Shown here piece after piece: positions 1 through 64,000 of a DNA stretch of 64,000 bases (positions within the stretch are counted from its first letter, which is position 1; each line of letters opens with the position of its first letter). The notes beneath the pieces were generated by a model. The model saw only the letters and a program-made list of their open reading frames with translations. It was not told where the DNA came from and made no database searches. Where the stretch lies: the NCBI GenBank assembly GCA_964057225.1, contig OZ059898.1, positions 11,284,001 through 11,348,000 on the forward strand, read 5' to 3'. Source of the DNA: Auanema rhodensis. Taxonomy: Eukaryota; Animalia; Nematoda. The position numbers were made by a program, and so were the translations under genes.

Positions 1-2564
1 TTTTAGAAATGTCTCTTCTAGTTTTTTCAAAAGAAAATACAAATGAGAATTTCACCTTTTTTGGATGTTAAAAGTGCTTGTGAATGGAATTGGTAAGAAC
101 TATTGTGAAAGAAAAAACAAATCGATCAAGTTGACATGCACATTAAGTTACATGAGAAGGTCATTTTAAATTTTTCAGGTAGGTTATAAACTTTTAAATG
201 AAAACCTCAAATTTCTGTTAAATGTTAATGATGAATATAGCGGAAACATGAAAGGCATCTTGAATAAATAGATCATTAAGCTTAAACCATTAATGATGTG
301 TATCAAGTCAGAGATATAAAATGTGAAAATATTTAATTCTTTCTCTCTCTCTCTCTCCCATTAAATGTTTTGTTCGTAATTTCAAGTATTAAACAGATAT
401 CAACTAAATTTTTATTTCTATTTATGTTAATTCAAGATAAGAAAACGTTATACGAACTCGAAAAATAAAATTTAAAACAAACTTTTTATGAATAATTCTA
501 ATCATTTTTTAAAAAAATATATTGAAAGATCTTCTTTCTATATTCAATACAAAATATGTTTGGCAACAAAAAAGACTGACATCAACACTGGATATGACAT
601 GAAAAATAAAAATAAAACTTTTTTTGAAAACTTTTATTTTCTAAAATTTTCATATGAATATTGGTTAAATATTTTAAAATTATAATTATACGTTTAAATG
701 AATATTTGAAATCGGCAAGTTCAAAAAGTTGATAAAGAAAACGATTATTTTTTTTTTCGCCCATTCACTCAGTTTTATGAGCTAATCATTGAAGCCAAAC
801 GATATTTTCAGAATTCTATAAAAATTTTAAACTCTCTCATACTACGTCTTGAATACTTCATCCAATAGCTTTTTTCCTGAAGTTAAAGCCAATTGGTGGT
901 GATTCTTTTTTTTAATTCTTTTTTTTTTCTGTTTCAAACACTTGTCACCTTCCGGGTGTATCATACGATGTGTTTTATAGATATTCATTACAGTTATACT
1001 ATATTTTATGAGTTATAAAGGCTAGTATAGTTAACATTTATAATAATAAAGTAAAAGTTAATAGATTTTGAAAAAGTGGGAGCAGTTAAGCATTTGATGA
1101 CATGTTATAACGATGTGTGAAATAGATAACGATGATTGACTGACTGTAAGTAATAAGTAGTAAGCCAAAAGATTTTATAATCTTATGGGTTATCTAGGAT
1201 CTCAATCGTTGTCTGAATTAGGCTTCTTGAGTATCGATGAAAGTATTGACAGTGAAATGTGTGATACATCGATATGAAACATCTATCCATGCATATGTCA
1301 ACAGAAATCGGATTAACAGATCCATTTTCACCTATATTTTCACAGTTATATTCTGACAAGTAATATTTCTAAATAGTATAAATATATATATTCACATATA
1401 ATTGAAAATAAATGATATATATCTACATTAGGGTTCAAATAATGAATAAACTATGAAATATATTATATAAAAACATAAACTACTACAAGTTTTATAATTT
1501 AAATTATTATTTTGTAAAAAAGCATGTTATTATTTCATATTCAGATAATTTATAAGATTACCAAATACTATAAGTTCTATTAGTTGTTAAGATCAAAAAG
1601 AATAACAAAGAAAACTCATTTACATCCTTGACCGGAAATCTTAATAGTCTGTATATTAATGCTCATCAAAGTGATATAAACTTAATATTTGATGTATTTT
1701 TTATAAGAAATTGTTATCAGATGAATACTATTTGATTGACATGATTTGTCGGAAGTTTATTCATTTTACCATGTTCTGTTATCAATTTCTCGTAATCTTT
1801 GAGGAAGTTATTAATGTTTCTTTTATTTTGCTGTCGGATGAGGACACTCGAACAAAGGGAAAAACAGAAATGTTAAGGTCACTCTTAGAAAGAAACACAC
1901 CGATTACCTCTTAATCTTGCTTTGTATCTCGCTTGCTTGTCAACTTATCCTTATTATTTTCTTCTATACCTATCGTTCTATCCTTTTTTATCCGTTTACT
2001 ATATCTAACACCTGTGAGATAATTTTTTTTTTCATTTAAGGATATTAGGGACCGCTCCCTAGGCTTATACATTAATAACTTAAGTATTCAGCTTTTCTAA
2101 GAAAATACTCGAAGCTAATCTTTCAACCAGAACCAAAAAAAATCTTGTAGCTTAAAACGAAACTAGTTACAAGTTCTGTCTCAACTTCTCAATTAAACAT
2201 CACAAAATACTCTCATTTTCTCATCTTTAAACTACAATTATATGAATAGATGCAATTATGTATTGAAGTTTCAATGTTTTAAGTCTGTGGATGCGTTGAA
2301 CTGTCGCTAGCCGGACAACCAAAATGACGACCACGACAACTTTGACCACGAAAGCGACTGATGTTCACTTTCAGGCCACGGATACTGACCGGGACATACT
2401 TGAATTGACGACCTATGGAGATGTATTCAGGTCAATGAAAATCCGAGAAATCGTTAACAGCCACAATCTGCACGATCCGCCCCGTCTTCGGACTAAATCG
2501 CCTGAGGCGTAAATTCGCATCTTCCAGACGTTGCGCCTTTATTCTGTAAGGACAGGAGGACGTA

Positions 2565-4403
2565 ATGTTTTCTAAACCATCACATTTGATACTTTTCTTT
2601 ATAATTCAATTAACTATCTATCAATCAGCTCAAGCTGGTTCAGTTCAAGTTTGTCGAGATATTAGAGACTGCGAAACTTGTGCTGATTCCTATATTCATG
2701 TGCTCGGCTTTCGAGAGCAATGTCGGTAAGTCTTTCATCTTACTCTCTACATGAATCTTTTTAATTCGCTCATCTTTCATCTTTCATGTTTTCATTAGAT
2801 TATAAAAACATAAATTAAAATTGAATACTTTATACTATACATGCATAGTAGATAATCCTTGATTAATAATCGACTATTTTTTTCCTCAGTTGGTGCGTAG
2901 AAACGAACAGCTGTGGCGGTCCGCTTTCATGCCCACTGGGAAAGGCCGCTGTTCAAAGGGATCCGTTCCGTTGTCCTCAAAAAGTAATCAGATTAATGAA
3001 ATTTATATATTTGTTTAAAAAATAATAATATTATTATTTTTTCAGTTTTCAATCGCTAAGGGAAAACGTTATACTGATGAGTTAGGCCGTTCTGTGTTTG
3101 GTGTAGCAATATCGGTGAAAGCTGATAATGCTTCAGAATGCTTAGAGAACGTTCGTCCAGACATCAAGTATGATATAGATTAGATTTAGATGTTTATTCA
3201 AAAACATTTTCAGCTACGTTAAGCAATATTCTGTTGAATGTGATGGAGCTGGAAATAGCTGTGGAGGTATTTTAGCTTCAAGTGATGAAGCTAAAGGTAT
3301 TTATGTTGCTTTTAAAGGTAGCAACTTTGATAAACAAGTCTGTATCATTTTTGTACGTATAAAGCATCTTTTAGTTTCCAGATTCTTGCTGAATTCATTC
3401 ATGGATTAGCTGCTCAACTGGGAGCTTGGGAGAAATTTGAAAGTAAAGAAGCTGGTGTTATTACTTATTTCCATGTTGCTTTCAACAGGTTCTCACATCA
3501 TACAACTACTTAATATTTTCAAATAAAAATGTTTGCAGATTATTCATCGATAGTGGAATGAATGATGATTTGATGGAGTTAAAGAAAAAACATCCAAATT
3601 ATAGAGTTTGGGTAAGTCGTTTGATATCTGTCTTATCTTTTGAATTCATTTGATCGTAGAGTGAGAAGAATTTTTAGAAATATTTTATATTATAAACATA
3701 AATGAAATACTGAATACATTAGTGTAAAAACATAGATATCCTTTGATTTATATTAAAATTTTTAGCTGACTGGACACTCTCTTGGAGGTTCATTAGCTTC
3801 TATGACTGCCCTTTACTTGGTTAAACACGGATCATTTGAAGCATCCAAGGTAATTGAATTTTATATATTTTATATTTTTTATATTTTTTGTATTTATTAA
3901 CTTAAGGTTCGTCTACTGACTTATGGAGAGCCAAGAACTGGAAATACTGCTTATGCCAGGGAAATTGAGAAATATGTTCCATTCCGTTACCGTGTTGTTC
4001 ATCGTAATGATGCTGTAAGTATAGAAATATTTAAATTTGATCACTGATATCAACTATCAGATTTCAAATTTACCTGCTTCTGCTGATCCAAACACTCCAC
4101 TTATGACATCATCCATGTTTGATCGTCAGCCCTTATTCTATCGTCACTTAGTTCATTATGATAACAAAATGGAAAAAGGAGATACTTTCAAGGTACTTAG
4201 AATAATGATTTATAAAGATTGTTTCTTGTTGAAAACATTTTTATGATCCTGTTTTGTTTCAGATTTGTGAGCTATCCGATGATCATGGTTGTCGCAATTT
4301 AGCTATGGCTGCCGATTTCCAAGATCATTTCAGCTACTTCGGCCTTAATCACAACGATTTTGTTCGCGACGGATGTGTTCGTAGACAATTGATTTTCGAT
4401 TGA
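2565..4403 (+). CDS. Secreted class 3 (fungal-type) lipase, multi-exon
   Basis: Hand splicing gives a signal peptide (MFSKPSHLILFFIIQLTIYQSAQA), a small Cys-rich N-domain, the nucleophile elbow GHSLGG (~3772-3789), YGEPRTGN, RVVHRND and DHFSYF, with stop TGA at 4401-4403. Introns are GT-AG. Confidence 0.9.
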
Positions 4404-4614
4404 ATATTTCGGAAAAAAAACGAGAAAAATTTCAAAATTGACACGTTTTTCATGTAATAACTTCATATCACATATGGTTACAATGATCTTCAAATATAAT
4501 CCTTTGATCAGGGTTATACCAATCAATTAATTTTTAATAAATTTTAATAAATATATAAATAAAATATAAAAATGTATATGCTTTATTACATAAATATACT
4601 ATTTATATATGGGA

Positions 4615-5932
4615 CTATGAGCTATTTCCCTCATTATCAAGCATAGGTCGAAAAGTTCTAAGCACTAAACCAGAACCCCGAGCAATAAATAGACATTCAG
4701 ATGAATGCCAGCTGAAACAATATTGTATGTTTACCAGTTGAAAATATCAAATTGAACTGACCTTGTATCAAGTATATCACTAGTTTTTGAAATTTCGTGA
4801 TAAGGTAGCCTTAAACCCTGTTGAGTCGATATTCTTTCTGATAAGTTATGAATAAATAGACTGAAAGAAAAAATAAATTTGGAAAACAAATTTGAAAGAT
4901 TGATCTGTATACCTGGTTTCATCTGTAGAAGTTAAAAATCGATATCGGCTAGAGAAAGCTAAAGATTTGATATTATGTTCTTGTAATTTCTGATTTTGAT
5001 GTTGCTTTTTCGTGTGAAGATCATTGATCTGAATAAACCCATCGCATTCGGCTAATGCTATATATCGTTCGGATGCATCCAAAGCATAAAAACATTGTTC
5101 TAAACAGATAAGTGCTATCACGAACTAAAAGTCCCATTTCATACTTGAATATCGTTTCTTTGGACCATATAGTTCAACAGGCTTACTCTGACGAATATCC
5201 CATAAAGCCAAGTTTCCATCTAGAGTCGTAGATGTAAACATGCAACCGTTCCAGCATTTGATGTTTAATGCTCCTCCAGAATGATCAAACTTTCTGAACC
5301 TAGCTCCAGTTTCAACATCCACTATTGATATTCCAGAACGTGAGCCAAGTAATAGCAGATTCTGTTCTGTTACTAAGTCTTCCATGAATGCAGCACATAG
5401 TGCTGGACTTTCTGTTTTAATCCTGGTTGACTTATCTGAAAAAAGCTGGAACATTTGCTTGAAAATTTCGAATAACCCAGTTTACTTTCTGTGATTATAC
5501 GGCCATTTGATGGATCATGTTGAGATAGAAACACACAATCGGAAGTTTGAGCTGTAGATACGGATAAATTGGCTAATGGATTCATCCGAACACTGCGTAC
5601 TCGAGTTCTACATAATCTTGATCTGCTGACCTTTTTCATTTCACCTCTGAACGTTTGAAATCGATATTTCAAAGAATTAAAAGAAAAACATACGTAGTTA
5701 TATTTACATCAATTGTATTTAAATTACCATCCGTATCTCCTGTTATTAAAAAATTTGGATAGTGAGAGTTATTTGACCAATCTAGAGATGTTGCTGGATA
5801 ATCTATATCCATACACTGCTCTGTCCATGTTGTCTAAAATGAAATGTTCGTTTAAAATCACAAAAATCTATAATAATATTCTGAAGAACTTACTTTGTGA
5901 AAATGATTGAATAAACTAATAAAATCGCTCAT
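4615..5932 (-). CDS. WD40-repeat protein, multi-exon
   Basis: Spliced exons read MSDFISLFNHFHK / TSLDWSNNSHYPNFLITGDTDGNLNTID / TSTTLDGNLALWDIRQ / HNIKSLAFSS, ending WHSSECLFIARGSGLVLRTFRPMLDNEGNSS*. Convergent with the lipase gene. Exact orthologue not identified. Confidence 0.8.
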
Positions 5933-7045
5933 ATGAAAGAAGATGAAGAGTTCGTAGATCAATCAATTTCTGTAAAAGGACGTAACGTCTTCGTATTCCA
6001 GAAAAAAGATGAAAGTAAGACGAACAGTGAACGAAATAGAGAATAAGAGCGAGAGGGAAAGAAATACCGAAGATAAAAGATAATTATGAATGTTTCCTAT
6101 TACTTATGGGAAGTTAAATTCAAGAAAACAATCAGAACTTTCTTTATATCTACAACAAATTTGGAAAAATCATTGATGTGGAAAAGAAAGTGAAGAAGCG
6201 ATTCAATATATTATCAATAGCCTAAGATCAGTGTCCAAAAGAAAAAAATGAAACAAATTTTGAAATAACACTCAATATAAGCTTACGTAAGTTTATGTGA
6301 AAACGTTCATTACAAAAAATAGTTGAAACAGCTGCTATTTGGAGCAGTTAACGATGAATATTTGAAACATACATATATTTTAAAATATTTTTTTATTATT
6401 TTTCTTTATTTTTATTGTTAATAACGTATAAAACTAATAAAAAGATTTTGTTAATATTACTTTAATCAGTAAAATCATAATGGTATACCGGCTTAGATGA
6501 AAGGTTACAAAACTGATTAGAACCATTATAGTTGAATAAATTAAAAATTTCATATATTTCTATGTTTGTATAATAACAAATCTTATAGAATGTTTAATGA
6601 AAAATGAGAAAGAATTATTTTGAAACTTAAACTAACGGTCACATTCTTTACATTCTGACTGCAATGTATGATTCCTATGCTCGTATTCACAAAAATCAAT
6701 GACAATATATTTGAAGAAATAGGTATGTCACTCAAATAACTACTGACTTCTTTCAAAAACATTATACATATGTACATAAAAGACAAATGAAAATGTGTGA
6801 AAATCAGAAAAAAGAACGGATTAAGAAGACCAGCTAAGCGCATAGTCGACAACCCCACACCCCTCTAACGAAAAAAAGCTGATATCATCATTTTGAATCA
6901 AAAAGAAGCTTTGTGATAAGAGTATTCATGTGCCAAAAAGGTAAATTCCATGTATGTATGTGTATAACGAAAAAGAGAGTGAAATTTTATTCATTCCAAC
7001 ATAATATAAAACAAGCAGAAAAGGTTAGTTAAAAAATTAAATAGT

Positions 7046-7992
7046 TTAGAACCCTTTCAACTCGATTTCTTCCTTCAGTTTTGCCTGCGCAGCTGATTTC
7101 CCACTCTTCTTACCTATTCCAAATAAAATGCAATTTTGAATTAACATTAATCCTATAAATAGATTGATCTCAACAATCAGCTTCAATTATGTCATATAGT
7201 TTACCAAAGAAAGTTACTAAGCAGCAGATGAATGCAATTAGAAAATTCCAAATTTGATTGTTTGCTGCCGAACATAGAAGTTCCTTTTTCTCTTCACAGA
7301 ATACCAAATCAATTTTCTTAAAAAAATAGAATTTTGTTCAATTGAATAAAGAAGAACATGACCAACCTTATTACTAATACGGTTTACAATAGCTGGTATA
7401 AGAACTTGAAAATCAAAGCATTGCTGATTCAACAAACTACAGAATGAGAAAATTCCTCCAATAAAGATGAAGTAGACTGAACAAAAAAATGTTATTACTT
7501 CTTATTTCTTTAATATCATTAACCTAAAGTTACAGCTGATACAAAGCATGTAAGTAAAACCCAGCACATCATAAAAGCTTGGGATGAAAAACTTGATAAT
7601 AAGAGCATACACAATGTGCCAAGACATGACGTTTTTCGAATAACTTTAGCTAAAATACAATAATATAAGTGAATGAATAGACATTATAGTTATATAATAC
7701 CTGCACTTAAATAAGATACAAATAAATAAACTATGAATATTAAAACAATAATAAAAACCACAAATTGTAATGTAATTGAACCAAAATCACCAACACTTAC
7801 AAATGCATTTACCTAAAAATAGAAATTCTTTCCATCTATTTCTTTGAAAAAGAGATTTTCAGATAGAAAAATACTTACCTGTCTAGAAAAGCCACTTAAT
7901 GCTCTATTGAATAATATACTAAAGACTAAAGATGATAATATAGAAATGATTGTGGCTAAGGCTGATATCCATACTGACGGTGAAGACAACAT
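7046..7992 (-). CDS. Four-TM membrane protein, probably myelin proteolipid/M6 (nmgp-1-like) family
   Basis: Six short exons splice into 4 hydrophobic segments with a Cys-patterned second loop (FCSLLNQQCFDFQVL...FCEEKKELLCS) and a charged tail (AKLKEEIELKGF*). Family call rests on topology and Cys pattern only. Confidence 0.65.
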
Positions 7993-10900
7993 AGAAGCAG
8001 TTTTCTGAAATTTTCTTTCATTCTTGCATTCAAATTGAAAACAACTACTCTGGTCAAAAGGGTTTTGGTTTTTGTCTTTTCTTAAAAGAACGTCAACATA
8101 AAAGTTAATTTATATTGGTTGGAAACAAAGATTTTATGATTAGAAATAAGTTTTAAATTATAGCTTTTGTTATCTTATATAATATATTACAATATAGTAA
8201 AGGTTAATTAATATAAATTAAAATAAAGTATTAACGTTTGTTAAAGATAATCTGACTAAAATTTGGTTATTTAATGTTTTCATATTGGTTCAAAATTTCC
8301 AAAAAAAGCTATAATGGTTAGACATTTAAATCTAAATAAATATTTTTGACAGAAGTATGAGGATGTAACAAAGATAAGCCGAATAGAAAAGGAAGTCTAT
8401 TCGCGAAAAAACAAATAAGTTTTTTTCGTTTCTTTTTCATTTGTTTGAGGCATTAAAGTTTAAAAAAAAAGTTTTTTTTAGAATAATCGAGAATGAAAAA
8501 ATGAAAATGAGTTTGTTATTTTTGATAAATACAATAAGATATAGACACATTTATATGAGAGGTAAAAGTAAAGAGATAAAGCAAAAAGAAAAGAAATCAA
8601 AAACGTTAAAAAGAAAAAGGAAAGTGAAAATGGCAGAAACATAACTTAAAAGAGAGTGAAAACAAGAAAACATGATATATTATAACAGACAGCAGCACCT
8701 TTTCACAACAATATTTTGAAAATCTTTAAATATAATCAATATAGTTAGTTGATTATAAAGATTTTTCATCAATATATATCAAAGGATTAAGCCTAGATTT
8801 TGTTGTTTTCGCAATAAAGTTTAATCTTTTTTTATTCAAAATAATTTTGAGTAATACCTTTCTAATTTGACGATCATTTTTTAGTGGCACAACTTCTTCC
8901 ATAATCTAAAAATAAAACTAAATTCAAAAGAATAAAAGAATAAAAGGAAAATATATAAGAATATGAAATAATTTGTATATTTTAAGCACAAAGATGGTAT
9001 ACGATGCTGTTTAAACCATTAAAACATTAGAAAACAATGAATGGTGAACAGTTAAATAAGTTGATTGTGAAGTTCAAATCAAATTATCAAAGAAGTCGTA
9101 CGTTTATAAATATTTTTTGGTCCAAACTGACGAAGTAAGCATCTGAACAACAAACGAACTAACAATCGATACATAATGAGAGAGCATAGATAAGTGTTGA
9201 AAAAACGAAGAGAAATTAGAGAAAAGAGAATGTTATTGGGACAAGATAGGATGCATTGAGTCTGGTAGCGTGGAAGAGGAAGTGTTGTGTGGCTGACTAC
9301 ATAATAGGGTCATATTGACCTCATAGGTGCAAATAAAATTAAAAGTGGATGTAAAAATATTGGAAAAAAAACATTCAGATATTGATATGTTAATATGAGG
9401 ATTTGATGGAATTTAGACTTCAATTCTAGAATTTTTGCATTATTTGAGAGATTTCAAGTAAATCGGTCATGCCATGTGATACAAATCTGATTCTGTCCAA
9501 TTCAATAGGCAGGTTTGCAATTCTCGCTTTCATTATTTAACTTGCCCCTTGCCTTTCATATATTTATTTTGATGTTTTCATCCATTTGCTTCTTTGCTTA
9601 TGGCATTCATCACGTTTCTTAGTATAATATTAACACTTGAGGAATATGATGATCCACTTGAAATACGATTAACAGTAAATTTCCAGAATTCATTGAAGTT
9701 AGCCAGTTGACCTTTGATCATCATCCCTAATTCTATCTTTCTTTCGTTAGTGGAACGTTTTGAATATCCATAAGAATGATTCTCAGATCATTGAAAGCCC
9801 CCCCCCTCTCCCCCGTATATCGTTCACTTGATAGACCCCCCTAGGCGTTACTGATGTGTCATGTGCGTTGAATGTTTTATTCATGGCCTTGTTAGCTCTT
9901 AAGGATTTTTTTCTGAAAATCTTCTTAACTCTTCGTAACTAGTTTGTCATGGCCTTCGTCCAAATATGTAATCTTTCAGAATAAAATGGAGCTAAAGGTG
10001 AGGTGAAGTCAATGTGAAGAAGACAACACACAAGGTAGACCGTTATAGTACAACCCATGATCTTAGAGCTGAAACAGCAATGTGTTAGTTGACCCAGTTC
10101 CATATTCATTTCCAAATTGGTTCAACAAACTTACAAAGAAACATTATATGATCTTCATTATTCACACACAGATGTGAACTATTATTTGTATGCATGTATG
10201 TATACATTCTGTAATTACATTTGCTACATTTTTTTGTTTTTTTACTGTGTTCATGCTCAAAACTTATTTTATTTGTTGAGCTGCGTTTATGAGTTCAAGT
10301 TCAACTTGACAATGCCAGTATTTTTGATTTTATTTGCTTACTTTACTTTATTTCCAAACTCACCTGCTTGAATCAATCTTTCTTGAATCATGATGAATTT
10401 AAGCTTGTTTCCTGTTTATAATGAACTGTGATTCACTTCGCTCTTATTCCGATCGGATTTTGATATTTTACTGCCAAATTGTCATTCTTGATCGGATTCC
10501 AAAATGTTTCTCTCAGTCCTTTGATATGTTCAGTCTTAACTATACAGCAAAATTCTTATTCAATTCCAGAATGTCTACGTGAGATGTGAGGTCTTTTTCC
10601 TTCATATTGTCTTTGAATTAATCTTCAAACCATTCCTTTATATCTTCTCCCTTTCTGTTTCTCTCTCTCTCTCTGTCTCCTTTTTTTCTTTTCTTGAGCT
10701 TCGATGTTTTTTTTTTACTTTTTCAGCCCTGATTCATCTCCTATTTTTCGTGGGGGCGTCTATGGTTGCCATGAGAAGAAGCTTATCTTCATCTCACTTC
10801 ATCTTTATAAACATACCCGTGATAAATATATTTAAGATGCAATACTAAAATTTGGATTTTCTTTGTTATATTCAGACTTCTTCACGATCGGCATTTTTCG

Positions 10901-11445
10901 AAAAAATTCAAATATCAAATGTTCATATGTAGAACTAATTGCATGACATACTTTAAAAATATCATTAATACCGAACATTTTTGAGACATTTTTTCATCTA
11001 AATTCAAAATGACACAAAAGAAAGTTGCACTTTATGATTTCAATTAAATTAGATTATGATACTGTTCAATGAGATTAATATAACTGAAAATACTTATATT
11101 CAAGTAATTGAATCTGATATGGCACTGATATGGCTTCATATAATTTATACCAATGAATGAAGATTCAATAAAAAATTTTAGTTAAACAACAATCATAATG
11201 TGATCTTTTGTGATCGAAATATTCACGTAATCTATGAAGCCTCTCTATTGAATCTTCTTCTTAAATTCACCTTCATCTATTTTGGACCGTATTGGAACGA
11301 AAAGAAAATTGCATTGACTGATAACTAGAGCCTAGTCAAAAACTTGATGATTAGCAGCTTTGATTCCGTTCGTTGCCATTTCACGTGAGATTAACACGTA
11401 GAATTTTTCAAAACTAAAGTTCAAATTTGGAAAAACACAGTGAAG

Positions 11446-11510
<65 letters not shown>

Positions 11511-11512
11511 CT
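11446..11512. repeat. (CT)n microsatellite
   Basis: About 33 CT units with a few CTTT interruptions. Confidence 0.95.
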
Positions 11513-13116
11513 TTTGTTTCCTATATATAACAAACTATATATAATTATATACATAGGTTGAATGTTTTTTGGGTTATCTTTTCATACATATTTCAAATTT
11601 CATACTAAAGTTTAATCTTAATAGGTGGTCATGATAGAAATTTTCTGATAAAATTATTTTTAATACATAAAAGAGAAAACAAGAAAAACAAAATTCTTAG
11701 AACAGAATGGCTTCATATATGCATTTGGAAGAAATGTTTCGAAAAAAGCAATGCAACACATGATGCGATTAAGCTGATCTAAAAGAAAGAAATAGCTTTA
11801 TCGAATCAAAAAGTGGTTAGGGACTTTATTTCTGTATTTAAATACGATTTAATTAATAGAATAAATGTCTATGATTTACTGTTTTAATTCAAACTATATA
11901 TTTTTGAAAAATTATTTGACTTCTTCAGTTCTTCAATCAAATCAACGTCATCATTTGTTATTCCTAATCATTTCTGTAGTTCTTCTACAAAAACAGATGT
12001 ATCACGTAATATGTGTATTGCAAAGTTCAATAAAATGTTAAAACTATTATACAGTTAACCTACAAAAGATAAGATTTTGTTCTTGTTTGTTATAAATTAT
12101 TTTTATACAAATATACATATACATCGACATACACATCGTTTGACCGTATAAGCAAAGAGGCAGCATAACCTGTTAGCTCCGCCTATTTCATATGAAGTCT
12201 GAATGGTCGTACAGGACGACATTGAAAAGAGGCGGTGCCAATGATAGTGAAGAGACTAAAAAGAGCTTAGTCGCTTCATTTCTTGTTGTTGCATATGGTG
12301 GAAAGAAAAAAAAAGTCGGAGAAATCATACAAAATATCCAAAAAAGGTTTGATGTTGCTTTCATTTTTTCATTGTTCATTGCGTACTATAATTAGCTATT
12401 TAGAATTAAATAGTGACACTTGATTACAACGTACTCTGATGAACTTATCAACTTATTTTTTAATTTTTATTGTTTTTACAAAACTTCTTCTCTGTACTAC
12501 ATAAGTATTGCCAGATCATTGTTCAATATCCATTTATAATATGAAAGAAACGCTTCTTTCACTTTTTTGCTTATTCAAATGCTTCTTTCTCTTCATATAA
12601 CAAATTAAATTTTACAGAACCTGATATTGCTTAAGTTACAAACCACAAATTCAATAACCAAACTATGAATGTTATTTCTTTTTGACTCTTTTTCTCATTT
12701 TGTTTCTCAATTAACTCCTTTTTTCAGTTTTTTATCTAATATCAAACTATATTTCTTTGTAAACTCAATGTTATAACTATTATCAACGCTTTTCATCAAT
12801 AATAATTGCGGATGAAAAAGACATTTTCTTCTTTTTCTCTTTTACATTTTCGTCTTCGATTTCTCATTTTTTTTCTATTTTTCACCATTGATCTTATGAA
12901 TTTTTTCTCTGAATCTGAAGATCGTCTTCAAAGATTATCAAACTTCCAAACGGCCTCAAGCCACCTCCTCCGCAACATTTTGGGATATTTTTCTCTCATT
13001 GTCAAGTTTGTCTGCTACAACACATCTCCATTATTTTATTTTTTGATAAAGCTTTTTGGTTCTTCTTCTTAACACGGTTTCATTTTTTTATCTCTTTGGA
13101 TTTTAATTATTTTAGT

Positions 13117-16100
13117 ATGAAGTCTGAAATAACAAATACTCGTCGTGTAGCCGTTATAGGAGCAGGTGCTAGTGGTCTTCCAGCCATCAAAGCAGCCATT
13201 GAAAAAGGATTTGAGGTAATAAGCTTTTCAAGTTTTTCAAGACCCTAAGAGTTAATTACGATCTTTTCTGAGATGCAACTTAAAACCAAACTTACTTTCT
13301 AAGTTTTGTAATTTTGTATTTTTAAAATAAGAACAAGGTTGTATTGCATATTTAACAAATAACTATCTTAGTTTATATTTTTTTTCTTCAAATAAGTACT
13401 TCAATTGACAAATTCAGGTTGTTTGCTTCGAAAAGTCTGACGATTTGGGAGGACTATGGCGCTTCAAACCAAATCCTTGTCCAGGTTAGTTTTTTTTTGG
13501 CTAGTACAGAGATTGAAGTTTCTTCTCTTCTCTTTTTTGATTTAAAAAAATATTTCAATTAGACGGGTTTGTCTTGTTTCCAACACTGACTCAAAAACGA
13601 AAAATTCTTTTGGTGACCCATCTGATTTGGTGAAAGCTTGGATATCTGTGTGTTTAAGTGATAACTAATTCTCAAATTTTATGAAAACCATTAAAATAAA
13701 ATAAATTCTCAGAATTAAAAAATGATTATATGATAACGAAATGGATATAATTATTTGAAATGCAAAATGAAAGAAAGTAAATGGTCTCAACCTTTTCACC
13801 CAGACAAAGATAATTATGATTTCATTATATGATCATCAAGAGACAAAGAGTGAAAAACGAAAATTGGTGAGAAAGGGAGAGAAATTGGATGTATGATTGC
13901 GAGAAGATAAAAGGAGGAATCGAAGAGGATATGACTTAAGAATAAACTTGATCTGTTTATAGCCTCTACAGGTCGAATTGAATTGAAATTATTTCACATT
14001 ATAAACTGAACTTCGGATATCTTTATCGGAAAAGGCAGATGCATTGAGATTAAATCGAAACGTTATCAATCAAATTAATAAAAAAAAAAATTTTTTTTTA
14101 CATGACAGATAATTGTACATTTATTCATCTTTTGAATGATTTATTAATTTATTTAAAAAACAACACAGCTTCACATAAAGTGTTCAAAGAACTGTGTGAT
14201 TTGTATGAAAGAGAAATACAGTGATATAAAGAGAGAATAAAGAAAGGGATTCAAGAGTTTGTAGTAAAATGGAAACTGGAAACTGGTTAGAAGTTTCCGC
14301 ACAAATGTTTTCATTAGGTTTTTATAAGCCTTTGATTTGTTTTAATGAACAAGTACAACACTCCTTGAATAATCATTCATTATAGTATTTGATGGCAGTT
14401 AGGAATTGTTGTTTTTGCCATTCATTATGTTTATATCAACTATCGAAAAACAGATGCATTTCTTTGTTTATAAGATCATGTTTACCAACAACAAGCAATC
14501 AAAAATAATTAAAAGATTTCAATGAAATACTAAAGCTTTTTCAAAAAAGTTTCATGAAATATCATATTTTACAGGAGAAGGAACTGTTATGAAGACGACG
14601 GTTATCAACACGTCCAAGGAAATGACAGCTTATAGGTTGCATAATTGAAGATATCTTTAACTAATTTCAATATATTTCAGTGATTTTCCACCTCCTTCTG
14701 AAGCTGCTAACTTTATGCATAATTCTGAATTGTTAAAATATTTTCGATCATACTCCAAACAGTATGAAATTTTTTTGCATGTCAACCTTCTCATAATTTC
14801 GTTTCCAGCTTCAATCTTGAGCAGTATATTCGTTTCCAACATGAAGTGAAATCTATTAAAAGAAGTGCTGATTTTGAAAAGACTGGCCAATGGGAAGTTG
14901 AATGGCTTGATTTGACGTGATGACACCTGCATTTTCTATAAATTAACTTGATATTTCAGAACTAATAACGGAGCAACGGAAGTATTCGATGGAGTTCTTG
15001 TCTGTACAGGACATCACACTGAGCCATACTGGCCAAAACCTTTTCCTGGACAATCAGATTTTCAAGGAAAAATTATGCACAGTCATGACTATAAGGATCA
15101 TAGAGTAAGTATCAAAGTTTTCATTAGTATGCTAATATTATCATATAATTAAGGGCTTTGAAGATCAAACTGTAGTTGTTGTTGGTATTGGTAACAGTGG
15201 CGCTGATATTGCTGTAGAATTAAGTAAAATTAGTAAGAAGGTAAAAATAAATAATAAAATATATTTCAAAAGTGTTTTGTTTGCTAGGTTCATCTTGCCA
15301 CAAGATCCGGATCATGGATTATGAACAGAGTTTGGGATCAAGGAGAACCAACCGATTTAATTTACTTGAGCAGGTAGTCATATTTCTTATACCATTTACA
15401 TATATTCAAACCATTTGTGTTAGATTCATGTTTGGACTAAAACACGTCACACCATGGAACGTTAGAAACTGGGCACTCGAAAGAAAATTGAATTCAAGGT
15501 ACACCAACAAAAAAAATTATTTTTTTTTACTTCACGCACGTCAATGGTTTTCATTTTTTTTTGAAAATTTAATATGTGAACGGTTGAATTAATAATTTTT
15601 AATATAATATTAATAGTAATAATACAAATACTTCATTTAGATTTGATCATGGACGTTTTGGACTAAAGCCAAAGCATCGAGCTCTAGCTGCTCATGTGAC
15701 AATTAATGATGAGTTACCTAATAGAGTAATATCTGGAACAGTTGTGGTAATTCATTAATAAATACTTATAATATTAATTTTTAATTATTTATTAAGGTAA
15801 AACCAAATATTGGCTCATTTACTAAGAATGGGGTAGTGTTTGAGGATGGCACTGTTGTCGAAAACGTTGATACGGTTTGTGATCCAAAATGCTAGTCGCT
15901 TTCAACTTGTTTGTTTTTCACAATTTCAGGTCATTTTTGCTACTGGATTTTCATTTGGTTTTCCATTAGTCGAGGAAGGCAATCTCATTCAAGTAAAAGA
16001 TAATTATGTTGAGCTATACCAATATATGTATCCACCAGCCTTGTCTCCACAGGTTTGAATTTGTAAAAGATTATACAATTAGAGTTTTTCTTAAACAGAA

Positions 16101-16772
16101 TAGTTTGGCTATAATCGGTCTGATTCAACCAACTGGTTCAATCATGCCAATTTCCGAAATGCAAACTAGACTATACATGAGTGTATTAAAGGTTAGTAGG
16201 ATTAAGATTTTAAAGATTTTCTTTATACCTCATCTCGTTATTATAAACATTTATACTTTTTTTTTGCAGGGAGAAATCAAATTACCAAACAAAGAAAAAA
16301 TGCAGAAGAATATAAAAAATAAAATGAGAGTTATGCAAAAAGAATTTGTGGCCAGCCGTCGTCATACAATTCAGGTAAATACTCTTTTTCATTGTTTTCG
16401 AACGGTTCATAAAATTAAAAATTAAGGTATACTACGTAGAATACATGGATGAATTAGCTAAAATTCTGGGCTGTAAGCCTTCTATATTTTTCAAATGGAT
16501 ATATGATCCAAAACTTGCTTACCATTTAGTATTTCATGGTTTGGTGCCTTACCAGTACAGATTATGCGTAAGTAATCTTGCATATATAGACAGAAAAAGA
16601 AAGTTTTATTAAAAATATTTTCCAGGGTCCTAACAAGTGGGATAAAGCTCGTGAGACCATTTTAACTTTTGAAGATCGTGTCTTCAATGCTACTAGAACA
16701 AGAAAAACTAAAGAAACCATGAAAAGTACACCAACATTCAAGTTTTTCAATCTCATGAAAATGCTCCGATAA
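13117..16772 (+). CDS. Flavin-containing monooxygenase (FMO), multi-exon
   Basis: FAD motif [19 protein letters not shown] fingerprint [17 protein letters not shown] motif [30 protein letters not shown] and RRHTIQV; stop TAA at 16770-16772. Paralogue not assignable. Confidence 0.95.
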
Positions 16773-17053
16773 ATTCTTGATAAATTATGCTTTGTAGCTT
16801 TAATTTTCATGTTTATTGTATTGTTATTTATAATGATTTTTATATTTCACTCTTTGATATTCAAAGTTAAAAAAAAATTTTTTTTCCAACTTTTTTTTAT
16901 TCTTTTCCTTATAATGCATAAGTTTAACTTGTATGTAACAAGATTTGTGTGTATTTGTAATGAATTCAATATATTTATTAATTAAAATTATTATTATTAT
17001 TATTATTATTGGATATTTTAAGTTATTAATTATAAAATCAGAAACATCCAGTT

Positions 17054-18845
17054 TTATGGTTGTTGAGGAGTTTTTGTCATGGACTTATGTAAATTATGAG
17101 TATTCAATACATAAGTATGGATTCTAGATAAATGTAATACCATTATGATGCAGACAATTGAGAATATTGTCATTCCAGCAGCTAATGCGGACAATGATAA
17201 TGGAGATAGGCATACAGAATCCTGAAAAAAAAATAGCTGTATCAACTATTATAGACTGACCTGATTCCATAAATAATCATATCCTTCAAGGAAAGCCGAT
17301 GATGGCGCGACAGCATTGCTCATGTTGCCTTCAGATTCCTCAATTACTTGACTCTCTTTCATGGAATCAATCATGTTAATAGATGCAATGACATCAATCG
17401 ATCCTCCGCGAGGAATTTCTGAAATAAAAGTTGAATAATTATCAAGATTAAAGTTTGAAATATTGTTTACCTTTCACTGTTCGTCTTCTTCTACGCAAAG
17501 CAATTCCAGACTCCATGTCACTTCGTCGATCGCAAACTGGAGGGGTTAATCCAGAGCATTCTCCATTGGTTCGAGAACAGATCTTAACAGATACACAATG
17601 TTTGTCAATATTTCAAATTAAGATTAAACCTCGAGAACACACTCGTAATTCAAAATATTAGTATCACTAAATTTGTATCCATATGTTTCAGCAATAGCCT
17701 GAAAAATAAATAATAATATTACTATTCTGAAGTTTTAGTAATAATTTTTAATAATTTTAAATATTCATACTATATTTCTATCTTCATCATAAACAATATC
17801 AGGTTGGATTACTGGATCGATTGCACAGCCATCAATATCAAGCTAAAATCCAATTATTTCAATTTAATTAAATTATTATGAAAATACTAACCAAATCAAA
17901 TTCGAAACCTCGTCCATCAGTTACTCTACACGAATGAACTAAGAACCCTTTATCCATCATGTCGCATTGCCAAACATGGTAAATACGTTCACCAACTTCG
18001 CCGTATCTGTATATTAAAAAATTTTGTTTTATGAATTTACTAGAAAACATACGCTACTGGTGGTCCGTCAGGAGATCCACTTCGAATAGCATACGAGCAT
18101 GATGGCATAGCTCCAGTGTTGAGTAGTTCTGTTGGTCCGATTGGTCCGATTTCTGGGGAAAAAAATTTCAAGTTATTCAAAATTTCAGTTGAATTGCTTA
18201 CGAATAGAATTTGTCAATGTTTTTTGACTTTGGAAGAAGCATATGCACTTGTATGCTCTGTCAGCTCGAGTTACAAAAGTTCCATGGAAGGATACAATCA
18301 TTGTCAACGAATACATTAACCCCTTAAACAAGTTGAGATAAATATTCAAAATATTTGAAATTGTTTAAGCAGATTTGAAATAAAGCTTACCTCTAGTTTC
18401 CCAGTTACACGATGTCTTTGCATAGTACAATCTCCATTCTTAACTATCATTGTCATTCTATAATCAGTTAATAAGCAAATTCAAAAACGAATAAATAAAG
18501 AAAGAGAAAGAAGAGATATTGAGAGGAGGATGTTTGTCTTCAGTTTTGTTCAAAATTTGAAAACAGATTCACCTGCTCATATTTCTATTATCAACAAAAG
18601 CTTGACTACATGTTGTATCATCTGATAATCCTTGAACATAGATCCTACCAGTGAATGGTTTTTTTGTTTTGAATGTCATACCAACCATTGAATCTTCGCA
18701 ATCAATCTGTAACATTATGGATAACATAGATTATAATTATCTGAAAACTTACAGTTGGCTCACCAACAATCTCGTTATCAATTGGAAACTTAGCTAAAAT
18801 GGTGAACACTTGATACATAAGTAAGAAACTGGATAAAAGCAGCAT
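17054..18845 (-). CDS. Cuticlin-like ZP-domain protein, multi-exon
   Basis: Signal peptide, then IDNEIVGEPT / IDCEDSMVGMTFKTKKPFTGRIYVQG, VGERIYHVWQC, LVHSCRVTDG, GCAIDP, furin site RRRRR and C-terminal TM (DSVCLSPLSLSALAAGMTIFSIVCIIMVL). This is the typical nematode CUT/CUTL architecture. Confidence 0.92.
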
Positions 18846-20050
18846 TTTCTCTTTATTAGGTGTGAAAACAGTATGAAACTTCTAATGATGTTATGGCTAT
18901 TGCTAGTTGCTATTCTAAACTCGCAGTCTAACCTTTCTTCTGAAAACAAAAATTAATAAAATAATTTATAAGTTAAATGTATATTATGAAGCTAATAAGG
19001 TGAAGAGACAAACGGCTGGTTATAGTCTGATGACTACTTGATAGACTAAATCCTAAGACAGCCGATCGTATTTTTACTTCAACTGACTATCACATTTGGT
19101 CATCTTTTGTTTGTTGTCATCCTATTTCATTATACACATATTTGAGGTGTACATCATCTGAAATCAGAATGATTAGCATCTATAGAATATCTTTAAATCT
19201 TATCCCAGGTCTTCTCTCTCCGTTACCTTCTTGTATCTTGTAATATTCTTTACCCGTCTTTTTTGTTTTTGAGGGTAGCATATTAGACATTGAAAGCATA
19301 ATCTATGTATAGAGATTCTCATAATAAAATATTCTTCACATATACATACTATTATGACTGAAATAACCAAAAATAGTTAGTTCTATAAGATAATTTGATG
19401 CAGAAAAGACATATTATTATTTGTCAATGTACTATGCAAAAGTGAAGTTGTTGTTTTTCAATTCTTTTATAATTCAATATCTTATCATTAAGCTGAAATA
19501 CTAGAAAACGCATTTTTCTTTAACAAAAATTCACAGCGAGATGTTATTTATCTGTTCTGATCTTATCTCAATCCTTAATTATAGCATTCATAAATAGAAA
19601 ATAAGGTCAGATATGATGAAGAAAAGTTTGAAAAGGTCAAAGTTTATCTGAAAAATTGACAAAAAAAAAGATTTTTTTATTGAAATTTTTAAAAATGAAC
19701 ACATAAACAAAGAAATATTTTATCTTGATGCAATTATTATTATTATTATTATTATTATTTTGAAAATATTAAATAAATATTAAATAAGAATTAAATATAA
19801 TCAAGCCTAGTAATGTTGACTAAATGTTAAGAAAATTAGACAAAACCCAGGCATACATATAACCATAATGAGGATCAGATTATTTAATTTGAAACAGAAT
19901 ACATGTAATCATACAAGTAGTATTCATTGAAGAGATTTTTAAATTCATAAAAACAAATTTACAAATATAATTTAGTCAAAGTTTTAGTACAAATGATAAA
20001 AAGTTTATATGATAATTCTTAATATCTCCTAAAACTCATTAATTCATTTA

Positions 20051-21358
20051 TTAGGGTTCAAAGGCTTGAGTTCTGAAAGAACTGTTGAAACGTTCAATAA
20101 ATGAAGCTGACATTCCGATACATCTAACTTGAAACGTATTATGTCCCAATGGAGCTGGAGGTTTTCTAAAGAAATTGAAAATGCTCTTATGCTTTTTGAA
20201 GCTTTTTTACGTACCCATGAGATCGTTTAATGCTTTCAATACGTGAAAATTCGTGTTCGATTCTATCCTTATTCATGGAATCACGATGAGGAGATGATTC
20301 TGAATACGGAAAAACCAATAAATTGCTACTCCCTCTCTCTAAGGATAAGCGCAATTGCTCATTTCGCCAGCTTTCGCCTATCGGCAGCCATTGCTCTTCA
20401 GCTGAATGCCTAAATCAGAAAAGATATAATTAATATAATAAGCATCATTTAAGAAGTTAGTTAATACCTTGGAGTGCTCCGAGAAGGTTGTTTTAAATCT
20501 TCATCATCAGAATCTAGTATAGATGTACAAGCTGGAGCAGTATGTATTACAGATGTTCGTACAACTCCTTCTCCCATTTCCGTTAAAACATCTCGATAAT
20601 AAGTTGTTTCCATGGAATATTGTATAGCCTAAAAACAAAAATATGTTTTTTTTTTGCACAATTAGTTTCATTTTGTTTCATCTTTGATTTTCATTCTCTT
20701 TTGCTCATGTTTTTTTGCCTTAATTTGAGTATATAAGGCTGTAAAAACAACTTTTTTATGCAATGAATTCACATTTCGCACATCATACTCAAGATATAGA
20801 CACCTAATTAGGATAATTTTGTATCTTACTTGAATAAGAAAAGGAATTCCGCGGATATTTTTCATAATAGCTTCTGTTGTGTCAGGATTAATTTTTGTTT
20901 CTTCTGCCTTTTTTTCTGATCTCCAGTGTTTGACCACAAAGAGAGGGCGGCGTAAAATCTGAAATAAAAACGATGAAAATTTATTCAGAAATAACAGGGA
21001 AAGCAAACGATTCCCCTGTTATTTCTTATTTGAAATACAAAAACTACATAGTGATTTGAAGATAGTGCATGTACATACATACTATATATGTATGTGAAAG
21101 AAAATATATTAATGATGTAAATTGAAGATCACGTACCCTTGGACGTATCAGCCAAGTTATTGCAAAAACCATCATTCCAACCAATCCAATAGCTGTTAAG
21201 CATACAGCTAAAACAAGCATTTGAGGTGAAGTTATTCCAAGAAACATTCCTGAATATACAAATTAATTTAAATCTATTAATAGAAAAAATTTACCTATAA
21301 TGAATAAAACTAGATTGAATATTCCAGAACAAATGGCAACATAGCGAAGTAAACACAT
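20051..21358 (-). CDS. Uncharacterised protein with two N-terminal TM helices, multi-exon
   Basis: Six exons with GT-AG junctions splice in frame: MCLLRYVAICSGIFNLVLFIIG / MFLGITSPQMLVLAVCLTAIGLVGMMVFAITWLIRPR / ILRRPLF... / ...RTQAFEP*. The start could lie further upstream. Confidence 0.65.
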
Positions 21359-24300
21359 GTATGATCTAAAAATATTCAAATATATTAGTATATATAGGTA
21401 TAAAAAGATTGATATATAGTTTAATTCAGATATAGATAGAATTAGTTCACACGAAAATCAATCAAATTTTTGAAGAAAGCGTGAAAACGTGCGTTGAAAA
21501 TACGCTAAAATAATCTTATAACGCTTCATCTCATCCTAGTTTTTGATTTTTTCATTAAATTAAAAATATAATTTGAAAGGTAAAGAAACGTTAATGTATT
21601 TAAACAGAAAGATAGGCGTGAAGTAGCGGCTGCAAAATTCATACATATGGAGAACTAGTCGCAAGTGTCAATGACATGCATCAGGACGGGCGTTGTGTTC
21701 TGTCTAATTACTACTTCACTTAAAGTATTATCTCAAGTTTCTCATCCTATCTTCATTTTACCGAAGAACTTTCAGTTAAACACTATGCTATCTGAGTTAA
21801 TAGACAAGATAAAAAAAAGGAAACAGCATAAAAATGTTTGATTACAAATGAACTTATTTTATCGCATATAGCCTTTTTTAGCCTCTCTACATATACATGC
21901 ATATATATATATATTTTTTTTTTGAAGAGACTGAGCATAAAGAAAAAAAATCACTCAAGATGGTGCTACATGTGAAAGCAAGATGAGGCGATGGCGAAAG
22001 CAAAATGAAATCAGATGCCTTAGAAGTTATGATGACATATGACTCTAAAAGGCTGCCGTCACTGTCGATGTCCGTTGATATCTTCAGACAAAACATTCAG
22101 CTAGAATTCATACATATACAACGTCGTTGTGGTTTTAGTTGTTGGCGTAGCAATTCGTTTTCAGTACCAAGCAAGGAGAGCATTTAGACAACACATCATA
22201 TAATGTGCTTCACGCTTGAGTTTCGCTAATAGATAATACAGAATTAAACAAATACATTGAATGTGTAGCTGTAATAAAACAAAAAGAATGTTTTTGTTCA
22301 TTTATTAAATAGGACGATTATAGATTCCAGGGGTCACTGAATATATGTGAATCTAAAGGAAGTAGAATCACGAGTTTCATCGCCAAGCACAGCTCTCACT
22401 CTCTCACGTCCGTCCGTCACAGCCGTCTCAACTTCTAGAAAGTTATTCGGATTCTCTTTTCGAAAAAGTAGCTTAACTAGTGTAGTTGATCTGAGTTTTA
22501 ATTCTGTTATCGTGTTGAATTTAGACTCAAATTTGAAGTCAAATCCTTTATAAGCTTGATCATTAAATGAGTTGAATGAGAACAAAGACAATCCTGTTTA
22601 TCAGAGATGTCAAGAGACGACGTTTGATGTGAATATTCTCATTGGCTCACAAGAAATATTGTCAAACTTAAGGAAATAAAAATGAAATGATGTCGTTTAC
22701 GTTGAAAATGTTATCAGCAGAGAATTGAACGGGATATTATGTTATATAAATTTGAGTAAAAATTGAGAAAATGACCTGTACATACTTATAAAATTACTTT
22801 ATATTTGATCATTAATTTGAAAATAAAAGTTATATATGTATATCTGATTATGGGCTGTGAGTTTTTGGCGGATAAGTTGATGACATAGGCAAAAGGGCGA
22901 TGAAGAGCGAGACATACACAAAGATATGTTCTGAAGCATAAACTATGAGAAAAGCAGATATTTTTGGATATCATGTTCCGGTGAATGACGGCCTAACCTA
23001 TTTGGTTTCTGGAATCAATATAAAGACAATGTGAGGCAATTTCAGAAAAGCTTGGCGTCGTTCAAATGACTTTTTTTCTGACAATAGAAAATTTTTCTCC
23101 TCTCTTATACTTTTTTTTATGTAACATTCAAAACTGTTCATCACAAAGTATGAGAGTGCTACTGAAAGATTCACAGCACATATTTAATTTCATTTAATTT
23201 GAAAACAATTAAAAGCTGCTTAATGTCAAGTTTCTCAAAGTTCGAAATGCAAAAGACTGAATGACAAAAGGGAGGGAAGATTAGCTATATAGAGATTGAG
23301 AGATAGGGAGAGGAAAATAGATTGGCAACATGTATGAGGCATAAAGACTAAAATAATGAGTTAAAAAGAGAAATAAGGGGAGATTGAGAGTGATGAACTG
23401 AGCATACCAATGACGACAACGATGCTGATGCTGATGAGAAAGTGTTAACATAGAGGAAGTTTTTTACACCTTTTACACAAGATTATATGTTATATTAATC
23501 TCGAATTTGTTTTTCAGAACTATCAAACATAGGTAATAGAATACAGATAACAAAAAGATAAGTTTCAAAAAATGTTTTTTTGTTGTTTTTTTGTATGTGC
23601 GAGAATAATAAAATTTTGATTTAGAACTTGGCGTGTTTCGTGGTTATTTCCACGCCGTAGGAAATTCAGAAACACTTCAAAATCTTAAACTTTGTGAATC
23701 AATGAGCGCGAGTGTGAAAAAGAAAGGAAATCAAAAAAAAAGAAGAAAAGTTAAAATTGTGAATGAAACAGAGAAGATATAAAGCAAATTAATATCTTAT
23801 TATATATTTTTTCACTTAATTTCGTATGAATATGTACCATGTATTGAGCATGATCATTATATTAAAACTTATAAAAATGTGTTCTTACATGAAAAATATT
23901 AAGAAAAAAATGGGAAAACATTTATCACTATAATTGTTAAAATTAGCTGACTTCATTGAATAAAGTGAAGGAAAAATAGACCAAGAACGAGTTTCTTTGA
24001 AACAAAAATTGAATTATAAAAGTGCATAAAGAAGATTTTGTTCGAATGCCTTATTCGCTCGAGTTTTTCAACTATATCCTCGAAAACTTATTTGTTATTC
24101 AATACTTGGAAGACATCAAATGAATTTACAGAATAAAAAAAGATAAATTGAATAAGAATATATAGAAGGAAAGATTTTTGAATAGGATAGTTGTATTAAA
24201 CATATAAAGAACTATTTCAAATTATAGAAAAATATCTTGTATTCAGAAATTCAAATAAATTTGAAAATGAAAAAGCAAGCATATGTACAACTTCATTTTT

Positions 24301-26923
24301 AAACAAATTGGTTGAAAATGAAAAACATGTAATGGGACACATAGAGTTCAGTACACGTGCATCATGATGTTCTTAGGATATATAGATCTTCTGACGCAAA
24401 AAATAAGAACAAGGAGCTTTGAAATATAATGATGTTGAGAGTCTTTCGAGAATATGCAGAGTAAGACAAGAAAAAACTTTGAGGTACATACACATCTCAT
24501 ATATATATATTTTTCTTATGAATTTAATATTATATGATGTGTGATCACGTTAAAAACAGATATGAAAAACATAAAATTCGGCAAGATATGACAGTAAAAG
24601 ATAAAATGAACAAACTTTATTCAAATATTCATAGATTTACTATCACTATACATAGACAATATAGATTACTTCATATATAAGTAGATAAATCTGGTTGGAT
24701 CTTGGAAATTAAAATTTACAGGCTTAGTTTTAACTATGGATATCGCATCTCTGTCTCTTCTCAATGAAACATATATGATGCATTTTCAAGAATTATTTTA
24801 TTACAATGAACTTGAGAGAAAATATTTTTAAATGTTCATATTTATATAATTTTTCAATTATTATATTGTATATTTCAGAACATTTATGTTAAATACATAT
24901 TTGTTTATGTAAATGTTAGTATGTTGACATTGTATCGAATACATGATTTTGCTGTTTTTCAACTATAATAGTCGAAAAAAAAACATATTTTAAGTTTATC
25001 TTTAATATTCAAAAAAAAAATTCAAGCATTCATTGAGAACATATAGATTAAAGGATTTCGAAAGGGCTTCGAAACTATGTATATTTGGATAGAATTATGG
25101 GGGAGGGCAGTTGATGTCTGAGGTTACACTTCAACGGATATATGGCAAGAGGATTTCCTGTTCAATGCCAAGGGTGTTGAATTCGTCTGCATTCCGAGTC
25201 TCACACCAGTACGTCATCAGCTTTCAGTGTATTCCCTATTTCGAATTTTCTATGTTTATTTTCAAATATATATTGATTTAGTAAGTTATAAAAAGTGATA
25301 GCAGGTGATCAAATAAAAATCGTTAAGAAAAACGCTCAGTTACATACATATTGGAAAATTATTCTAATATGACCTGTTTTCATTAATGAAAAATATTTTA
25401 GAAAACTAATGAATCTGTCAGATGAGCGGGGATAATATCATTACAAACAGATACAAAGTAGAGGAAACAGGTAATTAATTTAAAATTTCTAAAGACACGC
25501 AATATCTATTGTACAAAATATTCCGTGACAAAGTAACAGCGAAGGAAAAGAAAGAGAAGCGGGGAGATAACGATGGGGAAGAAGAAGTAATGAAAGAGCA
25601 GATGAGAGTCAGTTCCATTCAGGACCATTCATTTAATCATGTGCTATTGAACGTCCAACTCAATTAACAATCCAAGAATCTATAAAGCCATTCTAATTCT
25701 GAACCTAAATAAATAAAAACTTTCTATGTACAAATGTATTTAACGCGTGCTTGATTTACTCAGTTAAAAGTGTGAAATATCCGTCCAAAATAGAAGATAA
25801 AAATCATTTAAGCAACATAAGGAAAGCAGACATTTACTGAAATGTAATGAACATGGCGTAGTTGAATAAGCTAAAAAAGATGCAGAAAGAAAGGAGAAAA
25901 ATTATGTGAATCTAACAGTAAAATGACTTTTATTTGAAATCTTACATAATATTTTGCATTAATTTTTTTAATTCACCAAATATCAACGTCAAACTTACCA
26001 TTCTTTTTTGAAAACCGAATTTAAAGGTTGAATTAATTCACTAATTATATAATTTTGAAAACAAAATTGATCAGTGCTATATAGTGAAGAATAATAATAA
26101 ATGCATGCAATTATGAAATCAGAACAAATATTAAAACAGTTGAAAAAAAAAACTCGAAATACGCTAAAATGCATGGAATTGACATGGAATTGACATGATA
26201 ATACATTGATCAACAGCACTATATTTGAATTGATTTTGATAAATAAAAAAAGCAACTCTTCAGCAAGACTAAGAAAATAAAATGAAGAAATTGCTAGAAG
26301 TATAAAAACAAAAAAATCGTTTTGAAAACGAATACACAGATGGGAAATTATGTAATTGAGCATGCATACATACATATGCTAGCTATTAAAAGATAATAAT
26401 AAAAAACATTAAAAACAAAATTTTCAAATAAATTTCAGAAAAATCAGATTAATTTTAACAGAAGTATGAAAAGTAATAACAACAGTTTTCAAGGTAAAGT
26501 AGAAACGATAACGCAGAAACGAAAAATTATAATTCCAAAATTGTATATTCTGTTTATATTATTACATGATACGAAAATATGTTTGGAATGATAAATATTG
26601 AAATACTTCATACGCTAGATGAAGCTATTATCGGCCTCTACAAAAGAAACTACTTCTTTTCTAGTCTTATAAACAATCATTGTTAACGTCTAATCGTACG
26701 CATACATTAATAATGCAAAATGTTTATGATAGCACTAAGTTCGAAATCATTTACGATGCGACGGGGTAAGATTCGCGTGGATGAATTTCCAGTCATGCAT
26801 ATTTTATCAACAGCTTATCTAAACGATATACCTCGAATATGAAAGTATATACTTCATTTGAGCTTGAAACATTAAGGTCAAATGAATCTATCACTTTAAC
26901 TGTAAAGTAAAATCCTTCTACAA

Positions 26924-27005
26924 GCAGTCATGTCCGAGTGGTTAAGGAGATTGACTAGAAATCAATTGGGCTCTGCCCGCGTAGGTTCGAATCCTGCTGA
27001 CTGCG
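26924..27005 (+). tRNA. tRNA-Ser(AGA), first copy of the array (representative unit)
   Basis: GCAGTCATGTCCGAGTGGTTAAGGAGATTGACTAGAAATCAATTGGGCTCTGCCCGCGTAGGTTCGAATCCTGCTGACTGCG. Acceptor stem GCAGTCA/TGACTGC, anticodon arm ATTGA-CTAGAAA-TCAAT, long variable arm GGGC-TCT-GCCC, T-loop TTCGAAT, discriminator G. Confidence 0.98.
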
Positions 27006-27009
27006 AATA

Positions 27010-27033
27010 TTTTGCATGAGAAATCAATTTTTT
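27010..27033 (+). terminator. Pol III oligo-dT terminators of the tRNA unit (repeated in every unit)
   Basis: T4 begins 5 nt after the tRNA 3' end and a T6 run lies at 27028-27033; further T runs follow. Confidence 0.8.
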
Positions 27034-30000
27034 GATCCCTTTTGATCTTATTCCAAAAAGTACGAGATCATTGCGTCTATCACTTGAACTGTGAAGTATA
27101 TTCCCTCTACAAGCAGTCATGTCCGAGTGGTTAAGGAGATTGACTAGAAATCAATTGGGCTCTGCCCGCGTAGGTTCGAATCCTGCTGACTGCGAATATT
27201 TTGCATGAGAAATCAACTTTTTGATCCCATTTGATCTAATTCCAATAAGTACGAGAACATTGCGTCTATCACTTTAACTGTAAAGTATATTCCTTCTACA
27301 AGCAGTCATGTCCGAGTGGTTAAGGAGATTGACTAGAAATCAATTGGGCTCTGCCCGCGTAGGTTCGAATCCTGCTGACTGCGAATATTTTGCATGAGAA
27401 ATCCATTTTTTGATCCTTTTTGATCTAATTCCAATAAGTACGAGATCCTTGCGTCTATCACTTTAACTGTAAAGTATATTCCTTCTACAAGCAGTCATGT
27501 CCGAGTGGTTAAGGAGATTGACTAGAAATCAATTGGGCTCTGCCCGCGTAGGTTCGAATCCTGCTGACTGCGAATATTTTGCATGAGAAATCCATTTTTT
27601 GATCCTTTTTGATCTAATTCCAATAAGTACGAGATCATTGCGTCTATCACTTTAACTGTAAAGTATATTCCCTCTACAAGCAGTCATGTCCGAGTGGTTA
27701 AGGAGATTGACTAGAAATCAATTGGGCTCTGCCCGCGTAGGTTCGAATCCTGCTGACTGCGAATATTTTGCATGAGAAATCCATTTTTTGATCCTTTTTG
27801 ATCTAATTCCAATAAGTACGAGATCATTGCGTCTATCACTTTAACTGTAAAGTATATTCCCTCTACAAGCAGTCATGTCCGAGTGGTTAAGGAGATTGAC
27901 TAGAAATCAATTGGGCTCTGCCCGCGTAGGTTCGAATCCTGCTGACTGCGAATATTTTGCATGAGAAATCCATTTTTTGATCCTTTTTGATCTAATTCCA
28001 ATAAGTACGAGATCATGGCGTCTATCACTTTAACTGTAAAGTATATTCCTTCTACAAGCAGTCATGTCCGAGTGGTTAAGGAGATTGACTAGAAATCAAT
28101 TGGGCTCTGCCCGCGTAGGTTCGAATCCTGCTGACTGCGAATATTTTGCATGAGAAATCCATTTTTTGATCCTTTTTGATCTAATTCCAATAAGTACGAG
28201 ATCATTGCGTCTATCACTTTAACTGTAAAGTATATTCCCTCTACAAGCAGTCATGTCCGAGTGGTTAAGGAGATTGACTAGAAATCAATTGGGCTCTGCC
28301 CGCGTAGGTTCGAATCCTGCTGACTGCGAATATTTTGCATGAGAAATCAACTTTTTGATCCCATTTGATCTAATTCCAATAAGTACGAGAACATTGCGTC
28401 TATCACTTTAACTGTAAAGTATATTCCTTCTACAAGCAGTCATGTCCGAGTGGTTAAGGAGATTGACTAGAAATCAATTGGGCTCTGCCCGCGTAGGTTC
28501 GAATCCTGCTGACTGCGAATATTTTGCATGAGAAATCAATTTTTTGATCCTTTTTGATCTAATTCCAATAAGTACGAGATCATGGCGTCTATCACTTTAA
28601 CTGTAAAGTATATTCCTTCTACAAGCAGTCATGTCCGAGTGGTTAAGGAGATTGACTAGAAATCAATTGGGCTCTGCCCGCGTAGGTTCGAATCCTGCTG
28701 ACTGCGAATATTTTGCATGAGAAATGAATTTTTTGATCCCTTTTGATCTTATTCCAAAAAGTACGAGATCATTGCGTCTATCACTTGAACTGTGAAGTAT
28801 ATTCCTTCTACAAGCAGTCATGTCCGAGTGGTTAAGGAGATTGACTAGAAATCAATTGGGCTCTGCCCGCGTAGGTTCGAATCCTGCTGACTGCGAATAT
28901 TTTGCATGAGAAATCAATTTTTTGATCCTTTTTGATCTAATTCCAATAAGTACGAGATCATTGCGTCTATCACTTTAACTGTAAAGTATATTCCCTCTAC
29001 AAGCAGTCATGTCCGAGTGGTTAAGGAGATTGACTAGAAATCAATTGGGCTCTGCCCGCGTAGGTTCGAATCCTGCTGACTGCGAATATTTTGCATGAGA
29101 AATCAACTTTTTGATCCCATTTGATCTAATTCCAATAAGTACGAGAACATTGCGTCTATCACTTTAACTGTAAAGTATATTCCTTCTACAAGCAGTCATG
29201 TCCGAGTGGTTAAGGAGATTGACTAGAAATCAATTGGGCTCTGCCCGCGTAGGTTCGAATCCTGCTGACTGCGAATATTTTGCATGAGAAATCCATTTTT
29301 TGATCCTTTTTGATCTAATTCCAATAAGTACGAGATCATTGCGTCTATCACTTTAACTGTAAAGTATATTCCCTCTACAAGCAGTCATGTCCGAGTGGTT
29401 AAGGAGATTGACTAGAAATCAATTGGGCTCTGCCCGCGTAGGTTCGAATCCTGCTGACTGCGAATATTTTGCATGAGAAATCCATTTTTTGATCCTTTTT
29501 GATCTAATTCCAATAAGTACGAGATCATGGCGTCTATCACTTTAACTGTAAAGTATATTCCTTCTACAAGCAGTCATGTCCGAGTGGTTAAGGAGATTGA
29601 CTAGAAATCAATTGGGCTCTGCCCGCGTAGGTTCGAATCCTGCTGACTGCGAATATTTTGCATGAGAAATCCATTTTTTGATCCTTTTTGATCTAATTCC
29701 AATAAGTACGAGATCATTGCGTCTATCACTTTAACTGTAAAGTATATTCCCTCTACAAGCAGTCATGTCCGAGTGGTTAAGGAGATTGACTAGAAATCAA
29801 TTGGGCTCTGCCCGCGTAGGTTCGAATCCTGCTGACTGCGAATATTTTGCATGAGAAATCAACTTTTTGATCCCATTTGATCTAATTCCAATAAGTACGA
29901 GAACATTGCGTCTATCACTTTAACTGTAAAGTATATTCCTTCTACAAGCAGTCATGTCCGAGTGGTTAAGGAGATTGACTAGAAATCAATTGGGCTCTGC

Positions 30001-32818
30001 CCGCGTAGGTTCGAATCCTGCTGACTGCGAATATTTTGCATGAGAAATCCATTTTTTGATCCTTTTTGATCTAATTCCAATAAGTACGAGATCCTTGCGT
30101 CTATCACTTGAACTGTGAAGTATATTCCTTCTACAAGCAGTCATGTCCGAGTGGTTAAGGAGATTGACTAGAAATCAATTGGGCTCTGCCCGCGTAGGTT
30201 CGAATCCTGCTGACTGCGAATATTTTGCATGAGAAATCAATTTTTTGATCCTTTTTGATCTAATTCCAATAAGTACGAGATCATGGCGTCTATCACTTTA
30301 ACTGTAAAGTATATTCCTTCTACAAGCAGTCATGTCCGAGTGGTTAAGGAGATTGACTAGAAATCAATTGGGCTCTGCCCGCGTAGGTTCGAATCCTGCT
30401 GACTGCGAATATTTTGCATGAGAAATGAATTTTTTGATCCCTTTTGATCTTATTCCAAAAAGTACGAGATCATTGCGTCTATCACTTGAACTGTGAAGTA
30501 TATTCCTTCTACAAGCAGTCATGTCCGAGTGGTTAAGGAGATTGACTAGAAATCAATTGGGCTCTGCCCGCGTAGGTTCGAATCCTGCTGACTGCGAATA
30601 TTTTGCATGAGAAATCAATTTTTTGATCCTTTTTGATCTAATTCCAATAAGTACGAGATCATTGCGTCTATCACTTTAACTGTAAAGTATATTCCCTCTA
30701 CAAGCAGTCATGTCCGAGTGGTTAAGGAGATTGACTAGAAATCAATTGGGCTCTGCCCGCGTAGGTTCGAATCCTGCTGACTGCGAATATTTTGCATGAG
30801 AAATCAACTTTTTGATCCCATTTGATCTAATTCCAATAAGTACGAGAACATTGCGTCTATCACTTTAACTGTAAAGTATATTCCTTCTACAAGCAGTCAT
30901 GTCCGAGTGGTTAAGGAGATTGACTAGAAATCAATTGGGCTCTGCCCGCGTAGGTTCGAATCCTGCTGACTGCGAATATTTTGCATGAGAAATCAATTTT
31001 TTGATCCTTTTTGATCTAATTCCAATAAGTACGAGATCATTGCGTCTATCACTTTAACTGTAAAGTATATTCCCTCTACAAGCAGTCATGTCCGAGTGGT
31101 TAAGGAGATTGACTAGAAATCAATTGGGCTCTGCCCGCGTAGGTTCGAATCCTGCTGACTGCGAATATTTTGCATGAGAAATCCATTTTTTGATCCTTTT
31201 TGATCTAATTCCAATAAGTACGAGATCATTGCGTCTATCACTTTAACTGTAAAGTATATTCCCTCTACAAGCAGTCATGTCCGAGTGGTTAAGGAGATTG
31301 ACTAGAAATCAATTGGGCTCTGCCCGCGTAGGTTCGAATCCTGCTGACTGCGAATATTTTGCATGAGAAATCAATTTTTTGATCCTTTTTGATCTAATTC
31401 CAATAAGTACGAGATCATTGCGTCTATCACTTTAACTGTAAAGTATATTCCCTCTACAAGCAGTCATGTCCGAGTGGTTAAGGAGATTGACTAGAAATCA
31501 ATTGGGCTCTGCCCGCGTAGGTTCGAATCCTGCTGACTGCGAATATTTTGCATGAGAAATCCATTTTTTGATCCTTTTTGATCTAATTCCAATAAGTACG
31601 AGAACATTGCGTCTATCACTTTAACTGTAAAGTATATTCCTTCTACAAGCAGTCATGTCCGAGTGGTTAAGGAGATTGACTAGAAATCAATTGGGCTCTG
31701 CCCGCGTAGGTTCGAATCCTGCTGACTGCGAATATTTTGCATGAGAAATCCATTTTTTGATCCTTTTTGATCTAATTCCAATAAGTACGAGATCATGGCG
31801 TCTATCACTTTAACTGTAAAGTATATTCCCTCTACAAGCAGTCATGTCCGAGTGGTTAAGGAGATTGACTAGAAATCAATTGGGCTCTGCCCGCGTAGGT
31901 TCGAATCCTGCTGACTGCGAATATTTTGCATGAGAAATCCATTTTTTGATCCTTTTTGATCTAATTCCAATAAGTACGAGATCATGGCGTCTATCACTTT
32001 AACTGTAAAGTATATTCCTTCTACAAGCAGTCATGTCCGAGTGGTTAAGGAGATTGACTAGAAATCAATTGGGCTCTGCCCGCGTAGGTTCGAATCGTGC
32101 TGACTGCGAATATTTTGCATGAGAAATCAACTTTTTGATCACATTTGATCTAATTCCAATAAGTACGAGATCATTGCGTCTATCACTTTAACTGTAAAGT
32201 ATATTCCTTCTACAAGCAGTCATGTCCGAGTGGTTAAGGAGATTGACTAGAAATCAATTGGGCTCTGCCCGCGTAGGTTCGAATCCTGCTGACTGCGAAT
32301 ATTTTGCATGAGAAATCAATTTTTTGATCCTTTTTGATCTAATTCCAATAAGTACGAGATCATGGCGTCTATCACTTTAACTGTAAAGTATATTCCTTCT
32401 GCAAGCAGTCATGTCCGAGTGGTTAAGGAGATTGACTAGAAATCAATTGGGCTCTGCCCGCGTAGGTTCGGGGTGGCGGACGTTTCGTCGTCTCTAGTTT
32501 GTGAACTAGTTCAGGCTGATCATTAGAGGGCAAACTTTATGATAATGTGCTGACAAGTGCCAGTGTTCATGTAACTCGGGGTGCTATTAAAGCTATAAAT
32601 CTATAGAATTCAGTTATAAGTGGCTACATACCTTGAAGTGCCATCAAAATATAAATTGAAAAAAGCAGAAATTAAAATAAACATACAGTTCTATCAACCA
32701 GGCTATCATCAAACAGTTTCAAGTCAACAGTTACGTGAGTTCATAGTAATAGTTGTTAGTTTATCTTTTCTTTCGATAAGTTTGCTTATTCACACTTTCT
32801 CATCTTTTCTCGTTCATC

Positions 32819-34885
32819 ATGATTTTTCCTTCTACTTTCTGTCCATTTTCTCTGATGATTAACGCTCAGGGTAAATCTGTTCTTGTTTCTCAGCCTTTTG
32901 ATAATGTTCCTTCGGAGAACATAACTATCTTTTTTAATAATTCTTCGGTAAATACTCAGAATCTTGAAGTTTATTCAAATGATGTAACTTCACTCTCATT
33001 TTTGAATTTCACTCTTCCATCTTTTAATATCCCTCCATTGAGGCAGCAAAATGTTAATTTTGCTTCTGCTCTTTCTCTAGCAAATTCATCTGCGGCATCT
33101 TCTTCAGTTGAATCTGTTGCTACAGTTACTGTTCCTACTGTCAACAGCGTTCCACTGTTCTCTTCTTCTACTTCACATCTTTCTATTCAGCCTTCTTCTT
33201 CTTCTTCTGCCGTTCATTCTTCACCGTCATCTTCTCTTTCTTCTTCTCCTCCTTCTGTTTCCTCTCCTTCTTTACCTGTTCTCTCTCCTTCTTCTTCTGT
33301 TCCCTCTCCTTCTTCTTCTGTTCCCTCTCCTTCTTCTTCTGTTCCCTCTCCTTCTTCTTCTGTTCCCTCTCCTTCTTCTTCATTTTCTTCGCAATCTGCA
33401 AATCCTAACTCATACGCCGCTCTCATTGCGCCTTCTAAGCAGGGTGTACACCCCTGTTTAGAATATAAATTTGAAAACTTGCTGTATCGCTACCAATTCA
33501 GTAGTAAAAGTTCTCAAAAAGCTTATTCTATTTATCGTTGCACAGGTTGTAAACATTTGGGTAAATACACTTCTATCAAAGTAGAAAATAATGTATTTCT
33601 CGAAAATCCTATTGCTCAAAACTATCATTGTGATCCATTTTTGTTTTCTATTAACAAATGCAAAAATATCACATACTCTCTAACTCAGAATATCAAAAGT
33701 TCAGACTCATGTTTTGAGATGAAAGCATATTCCTTATTTGTCAATGAAATAAAAAAAATATTTCATGAATCTGAGTTAGAAGAGCATGAAAAGCAAGAAG
33801 TTACCTCTGCTTGGTTTCATGGTGGCTATGACAGTAGACGTAGAGCTATTACAAGGGCTTTAAGTTCTCGTAAAGACTTAAGAACATCCATGACCAATGT
33901 TCCTCTGTCTCTGTCTAAAACTATCAATGGTCGTACGTTCTTGCATTTTCATGACAGCGAGTTTCATTTGTATTTCGATACATTTTGTTTGGAACTAGCT
34001 GTTCAGCATGGTTTAACTCATTTGCTTGGGGACGGTTGTTTCAAATACCAGCCTTTGGATATGGAACAAACATATACCATCATGGGCGGTTGCAGAAATG
34101 GAACAACTGTACCTCTTTTCTATTCCATTTTAAAAAATAAGAGTAGGTTCACTTATAGAAGGCTTCTTCAACATATTGCACTAGCTCTCTCCAACGTTGG
34201 TTGCATAGTTGAAAACCTTATTTTTATCTGTGATTTTGAGATCGCTGTAATAAGGGAAGCTGAAACTATTTTTAATTCTGTTCAAGGATGTGCATTTCAT
34301 TATGCTCAGAGCTTGAACAGACGGTCTCTTCAACTGGGTTTGACACAAGCAGAGAAGCAATCCATTGAAATCAAACAATGGCATGGTCGGCTGCTGGGCT
34401 TGCTCTTCCTTCAAACTGATCTTATCTCACGGTCCGGGTTACTCAATTCTCCTGTTTCTTCTGATCATCCATCATATTCTTCTTGTCTTCAAATGATCAG
34501 TTATGTGAATGAAACATGGATTGAAGGACCTTTGCGACATTATTGGAACAAATGGGACATAAAACAGTTTCGTACATCTAATAATGTTGAATCTTTTCAC
34601 CGTAAAATGAAGACTATTTTATCTTGCTCTCATCCTCCTCTTTCTGAATTAATTACTTTTTTTCATGGTGAAAATTTGATGGCTAATCATGTCCTGATCG
34701 CTTTGTCATCGAATGTTGAGCCTGCCAGGAAAAAAAGAAAAAACGTAATTGAGAGGCAACAACGGATTGAGGTTCAGTTTGAAAACTTTAGGAGCATCTC
34801 CAATAACCGACTGCCTAATCAGCAAGAAATAATAGCATATGTCGAGGAGATGGCGAAGTTTAACACCAGAAAATCTTATTTTTGA
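32819..34885 (+). CDS. MULE DDE transposase with Ser/Pro-rich N-terminus (688 aa)
   Basis: Catalytic motifs GDGCF (D), CDFE (D), GCAFHY (CxxH), RTSNNVESFH (E); upstream YRCTGC...HC zinc-binding-like motif; basic RKKRK. True start codon uncertain. Confidence 0.9.
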   Translation: MIFPSTFCPFSLMINAQGKSVLVSQPFDNVPSENITIFFNNSSVNTQNLEVYSNDVTSLSFLNFTLPSFNIPPLRQQNVNFASALSLANSSAASSSVESVATVTVPTVNSVPLFSSSTSHLSIQPSSSSSAVHSSPSSSLSSSPPSVSSPSLPVLSPSSSVPSPSSSVPSPSSSVPSPSSSVPSPSSSFSSQSANPNSYAALIAPSKQGVHPCLEYKFENLLYRYQFSSKSSQKAYSIYRCTGCKHLGKYTSIKVENNVFLENPIAQNYHCDPFLFSINKCKNITYSLTQNIKSSDSCFEMKAYSLFVNEIKKIFHESELEEHEKQEVTSAWFHGGYDSRRRAITRALSSRKDLRTSMTNVPLSLSKTINGRTFLHFHDSEFHLYFDTFCLELAVQHGLTHLLGDGCFKYQPLDMEQTYTIMGGCRNGTTVPLFYSILKNKSRFTYRRLLQHIALALSNVGCIVENLIFICDFEIAVIREAETIFNSVQGCAFHYAQSLNRRSLQLGLTQAEKQSIEIKQWHGRLLGLLFLQTDLISRSGLLNSPVSSDHPSYSSCLQMISYVNETWIEGPLRHYWNKWDIKQFRTSNNVESFHRKMKTILSCSHPPLSELITFFHGENLMANHVLIALSSNVEPARKKRKNVIERQQRIEVQFENFRSISNNRLPNQQEIIAYVEEMAKFNTRKSYF
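33284..33381 (+). repeat. Coding 21-bp minisatellite TCTCCTTCTTCTTCTGTTCCC (SPSSSVP), about 4.7 units
   Basis: Directly visible; copy 2 has one unit fewer (36713-36789). Confidence 0.95.
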
Positions 34886-35124
34886 ATCATTTAACTTGAA
34901 AAACTAAACTCTAATAAATTTTTTGAACCATATCTTTTTTTTCTAACACAAAAACCTCCTTGCCGTTTAGATTGAAAACCTTGATTTTTTATGAACTGTT
35001 TAAGTTTTTGGGTAATTTTTAGAAGTCTAAACGACCAAAAACTGAGAGTACAACACGTGTGGTATAATTTACGACCGTTATGTTTGCTGGGGAGAGGTTG
35101 TAAAAATAGGAGACGACGAAACGT

Positions 35125-35899
35125 CTCTGCCCGCGTAGGTTCGAATCCTGCTGACTGCGAATATTTTGCATGAGAAATCAACTTTTTGATCCCATTTGAT
35201 CTAATTTCAATAAGTACGAGATCATTGCGTCTATCACTTTAACTGTAAAGTATATTCCTTCTACAAGCAGTCATGTCCGAGTGGTTAAGGAGATTGACTA
35301 GAAATCAATTGGGCTCTGCCCGCGTAGGTTCGAATCCTGCTGACTGCGAATATTTTGCATGATAAATCAATTTTTTGATGCTTTTTGATCTAATTCCTAT
35401 ATGTACGAAATCATTGCGTCTATCACTTTAACTGTAAAGTATATTCCTTCTACAAGCAGTCATGTCCGAGTGGTTAAGGAGATTGACTAGAAATCAATTG
35501 GGCTCTGCCCGCGTAGGTTCGAATCCTGCTGACTGCGAATATTTTGCATGATAAATCAATTTTTTGATCCTTTTTGATCTTATTCCAAAAAGTACGAGAT
35601 CATTGCGTCTATCACTTGAACTGTATAGTATATTCCTTCTACAAGCAGTCATGTCCGAGTGGTTAAGGAGATTGACTAGAAATCAATTGGGCTCTGCCCG
35701 CGTAGGTTCGAATCCTGCTGACTGCGAATATTTTGCATGAGAAATCAATTTTTTGATCCTTTTTGATCTAATTCCAATAAGTACGAGATCATGGCGTCTA
35801 TCACTTTAACTGTAAAGTATATTCCTTCTGCAAGCAGTCATGTCCGAGTGGTTAAGGAGATTGACTAGAAATCAATTGGGCTCTGCCCGCGTAGGTTCG
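35125..35899 (+). repeat. tRNA-Ser(AGA) array block B: 3' fragment, 3 full-length genes, 5' fragment
   Basis: Fragment nt 48-82 at 35125-35159; full genes start at 35267, 35456 and 35645; fragment nt 1-66 at 35834-35899. Confidence 0.95.
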
Positions 35900-38541
35900 G
35901 GGTGGCGGACGTTTCGTCGTCTCTAGTTTGTGAACTAGTTCAGGCTGATCATTAGAGGGCAAACTTTATGATAATGTGCTGACAAGTGTCAGTGTTCATG
36001 TAACTCGGGGTGCTATTAAAGCTATAAATCTATAGAATTCAGTTATAAGTGGCTACATACCTTGAAGTGCCATCAAAATATAAATTGAAAAAAGCAGAAA
36101 TTAAAATAAACATACAGTTCTATCAACCAGGCTATCATCAAACAGTTTCAAGTCAACAGTTACGTGAGTTCATAGTAATAGTTGTTAGTTTATCTTTTCT
36201 TTCGATAAGTTTGCTTATTCACACTTTCTCATCTTTTCTCGTTCATCATGATTTTTCCTTCTACTTTCTGTCCATTTTCTCTGATGATTAACGCTCAGGG
36301 TAAATCTGTTCTTGTTTCTCAGCCTTTTGATAATGTTCCTTCGGAGAACATAACTATCTTTTTTAATAATTCTTCGGTAAATACTCAGAATCTTGAAGTT
36401 TATTCAAATGATGTAACTTCACTCTCATTTTTGAATTTCACTCTTCCATCTTTTAATATCCCTCCATTGAGGCAGCAAAATGTTAATTTTGCTTCTGCTC
36501 TTTCTCTAGCAAATTCATCTGCGGCATCTTCTTCAGTTGAATCTGTTGCTACAGTTACTGTTCCTACTGTCAACAGCGTTCCACTGTTCTCTTCTTCTAC
36601 TTCACATCTTTCTATTCAGCCTTCTTCTTCTTCTTCTGCCGTTCATTCTTCACCGTCATCTTCTCTTTCTTCTTCTCCTCCTTCTGTTTCCTCTCCTTCT
36701 TTACCTGTTCTCTCTCCTTCTTCTTCTGTTCCCTCTCCTTCTTCTTCTGTTCCCTCTCCTTCTTCTTCTGTTCCCTCTCCTTCTTCTTCATTTTCTTCGC
36801 AATCTGCAAATCCTAACTCATACGCCGCTCTCATTGCGCCTTCTAAGCAGGGTGTACACCCCTGTTTAGAATATAAATTTGAAAACTTGCTGTATCGCTA
36901 CCAATTCAGTAGTAAAAGTTCTCAAAAAGCTTATTCTATTTATCGTTGCACAGGTTGTAAACATTTGGGTAAATACACTTCTATCAAAGTAGAAAATAAT
37001 GTATTTCTCGAAAATCCTATTGCTCAAAACTATCATTGTGATCCATTTTTGTTTTCTATTAACAAATGCAAAAATATCACATACTCTCTAACTCAGAATA
37101 TCAAAAGTTCAGACTCATGTTTTGAGATGAAAGCATATTCCTTATTTGTCAATGAAATAAAAAAAATATTTCATGAATCTGAGTTAGAAGAGCATGAAAA
37201 GCAAGAAGTTTCCTCTGCTTGGTTTCATGGTGGCTATGACAGTAGACGTAGAGCTATTACAAGGGCTTTAAGTTCTCGTAAAGACTTAAGAACATCCATG
37301 ACCAATGTTCCTCTGTCTCTGTCTAAAACTATCAATGGTCGTACGTTCTTGCATTTTCATGACAGCGAGTTTCATTTGTATTTCGATACATTTTGTTTGG
37401 AACTAGCTGTTCAGCATGGTTTAACTCATTTGCTTGGGGACGGTTGTTTCAAATACCAGCCTTTGGATATGGAACAAACATATACCATCATGGGCGGTTG
37501 CAGAAATGGAACAACTGTACCTCTTTTCTATTCCATTTTAAAAAATAAGAGTAGGTTCACTTATAGAAGGCTTCTTCAACATATTGCACTAGCTCTCTCC
37601 AACGTTGGTTGCATAGTTGAAAACCTTATTTTTATCTGTGATTTTGAGATCGCTGTAATAAGGGAAGCTGAAACTATTTTTAATTCTGTTCAAGGATGTG
37701 CATTTCATTATGCTCAGAGCTTGAACAGACGGTTTCTTCAACTGGGTTTGACACAAGCAGAGAAGCAATCCATTGAAATCAAACAATGGCATGGTCGGCT
37801 GCTGGGCTTGCTCTTCCTTCAAACTGATCTTATCTCACGGTCCGGGTTACTCAATTCTCCTGTTTCTTCTGATCATCCATCATATTCTTCTTGTCTTCAA
37901 ATGATCAGTTATGTGAATGAAACATGGATTGAAGGACCTTTGCGACATTATTGGAGCAAATGGGACATAAAACAGTTTCGTACATCTAATAATGTTGAAT
38001 CTTTTCACCGTAAAATGAAGACTATTTTATCTTGCTCTCATCCTCCTCTTTCTGAATTAATTACTTTTTTTCATGGTGAAAATTTGATGGCTAATCATGT
38101 CCTGATCGCTTTGTCATCGAATGTTGAGCCTGCCAGGAAAAAAAGAAAAAACGTAATTGAGAGGCAACAACGGATTGAGGTTCAGTTTGAAAACTTTAGG
38201 AGCATCTCCAATAACCGACTGCCTAATCAGCAAGAAATAATAGCATATGTCGAGGAGATGGCGAAGTTTAACACCAGAAAATCTTATTTTTGAATCATTT
38301 AACTTGAAAAACTAAACTCTAATAAATTTTTTGAACCATACCTTTTTTTTCTAACACAAAAACCTCCTTGCCGTTTAGATTGAAAACCTTGATTTTTTAT
38401 GAACTGTTTAAGTTTTTGGGTAATTTTTAGAAGTCTAAACGACCAAAAACTGAGAGTACAACACGTGTGGTATAATTTACGACCGTTAGGCTTGCTGGGG
38501 AGAGGTTGTAAAAATAGGAGACGACGAAACGTCTCAGACCC
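35900..38541 (+). mobile_element. Mutator/MULE DNA transposon, copy 2 (2642 bp, both 24-bp TIRs present)
   Basis: Left GGGTGGCGGACGTTTCGTCGTCTC versus reverse complement of the right end GGGTCTGAGACGTTTCGTCGTCTC (20/24 identical). No TSD because the two flanks are tRNA fragments of opposite orientation. Confidence 0.93.
36248..38293 (+). CDS. MULE DDE transposase (681 aa)
   Basis: Same motifs as copy 1; differs by a 7-aa repeat indel and T>S, S>F, N>S substitutions. Confidence 0.9.
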   Translation: MIFPSTFCPFSLMINAQGKSVLVSQPFDNVPSENITIFFNNSSVNTQNLEVYSNDVTSLSFLNFTLPSFNIPPLRQQNVNFASALSLANSSAASSSVESVATVTVPTVNSVPLFSSSTSHLSIQPSSSSSAVHSSPSSSLSSSPPSVSSPSLPVLSPSSSVPSPSSSVPSPSSSVPSPSSSFSSQSANPNSYAALIAPSKQGVHPCLEYKFENLLYRYQFSSKSSQKAYSIYRCTGCKHLGKYTSIKVENNVFLENPIAQNYHCDPFLFSINKCKNITYSLTQNIKSSDSCFEMKAYSLFVNEIKKIFHESELEEHEKQEVSSAWFHGGYDSRRRAITRALSSRKDLRTSMTNVPLSLSKTINGRTFLHFHDSEFHLYFDTFCLELAVQHGLTHLLGDGCFKYQPLDMEQTYTIMGGCRNGTTVPLFYSILKNKSRFTYRRLLQHIALALSNVGCIVENLIFICDFEIAVIREAETIFNSVQGCAFHYAQSLNRRFLQLGLTQAEKQSIEIKQWHGRLLGLLFLQTDLISRSGLLNSPVSSDHPSYSSCLQMISYVNETWIEGPLRHYWSKWDIKQFRTSNNVESFHRKMKTILSCSHPPLSELITFFHGENLMANHVLIALSSNVEPARKKRKNVIERQQRIEVQFENFRSISNNRLPNQQEIIAYVEEMAKFNTRKSYF

Positions 38542-41500
38542 CTCGGACATGACTGCTTGTAGAAGGAATATACTTTACAGTTAAAGTGATAGACGCAATG
38601 ATGTCGTACTTTTTGGAATAAGATCAAAAAGGATCAAAAAATTGATTTATCATGCAAAATATTCGCAGTCAGCAGGATTCGAACCTACGCGGGCAGAGCC
38701 CAATTGATTTCTAGTAAATCTCCTTAACCACTCGGACATGACTGCTTGTTGAAGGAATATACTTTACAGTTAAAGTGATAGACGCAATGATCTCGTACTT
38801 TTTGGAATAAGATCAAAAGGGATCAAAAAATTGAATTCTCATGCAAAATATTCGCAGTCAGCAGGATTCGAACCTACGCGGGCAGAGCCCAATTGATTTC
38901 TAGTCAATCTCCTTAACCACTCGGACATGACTGCTTGTAGAAGGAATATACTTTACAGTGAAAGTGATAGACGCAATGATCTCGTACTTTTTGGAATAAG
39001 ATCAAAAGGGATCAAAAAATTGATTTCTCATGCAAAATATTCGCAGTCAGCAGGATTCGAACCTACGCGGGCAGAGCCCAATTGATTTCTAGTCAATCTC
39101 CTTAACCACTCGGACATGACTGCTTGTAGAAGGAATATACTTCACAGTTAAAGTGATAGACGCAATGATCTCGTACTTATTGGAATTAGATCAAAAAGCA
39201 TCAAAAAAATGATTTCTCATGCAAAATATTCGCAGTCAGCACGATTCGAACCTACGCGGGCAGAGCCCAATTGATTTCTAGTCAATCTCCTTAACCACTC
39301 GGACATGACTGCTTGTAGAAGGAATATACTTCACAGTTAAAGTGATAGACGCAATGATTTCGTACATATTTGAATTAGATCAAAAAGCATCAAAAAATTG
39401 ATTTCTCATGCAAAATATTCGCAGTCAGCAGGATTCGAACCTACGCGGGCAGAGCCCAATTGATTTCTAGTCAATCTCCTTAACCACTCGGACATGACTG
39501 CTTGTAGAAGGAATATACTTTACAGTTGAACTGATAGACGCAATGATTTCGTACATATAGGAATTAGATCAAAAAGCATCAAAAAATTGATTTATCATGC
39601 AAAATATTCGCAGTCAGCAGGATTCGAACCTACGCGGGCAGAGCCCAATTGATTTCTAGTCAATCTCCTTAACCACTCGGACATGACTGCTTGTAGAAGG
39701 AATATACTATACAGTTCAAGTGATAGACGCAATGATCTCGCACTTTTTGGAATAAGATCAAAAAGGATCAAAAAATTGATTTATCATGCAAAATATTCGC
39801 AGTCAGCAGGATTCGAACCTACGCGGGCAGAGCCCAATTGATTTCTAGTCAATCTCCTTAACCACTCGGACATGACTGCTTGTAGAAGGAATATACTTTA
39901 CAGTTAAAGTGATAGACGCAATGATTTCGTACATATAGGAATTAGATCAAAAAGCATCAAAAAATTGATTTATCATGCAAAATATTCGCAGTCAGCAGGA
40001 TTCGAACCTACGCGGGCAGAGCCCAATTGATTTCTAGTCAATCTCCTTAACCACTCGGACATGACTGCTTGTAGAAGGAATATACTATACAGTTCAAGTG
40101 ATAGACGCAATGATCTCGTACTTTTTGGAATAAGATCAAAAAGGATCAAAAAATTGATTTATCATGCAAAATATTCGCAGTCAGCAGGATTCGAACCTAC
40201 GCGGGCAGAGCCCAATTGATTTCTAGTCAATCTCCTTAACCACTCGGACATGACTGCTTGTAGAAGGAATATACTTTACAGTTAAAGTGATAGACGCAAT
40301 GATTTCGTACATATAGGAATTAGATCAAAAAGCATCAAAAAATTGATTTATCATGCAAAATATTCGCAGTCAGCAGGATTCGAACCTACGCGGGCAGAGC
40401 CCAATTGATTTCTAGTCAATCTCCTTAACCACTCGGACATGACTGCTTGTAGAAGGAATATACTTTACAGTTAAAGTGATAGACGCAATGATCTCGTACT
40501 TTTTGGAATAACATCAAAAAGGATCAAAAAATTGATTTATCATGCAAAATATTCGCAGTCAGCAGGATTCGAACCTACGCGGGCAGAGCCCAATTGATTT
40601 CTAGTAAATCTCCTTAACCACTCGGACATGACTGCTTGTAGAAGGAATATACTTTACAGTTAAAGTGATAGACGCAATGATCTCGTACTTTTTGGAATAA
40701 GATCAAAAGGGATCAAAAAATTGAATTCTCATGCAAAATATTCGCAGTCAGCAGGATTCGAACCTACGCGGGCAGAGCCCAATTGATTTCTAGTCAATCT
40801 CCTTAACCACTCGGACATGACTGCTTGTAGAAGGAATATACTTTACAGTTAAAGTGATAGACGCAATGATCTCGTACTTTTTGGAATTAGATCAAAAGGG
40901 ATCAAAAAATTGATTTATCATGCAAAATATTCGCAGTCAGCAGGATTCGAACATACGCGGGCAGAGCCCAATTGATTTCTAGTCAATCTCCTTAACCACT
41001 CGGACATGACTGCTTGTAGAAGGAATATACTTTACAGTTAAAGTGATAGACGCAATGATTTCGTACTTTTTGGAATAAGATCAAAAAGGATCAAAAAATT
41101 GATTTATCATGCAAAATATTCGCAGTCAGCAGGATTCGAACATACGCGGGCAGAGCCCAATTGATTTCTAGTCAATCTCCTTAACCACTCGGACATGACT
41201 GCTTGTAGAAGGAATATACTTTACAGTTAAAGTGATAGACGCAATGATTTCGTACATATAGGAATTAGATCAAAAAGCATCAAAAAATTGATTTATCATG
41301 CAAAATATTCGCAGTCAGCAGGATTCGAACCTACGCGGGCAGAGCCCAATTGATTTCTAGTCAATCTCCTTAACCACTCGGACATGACTGCTTGTAGAAG
41401 GAATATACTGTAAAGTTAAAGTGATAGACGCAATGATCTCGTACTTTTTGGAATAAGATCAAATGGGATCAAAAAATTGATTTGTCATGCAAAATATTCG

Positions 41501-41909
41501 CAGTCAGCAGGATTCGAACCTACGCGGGCAGAGCCCAATTGATTTCTAGTCAATCTCCTTAACCACTCGGACATGACTGCTTGTAGAAGGAATATACTTT
41601 ACAGTTGAAGTGATAGACGCAATGATTTCGTACATATTTGAATTAGATCAAAAAGCATCAAAAAATTGATTTCTCATGCAAAATATTCGCAGTCAGCAGG
41701 ATTCGAACCTACGCGGGCAGAGCCCAATTGATTTCTAGTCAATCTCCTTAACCACTCGGACATGACTGCTTGTAGAAGGAATATACTTTACAGTTAAAGT
41801 GATAGACGCAATGATGTCGTACTTTTTGGAATAAGATCAAAAGGGATCAAAAAATTCATTTCTCATGCAAAATATTCGCAGTCAGCAGGATTCGAACCTA
41901 CGCGGGCAG
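38542..41909 (-). repeat. tRNA-Ser(AGA) array block C (inverted): 17 full-length genes plus two fragments
   Basis: Fragment nt 1-15 at 38542-38556; full genes at 38664-38745 +189n; fragment 41877-41909 cut by the BEL element. Confidence 0.96.
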
Positions 41910-42100
41910 TATCGCGAATGCGATTATTGCGGCATTGATCTTGCTGGTCCACAATCCCCGACATAGAACTCAGTGAACTGCCCACTCATTTACGATCCAG
42001 GCGAGACTGCATAGATCGGTTAAACAACATTCAGAAAAGACTTGACAAATTTTGGCAACGATGGCATAATGAATATGTCGTCGCCCTTCGAGCAACACAC

Positions 42101-44956
42101 ATGTTGGATCACAAGCAGGGACATTTCTCCACAGCTACACCAAAAGTAGGCACAGTAGTGCTAATATCAGATGACAATACGAAACGAAACCAGTGGAAAA
42201 TGGGTTTAATAACAAGCATACAGAACACGGAATCTGTGAGAGTTGCAGAAGTCCGTACATCTGATGGACACAAACTATTTAGACCCATCAATCGCCTGAT
42301 TCCCCTTGAAATTCCTTCCGACAACGAGCATCATACGGAAAACAGGCATACGCAGTCCCCACACAAATCAGACAAAACTGTCACGTTTAAAGAACCTCCA
42401 GAGGTCATTTTACTCGATAACGAAGTATCCACCGTTGTGGAAACCAGCACATCGACCGGACCCAATACAACTGAAAACGTGATAGACCCAAACGTTATCA
42501 CTATCAACGATGATGATGACATCGAAGTGATCACCATTGCAGATGATGAAGGTGAAAATGAACCACAACCTCGAAAACGACGACGTCTCCCCAGTTACAC
42601 ACATTTTTTCATAGCCATGATACTGGGTATTCTCGTCAATCCAATGTCCGCAACCAACATCTGCCAGTTCTCTTGCATCAAAGGAAGAGTAGGCATATCA
42701 AACTGCGGTACTGGACATCCCATCCGAGTTTGTGCCCGGGAAACATGTGTAGAGTACACCCCAAATACTCCCAACTTCACCATAGTATTTCCGGCTCATG
42801 TTGTATTGCATGACCACACATTCATCTCACGACATATTATCGATAAAAATGACACATTTGCATTGCATCAACTTGATTGTCCAGCAACTCCGTTTTGCGA
42901 TATGATTCAATGTCTGTTCTGTCTTGAACTACTCCACAACCCATCTTGTTTCCCATACGCAGCACTCTCGGCGACCGCACTCATCATATGGCTCATTCTA
43001 TTTAGCATTCTTTTAAGCATCATAGTCATTCGAATTTGTTCTAAAAAATTTGTTCATATTGCACAATACACCCTTTTTTCCGTTTGGCGTATGATCACTC
43101 AATGTCTCCCCTCTCATATAAGATCTCATATCTCTATTCAGGAAGAACGATCGGTACTCGAGTACGTCCCGCTCAGTTCTCACAAGCTACCTCGATGGCA
43201 GAAGTCTACACCCTCACAACGATCACGACAACGTGACCGATTAGTTCACCGAGTCGGGTATCTTTTTGTTGCAATAATCGTCATTTTTTTGATTGAATCT
43301 CTTGTAGTTAATGCATGTACTATTGTTCCTCCGAGTATATCACATGTTCCAGGCAACTCCGTCTCGAACTTATCACCTACCCACCAAGTCAACCAAGTCA
43401 GCAGCTCCACCACCCTCCATACTTACGATAATGAGGTATGTTTTACAACTTCACATTCAAACCGATCATACGCCAATCCCCTCACGAACTCACACCTGCG
43501 CATCAAACTTATGTATACACGTATACTGTGCACGAAAGTATCCTTATTTTTTACACGTCACACCATCGTAAAAACTGAATCCGCAAAACGGTGTCCCCAT
43601 ATGGGCTCTTGTGTAGGATTGTTTTGTGCGAACGTTCGACCCAATACATCAATCTCAGAACTCTCATTAGCCAACCAATATCCAGGTACCAGCTATTGTT
43701 CAGAAAGCTGTGGATTTCTATCATGCGGTTGTGCGTTGCCAACTTCTGGTTGTCTCTTCTATCGCAACTTTCATGTTCCCAATGACAATATCACCCACGA
43801 AGTTTTCTACTGCTCACGATGGACACCTAGGGTTTTTCTCCAGATTAGCATCCATACAGCTATTGCGAACAAAACTGAAACGATCTCGCACGTCCCCTTT
43901 TTACCACACTCTACAAAAGTCATTAACGGGTACCATATTACTCTTGGGAGAATAACATATTCTGATAATGAAATCCTCCATAGAAGATACATTACTTCCA
44001 ACTCGAGAATTGCAGTTTTACCTCACTCTGCTACAATTTCATACTCGTGCGGAAAAGTTAAAACCGCTGACCCATTCTCCGAATGTACTGCAACAGACAC
44101 ATGTTCATGCAGACCAGCCGAAACAGTCGAAAATTGCTATTGTCAGGACAACAATCCTAACAAGCTCTATACTAATAACTACACCCTACCATTATCTCTT
44201 CCATCTCTGACCATGATCCCAAAAAACAATCTCATTTTTGCTCATCCCATAAGCGCTGTTGACATTAAAATGTGGACAAATATCTCAGATGTCACTTATG
44301 AATACGACAATAGTCCTACTATTTGCGAGCTAAAATCCAAAGACCTAGTTGGATGTTTTGACTGTGTTACTGGAGCAACAACAATCATTACTTGCATCAG
44401 TACATCATCCCACATTCGAATTTCGTGCGACGATGAAGAATTTCTGCTTACATGCAATTCTCAGGGTTACAACAACTCTATTCGCATACAGAGCAATTTT
44501 TCAACACCGTCTATAACGTGTACTCATCCGTGTACTTCCGCCACATTACATCTCAAAGGCAACTTGTACTACGTGAACGAATACATAGGTTTTGAACAGT
44601 CCACTCATCAGATTACAAACAGTTCATTCAGTCTCCTGAACGTCGAGTTTACCATACCGAGCTTTTTTGTACCCACTCACTTAATCAACTCACTTGTTTC
44701 GTTTTACTCGGACTACCTTAAAACGATTGTAATACTATTGAGTGTTTTGATCACAGTACTCGGCTTTGTAACCGCCGTAATTGACCGCGTCTTCCAGTTG
44801 TCAAGTACACCCGCTCTCTTAGCATATTTACCCATACAAATACTTATTATCTTCGCAATTCCTTTTCGCATCATTTTTTTCACAATTCATTTGTTGTTCA
44901 AGATTGTAGTTCGAGCCAGTCATAGCGCAGTGGCTAAAGGTACACACTCTCAGTGA
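42101..44956 (+). CDS. Integrase C-terminal remnant fused to phlebovirus-like Gn/Gc envelope glycoprotein (951 aa)
   Basis: PKVGTVVLI...RNQWKMG...RPINRLIPLE (BEL pol end), signal-like segment, Cys-rich ectodomain with TM, second signal, Gc-type KRCPHMGSC...YPGTSYCSESCGFLSCGCALPTSGCLFYR, GCFDCVTGA and C-terminal TM. Confidence 0.9.
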   Translation: MLDHKQGHFSTATPKVGTVVLISDDNTKRNQWKMGLITSIQNTESVRVAEVRTSDGHKLFRPINRLIPLEIPSDNEHHTENRHTQSPHKSDKTVTFKEPPEVILLDNEVSTVVETSTSTGPNTTENVIDPNVITINDDDDIEVITIADDEGENEPQPRKRRRLPSYTHFFIAMILGILVNPMSATNICQFSCIKGRVGISNCGTGHPIRVCARETCVEYTPNTPNFTIVFPAHVVLHDHTFISRHIIDKNDTFALHQLDCPATPFCDMIQCLFCLELLHNPSCFPYAALSATALIIWLILFSILLSIIVIRICSKKFVHIAQYTLFSVWRMITQCLPSHIRSHISIQEERSVLEYVPLSSHKLPRWQKSTPSQRSRQRDRLVHRVGYLFVAIIVIFLIESLVVNACTIVPPSISHVPGNSVSNLSPTHQVNQVSSSTTLHTYDNEVCFTTSHSNRSYANPLTNSHLRIKLMYTRILCTKVSLFFTRHTIVKTESAKRCPHMGSCVGLFCANVRPNTSISELSLANQYPGTSYCSESCGFLSCGCALPTSGCLFYRNFHVPNDNITHEVFYCSRWTPRVFLQISIHTAIANKTETISHVPFLPHSTKVINGYHITLGRITYSDNEILHRRYITSNSRIAVLPHSATISYSCGKVKTADPFSECTATDTCSCRPAETVENCYCQDNNPNKLYTNNYTLPLSLPSLTMIPKNNLIFAHPISAVDIKMWTNISDVTYEYDNSPTICELKSKDLVGCFDCVTGATTIITCISTSSHIRISCDDEEFLLTCNSQGYNNSIRIQSNFSTPSITCTHPCTSATLHLKGNLYYVNEYIGFEQSTHQITNSSFSLLNVEFTIPSFFVPTHLINSLVSFYSDYLKTIVILLSVLITVLGFVTAVIDRVFQLSSTPALLAYLPIQILIIFAIPFRIIFFTIHLLFKIVVRASHSAVAKGTHSQ

Positions 44957-45093
44957 TTGATGACGGGTTCAATACCCAGTGAGTCCTCGATTTATTTTCT
45001 CGATTTCTTAGTTCCCTATCATAGCAAACGATTGTTCAATTTGATTTACACCAATCCTACACAATTTATCATTTCGCCGGGGGGAGGTATACT

Positions 45094-45513
45094 ATGTATA
45101 AAAACCATCATTATTTCAGTCTTGATAACATCAAAGAATGGAGCGATTCCCTTGATCAACTCCAGGATAACGGCAACGCAAAGATGCCTAACAAAAGTCA
45201 GAATATGTCTGCACCAAAAAAGCAGAACAACTCTAAAGTGAAGTACAGAAAAATGGAAGAAGACATGAAATGTCAACTCTGTTGGAAGAAGGGCCACACC
45301 ATGGGAAAATGCACAGTCTACAAGACTGCAGCACAACGCGTCAAGCGTTGCAAGTTGATCAACATGTGCTTGAAGTGTTTGCGGAACCACTTTGGAAAAC
45401 CGTGTGTGGAGAAGATGAAGAAAATATGTCATGTGTGCAAAGGAAGCGGACTGGACCACGATCATCCTGGTGTATTATGCAAGCTGCAGTTTGCGGAGGA
45501 ATTAGCAGAATGA
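45094..45513 (+). CDS. Stand-alone basic protein with three BEL-Gag-type Cys/His knuckles (139 aa)
   Basis: CQLCWKKGHTMGKC, CLKCLRNHFGKPC and CHVCKGSGLDHDHPGVLC in the arrangement typical of BEL/Pao nucleocapsid; lies between env and the 3' LTR. The 5' end may be spliced. Confidence 0.75.
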   Translation: MYKNHHYFSLDNIKEWSDSLDQLQDNGNAKMPNKSQNMSAPKKQNNSKVKYRKMEEDMKCQLCWKKGHTMGKCTVYKTAAQRVKRCKLINMCLKCLRNHFGKPCVEKMKKICHVCKGSGLDHDHPGVLCKLQFAEELAE

Positions 45514-45546
45514 AATCAGTTCTGATTTCTCTCTCCTGGCCCGGAA

Positions 45547-45961
45547 TATCGCGAATGCGATTATTCATCATTCAATCGATGCAATCTCATCACGTTGGCT
45601 GATGAGATTCACGGGCACTCTGTTTTATACCACCGTCGCGGACGGTCGCTTTTCTCTCTCCTCGTTGCTGTCTTTATCTTATGACTCATCTAGTCTGAAC
45701 CACCGTTTTATCCTTGTCCTTTAGTAAGACTATCTCTAGTCTCATTAGTGATGTATATCTAGTCTTATTACATTCACTCTAGTCTTCTATGTACTTTATC
45801 TAGTCTTATTATATATCTTCTAGTCCTTATATTCTGTATTATGTATATCTGAATGGCATATGAATGAATCTTTCTTCCTCTAATAGTCTTTTACGTTAAC
45901 AGGGCATAGAATAGAAAGTGTGAACCTGGGAGGCTATTTGAAAAGCCCTCTATCTTCAAAA
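45547..45961 (+). repeat. BEL/Pao 3' LTR (415 bp)
   Basis: Start defined by the 19-bp match to the element 5' end; end defined by the TSD. Confidence 0.85.
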
Positions 45962-48900
45962 GGCAGAGCCCAATTGATTTCTAGTCAATCTCCTTAACCA
46001 CTCGGACATGACTGCTTGTAGAATGAATACACTTTACAGTTAAAGTGATAGACGCAATGATCTCGTACTTTTTGGAATAAGATCAAAAGGGATCAAAAAA
46101 TTGATTTCTCATGCAAAATATTCGCAGTCAGCAGGATTCGAACCTACGCGGGCAGAGCCCAATTGATTTCTAGTCAATCTCCTTAACCACTCGGACATGA
46201 CTGCTTGTAGAAGGAATATACTTCACAGTTCAAGTGATAGACGCAATGATCTCGTACTTTTTGGAATAAGATCAAAAGGGATCAAAAAATTCATTTCTCA
46301 TGCAAAATATTCGCAGTCAGCAGGATTCGAACCTACGCGGGCAGAGCCCAATTGATTTCTAGTCAATCTCCTTAACCACTCGGACATGACTGCTTGTAGA
46401 AGGAATATACTTTACAGTTAAAGTGATAGACGCAATGATCTCGTACTTTTTGGAATAAGATCAAAAGGGATCAAAAAATTGATTTCTCATGCAAAATATT
46501 CGCAGTCAGCAGGATTCGAACCTACGCGGGCAGAGCCCAATTGATTTCTAGTCAATCTCCTTAACCACTCGGACATGACTGCTTGTAGAAGGAATATACT
46601 TTACAGTTAAAGTGATAGACGCAATGATGTCGTACTTTTTGGAATAAGATCAAAAGGGATCAAAAAATTCATTTCTCATGCAAAATATTCGCAGTCAGCA
46701 GGATTCGAACCTACGCGGGCAGAGCCCAATTGATTTCTAGTCAATCTCCTTAACCACTCGGACATGACTGCTTGTAGAATGAATACACTTTACAGTTAAA
46801 GTGATAGACGCAATGATCTCGTACTTTTTGGAATAAGATCAAAAGGGATCAAAAAATTGATTTCTCATGCAAAATATTCGCAGTCAGCAGGATTCGAACC
46901 TACGCGGGCAGAGCAAAATTGATTTCTAGTCAATCTCCTTAACCACTCGGACATGACTGCTTGTAGAAGGAATATACTTTACAGTTAAAGTGATAGACGC
47001 AATGATCTCGTACTTTTTGGAATAAGATCAAAAGGGATCAAAAAATTGATTTCTCATGCAAAATATTCGCAGTCAGCAGGATTCGAACCTACGCGGGCAG
47101 AGCCCAATTGATTTCTAGTCAATCTCCTTAACCACTCGGACATGACTGCTTGTAGAAGGAATATACTTTACAGTTAAAGTGATAGACGCAATGATCTCGT
47201 ACTTTTTGGAATAAGATCAAAAGGGATCAAAAAATTGATTTCTCATGCAAAATATTCGCAGTCAGCAGGATTCGAACCTACGCGGGCAGAGCCCAATTGA
47301 TTTCTAGTCAATCTCCTTAACCACTCGGACATGACTGCTTGTAGAAGGAATATACTTTACAGTTAAAGTGATAGACGCAATGATGTCGTACTTTTTGGAA
47401 TAAGATCAAAAGGGATCAAAAAATTGATTTCTCATGCAAAATATTCGCAGTCAGCAGGATTCGAACCTACGCGGGCAGAGCCCAATTGATTTCTAGTCAA
47501 TCTCCTTAACCACTCGGACATGACTGCTTGTAGAAGGAATATACTTTACAGTTAAAGTGATAGACGCAATGATCTCGTACTTTTTGGAATAAGATCAAAA
47601 GGGATCAAAAAATTGATTTCTCATGCAAAATATTCGCAGTCAGCAGGATTCGAACCTACGCGGGCAGAGCCCAATTGATTTCTAGTCAATCTCCTTAACC
47701 ACTCGGACATGACTGCTTGTAGAAGGAATATACTTTACAGTTAAAGTGATAGACGCAATGATGTCGTACTTTTTGGAATAAGATCAAAAGGGATCAAAAA
47801 ATTGATTTCTCATGCAAAATATTCGCAGTCAGCAGGATTCGAACCTACGCGGGCAGAGCCCAATTGATTTCTAGTCAATCTCCTTAACCACTCGGACATG
47901 ACTGCTTGTAAAAGGAATATACTTTACAGTTAAAGTGAGAGACGCAATGATCTCGTACTTTTTGGAATAAGATCAAAAGGGATCAAAAAATTCATTTCTC
48001 ATGCAAAATATTCGCAGTCAGCAGGATTCGAACCTACGCGGGCAGAGCCCAATTGATTTCTAGTCAATCTCCTTAACCACTCGGACATGACTGCTTGTAG
48101 AAGGAATATACTTTACAGTTAAAGTGATAGACGCAATGATCTCGTACTTTTTGGAATAAGATCAAAAGGGATCAAAAAATTAATTTCTCATGCAAAATAT
48201 TCGCAGTCAGCAGGATTCGAACCTACGCGGGCAGAGCCCAATTGATTTCTAGTCAATCTCCTTAACCACTCGGACATGACTGCTTGTAGAAGGAATATAC
48301 TTTACAGTTGAAGTGATAGACGCAATGATTTCGTACATATTAGAATTAGATCAAAAAGCATCAAAAAATTGATTTGTCATGCAAAATATTCGCAGTCAGC
48401 AGGATTCGAACCTACGCGGGCAGAGCCCAATTGATTTCTAGTCAATCTCCTTAACCACTCGGACATGACTGCTTGTAGAATGAATATACTTTACAGTTAA
48501 AGTGATAGACGCAATGATCTCGTACTTTTTGGAATAAGATATAGATGGGATCAAAAAATTGATTTCTCATGCAAAATATTCGCAGTCAGCAGGATTCGAA
48601 CCTACGCGGGCAGAGCCCAACTGATTTCTAGTCAATCTCCTTAACCACTCGGACATGACTGCTTGTAGAAGGTATATACTTTACAGTTAAAGTGATAGAC
48701 GCAATGATCTCGTACTTTTTGGAATAAGATCAAAAGGGATCAAAAAATTGATTTCTCATGCAAAATATTCGCAGTCAGCAGGATTCGAACCTACGCGGGC
48801 AGAGCCCAATTGATTTCTAGTCAATCTCCTTAACCACTCGGACATGACTGCTTGTAGAAGGAATATACTTCACAGTTAAAGTGATAGACGCAATGATCTC

Positions 48901-51900
48901 GTACTTATTGGAATTAGATCAAAAAGCATCAAAAAAATGATTTCTCATGCAAAATATTCGCAGTCAGCACGATTCGAACCTACGCGGGCAGAGCCCAATT
49001 GATTTCTAGTCAATCTCCTTAACCACTCGGACATGACTGCTTGTAGAAGGAATATACTTCACAGTTAAAGTGATAGACGCAATGATCTCGTACTTATTGG
49101 AATAAGATCAAAAAGCATCAAAAAAGTGATTTGTCATGCAAAATATTCGCAGTCAGCAGGATTCGAACCTACGCGGGCAGAGCCCAATTGATTTCTAGTC
49201 AATCTCCTTAACCACTCGGACATGACTGCTTGTAGAAGGAATATACTGTAAAGTTAAAGTGATAGACGCAATGATCTCGTACTTTTTGGAATAAGATCAA
49301 ATGGGATCAAAAAATTGATTTGTCATGCAAAATATTCGCAGTCAGCAGGATTCGAACCTACGCGGGCAGAGCCCAATTGATTTCTAGTCAATCTCCTTAA
49401 CCACTCGGACATGACTGCTTGTAGAAGGAATATACTTTACAGTTGAAGTGATAGACGCAATGATTTCGTACATATTTGAATTAGATCAAAAAGCATCAAA
49501 AAATTGATTTCTCATGCAAAATATTCGCAGTCAGCAGGATTCGAACCTACGCGGGCAGAGCCCAATTGATTTCTAGTCAATCTCCTTAACCACTCGGACA
49601 TGACTGCTTGTAGAAGGAATATACTTTACAGTTAAAGTGATAGACGCAATGATGTCGTACTTTTTGGAATAAGATCAAAAGGGATCAAAAAATTGATTTC
49701 TCATGCAAAATATTCGCAGTCAGCAGGATTCGAACCTACGCGGGCAGAGCCCAATTGATTTCTAGTCAATCTCCTTAACCACTCGGACATGACTGCTTGT
49801 AGAATGAATACACTTTACAGTTAAAGTGATAGACGCAATGATCTCGTACTTTTTGGAATAAGATCAAAAGGGATCAAAAAATTGATTTCTCATGCAAAAT
49901 ATTCGCAGTCAGCAGGATTCGAACCTACGCGGGCCGAGCCCAATTGATTTCTAGTCAATCTCCTTAACCACTCGGACATGACTGCTTGTAGAAGGAATAT
50001 ACTTCACAGTTCAAGTGATAGACGCAATGATCTCGTACTTTTTGGAATAAGATCAAAAGGGATCAAAAAATTGATTTCTCATGCAAAATATTCGCAGTCA
50101 GCAGGATTCGAACCTACGCGGGCCGAGCCCAATTGATTTCTAGTCAATCTCCTTAACCACTCGGACATGACTGCTTGTAGAATGAATACACTTTACAGTT
50201 AAAGTGATAGACGCAATGATCTCGTACTTTTTGGAATAAGATCAAAAGGGATCAAAAAATTGATTTCTCATGCAAAATATTCGCAGTCAGCAGGATTCGA
50301 ACCTACGCGGGCCGAGCCCAATTGATTTCTAGTCAATCTCCTTAACCACTCGGACATGACTGCTTGTAGAAGGAATATACTTTACAGTTAAAGTGATAGA
50401 CGCAATGATCTCGTACTTTTTGGAATAAGATCAAAAGGGATCAAAAAATTGATTTCTCATGCAAAATATTCGCAGTCAGCAGGATTCGAACCTACGCGGG
50501 CAGAGCCCAATTGATTTCTAGTCAATCTCCTTAACCACTCGGACATGACTGCTTGTAGAATGAATACACTTTACAGTTAAAGTGATAGACGCAATGATCT
50601 CGTACTTTTTGGAATAAGATCAAAAGGGATCAAAAAATTGATTTCTCATGCAAAATATTCGCAGTCAGCAGGATTCGAACCTACGCGGGCAGAGCCCAAT
50701 TGATTTCTAGTCAATCTCCTTAACCACTCGGACATGACTGCTTGTAGAAGGAATATACTTTACAGTTAAAGTGATAGACGCAATGATCTCGTACTTTTTG
50801 GAATAAGATCAAAAGGGATCAAAAAATTGATTTCTCATGCAAAATATTCGCAGTCAGCAGGATTCGAACCTACGCGGGCAGAGCCCAATTGATTTCTAGT
50901 CAATCTCCTTAACCACTCGGACATGACTGCTTGTAGAAGGAATATACTTTACAGTTAAAGTGATAGACGCAATGATCTCGTACTTTTTGGAATAAGATCA
51001 AAAGGGATCAAAAAATTGATTTCTCATGCAAAATATTCGCAGTCAGCAGGATTCGAACCTACGCGGGCAGAGCCCAATTGATTTCTAGTCAATCTCCTTA
51101 ACCACTCGGACATGACTGCTTGTAGAAGGAATATACTTCACAGTTAAAGTGATAGACGCAATGATCTCGTACTTATTGGAATTAGATCAAAAAGCATCAA
51201 AAAAATGATTTCTCATGCAAAATATTCGCAGTCAGCACGATTCGAACCTACGCGGGCAGAGCCCAATTGATTTCTAGTCAATCTCCTTAACCACTCGGAC
51301 ATGACTGCTTGTAGAAGGAATATACTTCACAGTTAAAGTGATAGACGCAATGATCTCGTACTTATTGGAATAAGATCAAAAAGCATCAAAAAAGTGATTT
51401 CTCATGCAAAATATTCGCAGTCAGCAGGATTCGAACCTACGCGGGCATAGCCCAATTGATTTCTAGTCAATCTCCTTAACCACTCGGACATGACTGCTTG
51501 TAGAAGGAATATACTTTACAGTTAAAGTGATAGACGCAATGATTTCGTACTTTTTGGAATAAGATCAAATGGGATCAAAAAATTGATTTGTCATGCAAAA
51601 TATTCGCAGTCAGCAGGATTCGAACCTACGCGGGCAGAGCCCAATTGATTTCTAGTCAATCTCCTTAACCACTCGGACATGACTGCTTGTAGAAGGAATA
51701 TACTGTAAAGTTAAAGTGATAGACGCAATGATCTCGTACTTTTTGGAATAAGATCAAATGGGATCAAAAAATTGATTTGTCATGCAAAATATTCGCAGTC
51801 AGCAGGATTCGAACCTACGCGGGCAGAGCCCAATTGATTTCTAGTCAATCTCCTTAACCACTCGGACATGACTGCTTGTAGAAGGAATATACTTTACAGT

Positions 51901-54900
51901 TAAAGTGATAGACGCAATGATCTCGTACTTTTTGGAATAAGATCAAAAGGGATCAAAAAATTGATTTCTCATGCAAAATATTCGCAGTCAGCAGGATTCG
52001 AACCTACGCGGGCAGAGCCCAATTGATTTCTAGTCAATCTCCTTAACCACTCGGACATGACTGCTTGTAGAAGGAATATACTTCACAGTTAAAGTGATAG
52101 ACGCAATGATCTCGTACTTATTGGAATTAGATCAAAAAGCATCAAAAAAATGATTTCTCATGCAAAATATTCGCAGTCAGCACGATTCGAACCTACGCGG
52201 GCAGAGCCCAATTGATTTCTAGTCAATCTCCTTAACCACTCGGACATGACTGCTTGTAGAAGGAATATACTTCACAGTTAAAGTGATAGACGCAATGATC
52301 TCGTACTTATTGGAATAAGATCAAAAAGCATCAAAAAAGTGATTTCTCATGCAAAATATTCGCAGTCAGCAGGATTCGAACCTACGCGGGCATAGCCCAA
52401 TTGATTTCTAGTCAATCTCCTTAACCACTCGGACATGACTGCTTGTAGAAGGAATATACTTTACAGTTAAAGTGATAGACGCAATGATTTCGTACTTTTT
52501 GGAATAAGATCAAATGGGATCAAAAAATTGATTTGTCATGCAAAATATTCGCAGTCAGCAGGATTCGAACCTACGCGGGCAGAGCCCAATTGATTTCTAG
52601 TCAATCTCCTTAACCACTCGGACATGACTGCTTGTAGAAGGAATATACTGTAAAGTTAAAGTGATAGACGCAATGATCTCGTACTTTTTGGAATAAGATC
52701 AAATGGGATCAAAAAATTGATTTGTCATGCAAAATATTCGCAGTCAGCAGGATTCGAACCTACGCGGGCAGAGCCCAATTGATTTCTAGTCAATCTCCTT
52801 AACCACTCGGACATGACTGCTTGTAGAAGGAATATACTGTAAAGTTAAAGTGATAGACGCAATGATCTCGTACTTTTTGGAATAAGATCAAATGGGATCA
52901 AAAAATTGATTTGTCATGCAAAATATTCGCAGTCAGCAGGATTCGAACCTACGCGGGCAGAGCCCAATTGATTTCTAGTCAATCTCCTTAACCACTCGGA
53001 CATGACTGCTTGTAGAAGGAATATACTGTAAAGTTAAAGTGATAGACGCAATGATCTCGTACTTTTTGGATTAAGATCAAATGGGATCAAAAAATTGATT
53101 TGTCATGCAAAATATTCGCAGTCAGCAGGATTCGAACCTACGCGGGCAGAGCCCAATTGATTTCTAGTCAATCTCCTTAACCACTCGGACATGACTGCTT
53201 GTAGAAGGAATATACTTTACAGTTGAAGTGATAGACGCAATGATTTCGTACATATTTGAATTAGATCAAAAAGCATCAAAAAATTGATTTGTCATGCAAA
53301 ATATTCGCAGTCAGCAGGATTCGAACCTACGCGGGCAGAGCCCAATTGATTTCTAGTCAATCTCCTTAACCACTCGGACATGACTGCTTGTAGAAGGAAT
53401 ATACTGTAAAGTTAAAGTGATAGACGCAATGATCTCGTACTTTTTGGAATAAGATCAAATGGGATCAAAAAATTGATTTGTCATGCAAAATATTCGCAGT
53501 CAGCACGATTCGAACCTACGCGGGCAGAGCCCAATTGATTTCTAGTCAATCTCCTTAACCACTCGGACATGACTGCTTGTAGAAGGAATATACTGTAAAG
53601 TTAAAGTGATAGACGCAATGATCTCGTACTTTTTGGAATAAGATCAAATGGGATCAAAAAATTGATTTCTCATGCAAAATATTCGCAGTCAGCAGGATTC
53701 GAACCTACGCGGGCAGAGCCCAATTGATTTCTAGTCAATCTCCTTAACCACTCGGACATGACTGCTTGTAGAAGGAATATACTTTACAGTTAAAGTGATA
53801 GACGCAATGATCTCGTACTTTTTGGAATAAGATCAAAAGGGATCAAAAAATTGATTTCTCATGCAAAATATTCGCAGTCAGCAGGATTCGAACCTACGCG
53901 GGCAGAGCCCAATTGATTTCTAGTCAATCTCCTTAACCACTCGGACATGACTGCTTGTAGAAGGAATATACTTTACAGTTAAAGTGATAGACGCAATGAT
54001 CTCGTACTTTTTGGAATAAGATCAAAAGGGATCAAAAAATTGATTTCTCATGCAAAATATTCGCAGTCAGCAGGATTCGAACCTACGCGGGCAGAGCCCA
54101 ATTGATTTCTAGTCAATCTCCTTAACCACTCGGACATGACTGCTTGTAGAAGGAATATACTTTACAGTTAAAGTGATAGACGCAATGATCTCGTACTTTT
54201 TGGAATAAGATCAAAAGGGATCAAAAAATTCATTTCTCATGCAAAATATTCGCAGTCAGCAGGATTCGAACCTACGCGGGCAGAGCCCAATTGATTTCTA
54301 GTCAATCTCCTTAACCACTCGGACATGACTGCTTGTAGAAGGAATATACTTCACAGTTAAAGTGATAGACGCAATGATCTCGTACTTATTGGAATTAGAT
54401 CAAAAAGCATCAAAAAAATGATTTCTCATGCAAAATATTCGCAGTCAGCACGATTCGAACCTACGCGGGCAGAGCCCAATTGATTTCTAGTCAATCTCCT
54501 TAACCACTCGGACATGACTGCTTGTAGAAGGAATATACTTCACAGTTAAAGTGATAGACGCAATGATCTCGTACTTATTGGAACAAGATCAAAAAGCATC
54601 AAAAAAGTGATTTCTCATGCAAAATATTCGCAGTCAGCAGGATTCGAACCTACGCGGGCATAGCCCAATTGATTTCTAGTCAATCTCCTTAACCACTCGG
54701 ACATGACTGCTTGTAGAAGGAATATACTTTACAGTTAAAGTGATAGACGCAATGATTTCGTACATATTTGAATTAGATCAAAAAGCATCAAAAAATTGAT
54801 TTCTCATGCAAAATATTCGCAGTCAGCAGGATTCGAACCTACGCGGGCAGAGCCCAATTGATTTCTAGTCAATCTCCTTAACCACTCGGACATAACTGCT

Positions 54901-57900
54901 TGTAGAAGGAATATACTTTACAGTTAAAGTGATAGACGCAATGATGTCGTACTTTTTGGAATAAGATCAAAAGGGATCAAAAAATTGATTTCTCATGCAA
55001 AATATTCGCAGTCAGCAGGATTCGAACCTACGCGGGCAGAGCCCAATTGATTTCTAGTCAATCTCCTTAACCACTCGGACATGACTGCTTGTAGAATGAA
55101 TACACTTTACAGTTAAAGTGATAGACGCAATGATCTCGGACTTTTTGGAATAAGATCAAAAGGGATCAAAAAATTGATTTCTCATGCAAAATATTCGCAG
55201 TCAGCAGGATTCGAACCTACGCGGGCCGAGCCCAATTGATTTCTAGTCAATCTCCTTAACCACTCGGACATGACTGCTTGTAGAAGGAATATACTTCACA
55301 GTTCAAGTGATAGACGCAATGATCTCGTACTTTTTGGAATAAGATCAAAAGAGATCAAAAAATTCATTTCTCATGCAAAATATTCGCAGTCAGCAGGATT
55401 CGAACCTACGCGGGCAGAGCCCAATTGATTTCTAGTCAATCTCCTTAACCACTCGGACATGACTGCTTGTAGAAGGAATATACTTTACAGTTAAAGTGAT
55501 AGACGCAATGATCTCGTACTTTTTGGAATAAGATCAAAAGGGATCAAAAAATTGATTTCTCATGCAAAATATTCGCAGTCAGCAGGATTCGAACCTACGC
55601 GGGCAGAGCCCAATTGATTTCTAGTCAATCTCCTTAACCACTCGGACATGACTGCTTGTAGAAGGAATATACTTTACAGTTAAAGTGATAGACGCAATGA
55701 TCTCGTACTTTTTGGAATAAGATCAAAAGGGATCAAAAAATTGATTTCTCATGCAAAATATTCGCAGTCAGCAGGATTCGAACCTACGCGGGCAGAGCCC
55801 AATTGATTTCTAGTCAATCTCCTTAACCACTCGGACATGACTGCTTGTAGAAGGAATATACTTTACAGTTAAAGTGATAGACGCAATGATCTCGTACTTT
55901 TTGGAATAAGATCAAAAGGGATCAAAAAATTGATTTCTCATGCAAAATATTCGCAGTCAGCAGGATTCGAACCTACGCGGGCAGAGCCCAATTGATTTCT
56001 AGTCAATCTCCTTAACCACTCGGACATGACTGCTTGTAGAAGGAATATACTTCACAGTTCAAGTGATAGACGCAATGATGTCGTACTTTTTGGAATAAGA
56101 TCAAAAGGGATCAAAAAATTCATTTCTCATGCAAAATATTCGCAGTCAGCAGGATTCGAACCTACGCGGGCAGAGCCCAATTGATTTCTAGTCAATCTCC
56201 TTAACCACTCGGACATGACTGCTTGTAGAATGAATACACTTTACAGTTAAAGTGATAGACGCAATGATCTCGTACTTTTTGGAATAAGATCAAAAGGGAT
56301 CAAAAAATTGATTTCTCATGCAAAATATTCGCAGTCAGCAGGATTCGAACCTACGCGGGCAGAGCCCAATTGATTTCTAGTCAATCTCCTTAACCACTCG
56401 GACATGACTGCTTGTAGAATGAATACACTTTACAGTTAAAGTGATAGACGCAATGATCTCGTACTTTTTGGAATAAGATCAAAAGGGATCAAAAAATTGA
56501 TTTCTCATGCAAAATATTCGCAGTCAGCAGGATTCGAACCTACGCGGGCAGAGCCCAATTCATTTCTAGTCAATCTCCTTAACCACTCGGACATGACTGC
56601 TTGTAGAATGAATACACTTTACAGTTAAAGTGATAGACGCAATGATCTCGTACTTTTTGGAATAAGATCAAAAGGGATCAAAAAATTGATTTCTCATGCA
56701 AAATATTCGCAGTCAGCAGGATTCGAACCTACGCGGGCCGAGCCCAATTGATTTCTAGTCAATCTCCTTAACCACTCGGACATGACTGCTTGTAGTAGGA
56801 ATATACTTCACAGTTCAAGTGATAGACGCAATGATCTCGTACTTTTTGGAATAAGATCAAAAGAGATCAAAAAATTCATTTCTCATGCAAAATATTCGCA
56901 GTCAGCAGGATTCGAACCTACGCGGGCAGAGCCCAATTGATTTCTAGTCAATCTCCTTAACCACTCGGACATGACTGCTTGTAGAAGGAATATACTTTAC
57001 AGTTAAAGTGATAGACGCAATGATCTCGTACTTTTTGGAATAAGATCAAAAGGGATCAAAAAATTGATTTCTCATGCAAAATATTCGCAGTCAGCAGGAT
57101 TCGAACCTACGCGGGCAGAGCCCAATTGATTTCTAGTCAATCTCCTTAACCACTCGGACATGACTGCTTGTAGAAGGAATATACTTTACAGTTAAAGTGA
57201 TAGACGCAATGATCTCGTACTTTTTGGAATAAGATCAAAAGGGATCAAAAAATTGATTTCTCATGCAAAATATTCGCAGTCAGCAGGATTCGAACCTACG
57301 CGGGCAGAGCCCAATTGATTTCTAGTCAATCTCCTTAACCACTCGGACATGACTGCTTGTAGAATGAATACACTTTACAGTTAAAGTGATTGACGCAATG
57401 GTCTCGTACTTTTTGGAATAAGATCAAAAGGGATCAAAAAATTGATTTCTCATGCAAAATATTCGCAGTCAGCAGGATTCGAACCTACGCGGGCAGAGCC
57501 CAATTGATTTCTAGTCAATCTCCTTAACCACTCGGACATGACTGCTTGTAGAAGGAATATACTTTACAGTTAAAGTGATAGACGCAATGATCTCGTACTT
57601 TTTGGAATAAGATCAAAAGGGATCAAAAAATTGATTTCTCATGCAAAATATTCGCAGTCAGCAGGATTCGAACCTACGCGGGCAGAGCCCAATTGATTTC
57701 TAGTCAATCTCCTTAACCACTCGGACATGACTGCTTGTAGAAGGAATATACTTTACAGTTAAAGTGATAGACGCAATGATCTCGTACTTTTTGGAATAAG
57801 ATCAAAAGGGATCAAAAAATTGATTTCTCATGCAAAATATTCGCAGTCAGCAGGATTCGAACCTACGCGGGCAGAGCCCAATTGATTTCTAGTCAATCTC

Positions 57901-59843
57901 CTTAACCACTCGGACATGACTGCTTGTAGAAGGAATATACTTTACAGTTAAAGTGATAGACGCAATGATCTCGTACTTTTTGGAATAAGATCAAAAGGGA
58001 TCAAAAAATTGATTTCTCATGCAAAATATTCGCAGTCAGCAGGATTCGAACCTACGCGGGCAGAGCCCAATTGATTTCTAGTCAATCTCCTTAACCACTC
58101 GGACATGACTGCTTGTAGAAGGAATATACTTTACAGTTAAAGTGATAGACGCAATGATCTCGTACTTTTTGGAATAAGATCAAAAGGGATCAAAAAATTG
58201 ATTTGTTATGCAAAATATTCGCAGTCAGCAGGATTCGAACTTACGCGGGCAGAGCCCAATTGATTTCTAGTCAATCTCCTTAACCACTCGGACATGACTG
58301 CTTGTAGAAGGAATATACTTTACAGTTGAAGTGATAGACGCAATGATCTCGTACTTTTTGGAATAAGATCAAAAAGAATCAAAAAATTGATTTCTCATGC
58401 AAAATATTCGCAGTCAGCAGGATTCGAACCTACGCGGGCATAGCCCAATTGATTTCTAGTCAATCTCCTTAACCACTCGGACATGACTGCTTGTAAAAGT
58501 AATATACTTTACAGTTAAAATGATAGACGCAATGATCTCCTACTTTTTGGAATAAGATCAAAAGGGATCAAAAAATTGATTTCTCATGCAAAATATTCGC
58601 AGTCAGCAGGATTCGAACCTACGCGGGCAGAGCCCAATTGATTTCTAGTCAATCTCCTTAACCACTCGGACATGACTGCTTGTAGAAGGAATATACTTTA
58701 CAGTTAAAGTGATAGACGCAATGATCTCGTACTATTTGGAATAAGATCAAAAGGGATCAAAAAGTTGATTTGTCATGCAAAATATTCGCAGTCAGCAGGA
58801 TTCGAACCTACGCGGGCAGAGCCCATTTGATTTCTAGTCAATCTCCTTAACCACTCGGACATGACTGCTTGTAGAAGGAATATACTTTACAGTTAAAGTG
58901 ATAGACGCAATGATCTCGTACTTTTTGGAATAAGATCGAAAGGGATCAAAAAATTGATTTCTCATGCAAAATATTCGCAGTCAGCAGGATTCGAACCTAC
59001 GCGGGCAGAGCCCAATTGATTTCTAGTCAATCTCCTTAACCACTCGGACATGACTGCATGTATAAGGAATATACTTTACAGTTAAAGTGATAGACGCAAT
59101 GATCTCGTACTTTTTGGAATAAGATCAAATGGGATCAAAAAATTGATTTGTCATGCAAAATATTCGCAGTCAGCAGGATTCGAACCTACGCGGGCAGAGC
59201 CCAATTGATTTCTAGTCAATCTCCTGAACCACTCGGACATGACTGCTCGTAAAAGGAATATACTTTACAGTTAAAGTGATACACGCAATGATTTCGTACT
59301 TTTTGGAATAAGATCAAAAGGGATCAAAAAATTGAATTCTCATGCAAAATATTCGCAGTCAGCAGGATTCGAACCTACGCGGGCAGAGCCCAATTGATTT
59401 CTAGTCAATCTCCTTAACCACTCGGACATGACTGCTTGTAAAAGTAATATACTTTACAGTTAAAGTGATAGCCGCAATGATTTCGTACATATTAGAATTA
59501 GATCAAAAAGCATCAAAAAATTGATTTGTCATGCAAAATATTCGCAGTCAGCAGGATTCGAACCTACGCGGGCAGAGCCCAATTGATTTCTAGTCAATCT
59601 CCTTAACCACTCGGACATGACTGCTTGTAAAAGTAATATACTTTACAGTTAAAATGATAGACGCAATGATCTCGTACTATTTGGAATAAGATCAAAAGGG
59701 ATCAAAAAGTTGATTTCTCATGCAAAATATTCGCAGTCAGCAGGATTCGAACCTACGCGTGCAGAGCCCAATTGATTTCTAGTCAATCTCCTTAACCACT
59801 CGGACATGACTGCTTGTAGAAGGAATTTACTTTACAGTTAAAG
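45962..59843 (-). repeat. tRNA-Ser(AGA) array block D (inverted): one fragment plus 73 full-length genes
   Basis: Fragment 45962-46015; full genes from 46123-46204 to 59732-59813 at 189-bp spacing, with one 190-bp unit near 48540. Confidence 0.96.
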
Positions 59844-60188
59844 TGGCGTTCCGTTATGCTCTCACGTCGATCCTATAGACCAATAAAGCCTACAAGATGA
59901 GTGTGATAGTATTCCAGATGTAGCGGTAGATAAAGAGCATAATGGATAAACATAAGACTCGAGAAAGAAAGGTTTATTATGTCTACATGATTACAATAAG
60001 TTATATAAATCTACATAAAGATATAAAGTGAAAGAGAGCTAAGAAAGGAAGACCAACCATCCCTAGTCATTCCATAAGGCAAAGCTGAAGTCTGTGTTCC
60101 ATATGAAGGGCGTGTCGTCCTCTCTCAGCCTCATGTCGTCTGATTCTAACCCGCCTGCTACGTATTGATTTCCGAATGGAACGTGCCA
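59844..60188 (-). repeat. Putative Gypsy 3' LTR (~345 bp)
   Basis: Minus strand reads TGGCACGTTCC...GGAACGCCA (TG..CA with terminal inverted repeat), with a TATA-like stretch (~60001-60009) followed by AATAAA (~59973-59978). The PPT is weak (GAAAAAA) and the second LTR is outside the window. Confidence 0.6.
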
Positions 60189-60881
60189 TTTTTTCGAGTT
60201 TATGTCGCGTCCTCGCGAATAGCAAAATATGTGGTTTGTTTCAATCGTAGCAGAAGGTTTAGTTTTTAAAAAATAAAAATTACAATGTTAACATAAAAAT
60301 AGTAAAGATAAATTACAATATAATGTTAAACAATATTATCTGAAAAGAATTTAATAAAAGTTATTTGAAAATACATGAATATTAAGGAATAAAACAATCT
60401 TTTAGAATACCAGGGCTATATTTTGTCAGCGAGAGTGCGCAAAATAGGTTTTTAGGCACGACGCTGCATGTCTAACTTGTTTGAGTATAGAGAAACGAGA
60501 GTCATGCTATATTATCGATGGAGCTAGCATGTTTCTTCAGCGTATTCAAAGCGAATTGTAATAATAAAAAAAAATTAAATTAAATTCCATATAATTTCCG
60601 GAATTGAATCATTAACTACTTGATAAGGACTGTTGCTCAGATGAATATGCAATATAATGTCTCTTATCTTTCATTTCTTCTTTATTTACGGGAAATTATT
60701 TGAAATTGATGAAGTTTTATAATCATATATGCTTTGAAACTGAAATGCTTTTTGATTATTAGCTTACATCTCGTCTTACTCAAGTTTTTCAATGATATAA
60801 TAATATTAATAGCTCTGGTTTTTTAAAAGAGAGTTGATACAAAGTTTTACAATAATTTTATCAATCTCGAAATTATTTCTT

Positions 60882-63800
60882 TCATCGTCTTCTTCTTGGT
60901 GGTAGCCAATTTTGGTCCGATGGGTCTTCTGGTTCTGTTTCTTCAGTAGAGTCATAGTTATCGTTACCATTTATGACTTTTATGATCTCAATATCGCTGT
61001 CGTCGTCCGTGTCATAAGTCGTTGTATTGGATCGCGTGTTTTGAGCGATTGTATGGTCCATTTTGCGTTCAAAAAGTTTGAGATTGTCTTTGTGTACGTC
61101 TTGAATTTTTCCAAATGGATTCTTGAGTTGTACCATGTTTCCTTCAACGTTGATGACTTCAAATGGTCCATCATATGATTTGCGAAGCTTTTGACCTGGT
61201 TTATGCGCTTTAATTGCTAACATAACTTGGTCTCCTTTTCGGATATCTCTTTCTTCTATTCGTTGTCGTCCATCATGTTTTCTCTTCGCGGTTTCTTGAT
61301 GTTTTGCAAGATTTTCTTGAATTATGGTTCTTCTTTCTCCTCTGATATATTCGGTATTCTCAATTTCTTCCAAGATCTCTGGTTGTAATGTCTCGGGGAA
61401 TAATTCTTTGTCTAATCTCATACGACTTTCTTTTCCGAATAATGCTATGTATGGAGAGATTCCTGTGGTTGCGTGTGTTATTGTATTTAACGCAAAAGTA
61501 ATTTTTGGTAAATACATGTCCCAATCGGTTACGTCTTCGTTGAGATAGTGTGTTAATCCTTCTTCTAGCGTTCTGTATAGTCTTTCGACTTGTCCATTAG
61601 AGTTTTTCTGATGTGGGAGTGTTGGCTCGTGTTTAATGCCAAGTTTTTCACACATTTCTTCAAATTTCTTTGATACAAAATTAGATCCACGATCGGTTAT
61701 TAAACGATTTGGTGGTCCAAAAATATATACGAAATTCCTGAGGAATCTATCAATGATGACATCGGTGACAATTGTTGGTATAGCGATGGTTGTCGCCCAT
61801 TTGGAGAATGAATCTTGTATTGTTAGGACATAATTGTTGTTTCTTTTTGAAGTAGGGAATGGTCCCATAATATCCATATGTATTCTCTCAAATGGTTTTG
61901 ATGGTATTTCAAATTGACCCATAGGCTGAACGGTCATAGCGTGAGGATCTTTCTTCCTTTGTGCGCATTTAACGCATTGTTTCACAAAAATTGCTATGTC
62001 CGTTTGCATATTTGTCCAGCAGAATCTTCGTAGTATGGCTTCTTTAGTTTTGTTAATTCCTTGATGTGCTCCAATTGCTGGGTCTTCGTGAAATTCTTCG
62101 ATAACCTTGTTGATAAGTTCGCTTTCCCTTGGTAAAATCAAAGCTGGGTGTGGTCGTTTTCTGCTTGGTTTTGTGTATAACATGTTGTCAATGACACAAT
62201 AACGATCATTAGAAAGCATGTTCTTTTTCGCTCTGTATTCTATTTCGGCGATAGTTCTCTTTATCCAAGGTGTATCCTCTTGAATTGCTCTAATGTCAGG
62301 TACATTAACGAAATTAATTTGAGCTTTCGGAATTTCTTTTGTTTTCTTTTTCTTTTCCGGTTTAGGATCGTTTGCTTCATCTCCAATGTATCGTGAGAGA
62401 GCATCACAGACTTTGTTTAGTCTGCCTTCTCGGTATCTTATCTCGATATCGTATTCCTGTATGACTAATTGAAATTTTGCTAGTCTTCCAAAAAGGTCTC
62501 TACGAGTCAATAAGCTTGTTAATGGTCGATGGTCTGTGATACAGATTGTATGTGATCCAAGTATATATGTTCGAAACTGAGCTAAAGCGTATACGAGTCC
62601 TAACGCTTCTATTTCAATAGGAGCATAGTTGCGTTCCGCTTTTACAAGTTTACGGCTTGCAAATGCAATTGGATGTAAATTTTTGAGTGGTTCATTGGGA
62701 TCTTCAGGTTGTAATAACACTGCTCCCACTGCGATATTACTACCGTCACTTTCTATAATGAACATACGGTCTGATCTTGGTGGTTTTAAGACCGGTGCTT
62801 GGATCAATTTTCTTTTTAATGTATCAACAGCTTGTTGACTTTTGTCATTCCATTGGAATTCCACATCAAGTTTTGTAAGGTCGTATAAAGGGCTTGCGAT
62901 GTGTGCAAAATCCTTAATAAATTTCCGAAAAAATCCTACCATTCCCAAAAATGCTCTTACTCCTGTAGGTGACTTTGGAGCAGGATAGTCTTGAATGGCG
63001 GATACTTTCTGTGGATCTGGTTTGACTCCATCTCTTCCGACAATTAAACCAAGAAATTTTACTTCAGGTCTTGCAAAAGCGCATTTCTTGAGTTTAATTT
63101 TCATGCCTAATTTCTTTACTTCTCTGAGAATCTCAGCTATATCGTCAAGATGTTGTTCTGCAGTGTCTGATATAACAAGTAAATCATCCAAATAAACAAA
63201 GAGTCGGCATTTACATCGGCTTTGAAGGTATCGCACTGCTGTTTGAAAGGTATGTGGCGCTCCACATAACCCCATAGGCATCCTTCTATATTGATAAGTA
63301 CCGGTGTTTGTTGTAAATGCTGTTAATGGTCGATCTGATTTCTTTAATGCTATTTGGAAGAATCCGGATACTAAATCAAAGTTAGAAAAATATTGTGATC
63401 CGGCTGCCATATCGACAATGTCAGAGATGTTAGGTATGATGTACGTTTGCTTGCGAGTGACGTTATTTAGAGCACGGAAATCGGTTACGAAACGGAATGT
63501 TTCATCTTTCTTTTTGACTAAAACTACAGGGCTATTGAAAAGAGATGTGGATGGTTCAATTATATTTTGCTTCAGCATCTCCTGTACCTGTCTTTCGACT
63601 TCTTCTTGTTTGCCTATAGGGATACGCGTTATACGCGGTCTAGGCATGTCCATATCTGTTCTTAGAGGTATTGAATGCTCTACAGGTCCTTTAAATAGTC
63701 CTATTTGTTTATCCTCATTTAAAAATGCATCTCTATTACGTAGAATACAAAGCTGAAGAAGATCTTTTTGTTCTTTAGTTAGGTCGGCGTCTTTTAAATC

Positions 63801-63989
63801 AAGATCGTTCATAAAGTCCTGAGGAAAATGAGGTAATTTATTTTCCCAATCCGCTTCGGGTGGTATATAGTCTGGATTGTGTTCGGTCGTAAAGATCTCG
63901 TATTGTGGCAGTACGCCTATTTTTGCTTTGTCAATAATGTTTCCGGGTGATAGATCTATAGGATGATCAGTGTTGTTTTTGAATGTCAT
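60882..63989 (-). CDS. Gypsy Pol polyprotein (RT, RNase H, integrase), 5'-partial
   Basis: SPVVLVKKKDETFRFVTDFRALN, DLVSGFFQI, MPMGL, YLDD; RNase H ESDGS...PIAFASRKL, TDHRPL; HHCC finger and DDE core (HMDIMGP, TDRGSNF, NGQVER). The frame stays open to the window edge. Confidence 0.96.
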   Translation of the reverse strand: MTFKNNTDHPIDLSPGNIIDKAKIGVLPQYEIFTTEHNPDYIPPEADWENKLPHFPQDFMNDLDLKDADLTKEQKDLLQLCILRNRDAFLNEDKQIGLFKGPVEHSIPLRTDMDMPRPRITRIPIGKQEEVERQVQEMLKQNIIEPSTSLFNSPVVLVKKKDETFRFVTDFRALNNVTRKQTYIIPNISDIVDMAAGSQYFSNFDLVSGFFQIALKKSDRPLTAFTTNTGTYQYRRMPMGLCGAPHTFQTAVRYLQSRCKCRLFVYLDDLLVISDTAEQHLDDIAEILREVKKLGMKIKLKKCAFARPEVKFLGLIVGRDGVKPDPQKVSAIQDYPAPKSPTGVRAFLGMVGFFRKFIKDFAHIASPLYDLTKLDVEFQWNDKSQQAVDTLKRKLIQAPVLKPPRSDRMFIIESDGSNIAVGAVLLQPEDPNEPLKNLHPIAFASRKLVKAERNYAPIEIEALGLVYALAQFRTYILGSHTICITDHRPLTSLLTRRDLFGRLAKFQLVIQEYDIEIRYREGRLNKVCDALSRYIGDEANDPKPEKKKKTKEIPKAQINFVNVPDIRAIQEDTPWIKRTIAEIEYRAKKNMLSNDRYCVIDNMLYTKPSRKRPHPALILPRESELINKVIEEFHEDPAIGAHQGINKTKEAILRRFCWTNMQTDIAIFVKQCVKCAQRKKDPHAMTVQPMGQFEIPSKPFERIHMDIMGPFPTSKRNNNYVLTIQDSFSKWATTIAIPTIVTDVIIDRFLRNFVYIFGPPNRLITDRGSNFVSKKFEEMCEKLGIKHEPTLPHQKNSNGQVERLYRTLEEGLTHYLNEDVTDWDMYLPKITFALNTITHATTGISPYIALFGKESRMRLDKELFPETLQPEILEEIENTEYIRGERRTIIQENLAKHQETAKRKHDGRQRIEERDIRKGDQVMLAIKAHKPGQKLRKSYDGPFEVINVEGNMVQLKNPFGKIQDVHKDNLKLFERKMDHTIAQNTRSNTTTYDTDDDSDIEIIKVINGNDNYDSTEETEPEDPSDQNWLPPRRRR

Positions 63990-64000
63990 GGTAATTGAAT

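Follow-up and report, generated by a model that had tools for sequence, protein, structure and literature searches.

Tandem arrays of RNA polymerase III (Pol III) genes, encoding tRNA and 5S rRNA, are probably preferred integration sites of several transposon families in the genome of the nematode Auanema rhodense. At least two of these families, a Mutator-like DNA transposon (MULE) and a BEL/Pao retroelement, aim at tRNA/5S genes rather than accumulating there by chance, and Gypsy-like endogenous retroviruses are strongly enriched in tRNA arrays, where they land anywhere in the repeat unit. The germline assembly of this species comprises 180.9 Mb in total, with 165.5 Mb in seven scaffolds, and contains 19,554 tRNAs; its tRNA, 5S and U2 arrays are reported to be germline-restricted and eliminated from somatic cells, and a 29-nt elimination motif is given (preprint 10.64898/2026.08.27.747507). 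A first look at the tRNA load genome-wide gave approximately 28,000 candidates in our hands.

The window, that is, the whole stretch of 64,000 nucleotides that was analysed, was found by ARAGORN to contain 122 tRNA-Ser(AGA) genes arranged in tandem with a period of 189 bp, 32 of them on the + strand (26924-35726) and 90 on the - strand (38664-59813). The array sequence begins at approximately 26887, and the tRNA occupies nucleotides 1-82 and the spacer nucleotides 83-189 of each unit. The + arm (26887-32470) is followed by the first MULE copy (MULE1, 32471-35125, + strand), approximately four array units on the + strand (35126-35899), the second MULE copy (MULE2, 35900-38541, + strand), a first - strand block of the array (38542-41909), an internally deleted BEL/Pao element (41910-45961, + strand), a second - strand block (45962-59846, with one 190-bp unit near 48535) and the 3' part of an 11.1-kb Gypsy-like endogenous retrovirus (59847-64000, - strand), which continues past the window. 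The ARAGORN predictions and domain matches bore out the first-pass annotation, which had described a tRNA array interrupted by these four insertions, each with an open ORF. The array is considerably longer than the approximately 33 kb given there, and the Gypsy-like element, previously placed at the array edge, is internal, since the array resumes beyond it on the - strand and runs on to at least C6:11448000, for a total of at least 164 kb. Transposon DNA made up approximately 36% of the array span in the window and approximately 58% of six 10-kb samples located farther along. Upstream of the array, the ten longest ORFs of positions 1-26886 contained no transposon domain according to Pfam, in agreement with the earlier statement that the preceding 26.9 kb hold no recognisable transposon coding sequence. 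The ORFs of this upstream region gave weak, sub-threshold matches to the WD40 family, and one FMO-like exon match exceeded the Pfam cut-off.

The left inverted repeat of MULE1 starts at 32471, and the element carries a transposase ORF of 688 aa (32819-34885); on the right, the last 6 bp of the element are missing, and the array resumes at tRNA nt 48-51. MULE2 has both terminal inverted repeats intact and an ORF of 681 aa (36248-38293). The left ends of both copies come directly after tRNA nt 66, and the right end of MULE2 adjoins inverted tRNA nt 15-1, which places MULE2 at the strand switch of the array. Both of the previously annotated MULE copies are thus present, but they are sister copies that differ by 0.27% substitutions (tree support of 0.98) and may derive from one event. 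Their interpretation as independent hits on a single nucleotide was considered and set aside, as independence was not shown: the 21-bp length variant in question, common to both, lies in a repeat tract. The block composed of MULE1, four units and MULE2 recurs in inverted orientation at C6:11388079-11394141, 66 kb away, with a MULE1 that is 100% identical. A perfect palindrome centred outside the window was rejected as an explanation, since the mirror image comprises the MULE pair without the BEL copy, and the intervening array is unidirectional. What recurs is therefore the MULE block alone, duplicated in inverted orientation, rather than a complete palindrome. The sister relationship and identical left junction of MULE1 and MULE2, the inverted recurrence of their block and the presence of duplicates among the Gypsy flanks are in line with a scenario in which a few real insertions gave rise to many copies through unequal crossing-over or misassembly of repeats. 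This scenario, which we regard as scarcely credible, accounts for copy number in the array of the window only; genome-wide, the insertion events were distributed over arrays of at least 15 tRNA species on seven scaffolds and showed differing target duplications, and duplicated flanks were taken out before the statistical tests.

Analysis of the MULE family, in which all 28 genomic candidates were scored, demonstrated that the Mutator-like DNA transposon of this genome inserts inside tRNA and 5S genes. Its terminal inverted repeats, GGGTGGCGGACGTTTCGTCGTCTC and GAGACGACGAAACGTCTCAGACCC, are complementary at 20/24 positions and conserved in eight copies. The transposase matched Pfam PF10551 with an E value of 1.3e-5 and 26 bits, below the cut-off of 27.6, and its closest ESM Atlas clusters were MULE or MULE+FLYWCH (score 0.96, 204 shared features); a CxxH motif and an NNVESFH-type signature are present in the sequence. 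Among the young copies, eight out of ten were located inside tRNA or 5S gene bodies, which constitute approximately 1.3% of the genome. The flanks corresponded to tRNA-Ser, Glu(CTC), Ile, Glu(TTC), initiator Met and 5S rRNA genes, and target duplications of 10 bp (tRNA-Ser), 9 bp (Ile), 9 bp (Glu(TTC)), 8 bp (initiator Met) and 9 and 8 bp (two 5S sites) were identified. In tRNA genes, the duplications cover the B box and T arm, all of them straddling canonical nt 48-59, with insertions in either orientation. The copies found in a 5S gene and in a tRNA-Glu gene diverge by merely 0.08%. The two 5S sites have no obvious B-box sequence in common; thus, a simple model of sequence recognition misses some of the MULE targets.

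The BEL/Pao family, which is envelope-bearing, integrates either in the body of tRNA genes or no more than a few bases away, and does so in many tRNA species. The window copy retains a 19-bp remnant of the 5' LTR (41910-41928), a 415-bp 3' LTR (45547-45961) and an ORF of 951 aa (42101-44956) encoding an integrase C-terminus (DUF5641, E value of 2.4e-8) and a Phlebovirus_G2-type envelope domain. It lacks gag-pol, the DUF5641 tail being all that survives of the BEL-type pol, and other copies in the genome carry both LTRs. The copy is flanked by the 5-bp target duplication GGCAG (41905-41909 and 45962-45966), which corresponds to tRNA nt 50-54; this site lies in the variable arm, off the family hot spot and 8 nt farther from the B box. 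Genome-wide, 17 of the 18 valid 3' flanks were located in or adjoining tRNA genes of 15 anticodon types, 13 of them in the gene body. Perfect 5-bp duplications surrounded nine of the 12 genomic copies for which both flanks were retrieved, in addition to the window copy. The hot spot was assigned to the 5' strand of the T stem, where six events in six tRNA species showed a duplication of exactly nt 49-53 (p ~5e-10 for six events in one 5-nt register). The remaining sites were scattered over the tRNA body and the first bases upstream, and the insertions used either orientation. Three flanks that at first seemed to lack a tRNA (L072, L074 and L075) proved to be sites where a 5' LTR runs into a primer-binding site with complementarity to tRNA-Gly(GCC), and were excluded from the flank count.

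The Gypsy-like element of the window encodes reverse transcriptase (RT), RNase H and integrase domains, identified by Pfam. When the natural contiguous sequence was read across the window boundary, a single open frame of 2915 aa was obtained, the outer part of which adds protease, a gB-like fusion domain and gag; the Pfam matches follow the order gag, protease, RT, RNase H, integrase. The 3' LTR (approximately 59847-61160) ends 33 bp upstream of a tRNA 5' end. With this junction in the 5' flank and those at tRNA nt 15, 50-54 and 66 described above, all the insertion points read by the first-pass annotation were recovered. The absence of terminal repeats within the 11.1 kb suggested an LTR-less element with truncations of the target-primed type. 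This reading was rejected because the upstream extension seen in other copies contains a 5' LTR and a primer-binding site; the end of this LTR equals that of the 3' LTR and is followed by TGGAGGTTCC..., which matches the 3' end of tRNA-Gln. The window copy, which lacks the 5' LTR and the primer-binding site, is simply 5'-truncated. An LTR-bounded relative is flanked by the 4-bp duplication GTCA. After two flanks internal to tandem copies and two duplicates had been dropped, 12 of the 17 independent Gypsy flanks were located in tRNA arrays. Their positions within the repeat unit were scattered, none being fixed, and gene bodies showed no excess (3/12). The enrichment of this family was shown at the level of the array, which supports a niche, with targeting as a possible cause.

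The genome-wide counts were compared with 40 seeded random 1-kb points, in which tRNA-body bases amounted to 1.3%; three of these points held a tRNA gene and 19 held non-tRNA satellite. The differences from this control were significant for both BEL (17/18 versus 3/40, p ~1e-10) and Gypsy (12/17 versus 3/40, p ~3e-6), with sample sizes of approximately 10-20 events per family. Non-tRNA satellites fill about half of the genome and contained none of the 18 BEL flanks, none of the 10 MULE flanks and 2/17 Gypsy flanks (two to three flanks match), as compared to 19/40 of the random points. The per-family flank analysis proposed earlier, when run genome-wide, revealed a bias to tRNA/Pol III gene arrays in all three families. 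An equal transposon density in satellites and a lack of flank bias, the outcome named beforehand as speaking against the proposal, were not observed, and the suggested tRNA-array niche with its own transposon community is supported by the flank bias together with the satellite depletion of the three families. The counted insertions are assembled, retained copies, and the sole means of telling integration bias from retention in them is provided by the satellite control and the nucleotide-level hot spots. Both bear on the possibility that the elements insert at random and survive in redundant arrays at no cost, the arrays acting as a transposon graveyard under relaxed selection. The arrays are indeed highly redundant and rich in transposon DNA, in the window as well as in the samples beyond it, and all four window copies are damaged as mobile units. 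Such passive accumulation is nevertheless highly unlikely, as the satellites should be at least as safe as the tRNA arrays and selection is unable to put insertions on the same five nucleotides in six tRNA species. Copies of the MULE, BEL and Gypsy families are 97-100% identical and therefore young, which is also at odds with a graveyard. The bias of MULE and BEL is evident down to single nucleotides in many tRNA species, a pattern that relaxed selection cannot generate.

A bias in accessibility without dedicated targeting is also unlikely, if less so than passive accumulation. According to this explanation, germline Pol III genes have few nucleosomes and are open, and megabase satellites are compact, so that any integrase or transposase would favour tRNA arrays, and the hot spots would stem from the bending or exposure of DNA within the Pol III complex, not from an evolved tether. 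The avoidance of satellites by all three families is consistent with it, as are the spread of BEL sites off the hot spot and the behaviour of Gypsy, which is enriched in arrays yet spread across the 189-bp unit with no excess in gene bodies. Accessibility does not readily explain why six BEL events in six tRNA species fall into one 5-nt register, why every MULE duplication straddles nt 48-59, or why one MULE lineage occupies both tRNA and 5S genes and was not found in other open DNA among the 28 candidates. Moreover, the genic DNA of the retained genome is likewise open, and neither BEL nor MULE insertions were present there within the sample.

Under the preferred interpretation, in which Pol III genes are selected as integration sites, the MULE transposase and the BEL integrase would be positioned by something common to these genes. 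By analogy with Ty3, Ty1 and the Dictyostelium elements, the likeliest candidate would be either the DNA of the B box or a factor occupying it, such as TFIIIC or the Pol III complex. Hits in gene bodies would be tolerated owing to the roughly 20,000 redundant tRNA copies, and the reported discarding of the arrays from somatic cells may add to this tolerance. In its broadest form, which we consider quite possible if not quite probable, the interpretation states that three unrelated superfamilies independently evolved Pol III-gene-directed integration and live mainly in the germline-restricted tRNA/5S arrays of a host that discards two thirds of its germline genome from the soma. They would include the first MULE and the first BEL/Pao element known to insert within tRNA genes at a defined position beside the B box, presumably via a B-box-bound factor.

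Among textbook examples of convergence is the exploitation of tRNA genes as safe sites. It is known chiefly from yeasts and social amoebae, whose elements insert beside the gene, and from Dada transposons, each family of which is tied to a single RNA gene. Here, three superfamilies occur side by side in one animal genome, two of them with nucleotide-level hot spots inside the gene and beside its internal promoter. The R1/R2 non-LTR elements and Pokey (piggyBac) are rDNA specialists, which recognise one fixed 28S rDNA sequence. The tRNA-array elements resemble them in occupying a redundant tandem RNA gene, with several unrelated elements in one array, but differ in the class of gene used (Pol III genes with a B box) and in the partners involved (MULE, BEL/Pao and Gypsy-like). 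Malik, Henikoff and Eickbush are said to have described, in 2000, Cer7-type BEL/Pao elements of Caenorhabditis with a phlebovirus-like envelope. To our knowledge, no tRNA-gene specificity has been described for Cer7; the likeness of the present family to it is one of domain content, both being nematode BEL/Pao elements in which pol is followed by a Phlebovirus_G2-type fusion protein.

Retrotransposons targeted to Pol III genes include Ty3, Ty1 and Tj1 of yeasts and DGLT-A, Skipper-2 and TRE5/TRE3 of Dictyostelium; such targeting by LTR and non-LTR retroelements is convergent in unrelated lineages and has been read as a safe-site strategy, the elements inserting outside the gene at set upstream or downstream distances in compact unicellular genomes (PMC5911963; PMC6101501). 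The list compiled in a 2018 review of Pol III-targeting retrotransposons contains no BEL/Pao and no metazoan case (PMC5911963). The BEL and Gypsy families studied here share with Ty3, DGLT-A and TRE the statistical concentration at Pol III genes, and BEL, like DGLT-A, uses either orientation. In contrast to the known elements, BEL enters the tRNA coding sequence itself and has its hot spot at nt 49-53, not at a set distance outside, the distance of Gypsy to the gene is not fixed, and the animal host carries its tRNA genes in tandem arrays of huge size.

For the MULE, the closest comparison is provided by Dada, a group of DDE transposons found inside multicopy small-RNA genes (tRNA, 5S, U1, U6) (Kojima and Jurka 2013, PMC3706591; Kojima 2022, PMC8869645). 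Dada elements generate 6-7-bp duplications and have no terminal inverted repeats (PMC3706591). A given Dada family is specific to one RNA gene, whose sequence it recognises mostly near the anticodon or A box, and copies with mismatched flanks have been ascribed to one-ended cleavage and rejoining (PMC3706591; PMC8869645). The MULE likewise resides inside multicopy small-RNA genes, and the mismatched flanks of MULE2 are much like those of Dada. However, its duplications of 8-10 bp and its 24-bp terminal inverted repeats differ from those features of Dada; it also hits at least five tRNA species at the B box, and 5S genes as well, and its nearest protein clusters are MULE+FLYWCH. A search of the literature outside subscription journals, run without the name 'BEL/Pao', turned up no account of tRNA genes as the target of a MULE or BEL/Pao family and none of transposons in the tRNA arrays of A. 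rhodense.

What the integrase or transposase reads, be it B-box DNA, TFIIIC or the Pol III complex, becomes directly testable in a culturable nematode. The findings also tie the ecology of transposons to programmed DNA elimination: should the arrays be germline-restricted, the elements would occupy DNA that is never seen by the soma. In practical terms, site-directed integrases such as these are of interest for delivering genes to safe harbours. As regards the window copies themselves, their damage followed insertion, through internal deletion, LTR loss, trimming of a terminal repeat and inverted duplication, and the breakpoint of the inverted duplication falls exactly at one MULE end.

The tRNA-Ser(AGA) array starts at approximately position 26887 of the window, according to a register-by-register comparison against one 189-bp repeat unit. 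ARAGORN identified 122 tRNA-Ser(AGA) genes in the window at 189-bp spacing, 32 on the plus strand (26924-35726) and 90 on the minus strand (38664-59813). The register comparison revealed four interruptions: two Mutator-like DNA transposon copies, MULE1 (32471-35125) and MULE2 (35900-38541), a BEL/Pao LTR retroelement (BEL; 41910-45961) and a minus-strand Gypsy-like endogenous retrovirus (Gypsy), which extends from 59847 to the window end. The first-pass annotation had described an array of ~33 kb with the Gypsy element at its edge. The window spans C6:11284001-11348000; minus-strand units reappear 7 kb beyond its end and are still present at C6:11448000 on the same contig, which gives a minimum array length of 164 kb and shows that the element does not mark its edge. 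The scaffold is 21.6 Mb long and carries the array in its middle, with ordinary genes adjacent. In six sampled 10-kb stretches of the array beyond the window, 34.7 of 60 kb was non-array DNA, which included two more Gypsy-like elements (pol 75% identical to that of the window copy), LTR-bounded 3.3-kb relatives and a solo LTR. In agreement with the earlier failure to recognise transposon coding sequence in the 26.9 kb upstream of the array, Pfam found no transposon domain in the ten longest ORFs of that region; they gave weak sub-threshold WD40-family matches and one FMO-like exon match above the cut-off. No Rfam match was found in the window before the array, which appears to adjoin ordinary genic DNA. 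The candidate host-gene exons (WD40-family, sub-threshold; FMO-like) are at 4846-5454 (minus strand) and 16006-16425 (plus strand), 11-22 kb from the array edge.

The identification of two MULE copies, a BEL/Pao and a Gypsy element with open reading frames was borne out by ORF and Pfam analysis, and all the junction positions initially reported (MULE at tRNA nt 66 and 15, BEL at nt 50-54, Gypsy in the 5' flank) proved right. The MULE copies encode near-identical proteins of 688 and 681 aa, whose MULE transposase domain scored just below the curated Pfam cut-off; an Atlas look-up placed the 688-aa protein among MULE+FLYWCH clusters. Both left ends directly follow nt 66. In MULE1 the right end is missing its final 6 bp, and the array picks up at nt 48-51. 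MULE2 keeps the whole terminal repeat at its right end, where nt 15-1 come next in reverse complement, which places this copy exactly at the strand change of the array. The block comprising MULE1, four units and MULE2 is present in inverted form 66 kb away (C6:11388079-11394141), with MULE1 100% identical between the blocks. In the inverted block, the array does not change strand across the counterpart of MULE2, which has a clean target duplication of 10 bp, CGTAGGTTCG (nt 57-66); of the two blocks, only this one has kept it. The window MULE2 is thus the same insertion, with the breakpoint of an inverted duplication exactly at its terminal repeat, and we infer that the cut at this breakpoint was made by the transposase. 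MULE1 and MULE2 are sister copies differing by 0.27% substitutions; they represent one or two events and cannot safely be counted as two separate insertions. Another MULE (G000:C1:6560888-6566542) lies between oppositely oriented arrays, with antisense tRNA-Glu(CTC) ending at nt 50 on its left and sense tRNA-Glu(CTC) from nt 54 on its right, so MULE ends at array inversions recur.

The per-family flank analysis proposed in the first-pass annotation was performed on assembled copies, in samples of modest size (10 MULE, 18 BEL and 17 Gypsy sites), and compared with 40 random 1-kb points drawn by a seeded generator from the seven large scaffolds. Three of these points held a tRNA gene, 19 fell in non-tRNA satellite (including families of 351, 176 and 342 bp) and 18 in other DNA. 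The Rfam tRNA model returned ~28,000 first-look candidates genome-wide.

All 28 genomic MULE candidates were scored. Eight of the ten sites were inside Pol III gene bodies (p ~7e-14 against a genome share of ~1.3%). Young copies were present in arrays of tRNA-Glu(CTC), tRNA-Ile(AAT), tRNA-Glu(TTC) and initiator tRNA-Met, as well as in 5S rRNA genes inside 5S/U2 and 5S/U4 arrays. The clean duplications measured 8-10 bp and covered canonical tRNA nt 48-57, 50-58, 51-59 and 49-56, the region of the B box and T arm, with MULE in either orientation. One copy in a 5S gene and one in a tRNA-Glu(TTC) gene, located on different scaffolds, were 0.08% apart; a single MULE lineage therefore uses both kinds of Pol III gene, and this pair of copies points to its very recent movement between the two target classes. 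At two of the sampled loci (L007 and L012), 5S rRNA genes share tandem arrays with snRNA genes, of U2 in one kind of array and of U4 in the other, and at a third (L011) a U1 gene adjoins the MULE copy.

The window BEL element encodes a 951-aa open-frame protein in which Pfam recognises DUF5641, the tail of the BEL/Pao integrase, and after it a Phlebovirus_G2 fusion glycoprotein. It begins with 19 bp equal to the start of its own 415-bp 3' LTR and passes straight to the end of pol, identifying it as an internal deletion derivative, and it lies between two perfect copies of the 5-bp duplication GGCAG, which corresponds to nt 50-54 of the tRNA, in the variable arm. At 45046-45513, between its envelope gene and 3' LTR, two 139-aa ORFs overlap on opposite strands; Pfam matched neither. 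Genome-wide, 20 3' ends were fetched and three (L072, L074, L075) were rejected as being 5' LTRs followed by a primer-binding site, leaving 18 valid flanks including the window copy. All but one (17/18) were in a tRNA gene or at most 64 bp from one (p 1e-10 versus 3/40 random points), representing 15 anticodon types, or 16 with the window tRNA-Ser, and 13 of the 18 were inside the gene. Perfect 5-bp duplications were found in nine of the 12 elements whose 5' flanks were fetched, in addition to the window copy. In six tRNA species (Gln, Thr, Asp, Lys-TTT, Phe and Pro) the duplication was exactly canonical nt 49-53, the T-stem 5' strand that leads directly into the T loop, with BEL in either orientation; six events would share a register by chance with a probability of ~5e-10. 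In BEL, the primer-binding site after the 5' LTR, TGGTGCATCGGC, is complementary to the 3' end of tRNA-Gly(GCC).

The Gypsy element has a 1035-aa open-frame protein in the window with reverse transcriptase, RNase H and integrase domains (Pfam), which in the natural contiguous sequence belongs to a single 2915-aa frame crossing the window boundary. The frame reads gag, a herpesvirus-gB/Monjiviricetes-type fusion domain, protease, reverse transcriptase, RNase H and integrase; the envelope-like domain is therefore between gag and protease and not downstream of pol. This class III fusion domain order is common to the window copy (59847-64000, continuing in L031:2-5629, minus strand) and a second copy (L034:52-8499, plus strand), with frames of 2815-2915 aa. 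On its left the window copy ends with an LTR terminus, which lies 33 bp upstream of the adjacent tRNA. Other copies extend upstream through a primer-binding site, TGGAGGTTCC, which is complementary to the 3' end of tRNA-Gln(CTG), into the 5' LTR, whereas the window copy lacks both and is instead joined to tRNA nt 4-6. All window copies, of each family, are damaged as mobile units. The primer-binding sites of the BEL and Gypsy elements (L072, L074, L075; L117-L130) match tRNAs whose genes the same elements invade. Flanks running directly into the primer-binding site of the next copy disclosed tandem Gypsy-like copies with common LTRs (LTR-internal-LTR-internal) at G000:C7:11337728-11352989.

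The best 20 Gypsy 3' ends of 503 first-look candidates were fetched; once two duplicate flanks and two that lay within tandem copies had been discarded, 12 of 17 flanks were in tRNA arrays (p 3e-6 versus 3/40). Only three of these 12 were in tRNA gene bodies, no more than the share of the body in the unit, and positions in the tRNA-Ser unit were scattered (158, 143, 75-78, 71, 176 and 113). Either a loose tether to Pol III chromatin or accessibility alone would account for the Gypsy data.

Equal density in satellites was not observed for any family: non-tRNA satellite held none of the 18 BEL sites (p 1e-4), none of the ten MULE sites (p 0.004) and two of the 17 Gypsy sites (p 0.01), compared with 19/40 random points. 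A pure safe-graveyard model, in which transposons would accumulate in tRNA arrays for their redundancy, does not fit, as the satellites are at least as redundant and yet contain few or no flanks. MULE and BEL insertion is directed to Pol III genes at nucleotide resolution, regardless of tRNA identity and orientation. The common denominator may be the B box (GGTTCGANNCC) or a factor bound to it: the staggered cuts of MULE bracket the B box, and the 5-bp stagger of the BEL integrase falls immediately 5' of it. Direct recognition of the T-arm region in the DNA seems less likely than reading of a factor bound there, such as TFIIIC or the Pol III complex, because the same MULE lineage uses two different 5S sites, in genes without a B box, and because some BEL insertions are at other positions within tRNA genes or a short way upstream of them. 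The window BEL, the only event in a class II tRNA, keeps the linear distance of the hot spot from the 5' end and is 8 nt further from the B box; this one event hints that the BEL site is measured from the 5' side.

Safe sites in multicopy RNA genes, and the convergent evolution of such targeting, are already known. Dada (PMC3706591, PMC8869645) is the only other DNA transposon group known to target tRNA, 5S and snRNA genes; it differs from the MULE in the length of its duplications, in its ends and in that each family keeps to one target. The LTR and non-LTR elements of yeasts and Dictyostelium that are known to be directed to Pol III genes (PMC5911963, PMC6101501) insert beside the gene, whereas BEL inserts inside it. 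No published MULE or BEL/Pao element with tRNA-gene targeting was found in the literature searched, by queries that did not include the name 'BEL/Pao'. What is new is the kinds of element involved, the hot spots within genes, the presence of three superfamilies together and a candidate link to eliminated DNA. The Auanema rhodense germline assembly comprises 180.9 Mb, of which 165.5 Mb is in seven scaffolds, and contains 19,554 tRNA genes; approximately two thirds of the genome consists of tandem repeats eliminated from somatic cells, the chromosome centres hold germline-restricted arrays of 5S, tRNA and U2 genes, and transposon domains are found in half of the protein-coding genes that are eliminated (10.64898/2026.08.27.747507). 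The same preprint makes no statement on transposon site preference and presents, as a figure, a 29-nt palindromic motif at the elimination boundaries. A 29-nt near-palindrome with two mismatches is present at 15042-15070 of the window, in unique DNA upstream of the array.

What the first reader, a model, noticed from the sequence alone, without database searches (positions are those of the whole stretch)
26887..59843. Satellite-like array of about 122 tRNA-Ser(AGA) genes at a 189-bp period
Seen: 29+3+17+73 full-length genes of a single isoacceptor, each with its own terminator; I saw no anticodon change. Known: animal tRNA genes are usually dispersed or loosely clustered, while long homogeneous tandem arrays are best known from Entamoeba. 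Inference: the copy number probably exceeds decoding need, and the nucleosome-sized period suggests a structural role (TFIIIC/condensin platform, boundary, germline-restricted DNA) or a source of tRNA fragments.
Basis: partly seen in the sequence, partly recalled or inferred. Interest (0 to 1): 0.75.

Follow-up and report, generated by a model that had tools for sequence, protein, structure and literature searches.

The report
Giant tandem serine-tRNA gene array
The window holds 122 of 404 head-to-tail, mostly intact copies of one serine tRNA gene on chromosome 5 of the nematode Auanema rhodense; this genome is already reported to carry about 19,500 tRNA genes in such arrays, so the array is real and striking but one of many.

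Summary
Every copy keeps the anticodon and has a T-run 4-5 nt after the gene. The first 32 genes are on the + strand and the other 90 on the - strand. The array also runs far beyond the window: 404 copies in 144 kb (C6:11,310,924-11,454,922), half of it transposon insertions.

The genome is the 180.9-Mb germline assembly of Auanema rhodense. A 2026 preprint reports 19,554 tRNA genes there and elimination of 61% of the DNA from body cells. This scan has already noted sister arrays for many other tRNAs in the same genome.

Copies are young: 77% are identical in the tRNA. Rare mutations hit tRNA and spacer equally and mostly break stems, but no variant that has spread lies in the tRNA or its terminator. 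This suggests constraint on the gene over time, not on each copy.

I recovered the published chromosome-break motif. The nearest site is 640 kb to the left, and none lies in the 194 kb around the array. My estimate is about 75% that the array is kept in body cells and about 25% that it is germline-only; read depth would settle it. The period varies from 167 to 268 bp among sister arrays, so a nucleosome-based role is not supported.

The parts
26887..32470 (+). Array block 1: 29 tRNA-Ser(AGA) genes, 29.5 units of 189 bp. The left edge is at unit position 1 and abuts unique DNA. The right edge is cut inside a gene at tRNA position 66.
27113..27194 (+). Representative gene, identical to the array consensus: 82 nt, class II cloverleaf, anticodon AGA at position 34, perfect B box, discriminator G.
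27199..27202 (+). Pol III terminator-like T4 run 5 nt after the gene. It is present in all 122 copies. The 14 nt after the gene are as invariant as the tRNA itself.
32471..35124 (+). MULE (Mutator-like) transposon copy 1 inserted in a gene; transposase ORF at 32819-34885.
35125..35899 (+). Array block 2: 3 genes (4.1 units) between the two MULE copies.
35900..38541 (+). MULE copy 2 (ORF 36248-38293). Its left junction is identical over 300 nt to that of copy 1, so unit-plus-MULE was duplicated as a block. The array changes strand across this element.
31149..38542 (.). One arm of a 7.4-kb inverted segmental duplication (7 units, MULE, 4 units, MULE). It is 99.2% identical to the reverse complement of C6:11388070-11395462, about 66 kb away. 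This explains the strand switch.
38542..41909 (-). Array block 3: 17 genes.
41910..45961 (+). Remnant of a BEL/Pao-type LTR retroelement (ORF 42101-44956 with integrase tail DUF5641 and a phlebovirus-G2-like fusion domain). It is inserted in a gene, and tRNA positions 50-54 are present on both sides (5-bp target duplication).
45962..59845 (-). Array block 4: 73 genes, 73.5 units.
59846..64000 (-). Start of an LTR retroelement of about 11 kb (pol ORF 60882-63989: RT, RNase H, integrase). The array resumes 11.1 kb further on, outside the window.
1..26886 (.). Unique, gene-bearing left flank, with exons of a WD40-repeat gene (about 4846-5454, -) and a flavin monooxygenase gene (16006-16425, +). 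No break-site motif is present here.

Best explanation
This is part of a recently amplified tandem array of complete RNA-polymerase-III transcription units for tRNA-Ser(AGA), on chromosome 5 of Auanema rhodense. Each 189-bp unit has a conserved 5' flank, an intact 82-nt gene with internal A and B boxes, and a T-run terminator. The locus holds 404 units in 144 kb. It grew by unequal exchange between units and by duplication of multi-unit blocks together with the transposons embedded in them. It is one case of a genome-wide habit of this species. Shown: identity, extent, intactness, mode of growth, and position relative to the chromosome-break sites. Inferred: the array as a whole still serves, or recently served, as a bulk source of the major serine tRNA. 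Single copies are individually dispensable, and transposons are tolerated because of that redundancy. The array most likely stays in body cells, about 640 kb inside the somatic chromosome made from the right arm.
For: Identity and intactness. The consensus folds as a canonical class II cloverleaf at -27.2 kcal/mol. Extent: 404 Ser(AGA) copies at C6:11310924-11454922, followed by a Gly(TCC) array. Of these, 310 have the identical tRNA sequence. Dispersed single genes elsewhere are 97-99% identical over the tRNA only. Species: the assembly is 180,911,798 bp against 180.9 Mb in the preprint. The break motif I recovered is centred at C6:16,502,175, matching the preprint's 'chromosome 5 position 16,502,174'. 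It also sits at the centre of the mre-11 palindrome on C7 and at six sites spaced 3,495 bp apart on C8, as the preprint describes for chromosome 6 and the X. Constraint: mean minor-allele frequency is 0.0032 in the tRNA and 0.0034 in the 14-nt trailer, against 0.039-0.069 in the spacers. Variants present in 40 or more copies occupy 0 of 82 tRNA sites against 14 of 93 spacer sites; variants in 5-39 copies occupy 8 of 82 against 37 of 93. Growth: there is sub-family and higher-order structure, and two block duplications of 8.3 kb (direct, 99.1%) and 7.4 kb (inverted, 99.2%). Fate: no break motif lies in C6:11274001-11468000. The nearest good site is at 10,673,145-173. The sample 27 kb to its right is non-repetitive and carries an enoyl-CoA hydratase exon. 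The sample 573 kb to its left is a copy of the LTR element that also sits in this array.
Against: Rare variants (present in at most 4 copies) are as frequent per site in the tRNA (0.52) as in the spacer (0.41, p = 0.27). In addition, 49 of 56 stem changes break a base pair. So nothing shows selection on individual copies. The lack of spread variants in the gene could also be a founder effect, from amplifying a few old functional genes whose spacers had already diverged. No expression data were available. Retention in body cells is not proven. I found only three of the four break sites expected on this chromosome. The best candidate for the fourth (C6:13,826,861; one half-site is identical to that of the site I infer to be a central break site on C1, the other half was not seen) lies to the right, which would put the array inside the eliminated segment.
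Confidence: 0.7

Rival explanations
1. The array is germline-restricted. It lies inside the central segment of chromosome 5 that is cut out at the 12-cell stage, so its 404 genes can act only in the germline and the earliest embryo. Body cells would then rely on the dispersed copies and on the small second array at 13.87 Mb.
For: The preprint states that eliminated DNA includes arrays of several tRNA loci. The well-supported central break site at 10,673,159 lies to the left of the array, and all three candidate partner sites lie to its right (12,336,932; 12,660,531; 13,826,861). No candidate partner was found between 9.0 and 10.67 Mb. The 157 kb from the array onward is entirely repeats.
Against: The preprint says break sites mark transitions from gene-rich to repeat-rich DNA and that eliminated blocks are typically over 90% repeats. 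The DNA 27 kb right of the break site is unique and gene-bearing, as is the 37 kb left of the array. The samples at 12.3 and 13.4 Mb are not tandemly repetitive. Site 12,660,531 has a GC-rich flank, and 12,336,932 has a mismatch in the conserved core. About one chance hit to the search pattern is expected in that interval. My two patterns could miss roughly 15-20% of true sites, so a left partner may exist unseen.
Confidence: 0.25
2. The array is essentially a satellite that happens to be built from a tRNA gene. It was amplified by replication slippage or unequal exchange with no benefit, is largely silenced, and is on its way to decay. The intact look reflects youth only.
For: Recent mutations are not filtered: rare-variant density is equal in tRNA and spacer, and most stem changes break pairs. 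Half of the locus is transposon insertions, several of them inside genes. Dozens of arrays for other tRNAs exist in the same genome (unchecked notes). Arabidopsis clustered tRNA genes are known to be silenced (my own knowledge, not checked here).
Against: No variant in the tRNA or its terminator has spread, while 14 spacer variants have reached 40 or more copies. Promoter boxes and terminators are intact in all 122 window copies. A 14-nt trailer that has no role in the mature RNA is as conserved as the gene, which points to transcription-level constraint.
Confidence: 0.3
3. The copy number is an assembly artefact: expansion or false duplication of a short array.
For: Highly repetitive DNA is hard to assemble, and I had no reads.
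Against: Units carry sub-family barcodes in a non-periodic order. There are 14 distinct insertions, and the two largest internal duplications differ by 0.8-0.9%, far above HiFi error. The preprint reports that most long reads map uniquely even in repeats.
Confidence: 0.03

Closest known systems
Tandem tRNA arrays of Auanema rhodense (Gonzalez de la Rosa et al., bioRxiv 10.64898/2026.08.27.747507)
   Same: Same genome and same kind of object. The preprint annotates 19,554 tRNA genes (only 215 pseudogenes) and mentions tandem blocks of several tRNA loci.
   Different: In the text I could read, the preprint mentions only tRNA arrays in germline-restricted DNA, in one sentence and without naming isoacceptors. 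This Ser(AGA) locus, its size, its anatomy and its probable location in retained DNA are not described there.
Entamoeba tRNA gene arrays (Clark 2006; Tawari 2008, cited in PMC2888827)
   Same: Long head-to-tail arrays of intact tRNA genes with short spacers, and a copy number far above decoding need.
   Different: Entamoeba units usually hold several different tRNAs and lie at chromosome ends (my own knowledge). Here each unit holds one gene, and the array is internal to the chromosome and riddled with transposons.
Zebrafish, stickleback and Nematostella tRNA gene expansions (PMC2888827)
   Same: Thousands of clustered tRNA genes in animals; lineage-specific and rapidly evolving.
   Different: Those clusters are mostly heterogeneous (adjacent genes for different amino acids). 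This array holds a single isoacceptor.
Arabidopsis chromosome 1 tRNA-Pro and Ser-Tyr-Tyr clusters; Xenopus 3.18-kb tDNA repeat (my own knowledge, not checked here)
   Same: Tandem amplification of functional-looking Pol III genes. The Arabidopsis clusters are largely silenced, a possible model for dosage control.
   Different: They have tens to about 150 copies and larger multi-gene units. No programmed DNA elimination occurs in those species.

Membership tests
tRNA gene (Rfam RF00005), serine isoacceptor AGA | Cloverleaf with long variable arm, anticodon AGA, score above the family threshold | tested here: met
   All 122 score 47-58 bits against a gathering score of 29. ARAGORN calls Ser(AGA) for all. 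The consensus folds as a class II cloverleaf.
Pol III type 2 transcription unit | Internal A and B boxes and a downstream run of at least four T | tested here: met
   There is a perfect B box at tRNA position 61. A T4+ run starts 4-5 nt downstream in 122 of 122 copies. Actual transcription was not testable.
Homogeneous tandem tRNA gene array | Head-to-tail units of constant period, one isoacceptor, many copies | tested here: met
   The 189-bp period holds in 385 of 404 successive spacings apart from insertions. All 404 copies are Ser(AGA).
Auanema rhodense germline assembly, chromosome 5 | Assembly size and published break-site coordinates reproduced | tested here: met
   The assembly is 180,911,798 bp against 180.9 Mb. 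The motif is centred at C6:16,502,175 against the published 16,502,174. The mre-11 boundary and the 3.5-kb periodic X motifs are also reproduced.
Germline-restricted (eliminated) DNA | Lies between two break sites on the eliminated side; low somatic read depth | tested here: inconclusive
   One central break site lies 640 kb to the left, and none lies within 194 kb around the array. The fourth site was not identified with confidence. Read depth was not available.
tRNA-derived satellite or SINE (decayed, non-coding) | tRNA-related part degenerate, promoter or structure lost in most copies | tested here: not met
   77% of copies have the identical intact tRNA, and all window copies pass the Rfam threshold.

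The most novel reading that the evidence does not exclude
The 404-copy array lies inside the central segment of chromosome 5 that is discarded from body cells (between the break site at 10,673,159 and a second one near 13,826,868). The worm would then physically adjust the dosage of its major serine tRNA gene about 20-fold between germline and soma, an oocyte-type tRNA supply removed by DNA elimination instead of by silencing.
Probability: 0.2. Interest if true: 0.6.

Novelty: new member of a known kind. Interest (0 to 1): 0.35.

Why it matters
By itself this is one more array in a genome already reported to hold about 19,500 tRNA genes. Two points make it useful. First, it is a clean, datable example of how such arrays grow: unit exchange, 7-8 kb block duplications carrying transposons, and one inversion. 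It also shows how mutation and constraint act on them, with no filter on single copies and no spread of variants inside the gene or terminator. Second, it probably sits in DNA kept in body cells, while sister arrays on other chromosomes are discarded. That gives a natural within-genome contrast for asking whether tRNA arrays decay faster once they are germline-only, and whether tRNA gene dosage is regulated by DNA elimination.

Tried and rejected
1. I suspected a recurrent 29-nt palindrome with a GGC...GCC core at the edges of array blocks of being a break site. It lies in direct orientation at both ends of 11.7-kb insertions, so it is part of an LTR.

2. Break-site patterns:
- A W-only flank pattern was uninformative, because true sites have G in the flanks.
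- C6:7,561,074 and 16,267,960 have non-palindromic GC-rich flanks and are taken as chance hits.
- C6:12,660,531 has a perfect 13-nt core but a GC-rich flank and is taken as probably chance.

I left that step out and used only a short core pattern.

5. An assembly artefact was considered and rejected (see rivals).

6. The window is nematode DNA, not human.
Full report
OBSERVATION. ARAGORN finds 122 tRNA-Ser(AGA) genes and nothing else in the window. They fall in blocks of 29 and 3 on the + strand and 17 and 73 on the - strand. Tandem Repeats Finder reports four arrays with a 189-bp period and 95-97% matches at 26887-32470, 35125-35899, 38538-41909 and 45962-59845. All 122 pass the Rfam tRNA threshold: about 57.8 bits for most, and 47-56 bits for 17 copies with one or two substitutions. 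Every copy has a run of at least four T starting 4-5 nt after the gene.

EXTENT. The window is C6:11,284,001-11,348,000 of a 180,911,798-bp assembly in 112 contigs. I fetched the neighbouring DNA and found that the Ser(AGA) locus runs from C6:11,310,924 to 11,454,922. It holds 404 genes in 144 kb, of which about 76 kb is array and the rest 14 insertions of 0.35-12.3 kb. A Gly(TCC) array with a 179-bp period follows directly.

A second, smaller Ser(AGA) array (15 genes, 179/189-bp units) lies at C6:13.875-13.889 Mb, again next to a Gly(TCC) array, this one with a 268-bp period. A Ser(CGA) array with a 167-bp period lies on C8. Several dispersed single genes are 97-99% identical over the tRNA only. 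The array therefore encodes the same mature tRNA as ordinary dispersed genes and holds roughly 94% of the copies I could count.

SPECIES. A note of this scan pointed to a 2026 preprint, which I read. The Auanema rhodense germline assembly spans 180.9 Mb and carries 19,554 annotated tRNA genes. [quoted passage not shown]

I recovered that motif from the genome by pattern search. Its core is GGCTNAGCC, with half-sites rich in T and a G nine bases from the centre. Three checks tie it to the paper:
- A site centred at C6:16,502,175 matches 'chromosome 5 around position 16,502,174'.
- A mirrored pair at C7:4,740,343/4,740,943 sits at the centre of the mre-11 palindrome, matching the chromosome 6 boundary.
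- Six sites 3,495 bp apart on C8 match the 3.5-kb periodic motifs on the X.

The genome is therefore that assembly, C6 is chromosome 5 and C8 is the X.

ANATOMY OF THE UNIT. Each 189-bp unit has four parts:
- 37 nt of 5' flank;
- the 82-nt gene;
- a 14-nt trailer containing the T4 run;
- 56 nt of distal spacer with a second T-run.

The consensus gene folds as a class II cloverleaf (7-bp acceptor stem, long variable arm, perfect B box, anticodon at position 34) at -27.2 kcal/mol.

VARIATION. Of the 404 copies, 310 have the identical tRNA sequence; in the window it is 93 of 122. Mean minor-allele frequency is 0.0032 in the tRNA, 0.0034 in the trailer, 0.039 in the 5' flank and 0.069 in the distal spacer. 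The spectrum by frequency class is more informative:

| Variant class | tRNA | Spacer |
|---|---|---|
| Rare (in at most 4 copies), derived alleles per site | 0.52 | 0.41 (p = 0.27) |
| Present in 5-39 copies, sites occupied | 8 of 82 | 37 of 93 |
| Present in 40 or more copies, sites occupied | 0 of 82 | 14 of 93 |

Within the tRNA, stems and loops are hit alike, and 49 of 56 stem changes break a pair.

My reading is as follows. Mutation enters everywhere, and single copies are not individually protected, as expected with 400-fold redundancy. What gets amplified and persists, however, has an intact gene and terminator. That is the pattern expected from selection on the array's output over longer times. 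A founder effect, meaning amplification of a few old functional genes with already diverged spacers, could give a similar picture. I cannot separate the two from sequence alone.

HOW IT GREW. Spacer variants define sub-families arranged in local higher-order patterns. The left and right halves of the locus use different sub-families. Two large young duplications exist:
- 8.3 kb direct, 99.1% identical (C6:11,354,930-11,363,213 and 11,368,649-11,376,932);
- 7.4 kb inverted, 99.2% identical (window 31149-38542 and C6:11,388,070-11,395,462).

The inverted one carries seven units, a MULE, four units and a second MULE, and it explains the strand switch in the window. The two MULE copies share an identical 300-nt left junction, so they are one insertion duplicated together with its array context.

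The other interruptions in the window are an LTR retroelement remnant with a 5-bp target duplication inside a gene and the start of an 11-kb LTR retroelement at 59846. All breaks in the array are transposon insertions, which a redundant array can tolerate.

FATE IN BODY CELLS. Samples along C6 show the shared autosomal 176/351-bp satellite from the left end to about 3.8 Mb and from 16.5 Mb to the right end. Non-satellite DNA lies in between.

Well-supported break sites on C6 are at 3,832,625/3,832,723, at 10,673,145-173 (a perfect palindrome) and at 16,502,161-189. The preprint says each autosome has four sites, so one central site is missing. No motif lies within C6:11,274,001-11,468,000, so the array shares the fate of its flanks.

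Points that lean towards retention:
- The sample 27 kb right of the 10.67-Mb site is unique and carries an enoyl-CoA hydratase exon.
- The 37 kb left of the array carries WD40 and flavin monooxygenase exons.
- The samples at 12.3 and 13.4 Mb are not tandemly repetitive.
- The sample at 10.1 Mb, left of the site, is a 98.6% copy of the 11.7-kb LTR element that also sits in this array.
- The preprint says break sites separate gene-rich retained DNA from repeat-rich eliminated DNA.

Taken together, these put the eliminated segment to the left and the array in the retained right arm.

Points that lean against retention:
- The only candidates for the fourth site lie to the right: 13,826,861 (one half identical to a half-site of C1:13,336,182, which I infer to be a central break site of C1; other half unseen), 12,336,932 (core mismatch) and 12,660,531 (GC-rich flank).
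- No candidate lies between 9.0 and 10.67 Mb.
- About one chance hit is expected in the right-hand interval, and my patterns could miss 15-20% of true sites.

I put retention at about 75%. Read depth would settle it at once.

Excess copy number is supported. The nucleosome-period argument is weak, because sister arrays range from 167 to 268 bp. Germline restriction is a fair idea in this species but is probably not the case here. Roles as a chromatin platform or a source of tRNA fragments cannot be judged from sequence.

COMPARISON AND NOVELTY. Tandem or clustered tRNA gene expansions are known from Entamoeba, zebrafish, stickleback and Nematostella (PMC2888827). From my own knowledge they are also known from Arabidopsis and Xenopus. 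The preprint already reports such arrays for this genome in outline. This scan had already noted arrays for Phe, Val, Ala, Arg, Asp and other Ser isoacceptors in it (unchecked notes). This is therefore a new, well-characterised member of a known kind.

LIMITS. No reads, expression data or chromatin data were available.

Noticed in passing
L025:5685-5756 (C6:13895685-13895756): One copy in the 268-bp Gly(TCC) array has its anticodon changed to TCA. ARAGORN calls it SeC(tca). It is a glycine tRNA body that would read the UGA stop codon if expressed and charged.
   Followed up: no
C6:10673145-10673173 (outside the window, 611 kb before its start): A perfect 29-nt palindrome matching the published break-site motif. 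It is very probably one of the two central break sites of chromosome 5. The fourth site of this chromosome was not found with confidence; the best candidate is C6:13826861.
   Followed up: partly
L037:1-3999 (C6:10100001-10104000) and C6:11400397-11404408: A young LTR retroelement with one open frame of over 1,333 aa holding protease, reverse transcriptase and a viral fusion-glycoprotein-like domain (Monjiviricetes fusion / herpesvirus gB). Two copies are 98.6% identical, one of them inside the Ser array. At least two 11.7-kb copies interrupt the array (C6:11395535-11407270 and 11415642-11427357).
   Followed up: partly
L026 (C8:6612041-6617886): A tandem array of at least 28 tRNA-Ser(CGA) genes at a 167-168-bp period on the X chromosome. 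It also has a strand switch (5 genes on +, then 23 on -).
   Followed up: partly
C6:11455880-11464460 (L021-L022): A tRNA-Gly(TCC) array (15 genes, 179-bp period) directly follows the Ser array. The same Ser-then-Gly neighbourhood recurs at C6:13.87-13.90 Mb with different periods, which suggests an old duplicated Ser/Gly locus that was amplified twice.
   Followed up: partly
window:32470-32471, 35124-35125, 35899-35900: The MULE junctions lie inside the tRNA: the left junction is at tRNA position 66 in the B box, and the array resumes at position 48. About 19 nt of the gene therefore flank the element on both sides, longer than the usual 9-11-bp MULE target duplication.
   Followed up: no
C8:14217203-14234691: Six break-site-like motifs occur at exactly 3,495-bp spacing on the X. 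They match the periodic motifs mentioned in the preprint (which counts five), so the motif sits inside a 3.5-kb tandem repeat.
   Followed up: no
window:21-27 of each unit (e.g. 27096-27102): An almost invariant TATA-like heptamer lies 11-17 nt upstream of each gene, inside an otherwise variable 5' flank. It may be an upstream Pol III promoter element.
   Followed up: no

What the first reader, a model, noticed from the sequence alone, without database searches (positions are those of the whole stretch)
32405..38556. Candidate tRNA-targeting Mutator (MULE) transposon with junctions in the Pol III B-box and A-box
Seen: a 2.64-kb element with short 24-bp imperfect TIRs (GGGT...ACCC) and an intact DDE transposase. 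Its left end joins tRNA nt 66 (GGTTCG|AATCC, B-box) and its intact right end joins tRNA nt 15 (TGTCCGAG|TGG, A-box). Neither junction is in the 107-bp spacer. Known: DNA transposons that target Pol III genes are rare (Dada in tRNA/snRNA genes, the MuDR-type Mutsu in fish 5S rDNA). Inference: a nematode MULE family may home to tRNA internal promoters, perhaps through TFIIIC. Only two independent junctions are visible, so chance is not excluded.
Basis: partly seen in the sequence, partly recalled or inferred. Interest (0 to 1): 0.85.

Follow-up and report, generated by a model that had tools for sequence, protein, structure and literature searches.

The report
Mutator transposons inside tRNA-Ser gene array
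Two intact-looking copies of a Mutator-type jumping gene sit inside tRNA-Ser genes of a nematode tandem tRNA array, and one marks the point where the array flips direction; but they show only two independent landing sites, too few to prove that this family aims at tRNA genes.

Summary
The anatomy is confirmed. Two 2.64-kb MULE copies have 24-bp TIRs (20/24) and an intact D-D-CxxH-E transposase. Both left ends join tRNA-Ser nt 66 (B-box) and share 273 identical flanking bases, so they are one event. Copy 2's right end joins nt 15 (A-box) of a reversed tRNA, exactly where the array switches strand. Copy 1's right end is a secondary microhomology join. Targeting is not shown here. There are two junctions (P 0.19 for both in the gene body; about 0.013 for both in boxes, post hoc), the two target sites share no sequence, and a BEL/Pao element also hit a tRNA of this array. 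Five relatives at about 30% identity in other nematodes sit at AT-rich, non-tRNA sites. 'MuDR-type Mutsu' is wrong: Mutsu is a non-LTR retrotransposon. The scan has noted MULEs at tRNA/5S genes many times elsewhere in this genome (probably Auanema rhodense). If they hold, a loose Pol III-gene preference fits better than A/B-box homing. Class and interest are set on my own tests.

The parts
26887..32470 (+). tRNA-Ser(AGA) tandem array, left arm, 29.5 units of 189 bp (82-bp gene + 107-bp spacer)
32405..32470 (+). interrupted tRNA-Ser, nt 1-66, cut inside the B-box; its upstream spacer carries a private SNP found elsewhere only at 35727-35833
32471..32494 (+). copy 1 left TIR (24 bp; core 32479-32494)
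32819..34885 (+). copy 1 transposase ORF, 688 aa: about 200-aa Ser/Pro-rich N-terminus, weak RYYR-CCHC-like stretch, DDE core D405/D472/CxxH491-494/E591
35110..35127 (-). copy 1 right TIR, core intact, last 6 bp replaced by tRNA sequence; CTC microhomology at 35125-35127 (tRNA nt 48-50)
35125..35899 (+). segment between the copies: tRNA nt 48-82, three intact tRNAs, then tRNA nt 1-66; mosaic, with 35212-35740 identical to the reverse complement of 39973-40501 and 35627-35899 identical to 32198-32470
35900..35923 (+). copy 2 left TIR, same junction as copy 1
36248..38293 (+). copy 2 transposase ORF, 681 aa; one 7-aa repeat unit shorter and 3 substitutions versus copy 1; catalytic residues intact
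38518..38541 (-). copy 2 right TIR, complete to the terminal base
38542..38556 (-). tRNA-Ser nt 1-15 on the minus strand, cut inside the A-box; point where the array switches strand
38542..59845 (-). tRNA-Ser(AGA) array, right arm in reverse orientation (17.8 + 73.5 units), interrupted at 41910-45961 by a BEL/Pao-derived element

Best explanation
A young, probably autonomous cut-and-paste transposon of a clade V nematode MULE lineage. Shown: DDE/CxxH transposase with an IS256-like fold, short G-tipped TIRs, two copies 99.7% identical. Shown: both left junctions are one insertion after tRNA nt 66, duplicated together with the last array unit. Inferred: that insertion probably made an 8-9-bp duplication (about nt 58-66), and copy 1's right tip was later overwritten by tRNA sequence through a CTC microhomology. 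Shown: copy 2's complete right TIR is joined to nt 15 of a reversed tRNA, so an element end marks the inversion breakpoint. Inferred: the inversion came either from recombination with a second, oppositely oriented insertion (expected duplication nt 7-15) or from one-ended re-cutting of this end. Inferred, not shown: site choice is a loose regional preference for RNA polymerase III genes, by contact with Pol III machinery or by their nucleosome-free DNA, and not recognition of one sequence or of the A/B boxes. On this window alone I would give the preference about 0.15-0.2. The rest of my lean comes from unchecked notes of this scan, and I did not use it for class or interest.
For: Anatomy and history. 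Both transposase-made junctions are in the gene (43% of the unit) and in the boxes (about 11%). The two putative target 9-mers are 56% GC, whereas five relatives use AT-rich sites of 12-44% GC, so site choice differs from the clade's usual one. The two targets share no motif and the TIRs do not mimic the unit, which argues against sequence-specific choice. Leads only: notes on other pieces of this genome place MULEs at tRNA 5' ends, A-box, T-arm and 5S nt 7-15.
Against: n=2, possibly 1 at array level. The window was chosen because the element is in an array. A BEL/Pao element (tRNA nt 50-54) and a gypsy element (about 30 bp upstream of a tRNA) also hit this array. Relatives in Cylicocyclus, Diploscapter and Cooperia have no tRNA or 5S within 5-6 kb of the gene in 8 of 8 loci (one contig ends 1.2 kb after the gene). 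Maize Mu shows no enrichment at tRNA/rRNA genes (PMC7337890). No second genome or read set could be examined.
Confidence: 0.45

Rival explanations
1. No targeting. An ordinary MULE landed in a highly redundant tRNA array, where insertions cost nothing and persist; the second junction is a local rearrangement, and both falling in boxes is chance.
For: P=0.19 for two junctions in the gene body. The array takes 23.6 of 64 kb and also holds two LTR-type elements. The likely host has 19,554 tRNA genes (bioRxiv 10.64898/2026.08.27.747507). All relatives with definable ends use non-Pol III sites. No Pol III-targeted MULE was found in the papers searched, so the prior is low.
Against: Both junctions in the boxes is about 1 in 75, although post hoc. 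tRNA gene bodies would be only about 0.8% of that genome (assuming 75 bp each), while satellites are far larger and at least as neutral.
Confidence: 0.38
2. One reading: the transposase homes to the tRNA internal promoter boxes by binding TFIIIC.
For: Both junctions lie within the A-box and B-box. Dada insertions also cluster at the A-box (PMC8869645).
Against: n=2. From general knowledge, bound TFIIIC would shield the boxes, and known Pol III-tethered elements (Ty1, Ty3) insert at or upstream of the start site. Unchecked notes place related elements at 5S nt 7-15 and at tRNA 5' ends, outside the boxes.
Confidence: 0.1
3. Dada-like sequence-specific insertion at a fixed tRNA position.
For: Dada-tL_DR shows similar mismatched flanks, explained by one-ended transposition (PMC3706591).
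Against: Two different positions and orientations, no shared target motif, true TIRs (Dada has none), and MULE rather than Dada by Pfam and relatives.
Confidence: 0.03
4. The duplication or the strand switch is an assembly error in a repeat array.
For: Tandem array; reads could not be checked.
Against: The copies differ by 7 substitutions and a 21-bp repeat unit. The strand switch falls exactly on the last base of a TIR. The spacer variants are diverse and locally ordered.
Confidence: 0.04

Closest known systems
Clade V nematode MULEs (Cylicocyclus nassatus CAJ0606035.1 family, Diploscapter pachys PAV90262.1, Cooperia, Ancylostoma)
   Same: 30-33% identical transposase; one clade at SH-aLRT 99; short G-tipped TIRs in the same register (GGGTGAGT-GAC versus GGGTGGCG-GAC; one end of L006 starts with the same nine bases as the left TIR here); 8-10-bp duplications.
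   Different: They sit at AT-rich sites with no tRNA or 5S nearby; the window protein is on its own long branch.
Dada superfamily (PMC3706591, PMC8869645)
   Same: C/DxxH-type DDE transposase; insertion inside tRNA genes including the A-box; copies with mismatched flanks.
   Different: Dada has no TIRs, makes 6-7-bp duplications, and each family uses one fixed site; this element has TIRs and two unlike sites.
MuTAnT (Medicago MULE, PMC4486113; abstract only)
   Same: A Mutator-like family with a narrow target preference for a harmless repeat.
   Different: Targets TA microsatellites, not Pol III genes.
Maize Mu/MuDR
   Same: Superfamily, chemistry, long duplications.
   Different: Long TIRs; prefers Pol II start sites and is not enriched at tRNA/rRNA genes (PMC7337890).
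Ty1/Ty3 and Mutsu retrotransposons
   Same: Insert at Pol III genes; Ty1 and Ty3 do so by protein tethering (PMC7337890 and its references).
   Different: Retroelements. Mutsu is a sequence-specific LINE in fish 5S genes (PMC5340908), not MuDR-type.
ISCth4 (IS256 family) transposase, PDB 6XGX/6XG8/6XGW
   Same: Best structural match of the predicted model, E 5.5e-5.
   Different: Bacterial; about 10% identity and low TM-score (0.22-0.32).

Membership tests
Mutator/MULE superfamily | DDE transposase with C/DxxH motif, MULE domain | tested here: met
   PF10551 E 1.3e-5 (just under the cut-off); D405, D472, CAFH, E591 align with named MULE proteins; IS256-type fold is the top hit
Mutator/MULE superfamily | terminal inverted repeats (14-500 bp, PMC6446971) | tested here: met
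   24 bp, 20/24 matched
Mutator/MULE superfamily | 8-11-bp target-site duplication | tested here: inconclusive
   No intact pair here: copy 1 shows a 16-19-bp duplication with a lost tip, copy 2 has unlike flanks; relatives show 8-10 bp
Dada | no terminal inverted repeats | tested here: not met
   TIRs present
Dada | one fixed target position per family with 6-7-bp duplication | tested here: not met
   junctions at nt 66 and nt 15, opposite orientation, no shared motif
Dada | transposase groups with Dada proteins | not tested
   no Dada sequence was available by reference; the nearest relatives are nematode MULEs
Pol III gene-targeting element | most independent insertions at Pol III genes, against a genome-wide null | not testable with these tools
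Pol III gene-targeting element | junctions enriched in the gene or boxes within the array unit | tested here: inconclusive
   2 of 2; P=0.19 for the gene, about 0.013 for the boxes, post hoc
Pol III gene-targeting element | habit shared by relatives | tested here: not met
   0 of 8 loci of relatives at about 30% identity near a tRNA or 5S gene

The most novel reading that the evidence does not exclude
A Mutator lineage in this nematode has evolved its own targeting to RNA polymerase III genes (tRNA, perhaps 5S), position-loose and probably by protein tethering. It would be the first TIR cut-and-paste family with a Ty3-like habit, exploiting a genome with about 20,000 arrayed tRNA genes and reshaping the arrays by end-mediated inversions.
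Probability: 0.45. Interest if true: 0.72.

Novelty: new member of a known kind. Interest (0 to 1): 0.45.

Why it matters
Among eukaryotic DNA transposons, only Dada is reported to aim at small-RNA genes, and it does so by sequence; maize Mu is indifferent to Pol III genes. A Mutator lineage that newly prefers them, while its relatives do not, would be a natural experiment on how a transposase gains a targeting habit, and a lead for safe-harbour insertion tools. Whatever the targeting answer, this locus shows a DNA transposon end sitting exactly at an orientation switch of a tRNA gene array, one way such arrays are rearranged.

Tried and rejected
Word-index protein searches found nothing, the exact protein is not on record, and metagenome scans by protein and by TIR found nothing. 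The exhaustive search found only relatives at about 30% identity. Rejected: three or four independent junctions (the left flanks are identical for 273 bp with a private SNP; copy 1's right end is tRNA-derived). Rejected: reading copy 1's right end as a mutated TIR plus an 11-bp duplication (its seven bases match the tRNA exactly). Rejected: TIR mimicry of the target (longest shared run 5 bp, reached by 98% of shuffles). No internal B-box and no consensus splice acceptor in the element. Rejected: the right arm as a recent mirror copy of the left arm (different length and spacer variants). Mutsu as a precedent rejected. The tree is the quick version, without bootstrap. The host species was not tested directly; the preprint's supplements are not held.

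Full report
Setting. The window holds AT-rich single-copy DNA up to 26.9 kb, then a tandem array of 189-bp units, each an 82-nt tRNA-Ser(AGA) plus a 107-bp spacer. There are 122 intact genes: on the plus strand to 35.9 kb, on the minus strand from 38.5 to 59.8 kb. The transposase's relatives are all from clade V nematodes. I guessed Auanema from the arrays. A 2026 preprint reports 19,554 tRNA genes and tRNA/5S/U2 arrays in a 180.9-Mb A. rhodense assembly and does not mention MULEs (10.64898/2026.08.27.747507). Earlier notes of the scan name the same species. I did not test the species myself.

The element. Copy 1 is 32471-35127 and copy 2 is 35900-38541. They differ by 7 substitutions and one 21-bp unit of the Ser/Pro repeat. 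The ORFs (688 and 681 aa) hit PF10551 at E 1.3e-5. D405, D472, C491-x-x-H494 and E591 align with the conserved columns of relatives and are intact in both copies. The predicted model (pLDDT 86) matches the IS256-family ISCth4 transposase best. The N-terminal 200 codons are open in this frame while the other two frames have 9 and 12 stops, so they are probably translated. The TIRs are 24 bp, 20/24 matched, with a perfect 16-bp core. It is a MULE, on a long branch in a supported clade with Diploscapter and strongylid elements.

The junctions. Both left ends follow tRNA nt 66, inside the B-box. The flanks are identical for 273 bp and carry a spacer SNP seen in no other unit, so this is one insertion, duplicated. 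Copy 1's right end matches the intact TIR up to CTC and then continues as tRNA from nt 48-50, the only CTC on that strand of the unit. That is a secondary, microhomology-based join. It lies 7-10 bp from where an 8-9-bp duplication would start, which fits an original clean insertion whose tip was overwritten, but does not prove it. Copy 2's right TIR is complete and joins nt 15 of a minus-strand tRNA, inside the A-box, at the exact point where the array changes strand. A join at the terminal base points to the transposase.

History. The 775 bp between the copies are a mosaic: 81 bp like left-arm units, 529 bp identical to the reverse complement of 39973-40501 in the right arm, and 273 bp identical to copy 1's left flank. 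Unequal exchange, plus conversion between the inverted arms or template switching, explains this; I cannot order the steps. For the inversion there are two routes. One is recombination between this element and a second insertion in opposite orientation: 6 of 7 substitutions lie in the right half, which hints at a hybrid copy 2, but P=0.125. The other is one-ended transposition, as proposed for Dada-tL_DR. The first route means two full insertions in the array, the second only one. The far breakpoint lies beyond the window or under the gypsy element at 59.85 kb.

Is it targeted? Within a unit, two junctions fall in the gene with P=0.19 and in the boxes with P about 0.013, but the boxes were picked after the fact. 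The putative target 9-mers (nt 58-66 and nt 7-15) share no motif, and the TIRs resemble the unit no more than shuffles do, so Dada-like sequence recognition is unlikely. A BEL/Pao-derived element sits in a tRNA of the same array at nt 50-54 with a 5-bp duplication, and a gypsy element about 30 bp upstream of a tRNA, so the array collects several classes. I fetched eight loci of the nearest relatives; none has a tRNA or 5S gene nearby. Five have definable ends, G-tipped like these, with 8-10-bp duplications at AT-rich sites. Any preference is therefore not ancestral and would be new in this lineage.

Earlier notes. The scan has recorded MULEs in or at tRNA-Glu, -Gln, -Arg, -His and 5S genes on other pieces of this genome, and two follow-ups state that the family lands almost only at Pol III genes. 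Other notes put BEL/Pao and Maverick elements at 5S genes too. I checked none of these, they are subject to the same selection as this finding, and they need not be the same family. They raise my personal estimate for a loose Pol III preference from about 0.15-0.2 to about 0.45. If right, they point away from box-specific homing, since 5S nt 7-15 and tRNA 5' ends are not boxes. Class and interest rest on my own tests.

Comparison. Dada targets tRNA genes, often at the A-box, but lacks TIRs and uses fixed sites. Maize Mu is not enriched at tRNA genes. MuTAnT shows that a MULE can evolve a narrow target. I found no paper on a Pol III-targeted MULE; the library lacks most subscription papers.

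Verdict. The feature is real: a new, intact-looking nematode MULE family whose end marks an array inversion. Targeting is plausible, not shown here, and if present more likely regional than A/B-box-specific. Interest 0.45; about 0.7 if the genome-wide count confirms it.

Noticed in passing
window 41910-45961: BEL/Pao-derived element lacking gag/pol: 951-aa ORF with a DUF5641 remnant and a phlebovirus-G2-like fusion domain, inserted in a tRNA-Ser at nt 50-54 with a 5-bp duplication. Its first 19 bases repeat at 45547 inside the probable LTR and it ends in a short A run, as a copied spliced RNA might.
   Followed up: partly
window 45094-45513: 139-aa Cys/His-rich ORF with no Pfam hit, starting at the probable LTR start just after a purine tract.
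   Followed up: no
window 59844-64000: Gypsy-type element on the minus strand (RT, RNase H, integrase) ends the array about 30 bp upstream of a tRNA start, near where TFIIIB would sit; single case.
   Followed up: partly
window 33059-33418: The Ser-rich tract uses TCT, the codon read by the host tRNA-Ser(AGA), in 45 of 55 Ser codons. The rest of the ORF uses it in 30 of 59, against 8 of 40 and 22 of 97 in the two retroelement ORFs. Repeat slippage explains the tract; the ORF-wide bias is unexplained.
   Followed up: partly
window 35212-35740 and 39973-40501: Exact 529-bp match between the two inverted arms, evidence of recent exchange across the strand switch.
   Followed up: yes
window 26887-59845: tRNA genes are almost invariant while spacers carry many variants; left and right arms have largely different variant pools, with runs of higher-order repeats in the right arm.
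   Followed up: partly
L001 4783-8382 and L003 10511-14102: Two 98% identical, complete 3.6-kb MULE copies in Cylicocyclus nassatus with subterminal repeats and poly-C right tips: a probably recently active family annotated as host genes.
   Followed up: partly
L002 2835-5923: Near-perfect 1.08-kb inverted duplication just upstream of a Cylicocyclus MULE gene.
   Followed up: no
L005 8594-8638: Histone 3' stem-loop-like match inside a Cylicocyclus MULE with 263-bp TIRs; possibly a captured fragment.
   Followed up: no

Follow-up and report, generated by a model that had tools for sequence, protein, structure and literature searches.

How does a long array of tRNA genes come to reverse its strand, and what is a transposon doing at the very point of reversal? 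In the 64,000-nucleotide stretch of Auanema rhodensis DNA analysed here (the window), ARAGORN detects 122 tRNA-Ser(AGA) genes, each 82 nt long and repeated with a period of 189 bp; every gene through 35726 lies on the + strand and every one from 38664 on lies on the - strand. With partial genes included, the + strand carries 32 full and 2 partial copies, all at or before 35899, and the - strand about 90, starting at 38542. The interval between these two positions is filled exactly by a transposon of the MULE type, copy M2 (35900..38541, + strand). The original prediction had placed this element precisely at the strand switch, and both ARAGORN and a reading of the element's flanks agree with it. 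The whole array spans 144 kb (window coordinates 26.9-171 kb), of which the + strand is limited to the leftmost 34 units. Across 224 kb around the window, 405+ tRNA-Ser units show a single strand switch, which falls, to the base, on one of eight MULE ends, a coincidence with a chance expectation of roughly 1 in 10^4-10^5.

Both arms of the array were followed to their outer ends. The short + array of 'A-type' units (26887..32470, + strand) comprises 29 full tRNA-Ser(AGA) genes and a partial gene (nt 1-66), and begins 37 bp 5' of its first gene, within unique DNA that has no homology elsewhere in the region. The - supercluster, whose proximal part occupies 38542..59845 (- strand), goes on beyond the window to the window-equivalent position 170922 and reaches its own first unit at ~171 kb, where its outer end likewise lies in unique DNA. 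Spacers were typed unit by unit and the array phase was analysed across each gap; an inverted self-BLAST of the 224 kb was swamped by array matches. All gaps in the supercluster are simple insertions with their own target site duplication (TSD), among them an env-bearing BEL/Pao-like fragment (41910-45961) with a 5-bp TSD, except for the MULE copies and one deletion joint. This deletion joint (59845/70930, window-equivalent) sits at tRNA nt 6, beside a truncated 3.3-kb element.

Judged by its sequence, the element family belongs to the MULE/MuDR superfamily, with a MULE-domain DDE transposase and with terminal inverted repeats (TIRs) and TSDs that agree with this assignment; the superfamily makes TSDs of 8-11 bp, typically 9 bp. 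The Pfam MULE match of the transposase (26.0 bits, E = 1.3e-5) stays just below the gathering score of 27.6. A word-index protein search returned no relatives; they were found by exhaustive search with phmmer, which yielded 2,851 relatives with up to 32% identity for the best match. All ten sampled relatives match the MULE domain, nine of them above the cut-off and two also with FLYWCH, and the top Atlas clusters are MULE. All family copies have 24-bp imperfect TIRs in common, and every unambiguous copy has a TSD of 9 bp, exact in L003, L004, L008, L011 and the mirror composite described below. Membership in the Dada superfamily was considered and rejected given these 9-bp TSDs, the 24-bp TIRs and the MULE domain. 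A genome-wide TIR census counted 12 left and 14 right ends, and the only ones beside tRNA-Ser genes in the genome are those of M2, of a neighbouring copy, M1, and of their two mirror copies.

M2 itself has both ends intact. Its two 24-bp TIRs (35900-35923 and 38518-38541) enclose an open reading frame of 681 aa (36248-38293), and only one private substitution separates it from the family. At the left joint, a partial tRNA gene (nt 1-66, 35834-35899) abuts the TIR beginning GGGTGGCGGACG at 35900. At the right joint, the TIR end ...GTCTCAGACCC at 38541 adjoins CTCGGACATGACTGC, which is tRNA nt 1-15 read in reverse complement; this new right flank (38542..38556, - strand, tRNA-Ser nt 15-1) provides the first bases of the - array. 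M2 lacks a TSD since the 9 nt on its two sides differ (GTAGGTTCG on the left, CTCGGACAT on the right). Two complete TIRs, mismatched flanks and a missing TSD had all been part of the original prediction and are confirmed. The right-side target 9-mer was probably tRNA nt 7-15, in the A-box region. Such a target is plausible for the transposase because another family copy, L013, is located just beyond the A-box in a tRNA-Met array at C1:15.68-15.70 Mb, adjoining tRNA-Met nt 23. The tRNA-Met array is perhaps a third locus with a family copy at or near a strand switch. Could M2 then simply have inserted into a head-to-head array junction that existed at exactly this point? No rearrangement would be necessary, and the family does target tRNA genes. 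However, a simple insertion should have left a 9-bp TSD as in the other copies, whereas the M2 flanks have nothing in common, and the left joint is a standard T-arm site in an otherwise normal unit. We therefore regard simple insertion as very improbable. The M2 junction is a real rearrangement joint, whose break coincides exactly with the end of an intact TIR and lies beside the A-box region.

The neighbourhood of M2 records a second event. M1 (32471..35127, + strand) is no clean reference insertion: its left TIR is intact, but the right one is 6 bp short at its end and meets, via a CTC microhomology, a flank that restarts at tRNA nt 51, leaving a 16-bp overlap between the flanks. M1 is 99.7% identical to M2 and also has an open reading frame (32819-34885, 688 aa). 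Between the two copies lies the array segment S2 (35128..35899, + strand, 772 bp), composed of tRNA nt 51-82, three full genes and nt 1-66, with the spacer types T14, T15, T16 and T13; the left flank of M1 recurs without a difference in T13 and in the 273 bp to the left of M2. M1, S2 and M2 together form a composite of 6,071 bp (32471..38541, + strand), a macrotransposon bounded on the outside by two intact TIRs, the left one of M1 and the right one of M2; at its inner end, M1 is truncated. An inverted mirror composite with 100% identity (6071/6071) lies 65,529 bp to the right (C6:11388071-11394141, window-equivalent 104071-110141). Its flanks come from a single unit, tRNA nt 1-65 on one side and nt 57-82 on the other, which yields the exact 9-bp TSD CGTAGGTTC (nt 57-65). 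The offset of 1 nt between the mirror joint (nt 65) and the donor joint (nt 66) is explicable only by a fresh insertion. Which of the two sites was the donor? A 31-mer diagnostic of the A-type is present 21 times in the + arm; its one other occurrence in the genome is inside the mirror composite, whose neighbours have spacer types T84-T92. As the A-type spacer in the cargo is at home in the + arm and foreign at the mirror site, the window was the donor, and M1-S2-M2 moved as one block to the mirror site, that is, by macrotransposition. The copied composite shows that the MULE ends are active. A sister-chromatid-type inversion of the composite, for which three of four predicted joints fit, was rejected because the joint of the mirror M1 copy (nt 65-1) is wrong in orientation and position and the original flank of M2 should start at nt 58 instead of nt 57.

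Repeats of this kind raise the concern that the switch was made by the assembler, by a mis-join or mis-phasing via the repeated element or the 6-kb perfect inverted repeat, so that the flanks of M2 would not be on one molecule. M1 and M2, with their 99.7% identity, and the identical composites are indeed long repeats within an array of 189-bp units and difficult to assemble. Nonetheless, the joint between the TIR and nt 15 is a novel sequence at the exact end of an element, which repeat collapse cannot make, and if the contig had been mis-joined, the 'proper' partner joints should still be present in the assembly, where there are none. The assembled phase gives the mirror composite its perfect 9-bp TSD in homogeneous T84/T85 surroundings, while the alternative phase makes both composite copies anomalous. 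Moreover, the 224 kb contain no Ns, and the same hybrid anatomy is found on another contig, C1, where the family copy L007 lies with hybrid flanks, of the complementary 'divergent' type, at a strand switch of a tRNA-Glu array at 6.53-6.57 Mb. An assembly artefact is thus improbable in our view.

The geometry of the locus had been described as a giant quasi-palindrome. The inverted arms are real: the + array (5.6 kb) is ~96-97% identical to the - array, and the 721 bp adjoining M2 match at 95.8% in inverted register. They are also lopsided, with 9 kb on one side against >130 kb on the other. The largest perfect inverted repeats at the locus are the two 6,071-bp composites, and this pair could drive further inversions. 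The partner of the composite in the window lies outside it. Double-stranded read-through RNA, which had been suggested as a possible product of the convergent arms, is unlikely to be made routinely, since a TTTT Pol III terminator stands at the start of 401 of 411 spacers and an AATAAA follows ~25 nt 3' of the transposase stop codon.

What kind of rearrangement, then, made the joint? We give about an even chance to a transposon-mediated fusion, by deletion, of two arrays that were already convergent, and favour it as more likely than a simple inversion. The left joint (nt 66/TIR) would be where M2 originally inserted, within the T-arm/B-box of a + array gene, and the right TIR would have become joined to another gene, at nt 15, within the oppositely oriented - supercluster. 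Two routes could lead there. The transposase may have joined just the right-hand terminus of M2 or the composite to a linked target, with the usual partner end left out, in a one-ended or sister-chromatid type of transposition resulting in an adjacent deletion. Alternatively, M2 may have recombined homologously with a second, directly oriented copy inserted at nt 7-15 of a - strand gene. Either route would leave a single element that has two TIRs but mismatched flanks and lacks a TSD, and neither would yield a reciprocal product. That the arrays faced each other beforehand is assumed in this reading, and we infer both this arrangement and any choice between the routes. The fusion is supported by the TIR, complete to its last base at nt 15, by the missing TSD where the family norm is 9 bp, and by the outer end of each array, which is a natural start in unique DNA. 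Against it stand the identical T15 and T16 spacers, present on the + strand in S2 and on the - strand in the proximal arm, a few units past M2, which requires that gene conversion has acted between the arms or that ancestry is shared; going by the spacer sequences, this sharing would suit the inversion of a once-contiguous array just as well.

A true inversion was the original prediction. On this reading a stretch of a once uniform array was flipped, either because two MULE insertions in opposite orientation recombined or by intramolecular alternative transposition, and the reciprocal hybrid would have been lost later by excision or deletion. Ectopic recombination between inverted copies requires two reciprocal hybrid elements. 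The flanks of M2 are of the expected kind, an original left flank plus the reversed 5' part of another gene, and L007 represents the complementary hybrid type. For Ac/Ds, reversed-ends transposition is a documented source of inversions (PMC8225341). However, the genome contains neither the reciprocal element nor a footprint junction: a pattern search of the genome assembly for reversed nt 7-16 adjoining a left TIR gave 0 matches, the complete genome TIR census (12 left, 14 right) contains no further tRNA-Ser-flanked TIR that could be the reciprocal, and the 144-kb supercluster has neither a divergent tRNA-Ser junction nor a second strand switch. The predicted reciprocal hybrid is hence absent from the assembly. 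Two candidates for it or its traces were rejected. The mirror copy of M2 has a right flank from nt 57, but its left flank is normal and it terminates a TSD-flanked composite, whose own 9-bp TSD accounts for that right flank; the deletion joint at 59845/70930 holds the wrong half of the tRNA gene. Inversion of the whole - supercluster or of the + block was rejected as well, because the outer boundary should then show a partial gene or - array and unique DNA was found; as both outer ends consist of first units and unique DNA, a flipped internal arm would need further deletions. We thus consider an inversion unlikely. The idea of a transposon-associated rearrangement, beyond simple insertion, stands; an inversion by recombination between two opposite insertions is not supported.

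One more observation counts against the fusion of facing arrays. The recurrence of family copies at or near strand switches, at L007 and perhaps at the tRNA-Met locus, suggests that the elements create switches and do not merely land beside them. Tentatively, and with less confidence than in the fusion itself, we propose that this tRNA-targeting MULE family sets and resets the orientation of Pol III arrays, repeatedly creating switches, and that the 65.5-kb interval between the composites could be a flip-flop segment. If so, the switches at tRNA-Ser, tRNA-Glu and perhaps tRNA-Met would stem from aberrant or composite transposition, and the orientation of the 65.5-kb interval would be polymorphic among individuals or cells. 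For annotation, the strand switch should be treated as a breakpoint, no palindrome having been designed here, and the region calls for read-level validation. The locus offers a natural record of a cut-and-paste transposon reshaping a multicopy gene array, with a frozen joint and block-mobile tRNA cargo. Products of alternative transposition are already well documented experimentally for Ac/Ds in plants; for natural animal genomes, a limited literature search yielded few cases, none of them Mutator-like.

How does the locus compare with known systems? M2 resembles the chimeric-flank transposons at inversion breakpoints in its intact ends, exchanged flanks and lack of a TSD, but it is the only one of the two hybrids which the ectopic-recombination model needs. 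Alternative transposition of Ac/Ds in maize and rice, of the sister-chromatid and reversed-ends types, likewise places breakpoints exactly at intact transposon ends, and its outcomes include adjacent deletions and inversions (PMC9910405, PMC8225341, PMC4270019). In Ac macrotransposons, two nearby elements travel as a unit with the TSD of their family; the donor site keeps its copy and a second one arises (PMC9910405), as with the present composite. However, Ac/Ds belong to the hAT superfamily with 8-bp TSDs and were observed in fresh events with known progenitors, whereas the present element is a MULE with 9-bp TSDs in a natural animal genome, has tRNA genes as both cargo and targets, and has no known progenitor allele. 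Dada elements are also DNA transposons within multicopy Pol III genes (tRNA and snRNA arrays), often with one 'correct' flank and one from a foreign gene; in zebrafish tRNA arrays, 8 of 12 Dada-tL_DR copies have mismatched flanks, ascribed by the authors to one-ended transposition (PMC3706591). They differ by 6-7 bp TSDs and the lack of TIRs from our element with its 24-bp TIRs, 9-bp TSDs and MULE-domain transposase. Finally, the composite behaves like bacterial composite transposons built from two IS copies, in that the outer ends act jointly and a new site receives a duplicate of the whole block, flanked by a single TSD, but here the host is eukaryotic and the two directly oriented copies carry 772 bp of tRNA array between them.

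The strand split of the tRNA-Ser(AGA) genes at M2, the second of two copies of one MULE (Mutator-type DNA transposon) family in the window, was found as described in the original prediction, together with both TIRs of the element, its mismatched flanks and the lack of a TSD. The window contains 122 such genes (82 nt each, in 189-bp units), all of which lie on the + strand up to 35726 and on the - strand from 38664. Matches to nt 1-15 of the gene reveal additional partial copies, at 32405 and 35834 on the + strand and at 38542-38556 on the - strand. On its left side, M2 is directly abutted by the partial gene at 35834-35899 (+ strand, nt 1-66), which adjoins the left TIR (GGGTGGCGGACGTTTCGTCGTCTC). 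Its right TIR (...GAGACGACGAAACGTCTCAGACCC, ending at 38541) is intact to the final base and directly followed by the reverse complement of nt 1-15 of a new gene. No duplication common to the left and right flanks, i.e. no TSD, was found around M2. An intact TIR joined to nt 15 is the signature of a joint made by transposase or of an exchange between two elements. The strand switch is real and non-random: a rearrangement joint, of a known kind, that was made by a transposon.

The wider locus was examined over 224 kb (C6:11244001-11468000; C6 is the contig bearing the window). The array spans window coordinates 26,918 to 170,922, numbered beyond the window end, and comprises 405+ units, only the leftmost 34 of which are on the + strand, every other unit being on the - strand. 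Unique AT-rich DNA with no match elsewhere in the 224-kb region borders the + array, whose start lies 37 bp upstream of the first gene; the - array, at its upstream end, reaches its own first units at about 171 kb. When each gap in the array was analysed by array phase, no second strand switch emerged; elsewhere the array is broken by simple LTR-type element insertions, whose target sites apparently overlap by 4-11 bp. The only gap of another type (window 59845 to window-equivalent 70930; C6:11343845-11354930) is a deletion joint, at which the array ends at spacer phase 158 and restarts at tRNA nt 6; it adjoins an LTR-like element of 3.3 kb that is truncated by ~380 bp and carries a nested RT/integrase element. 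A 3.3-kb non-autonomous element occurs four times in the array (window-equivalent 75473-78896, 89192-92615, 94186-97613 and 152520-155916). Three of these copies break the array at phases 143-153, ~37-47 bp upstream of a tRNA gene, a position that suggests Pol III-upstream targeting by a retroelement; the fourth (94186-97613) lies within a tRNA gene (phases 75-78). Two of the four are 100% identical and 13.7 kb apart in a duplicated run of array units. At window 41910-45961, an element fragment is inserted at tRNA nt 50-54 with a 5-bp overlap. Its open 951-aa ORF contains DUF5641 and a Phlebovirus_G2 fusion domain (E 8.5e-63), and a small Cys/His-rich ORF region comes next; the fragment resembles an env-bearing derivative of BEL/Pao-like type.

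Both MULE copies retain open ORFs (M1: 688 aa, M2: 681 aa), with a Pfam MULE score of 26 bits, slightly below the cut-off of 27.6 bits. A word-index protein search returned no relatives, an exhaustive phmmer search 2,851 (top identity 32%). The MULE domain was matched in all ten sampled relatives and passed the cut-off in nine, FLYWCH fingers being present in two as well; Atlas neighbours of the transposase are MULE clusters. Genome-wide, the family has 12 left and 14 right TIRs, and copies with unambiguous flanks show TSDs of 9 bp (L003, GGACGGGAT; L004, CAGGTTCGA; L008, GGGTTCGAT; L011, CAACTCAAG). Eight of ~12 insertion events hit tRNA genes, mostly in the T-arm/B-box (Ser, Ile, Glu-TTC, Glu-CTC and initiator-type Met), and one insertion lies directly past the A-box of a tRNA-Met gene. 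The first copy, M1 (32471-35127), cannot serve as a clean reference insertion: it has no TSD, and its right TIR, lacking the last 6 bp, is fused to tRNA nt 51 via CTC microhomology, with a 16-bp overlap of the flanks where a TSD would be expected. M1 and M2 are separated by seven substitutions and a 21-bp indel. Compared with nine other copies, six of these substitutions are private to M1 and one to M2. The indel is an in-frame CT-rich insertion in the M1 ORF (window 33283-33303), found otherwise only in L007 among the compared copies. The 273 bp left of each element are nevertheless identical and share a private A>G change located 4 nt 5' of the gene. The pattern fits an unequal exchange that duplicated a 3,429-bp unit (element, four array periods and 16 bp), followed by uneven decay; it also fits two independent insertions into one T-arm site of two like units.

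As for the suggested fold-back, the inverted arms were confirmed: the 721 bp adjoining M2 are 95.8% identical between them, and the 5.6-kb + array shares ~96-97% identity with the - array. Double-stranded read-through RNA from the M2 region stays an unsupported speculation, because a TTTT Pol III terminator opens 401 of 411 spacers and an AATAAA follows ~25 nt after the transposase stop codon.

A genome search with M2 yielded two further copies in inverted orientation on C6, M2' (C6:11388071-11390712, 100% identical to M2) and M1' (C6:11391485-11394141, matching M1). They form a mirror block of the composite M1-S2-M2 (window 32471-38541, 6,071 bp), in which S2 is the 772-bp array segment between the elements. 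The two blocks are 65,529 bp apart and identical at 6,071 of 6,071 positions; the mirror block even retains the truncated inner end of M1 and the four spacers T14-T15-T16-T13. It is flanked by one single gene (nt 1-65 at the M1' side, nt 57-82 at the M2' side) with an exact 9-bp TSD (CGTAGGTTC), and it sits among spacers of the local T84/T85 type. In the window, the donor joint (nt 66) is one base off the mirror joint, an offset attributable to a fresh transposase cut that carry-over of flanking DNA would not explain. A 31-mer diagnostic of + arm spacers occurs 22 times in the genome, 21 times in the + arm and once in the T13 spacer of the mirror block. From these sequence comparisons, we conclude that the composite originated in the window and was then copied as a macrotransposon via the left end of M1 and the right end of M2; this event was very recent, given zero differences in 6 kb. 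Ac macrotransposons likewise retained the donor while gaining a second copy (PMC9910405). Macrotransposition and the perfect inverted repeat pair extend the original prediction. The two 6-kb repeats could flip the 65.5-kb interval between them, so that both phases may exist in nature. We consider an assembly problem at M2 or the composite improbable: the joint between the TIR and nt 15 is novel sequence at the exact element end, the 'proper' partner joints that a mis-join would imply are missing from the assembly, and the 224-kb region contains no Ns. Moreover, the assembled phase gives the mirror composite its perfect TSD in a homogeneous neighbourhood, whereas the opposite phase would render both copies anomalous.

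How, then, did the two arrays come to meet at M2? The transposon-mediated inversion originally proposed is unsupported in its stated form, as the predicted reciprocal products are absent. Four inversion models were considered: recombination of two copies in inverted orientation, transposition of M2 or the composite by the sister-chromatid mode, one-ended transposition coupled to an inversion, and the flipping of one entire arm. Under each of them, one or more of three products should exist, namely another hybrid element, a divergent joint in which nt 82-58 meet nt 7-82, or a partial gene at an outer end of the arrays. None of the three was found by the TIR census of the genome, the array analysis and a reciprocal-pattern search, which makes an actual inversion whose reciprocal was later lost rather unlikely. 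M2', whose right flank starts at nt 57, was rejected as the reciprocal hybrid: its other side shows the normal arrangement of tRNA nt 1-66 and a T13 spacer, and the start at nt 57 is explained by the composite TSD. In favour of an inversion, the T15 and T16 spacers of S2 (+ orientation) recur unchanged in the - arm, a few units in from its start at M2. This requires that the arms exchanged sequence by gene conversion or were once contiguous. T15, with 8 differences from the consensus, and T16 lie in window 35456-35726 and 39501-41202 and are absent from the rest of the + array. Two arrays on another contig, C1, also speak for it. L007 (L007:1478-4180 = C1:6562388-6565050) is a family copy lying where a tRNA-Glu(CTC) array changes strand, and its hybrid flanks are of the complementary kind: a reversed 3' part of the gene on the left (from GGGGTTCGA) and a forward one on the right (from TTCGATTCC), both pointing away from the element. 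Its left arm has ~1.4 units (~400 bp of array, then unique DNA), the other at least 5; 29 kb further left, a - strand tRNA-Glu array (L024) has a 155-bp MULE fragment next to it. In the initiator-type tRNA-Met array (C1:15.68-15.70 Mb; L010, L013 and L017), which bears a full MULE copy, a truncated one and a fragment of the right end, the genes are on the - strand in L010 and L013 and on the + strand in L017, a strand change between two loci with MULE copies or fragments. The left TIR of L013 adjoins tRNA-Met nt 1-23, and the + array of L017 opens with a partial gene from nt 24, upstream of which the DNA is AT-rich. Strand switches that recur with members of the family suggest that it generates them.

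We prefer a fusion, by deletion, of two already convergent arrays, to which we give about an even chance, since it needs no unseen product. It could have arisen by an adjacent deletion through one-ended or sister-chromatid transposition, or by homologous recombination of the M2 copy with another in direct orientation, inserted beforehand at nt 7-15 of a - strand gene; the product lost would be an acentric circle or fragment. For the many zebrafish Dada copies whose tRNA flanks are mismatched, as those of M2 are, one-ended transposition has been proposed (PMC3706591).
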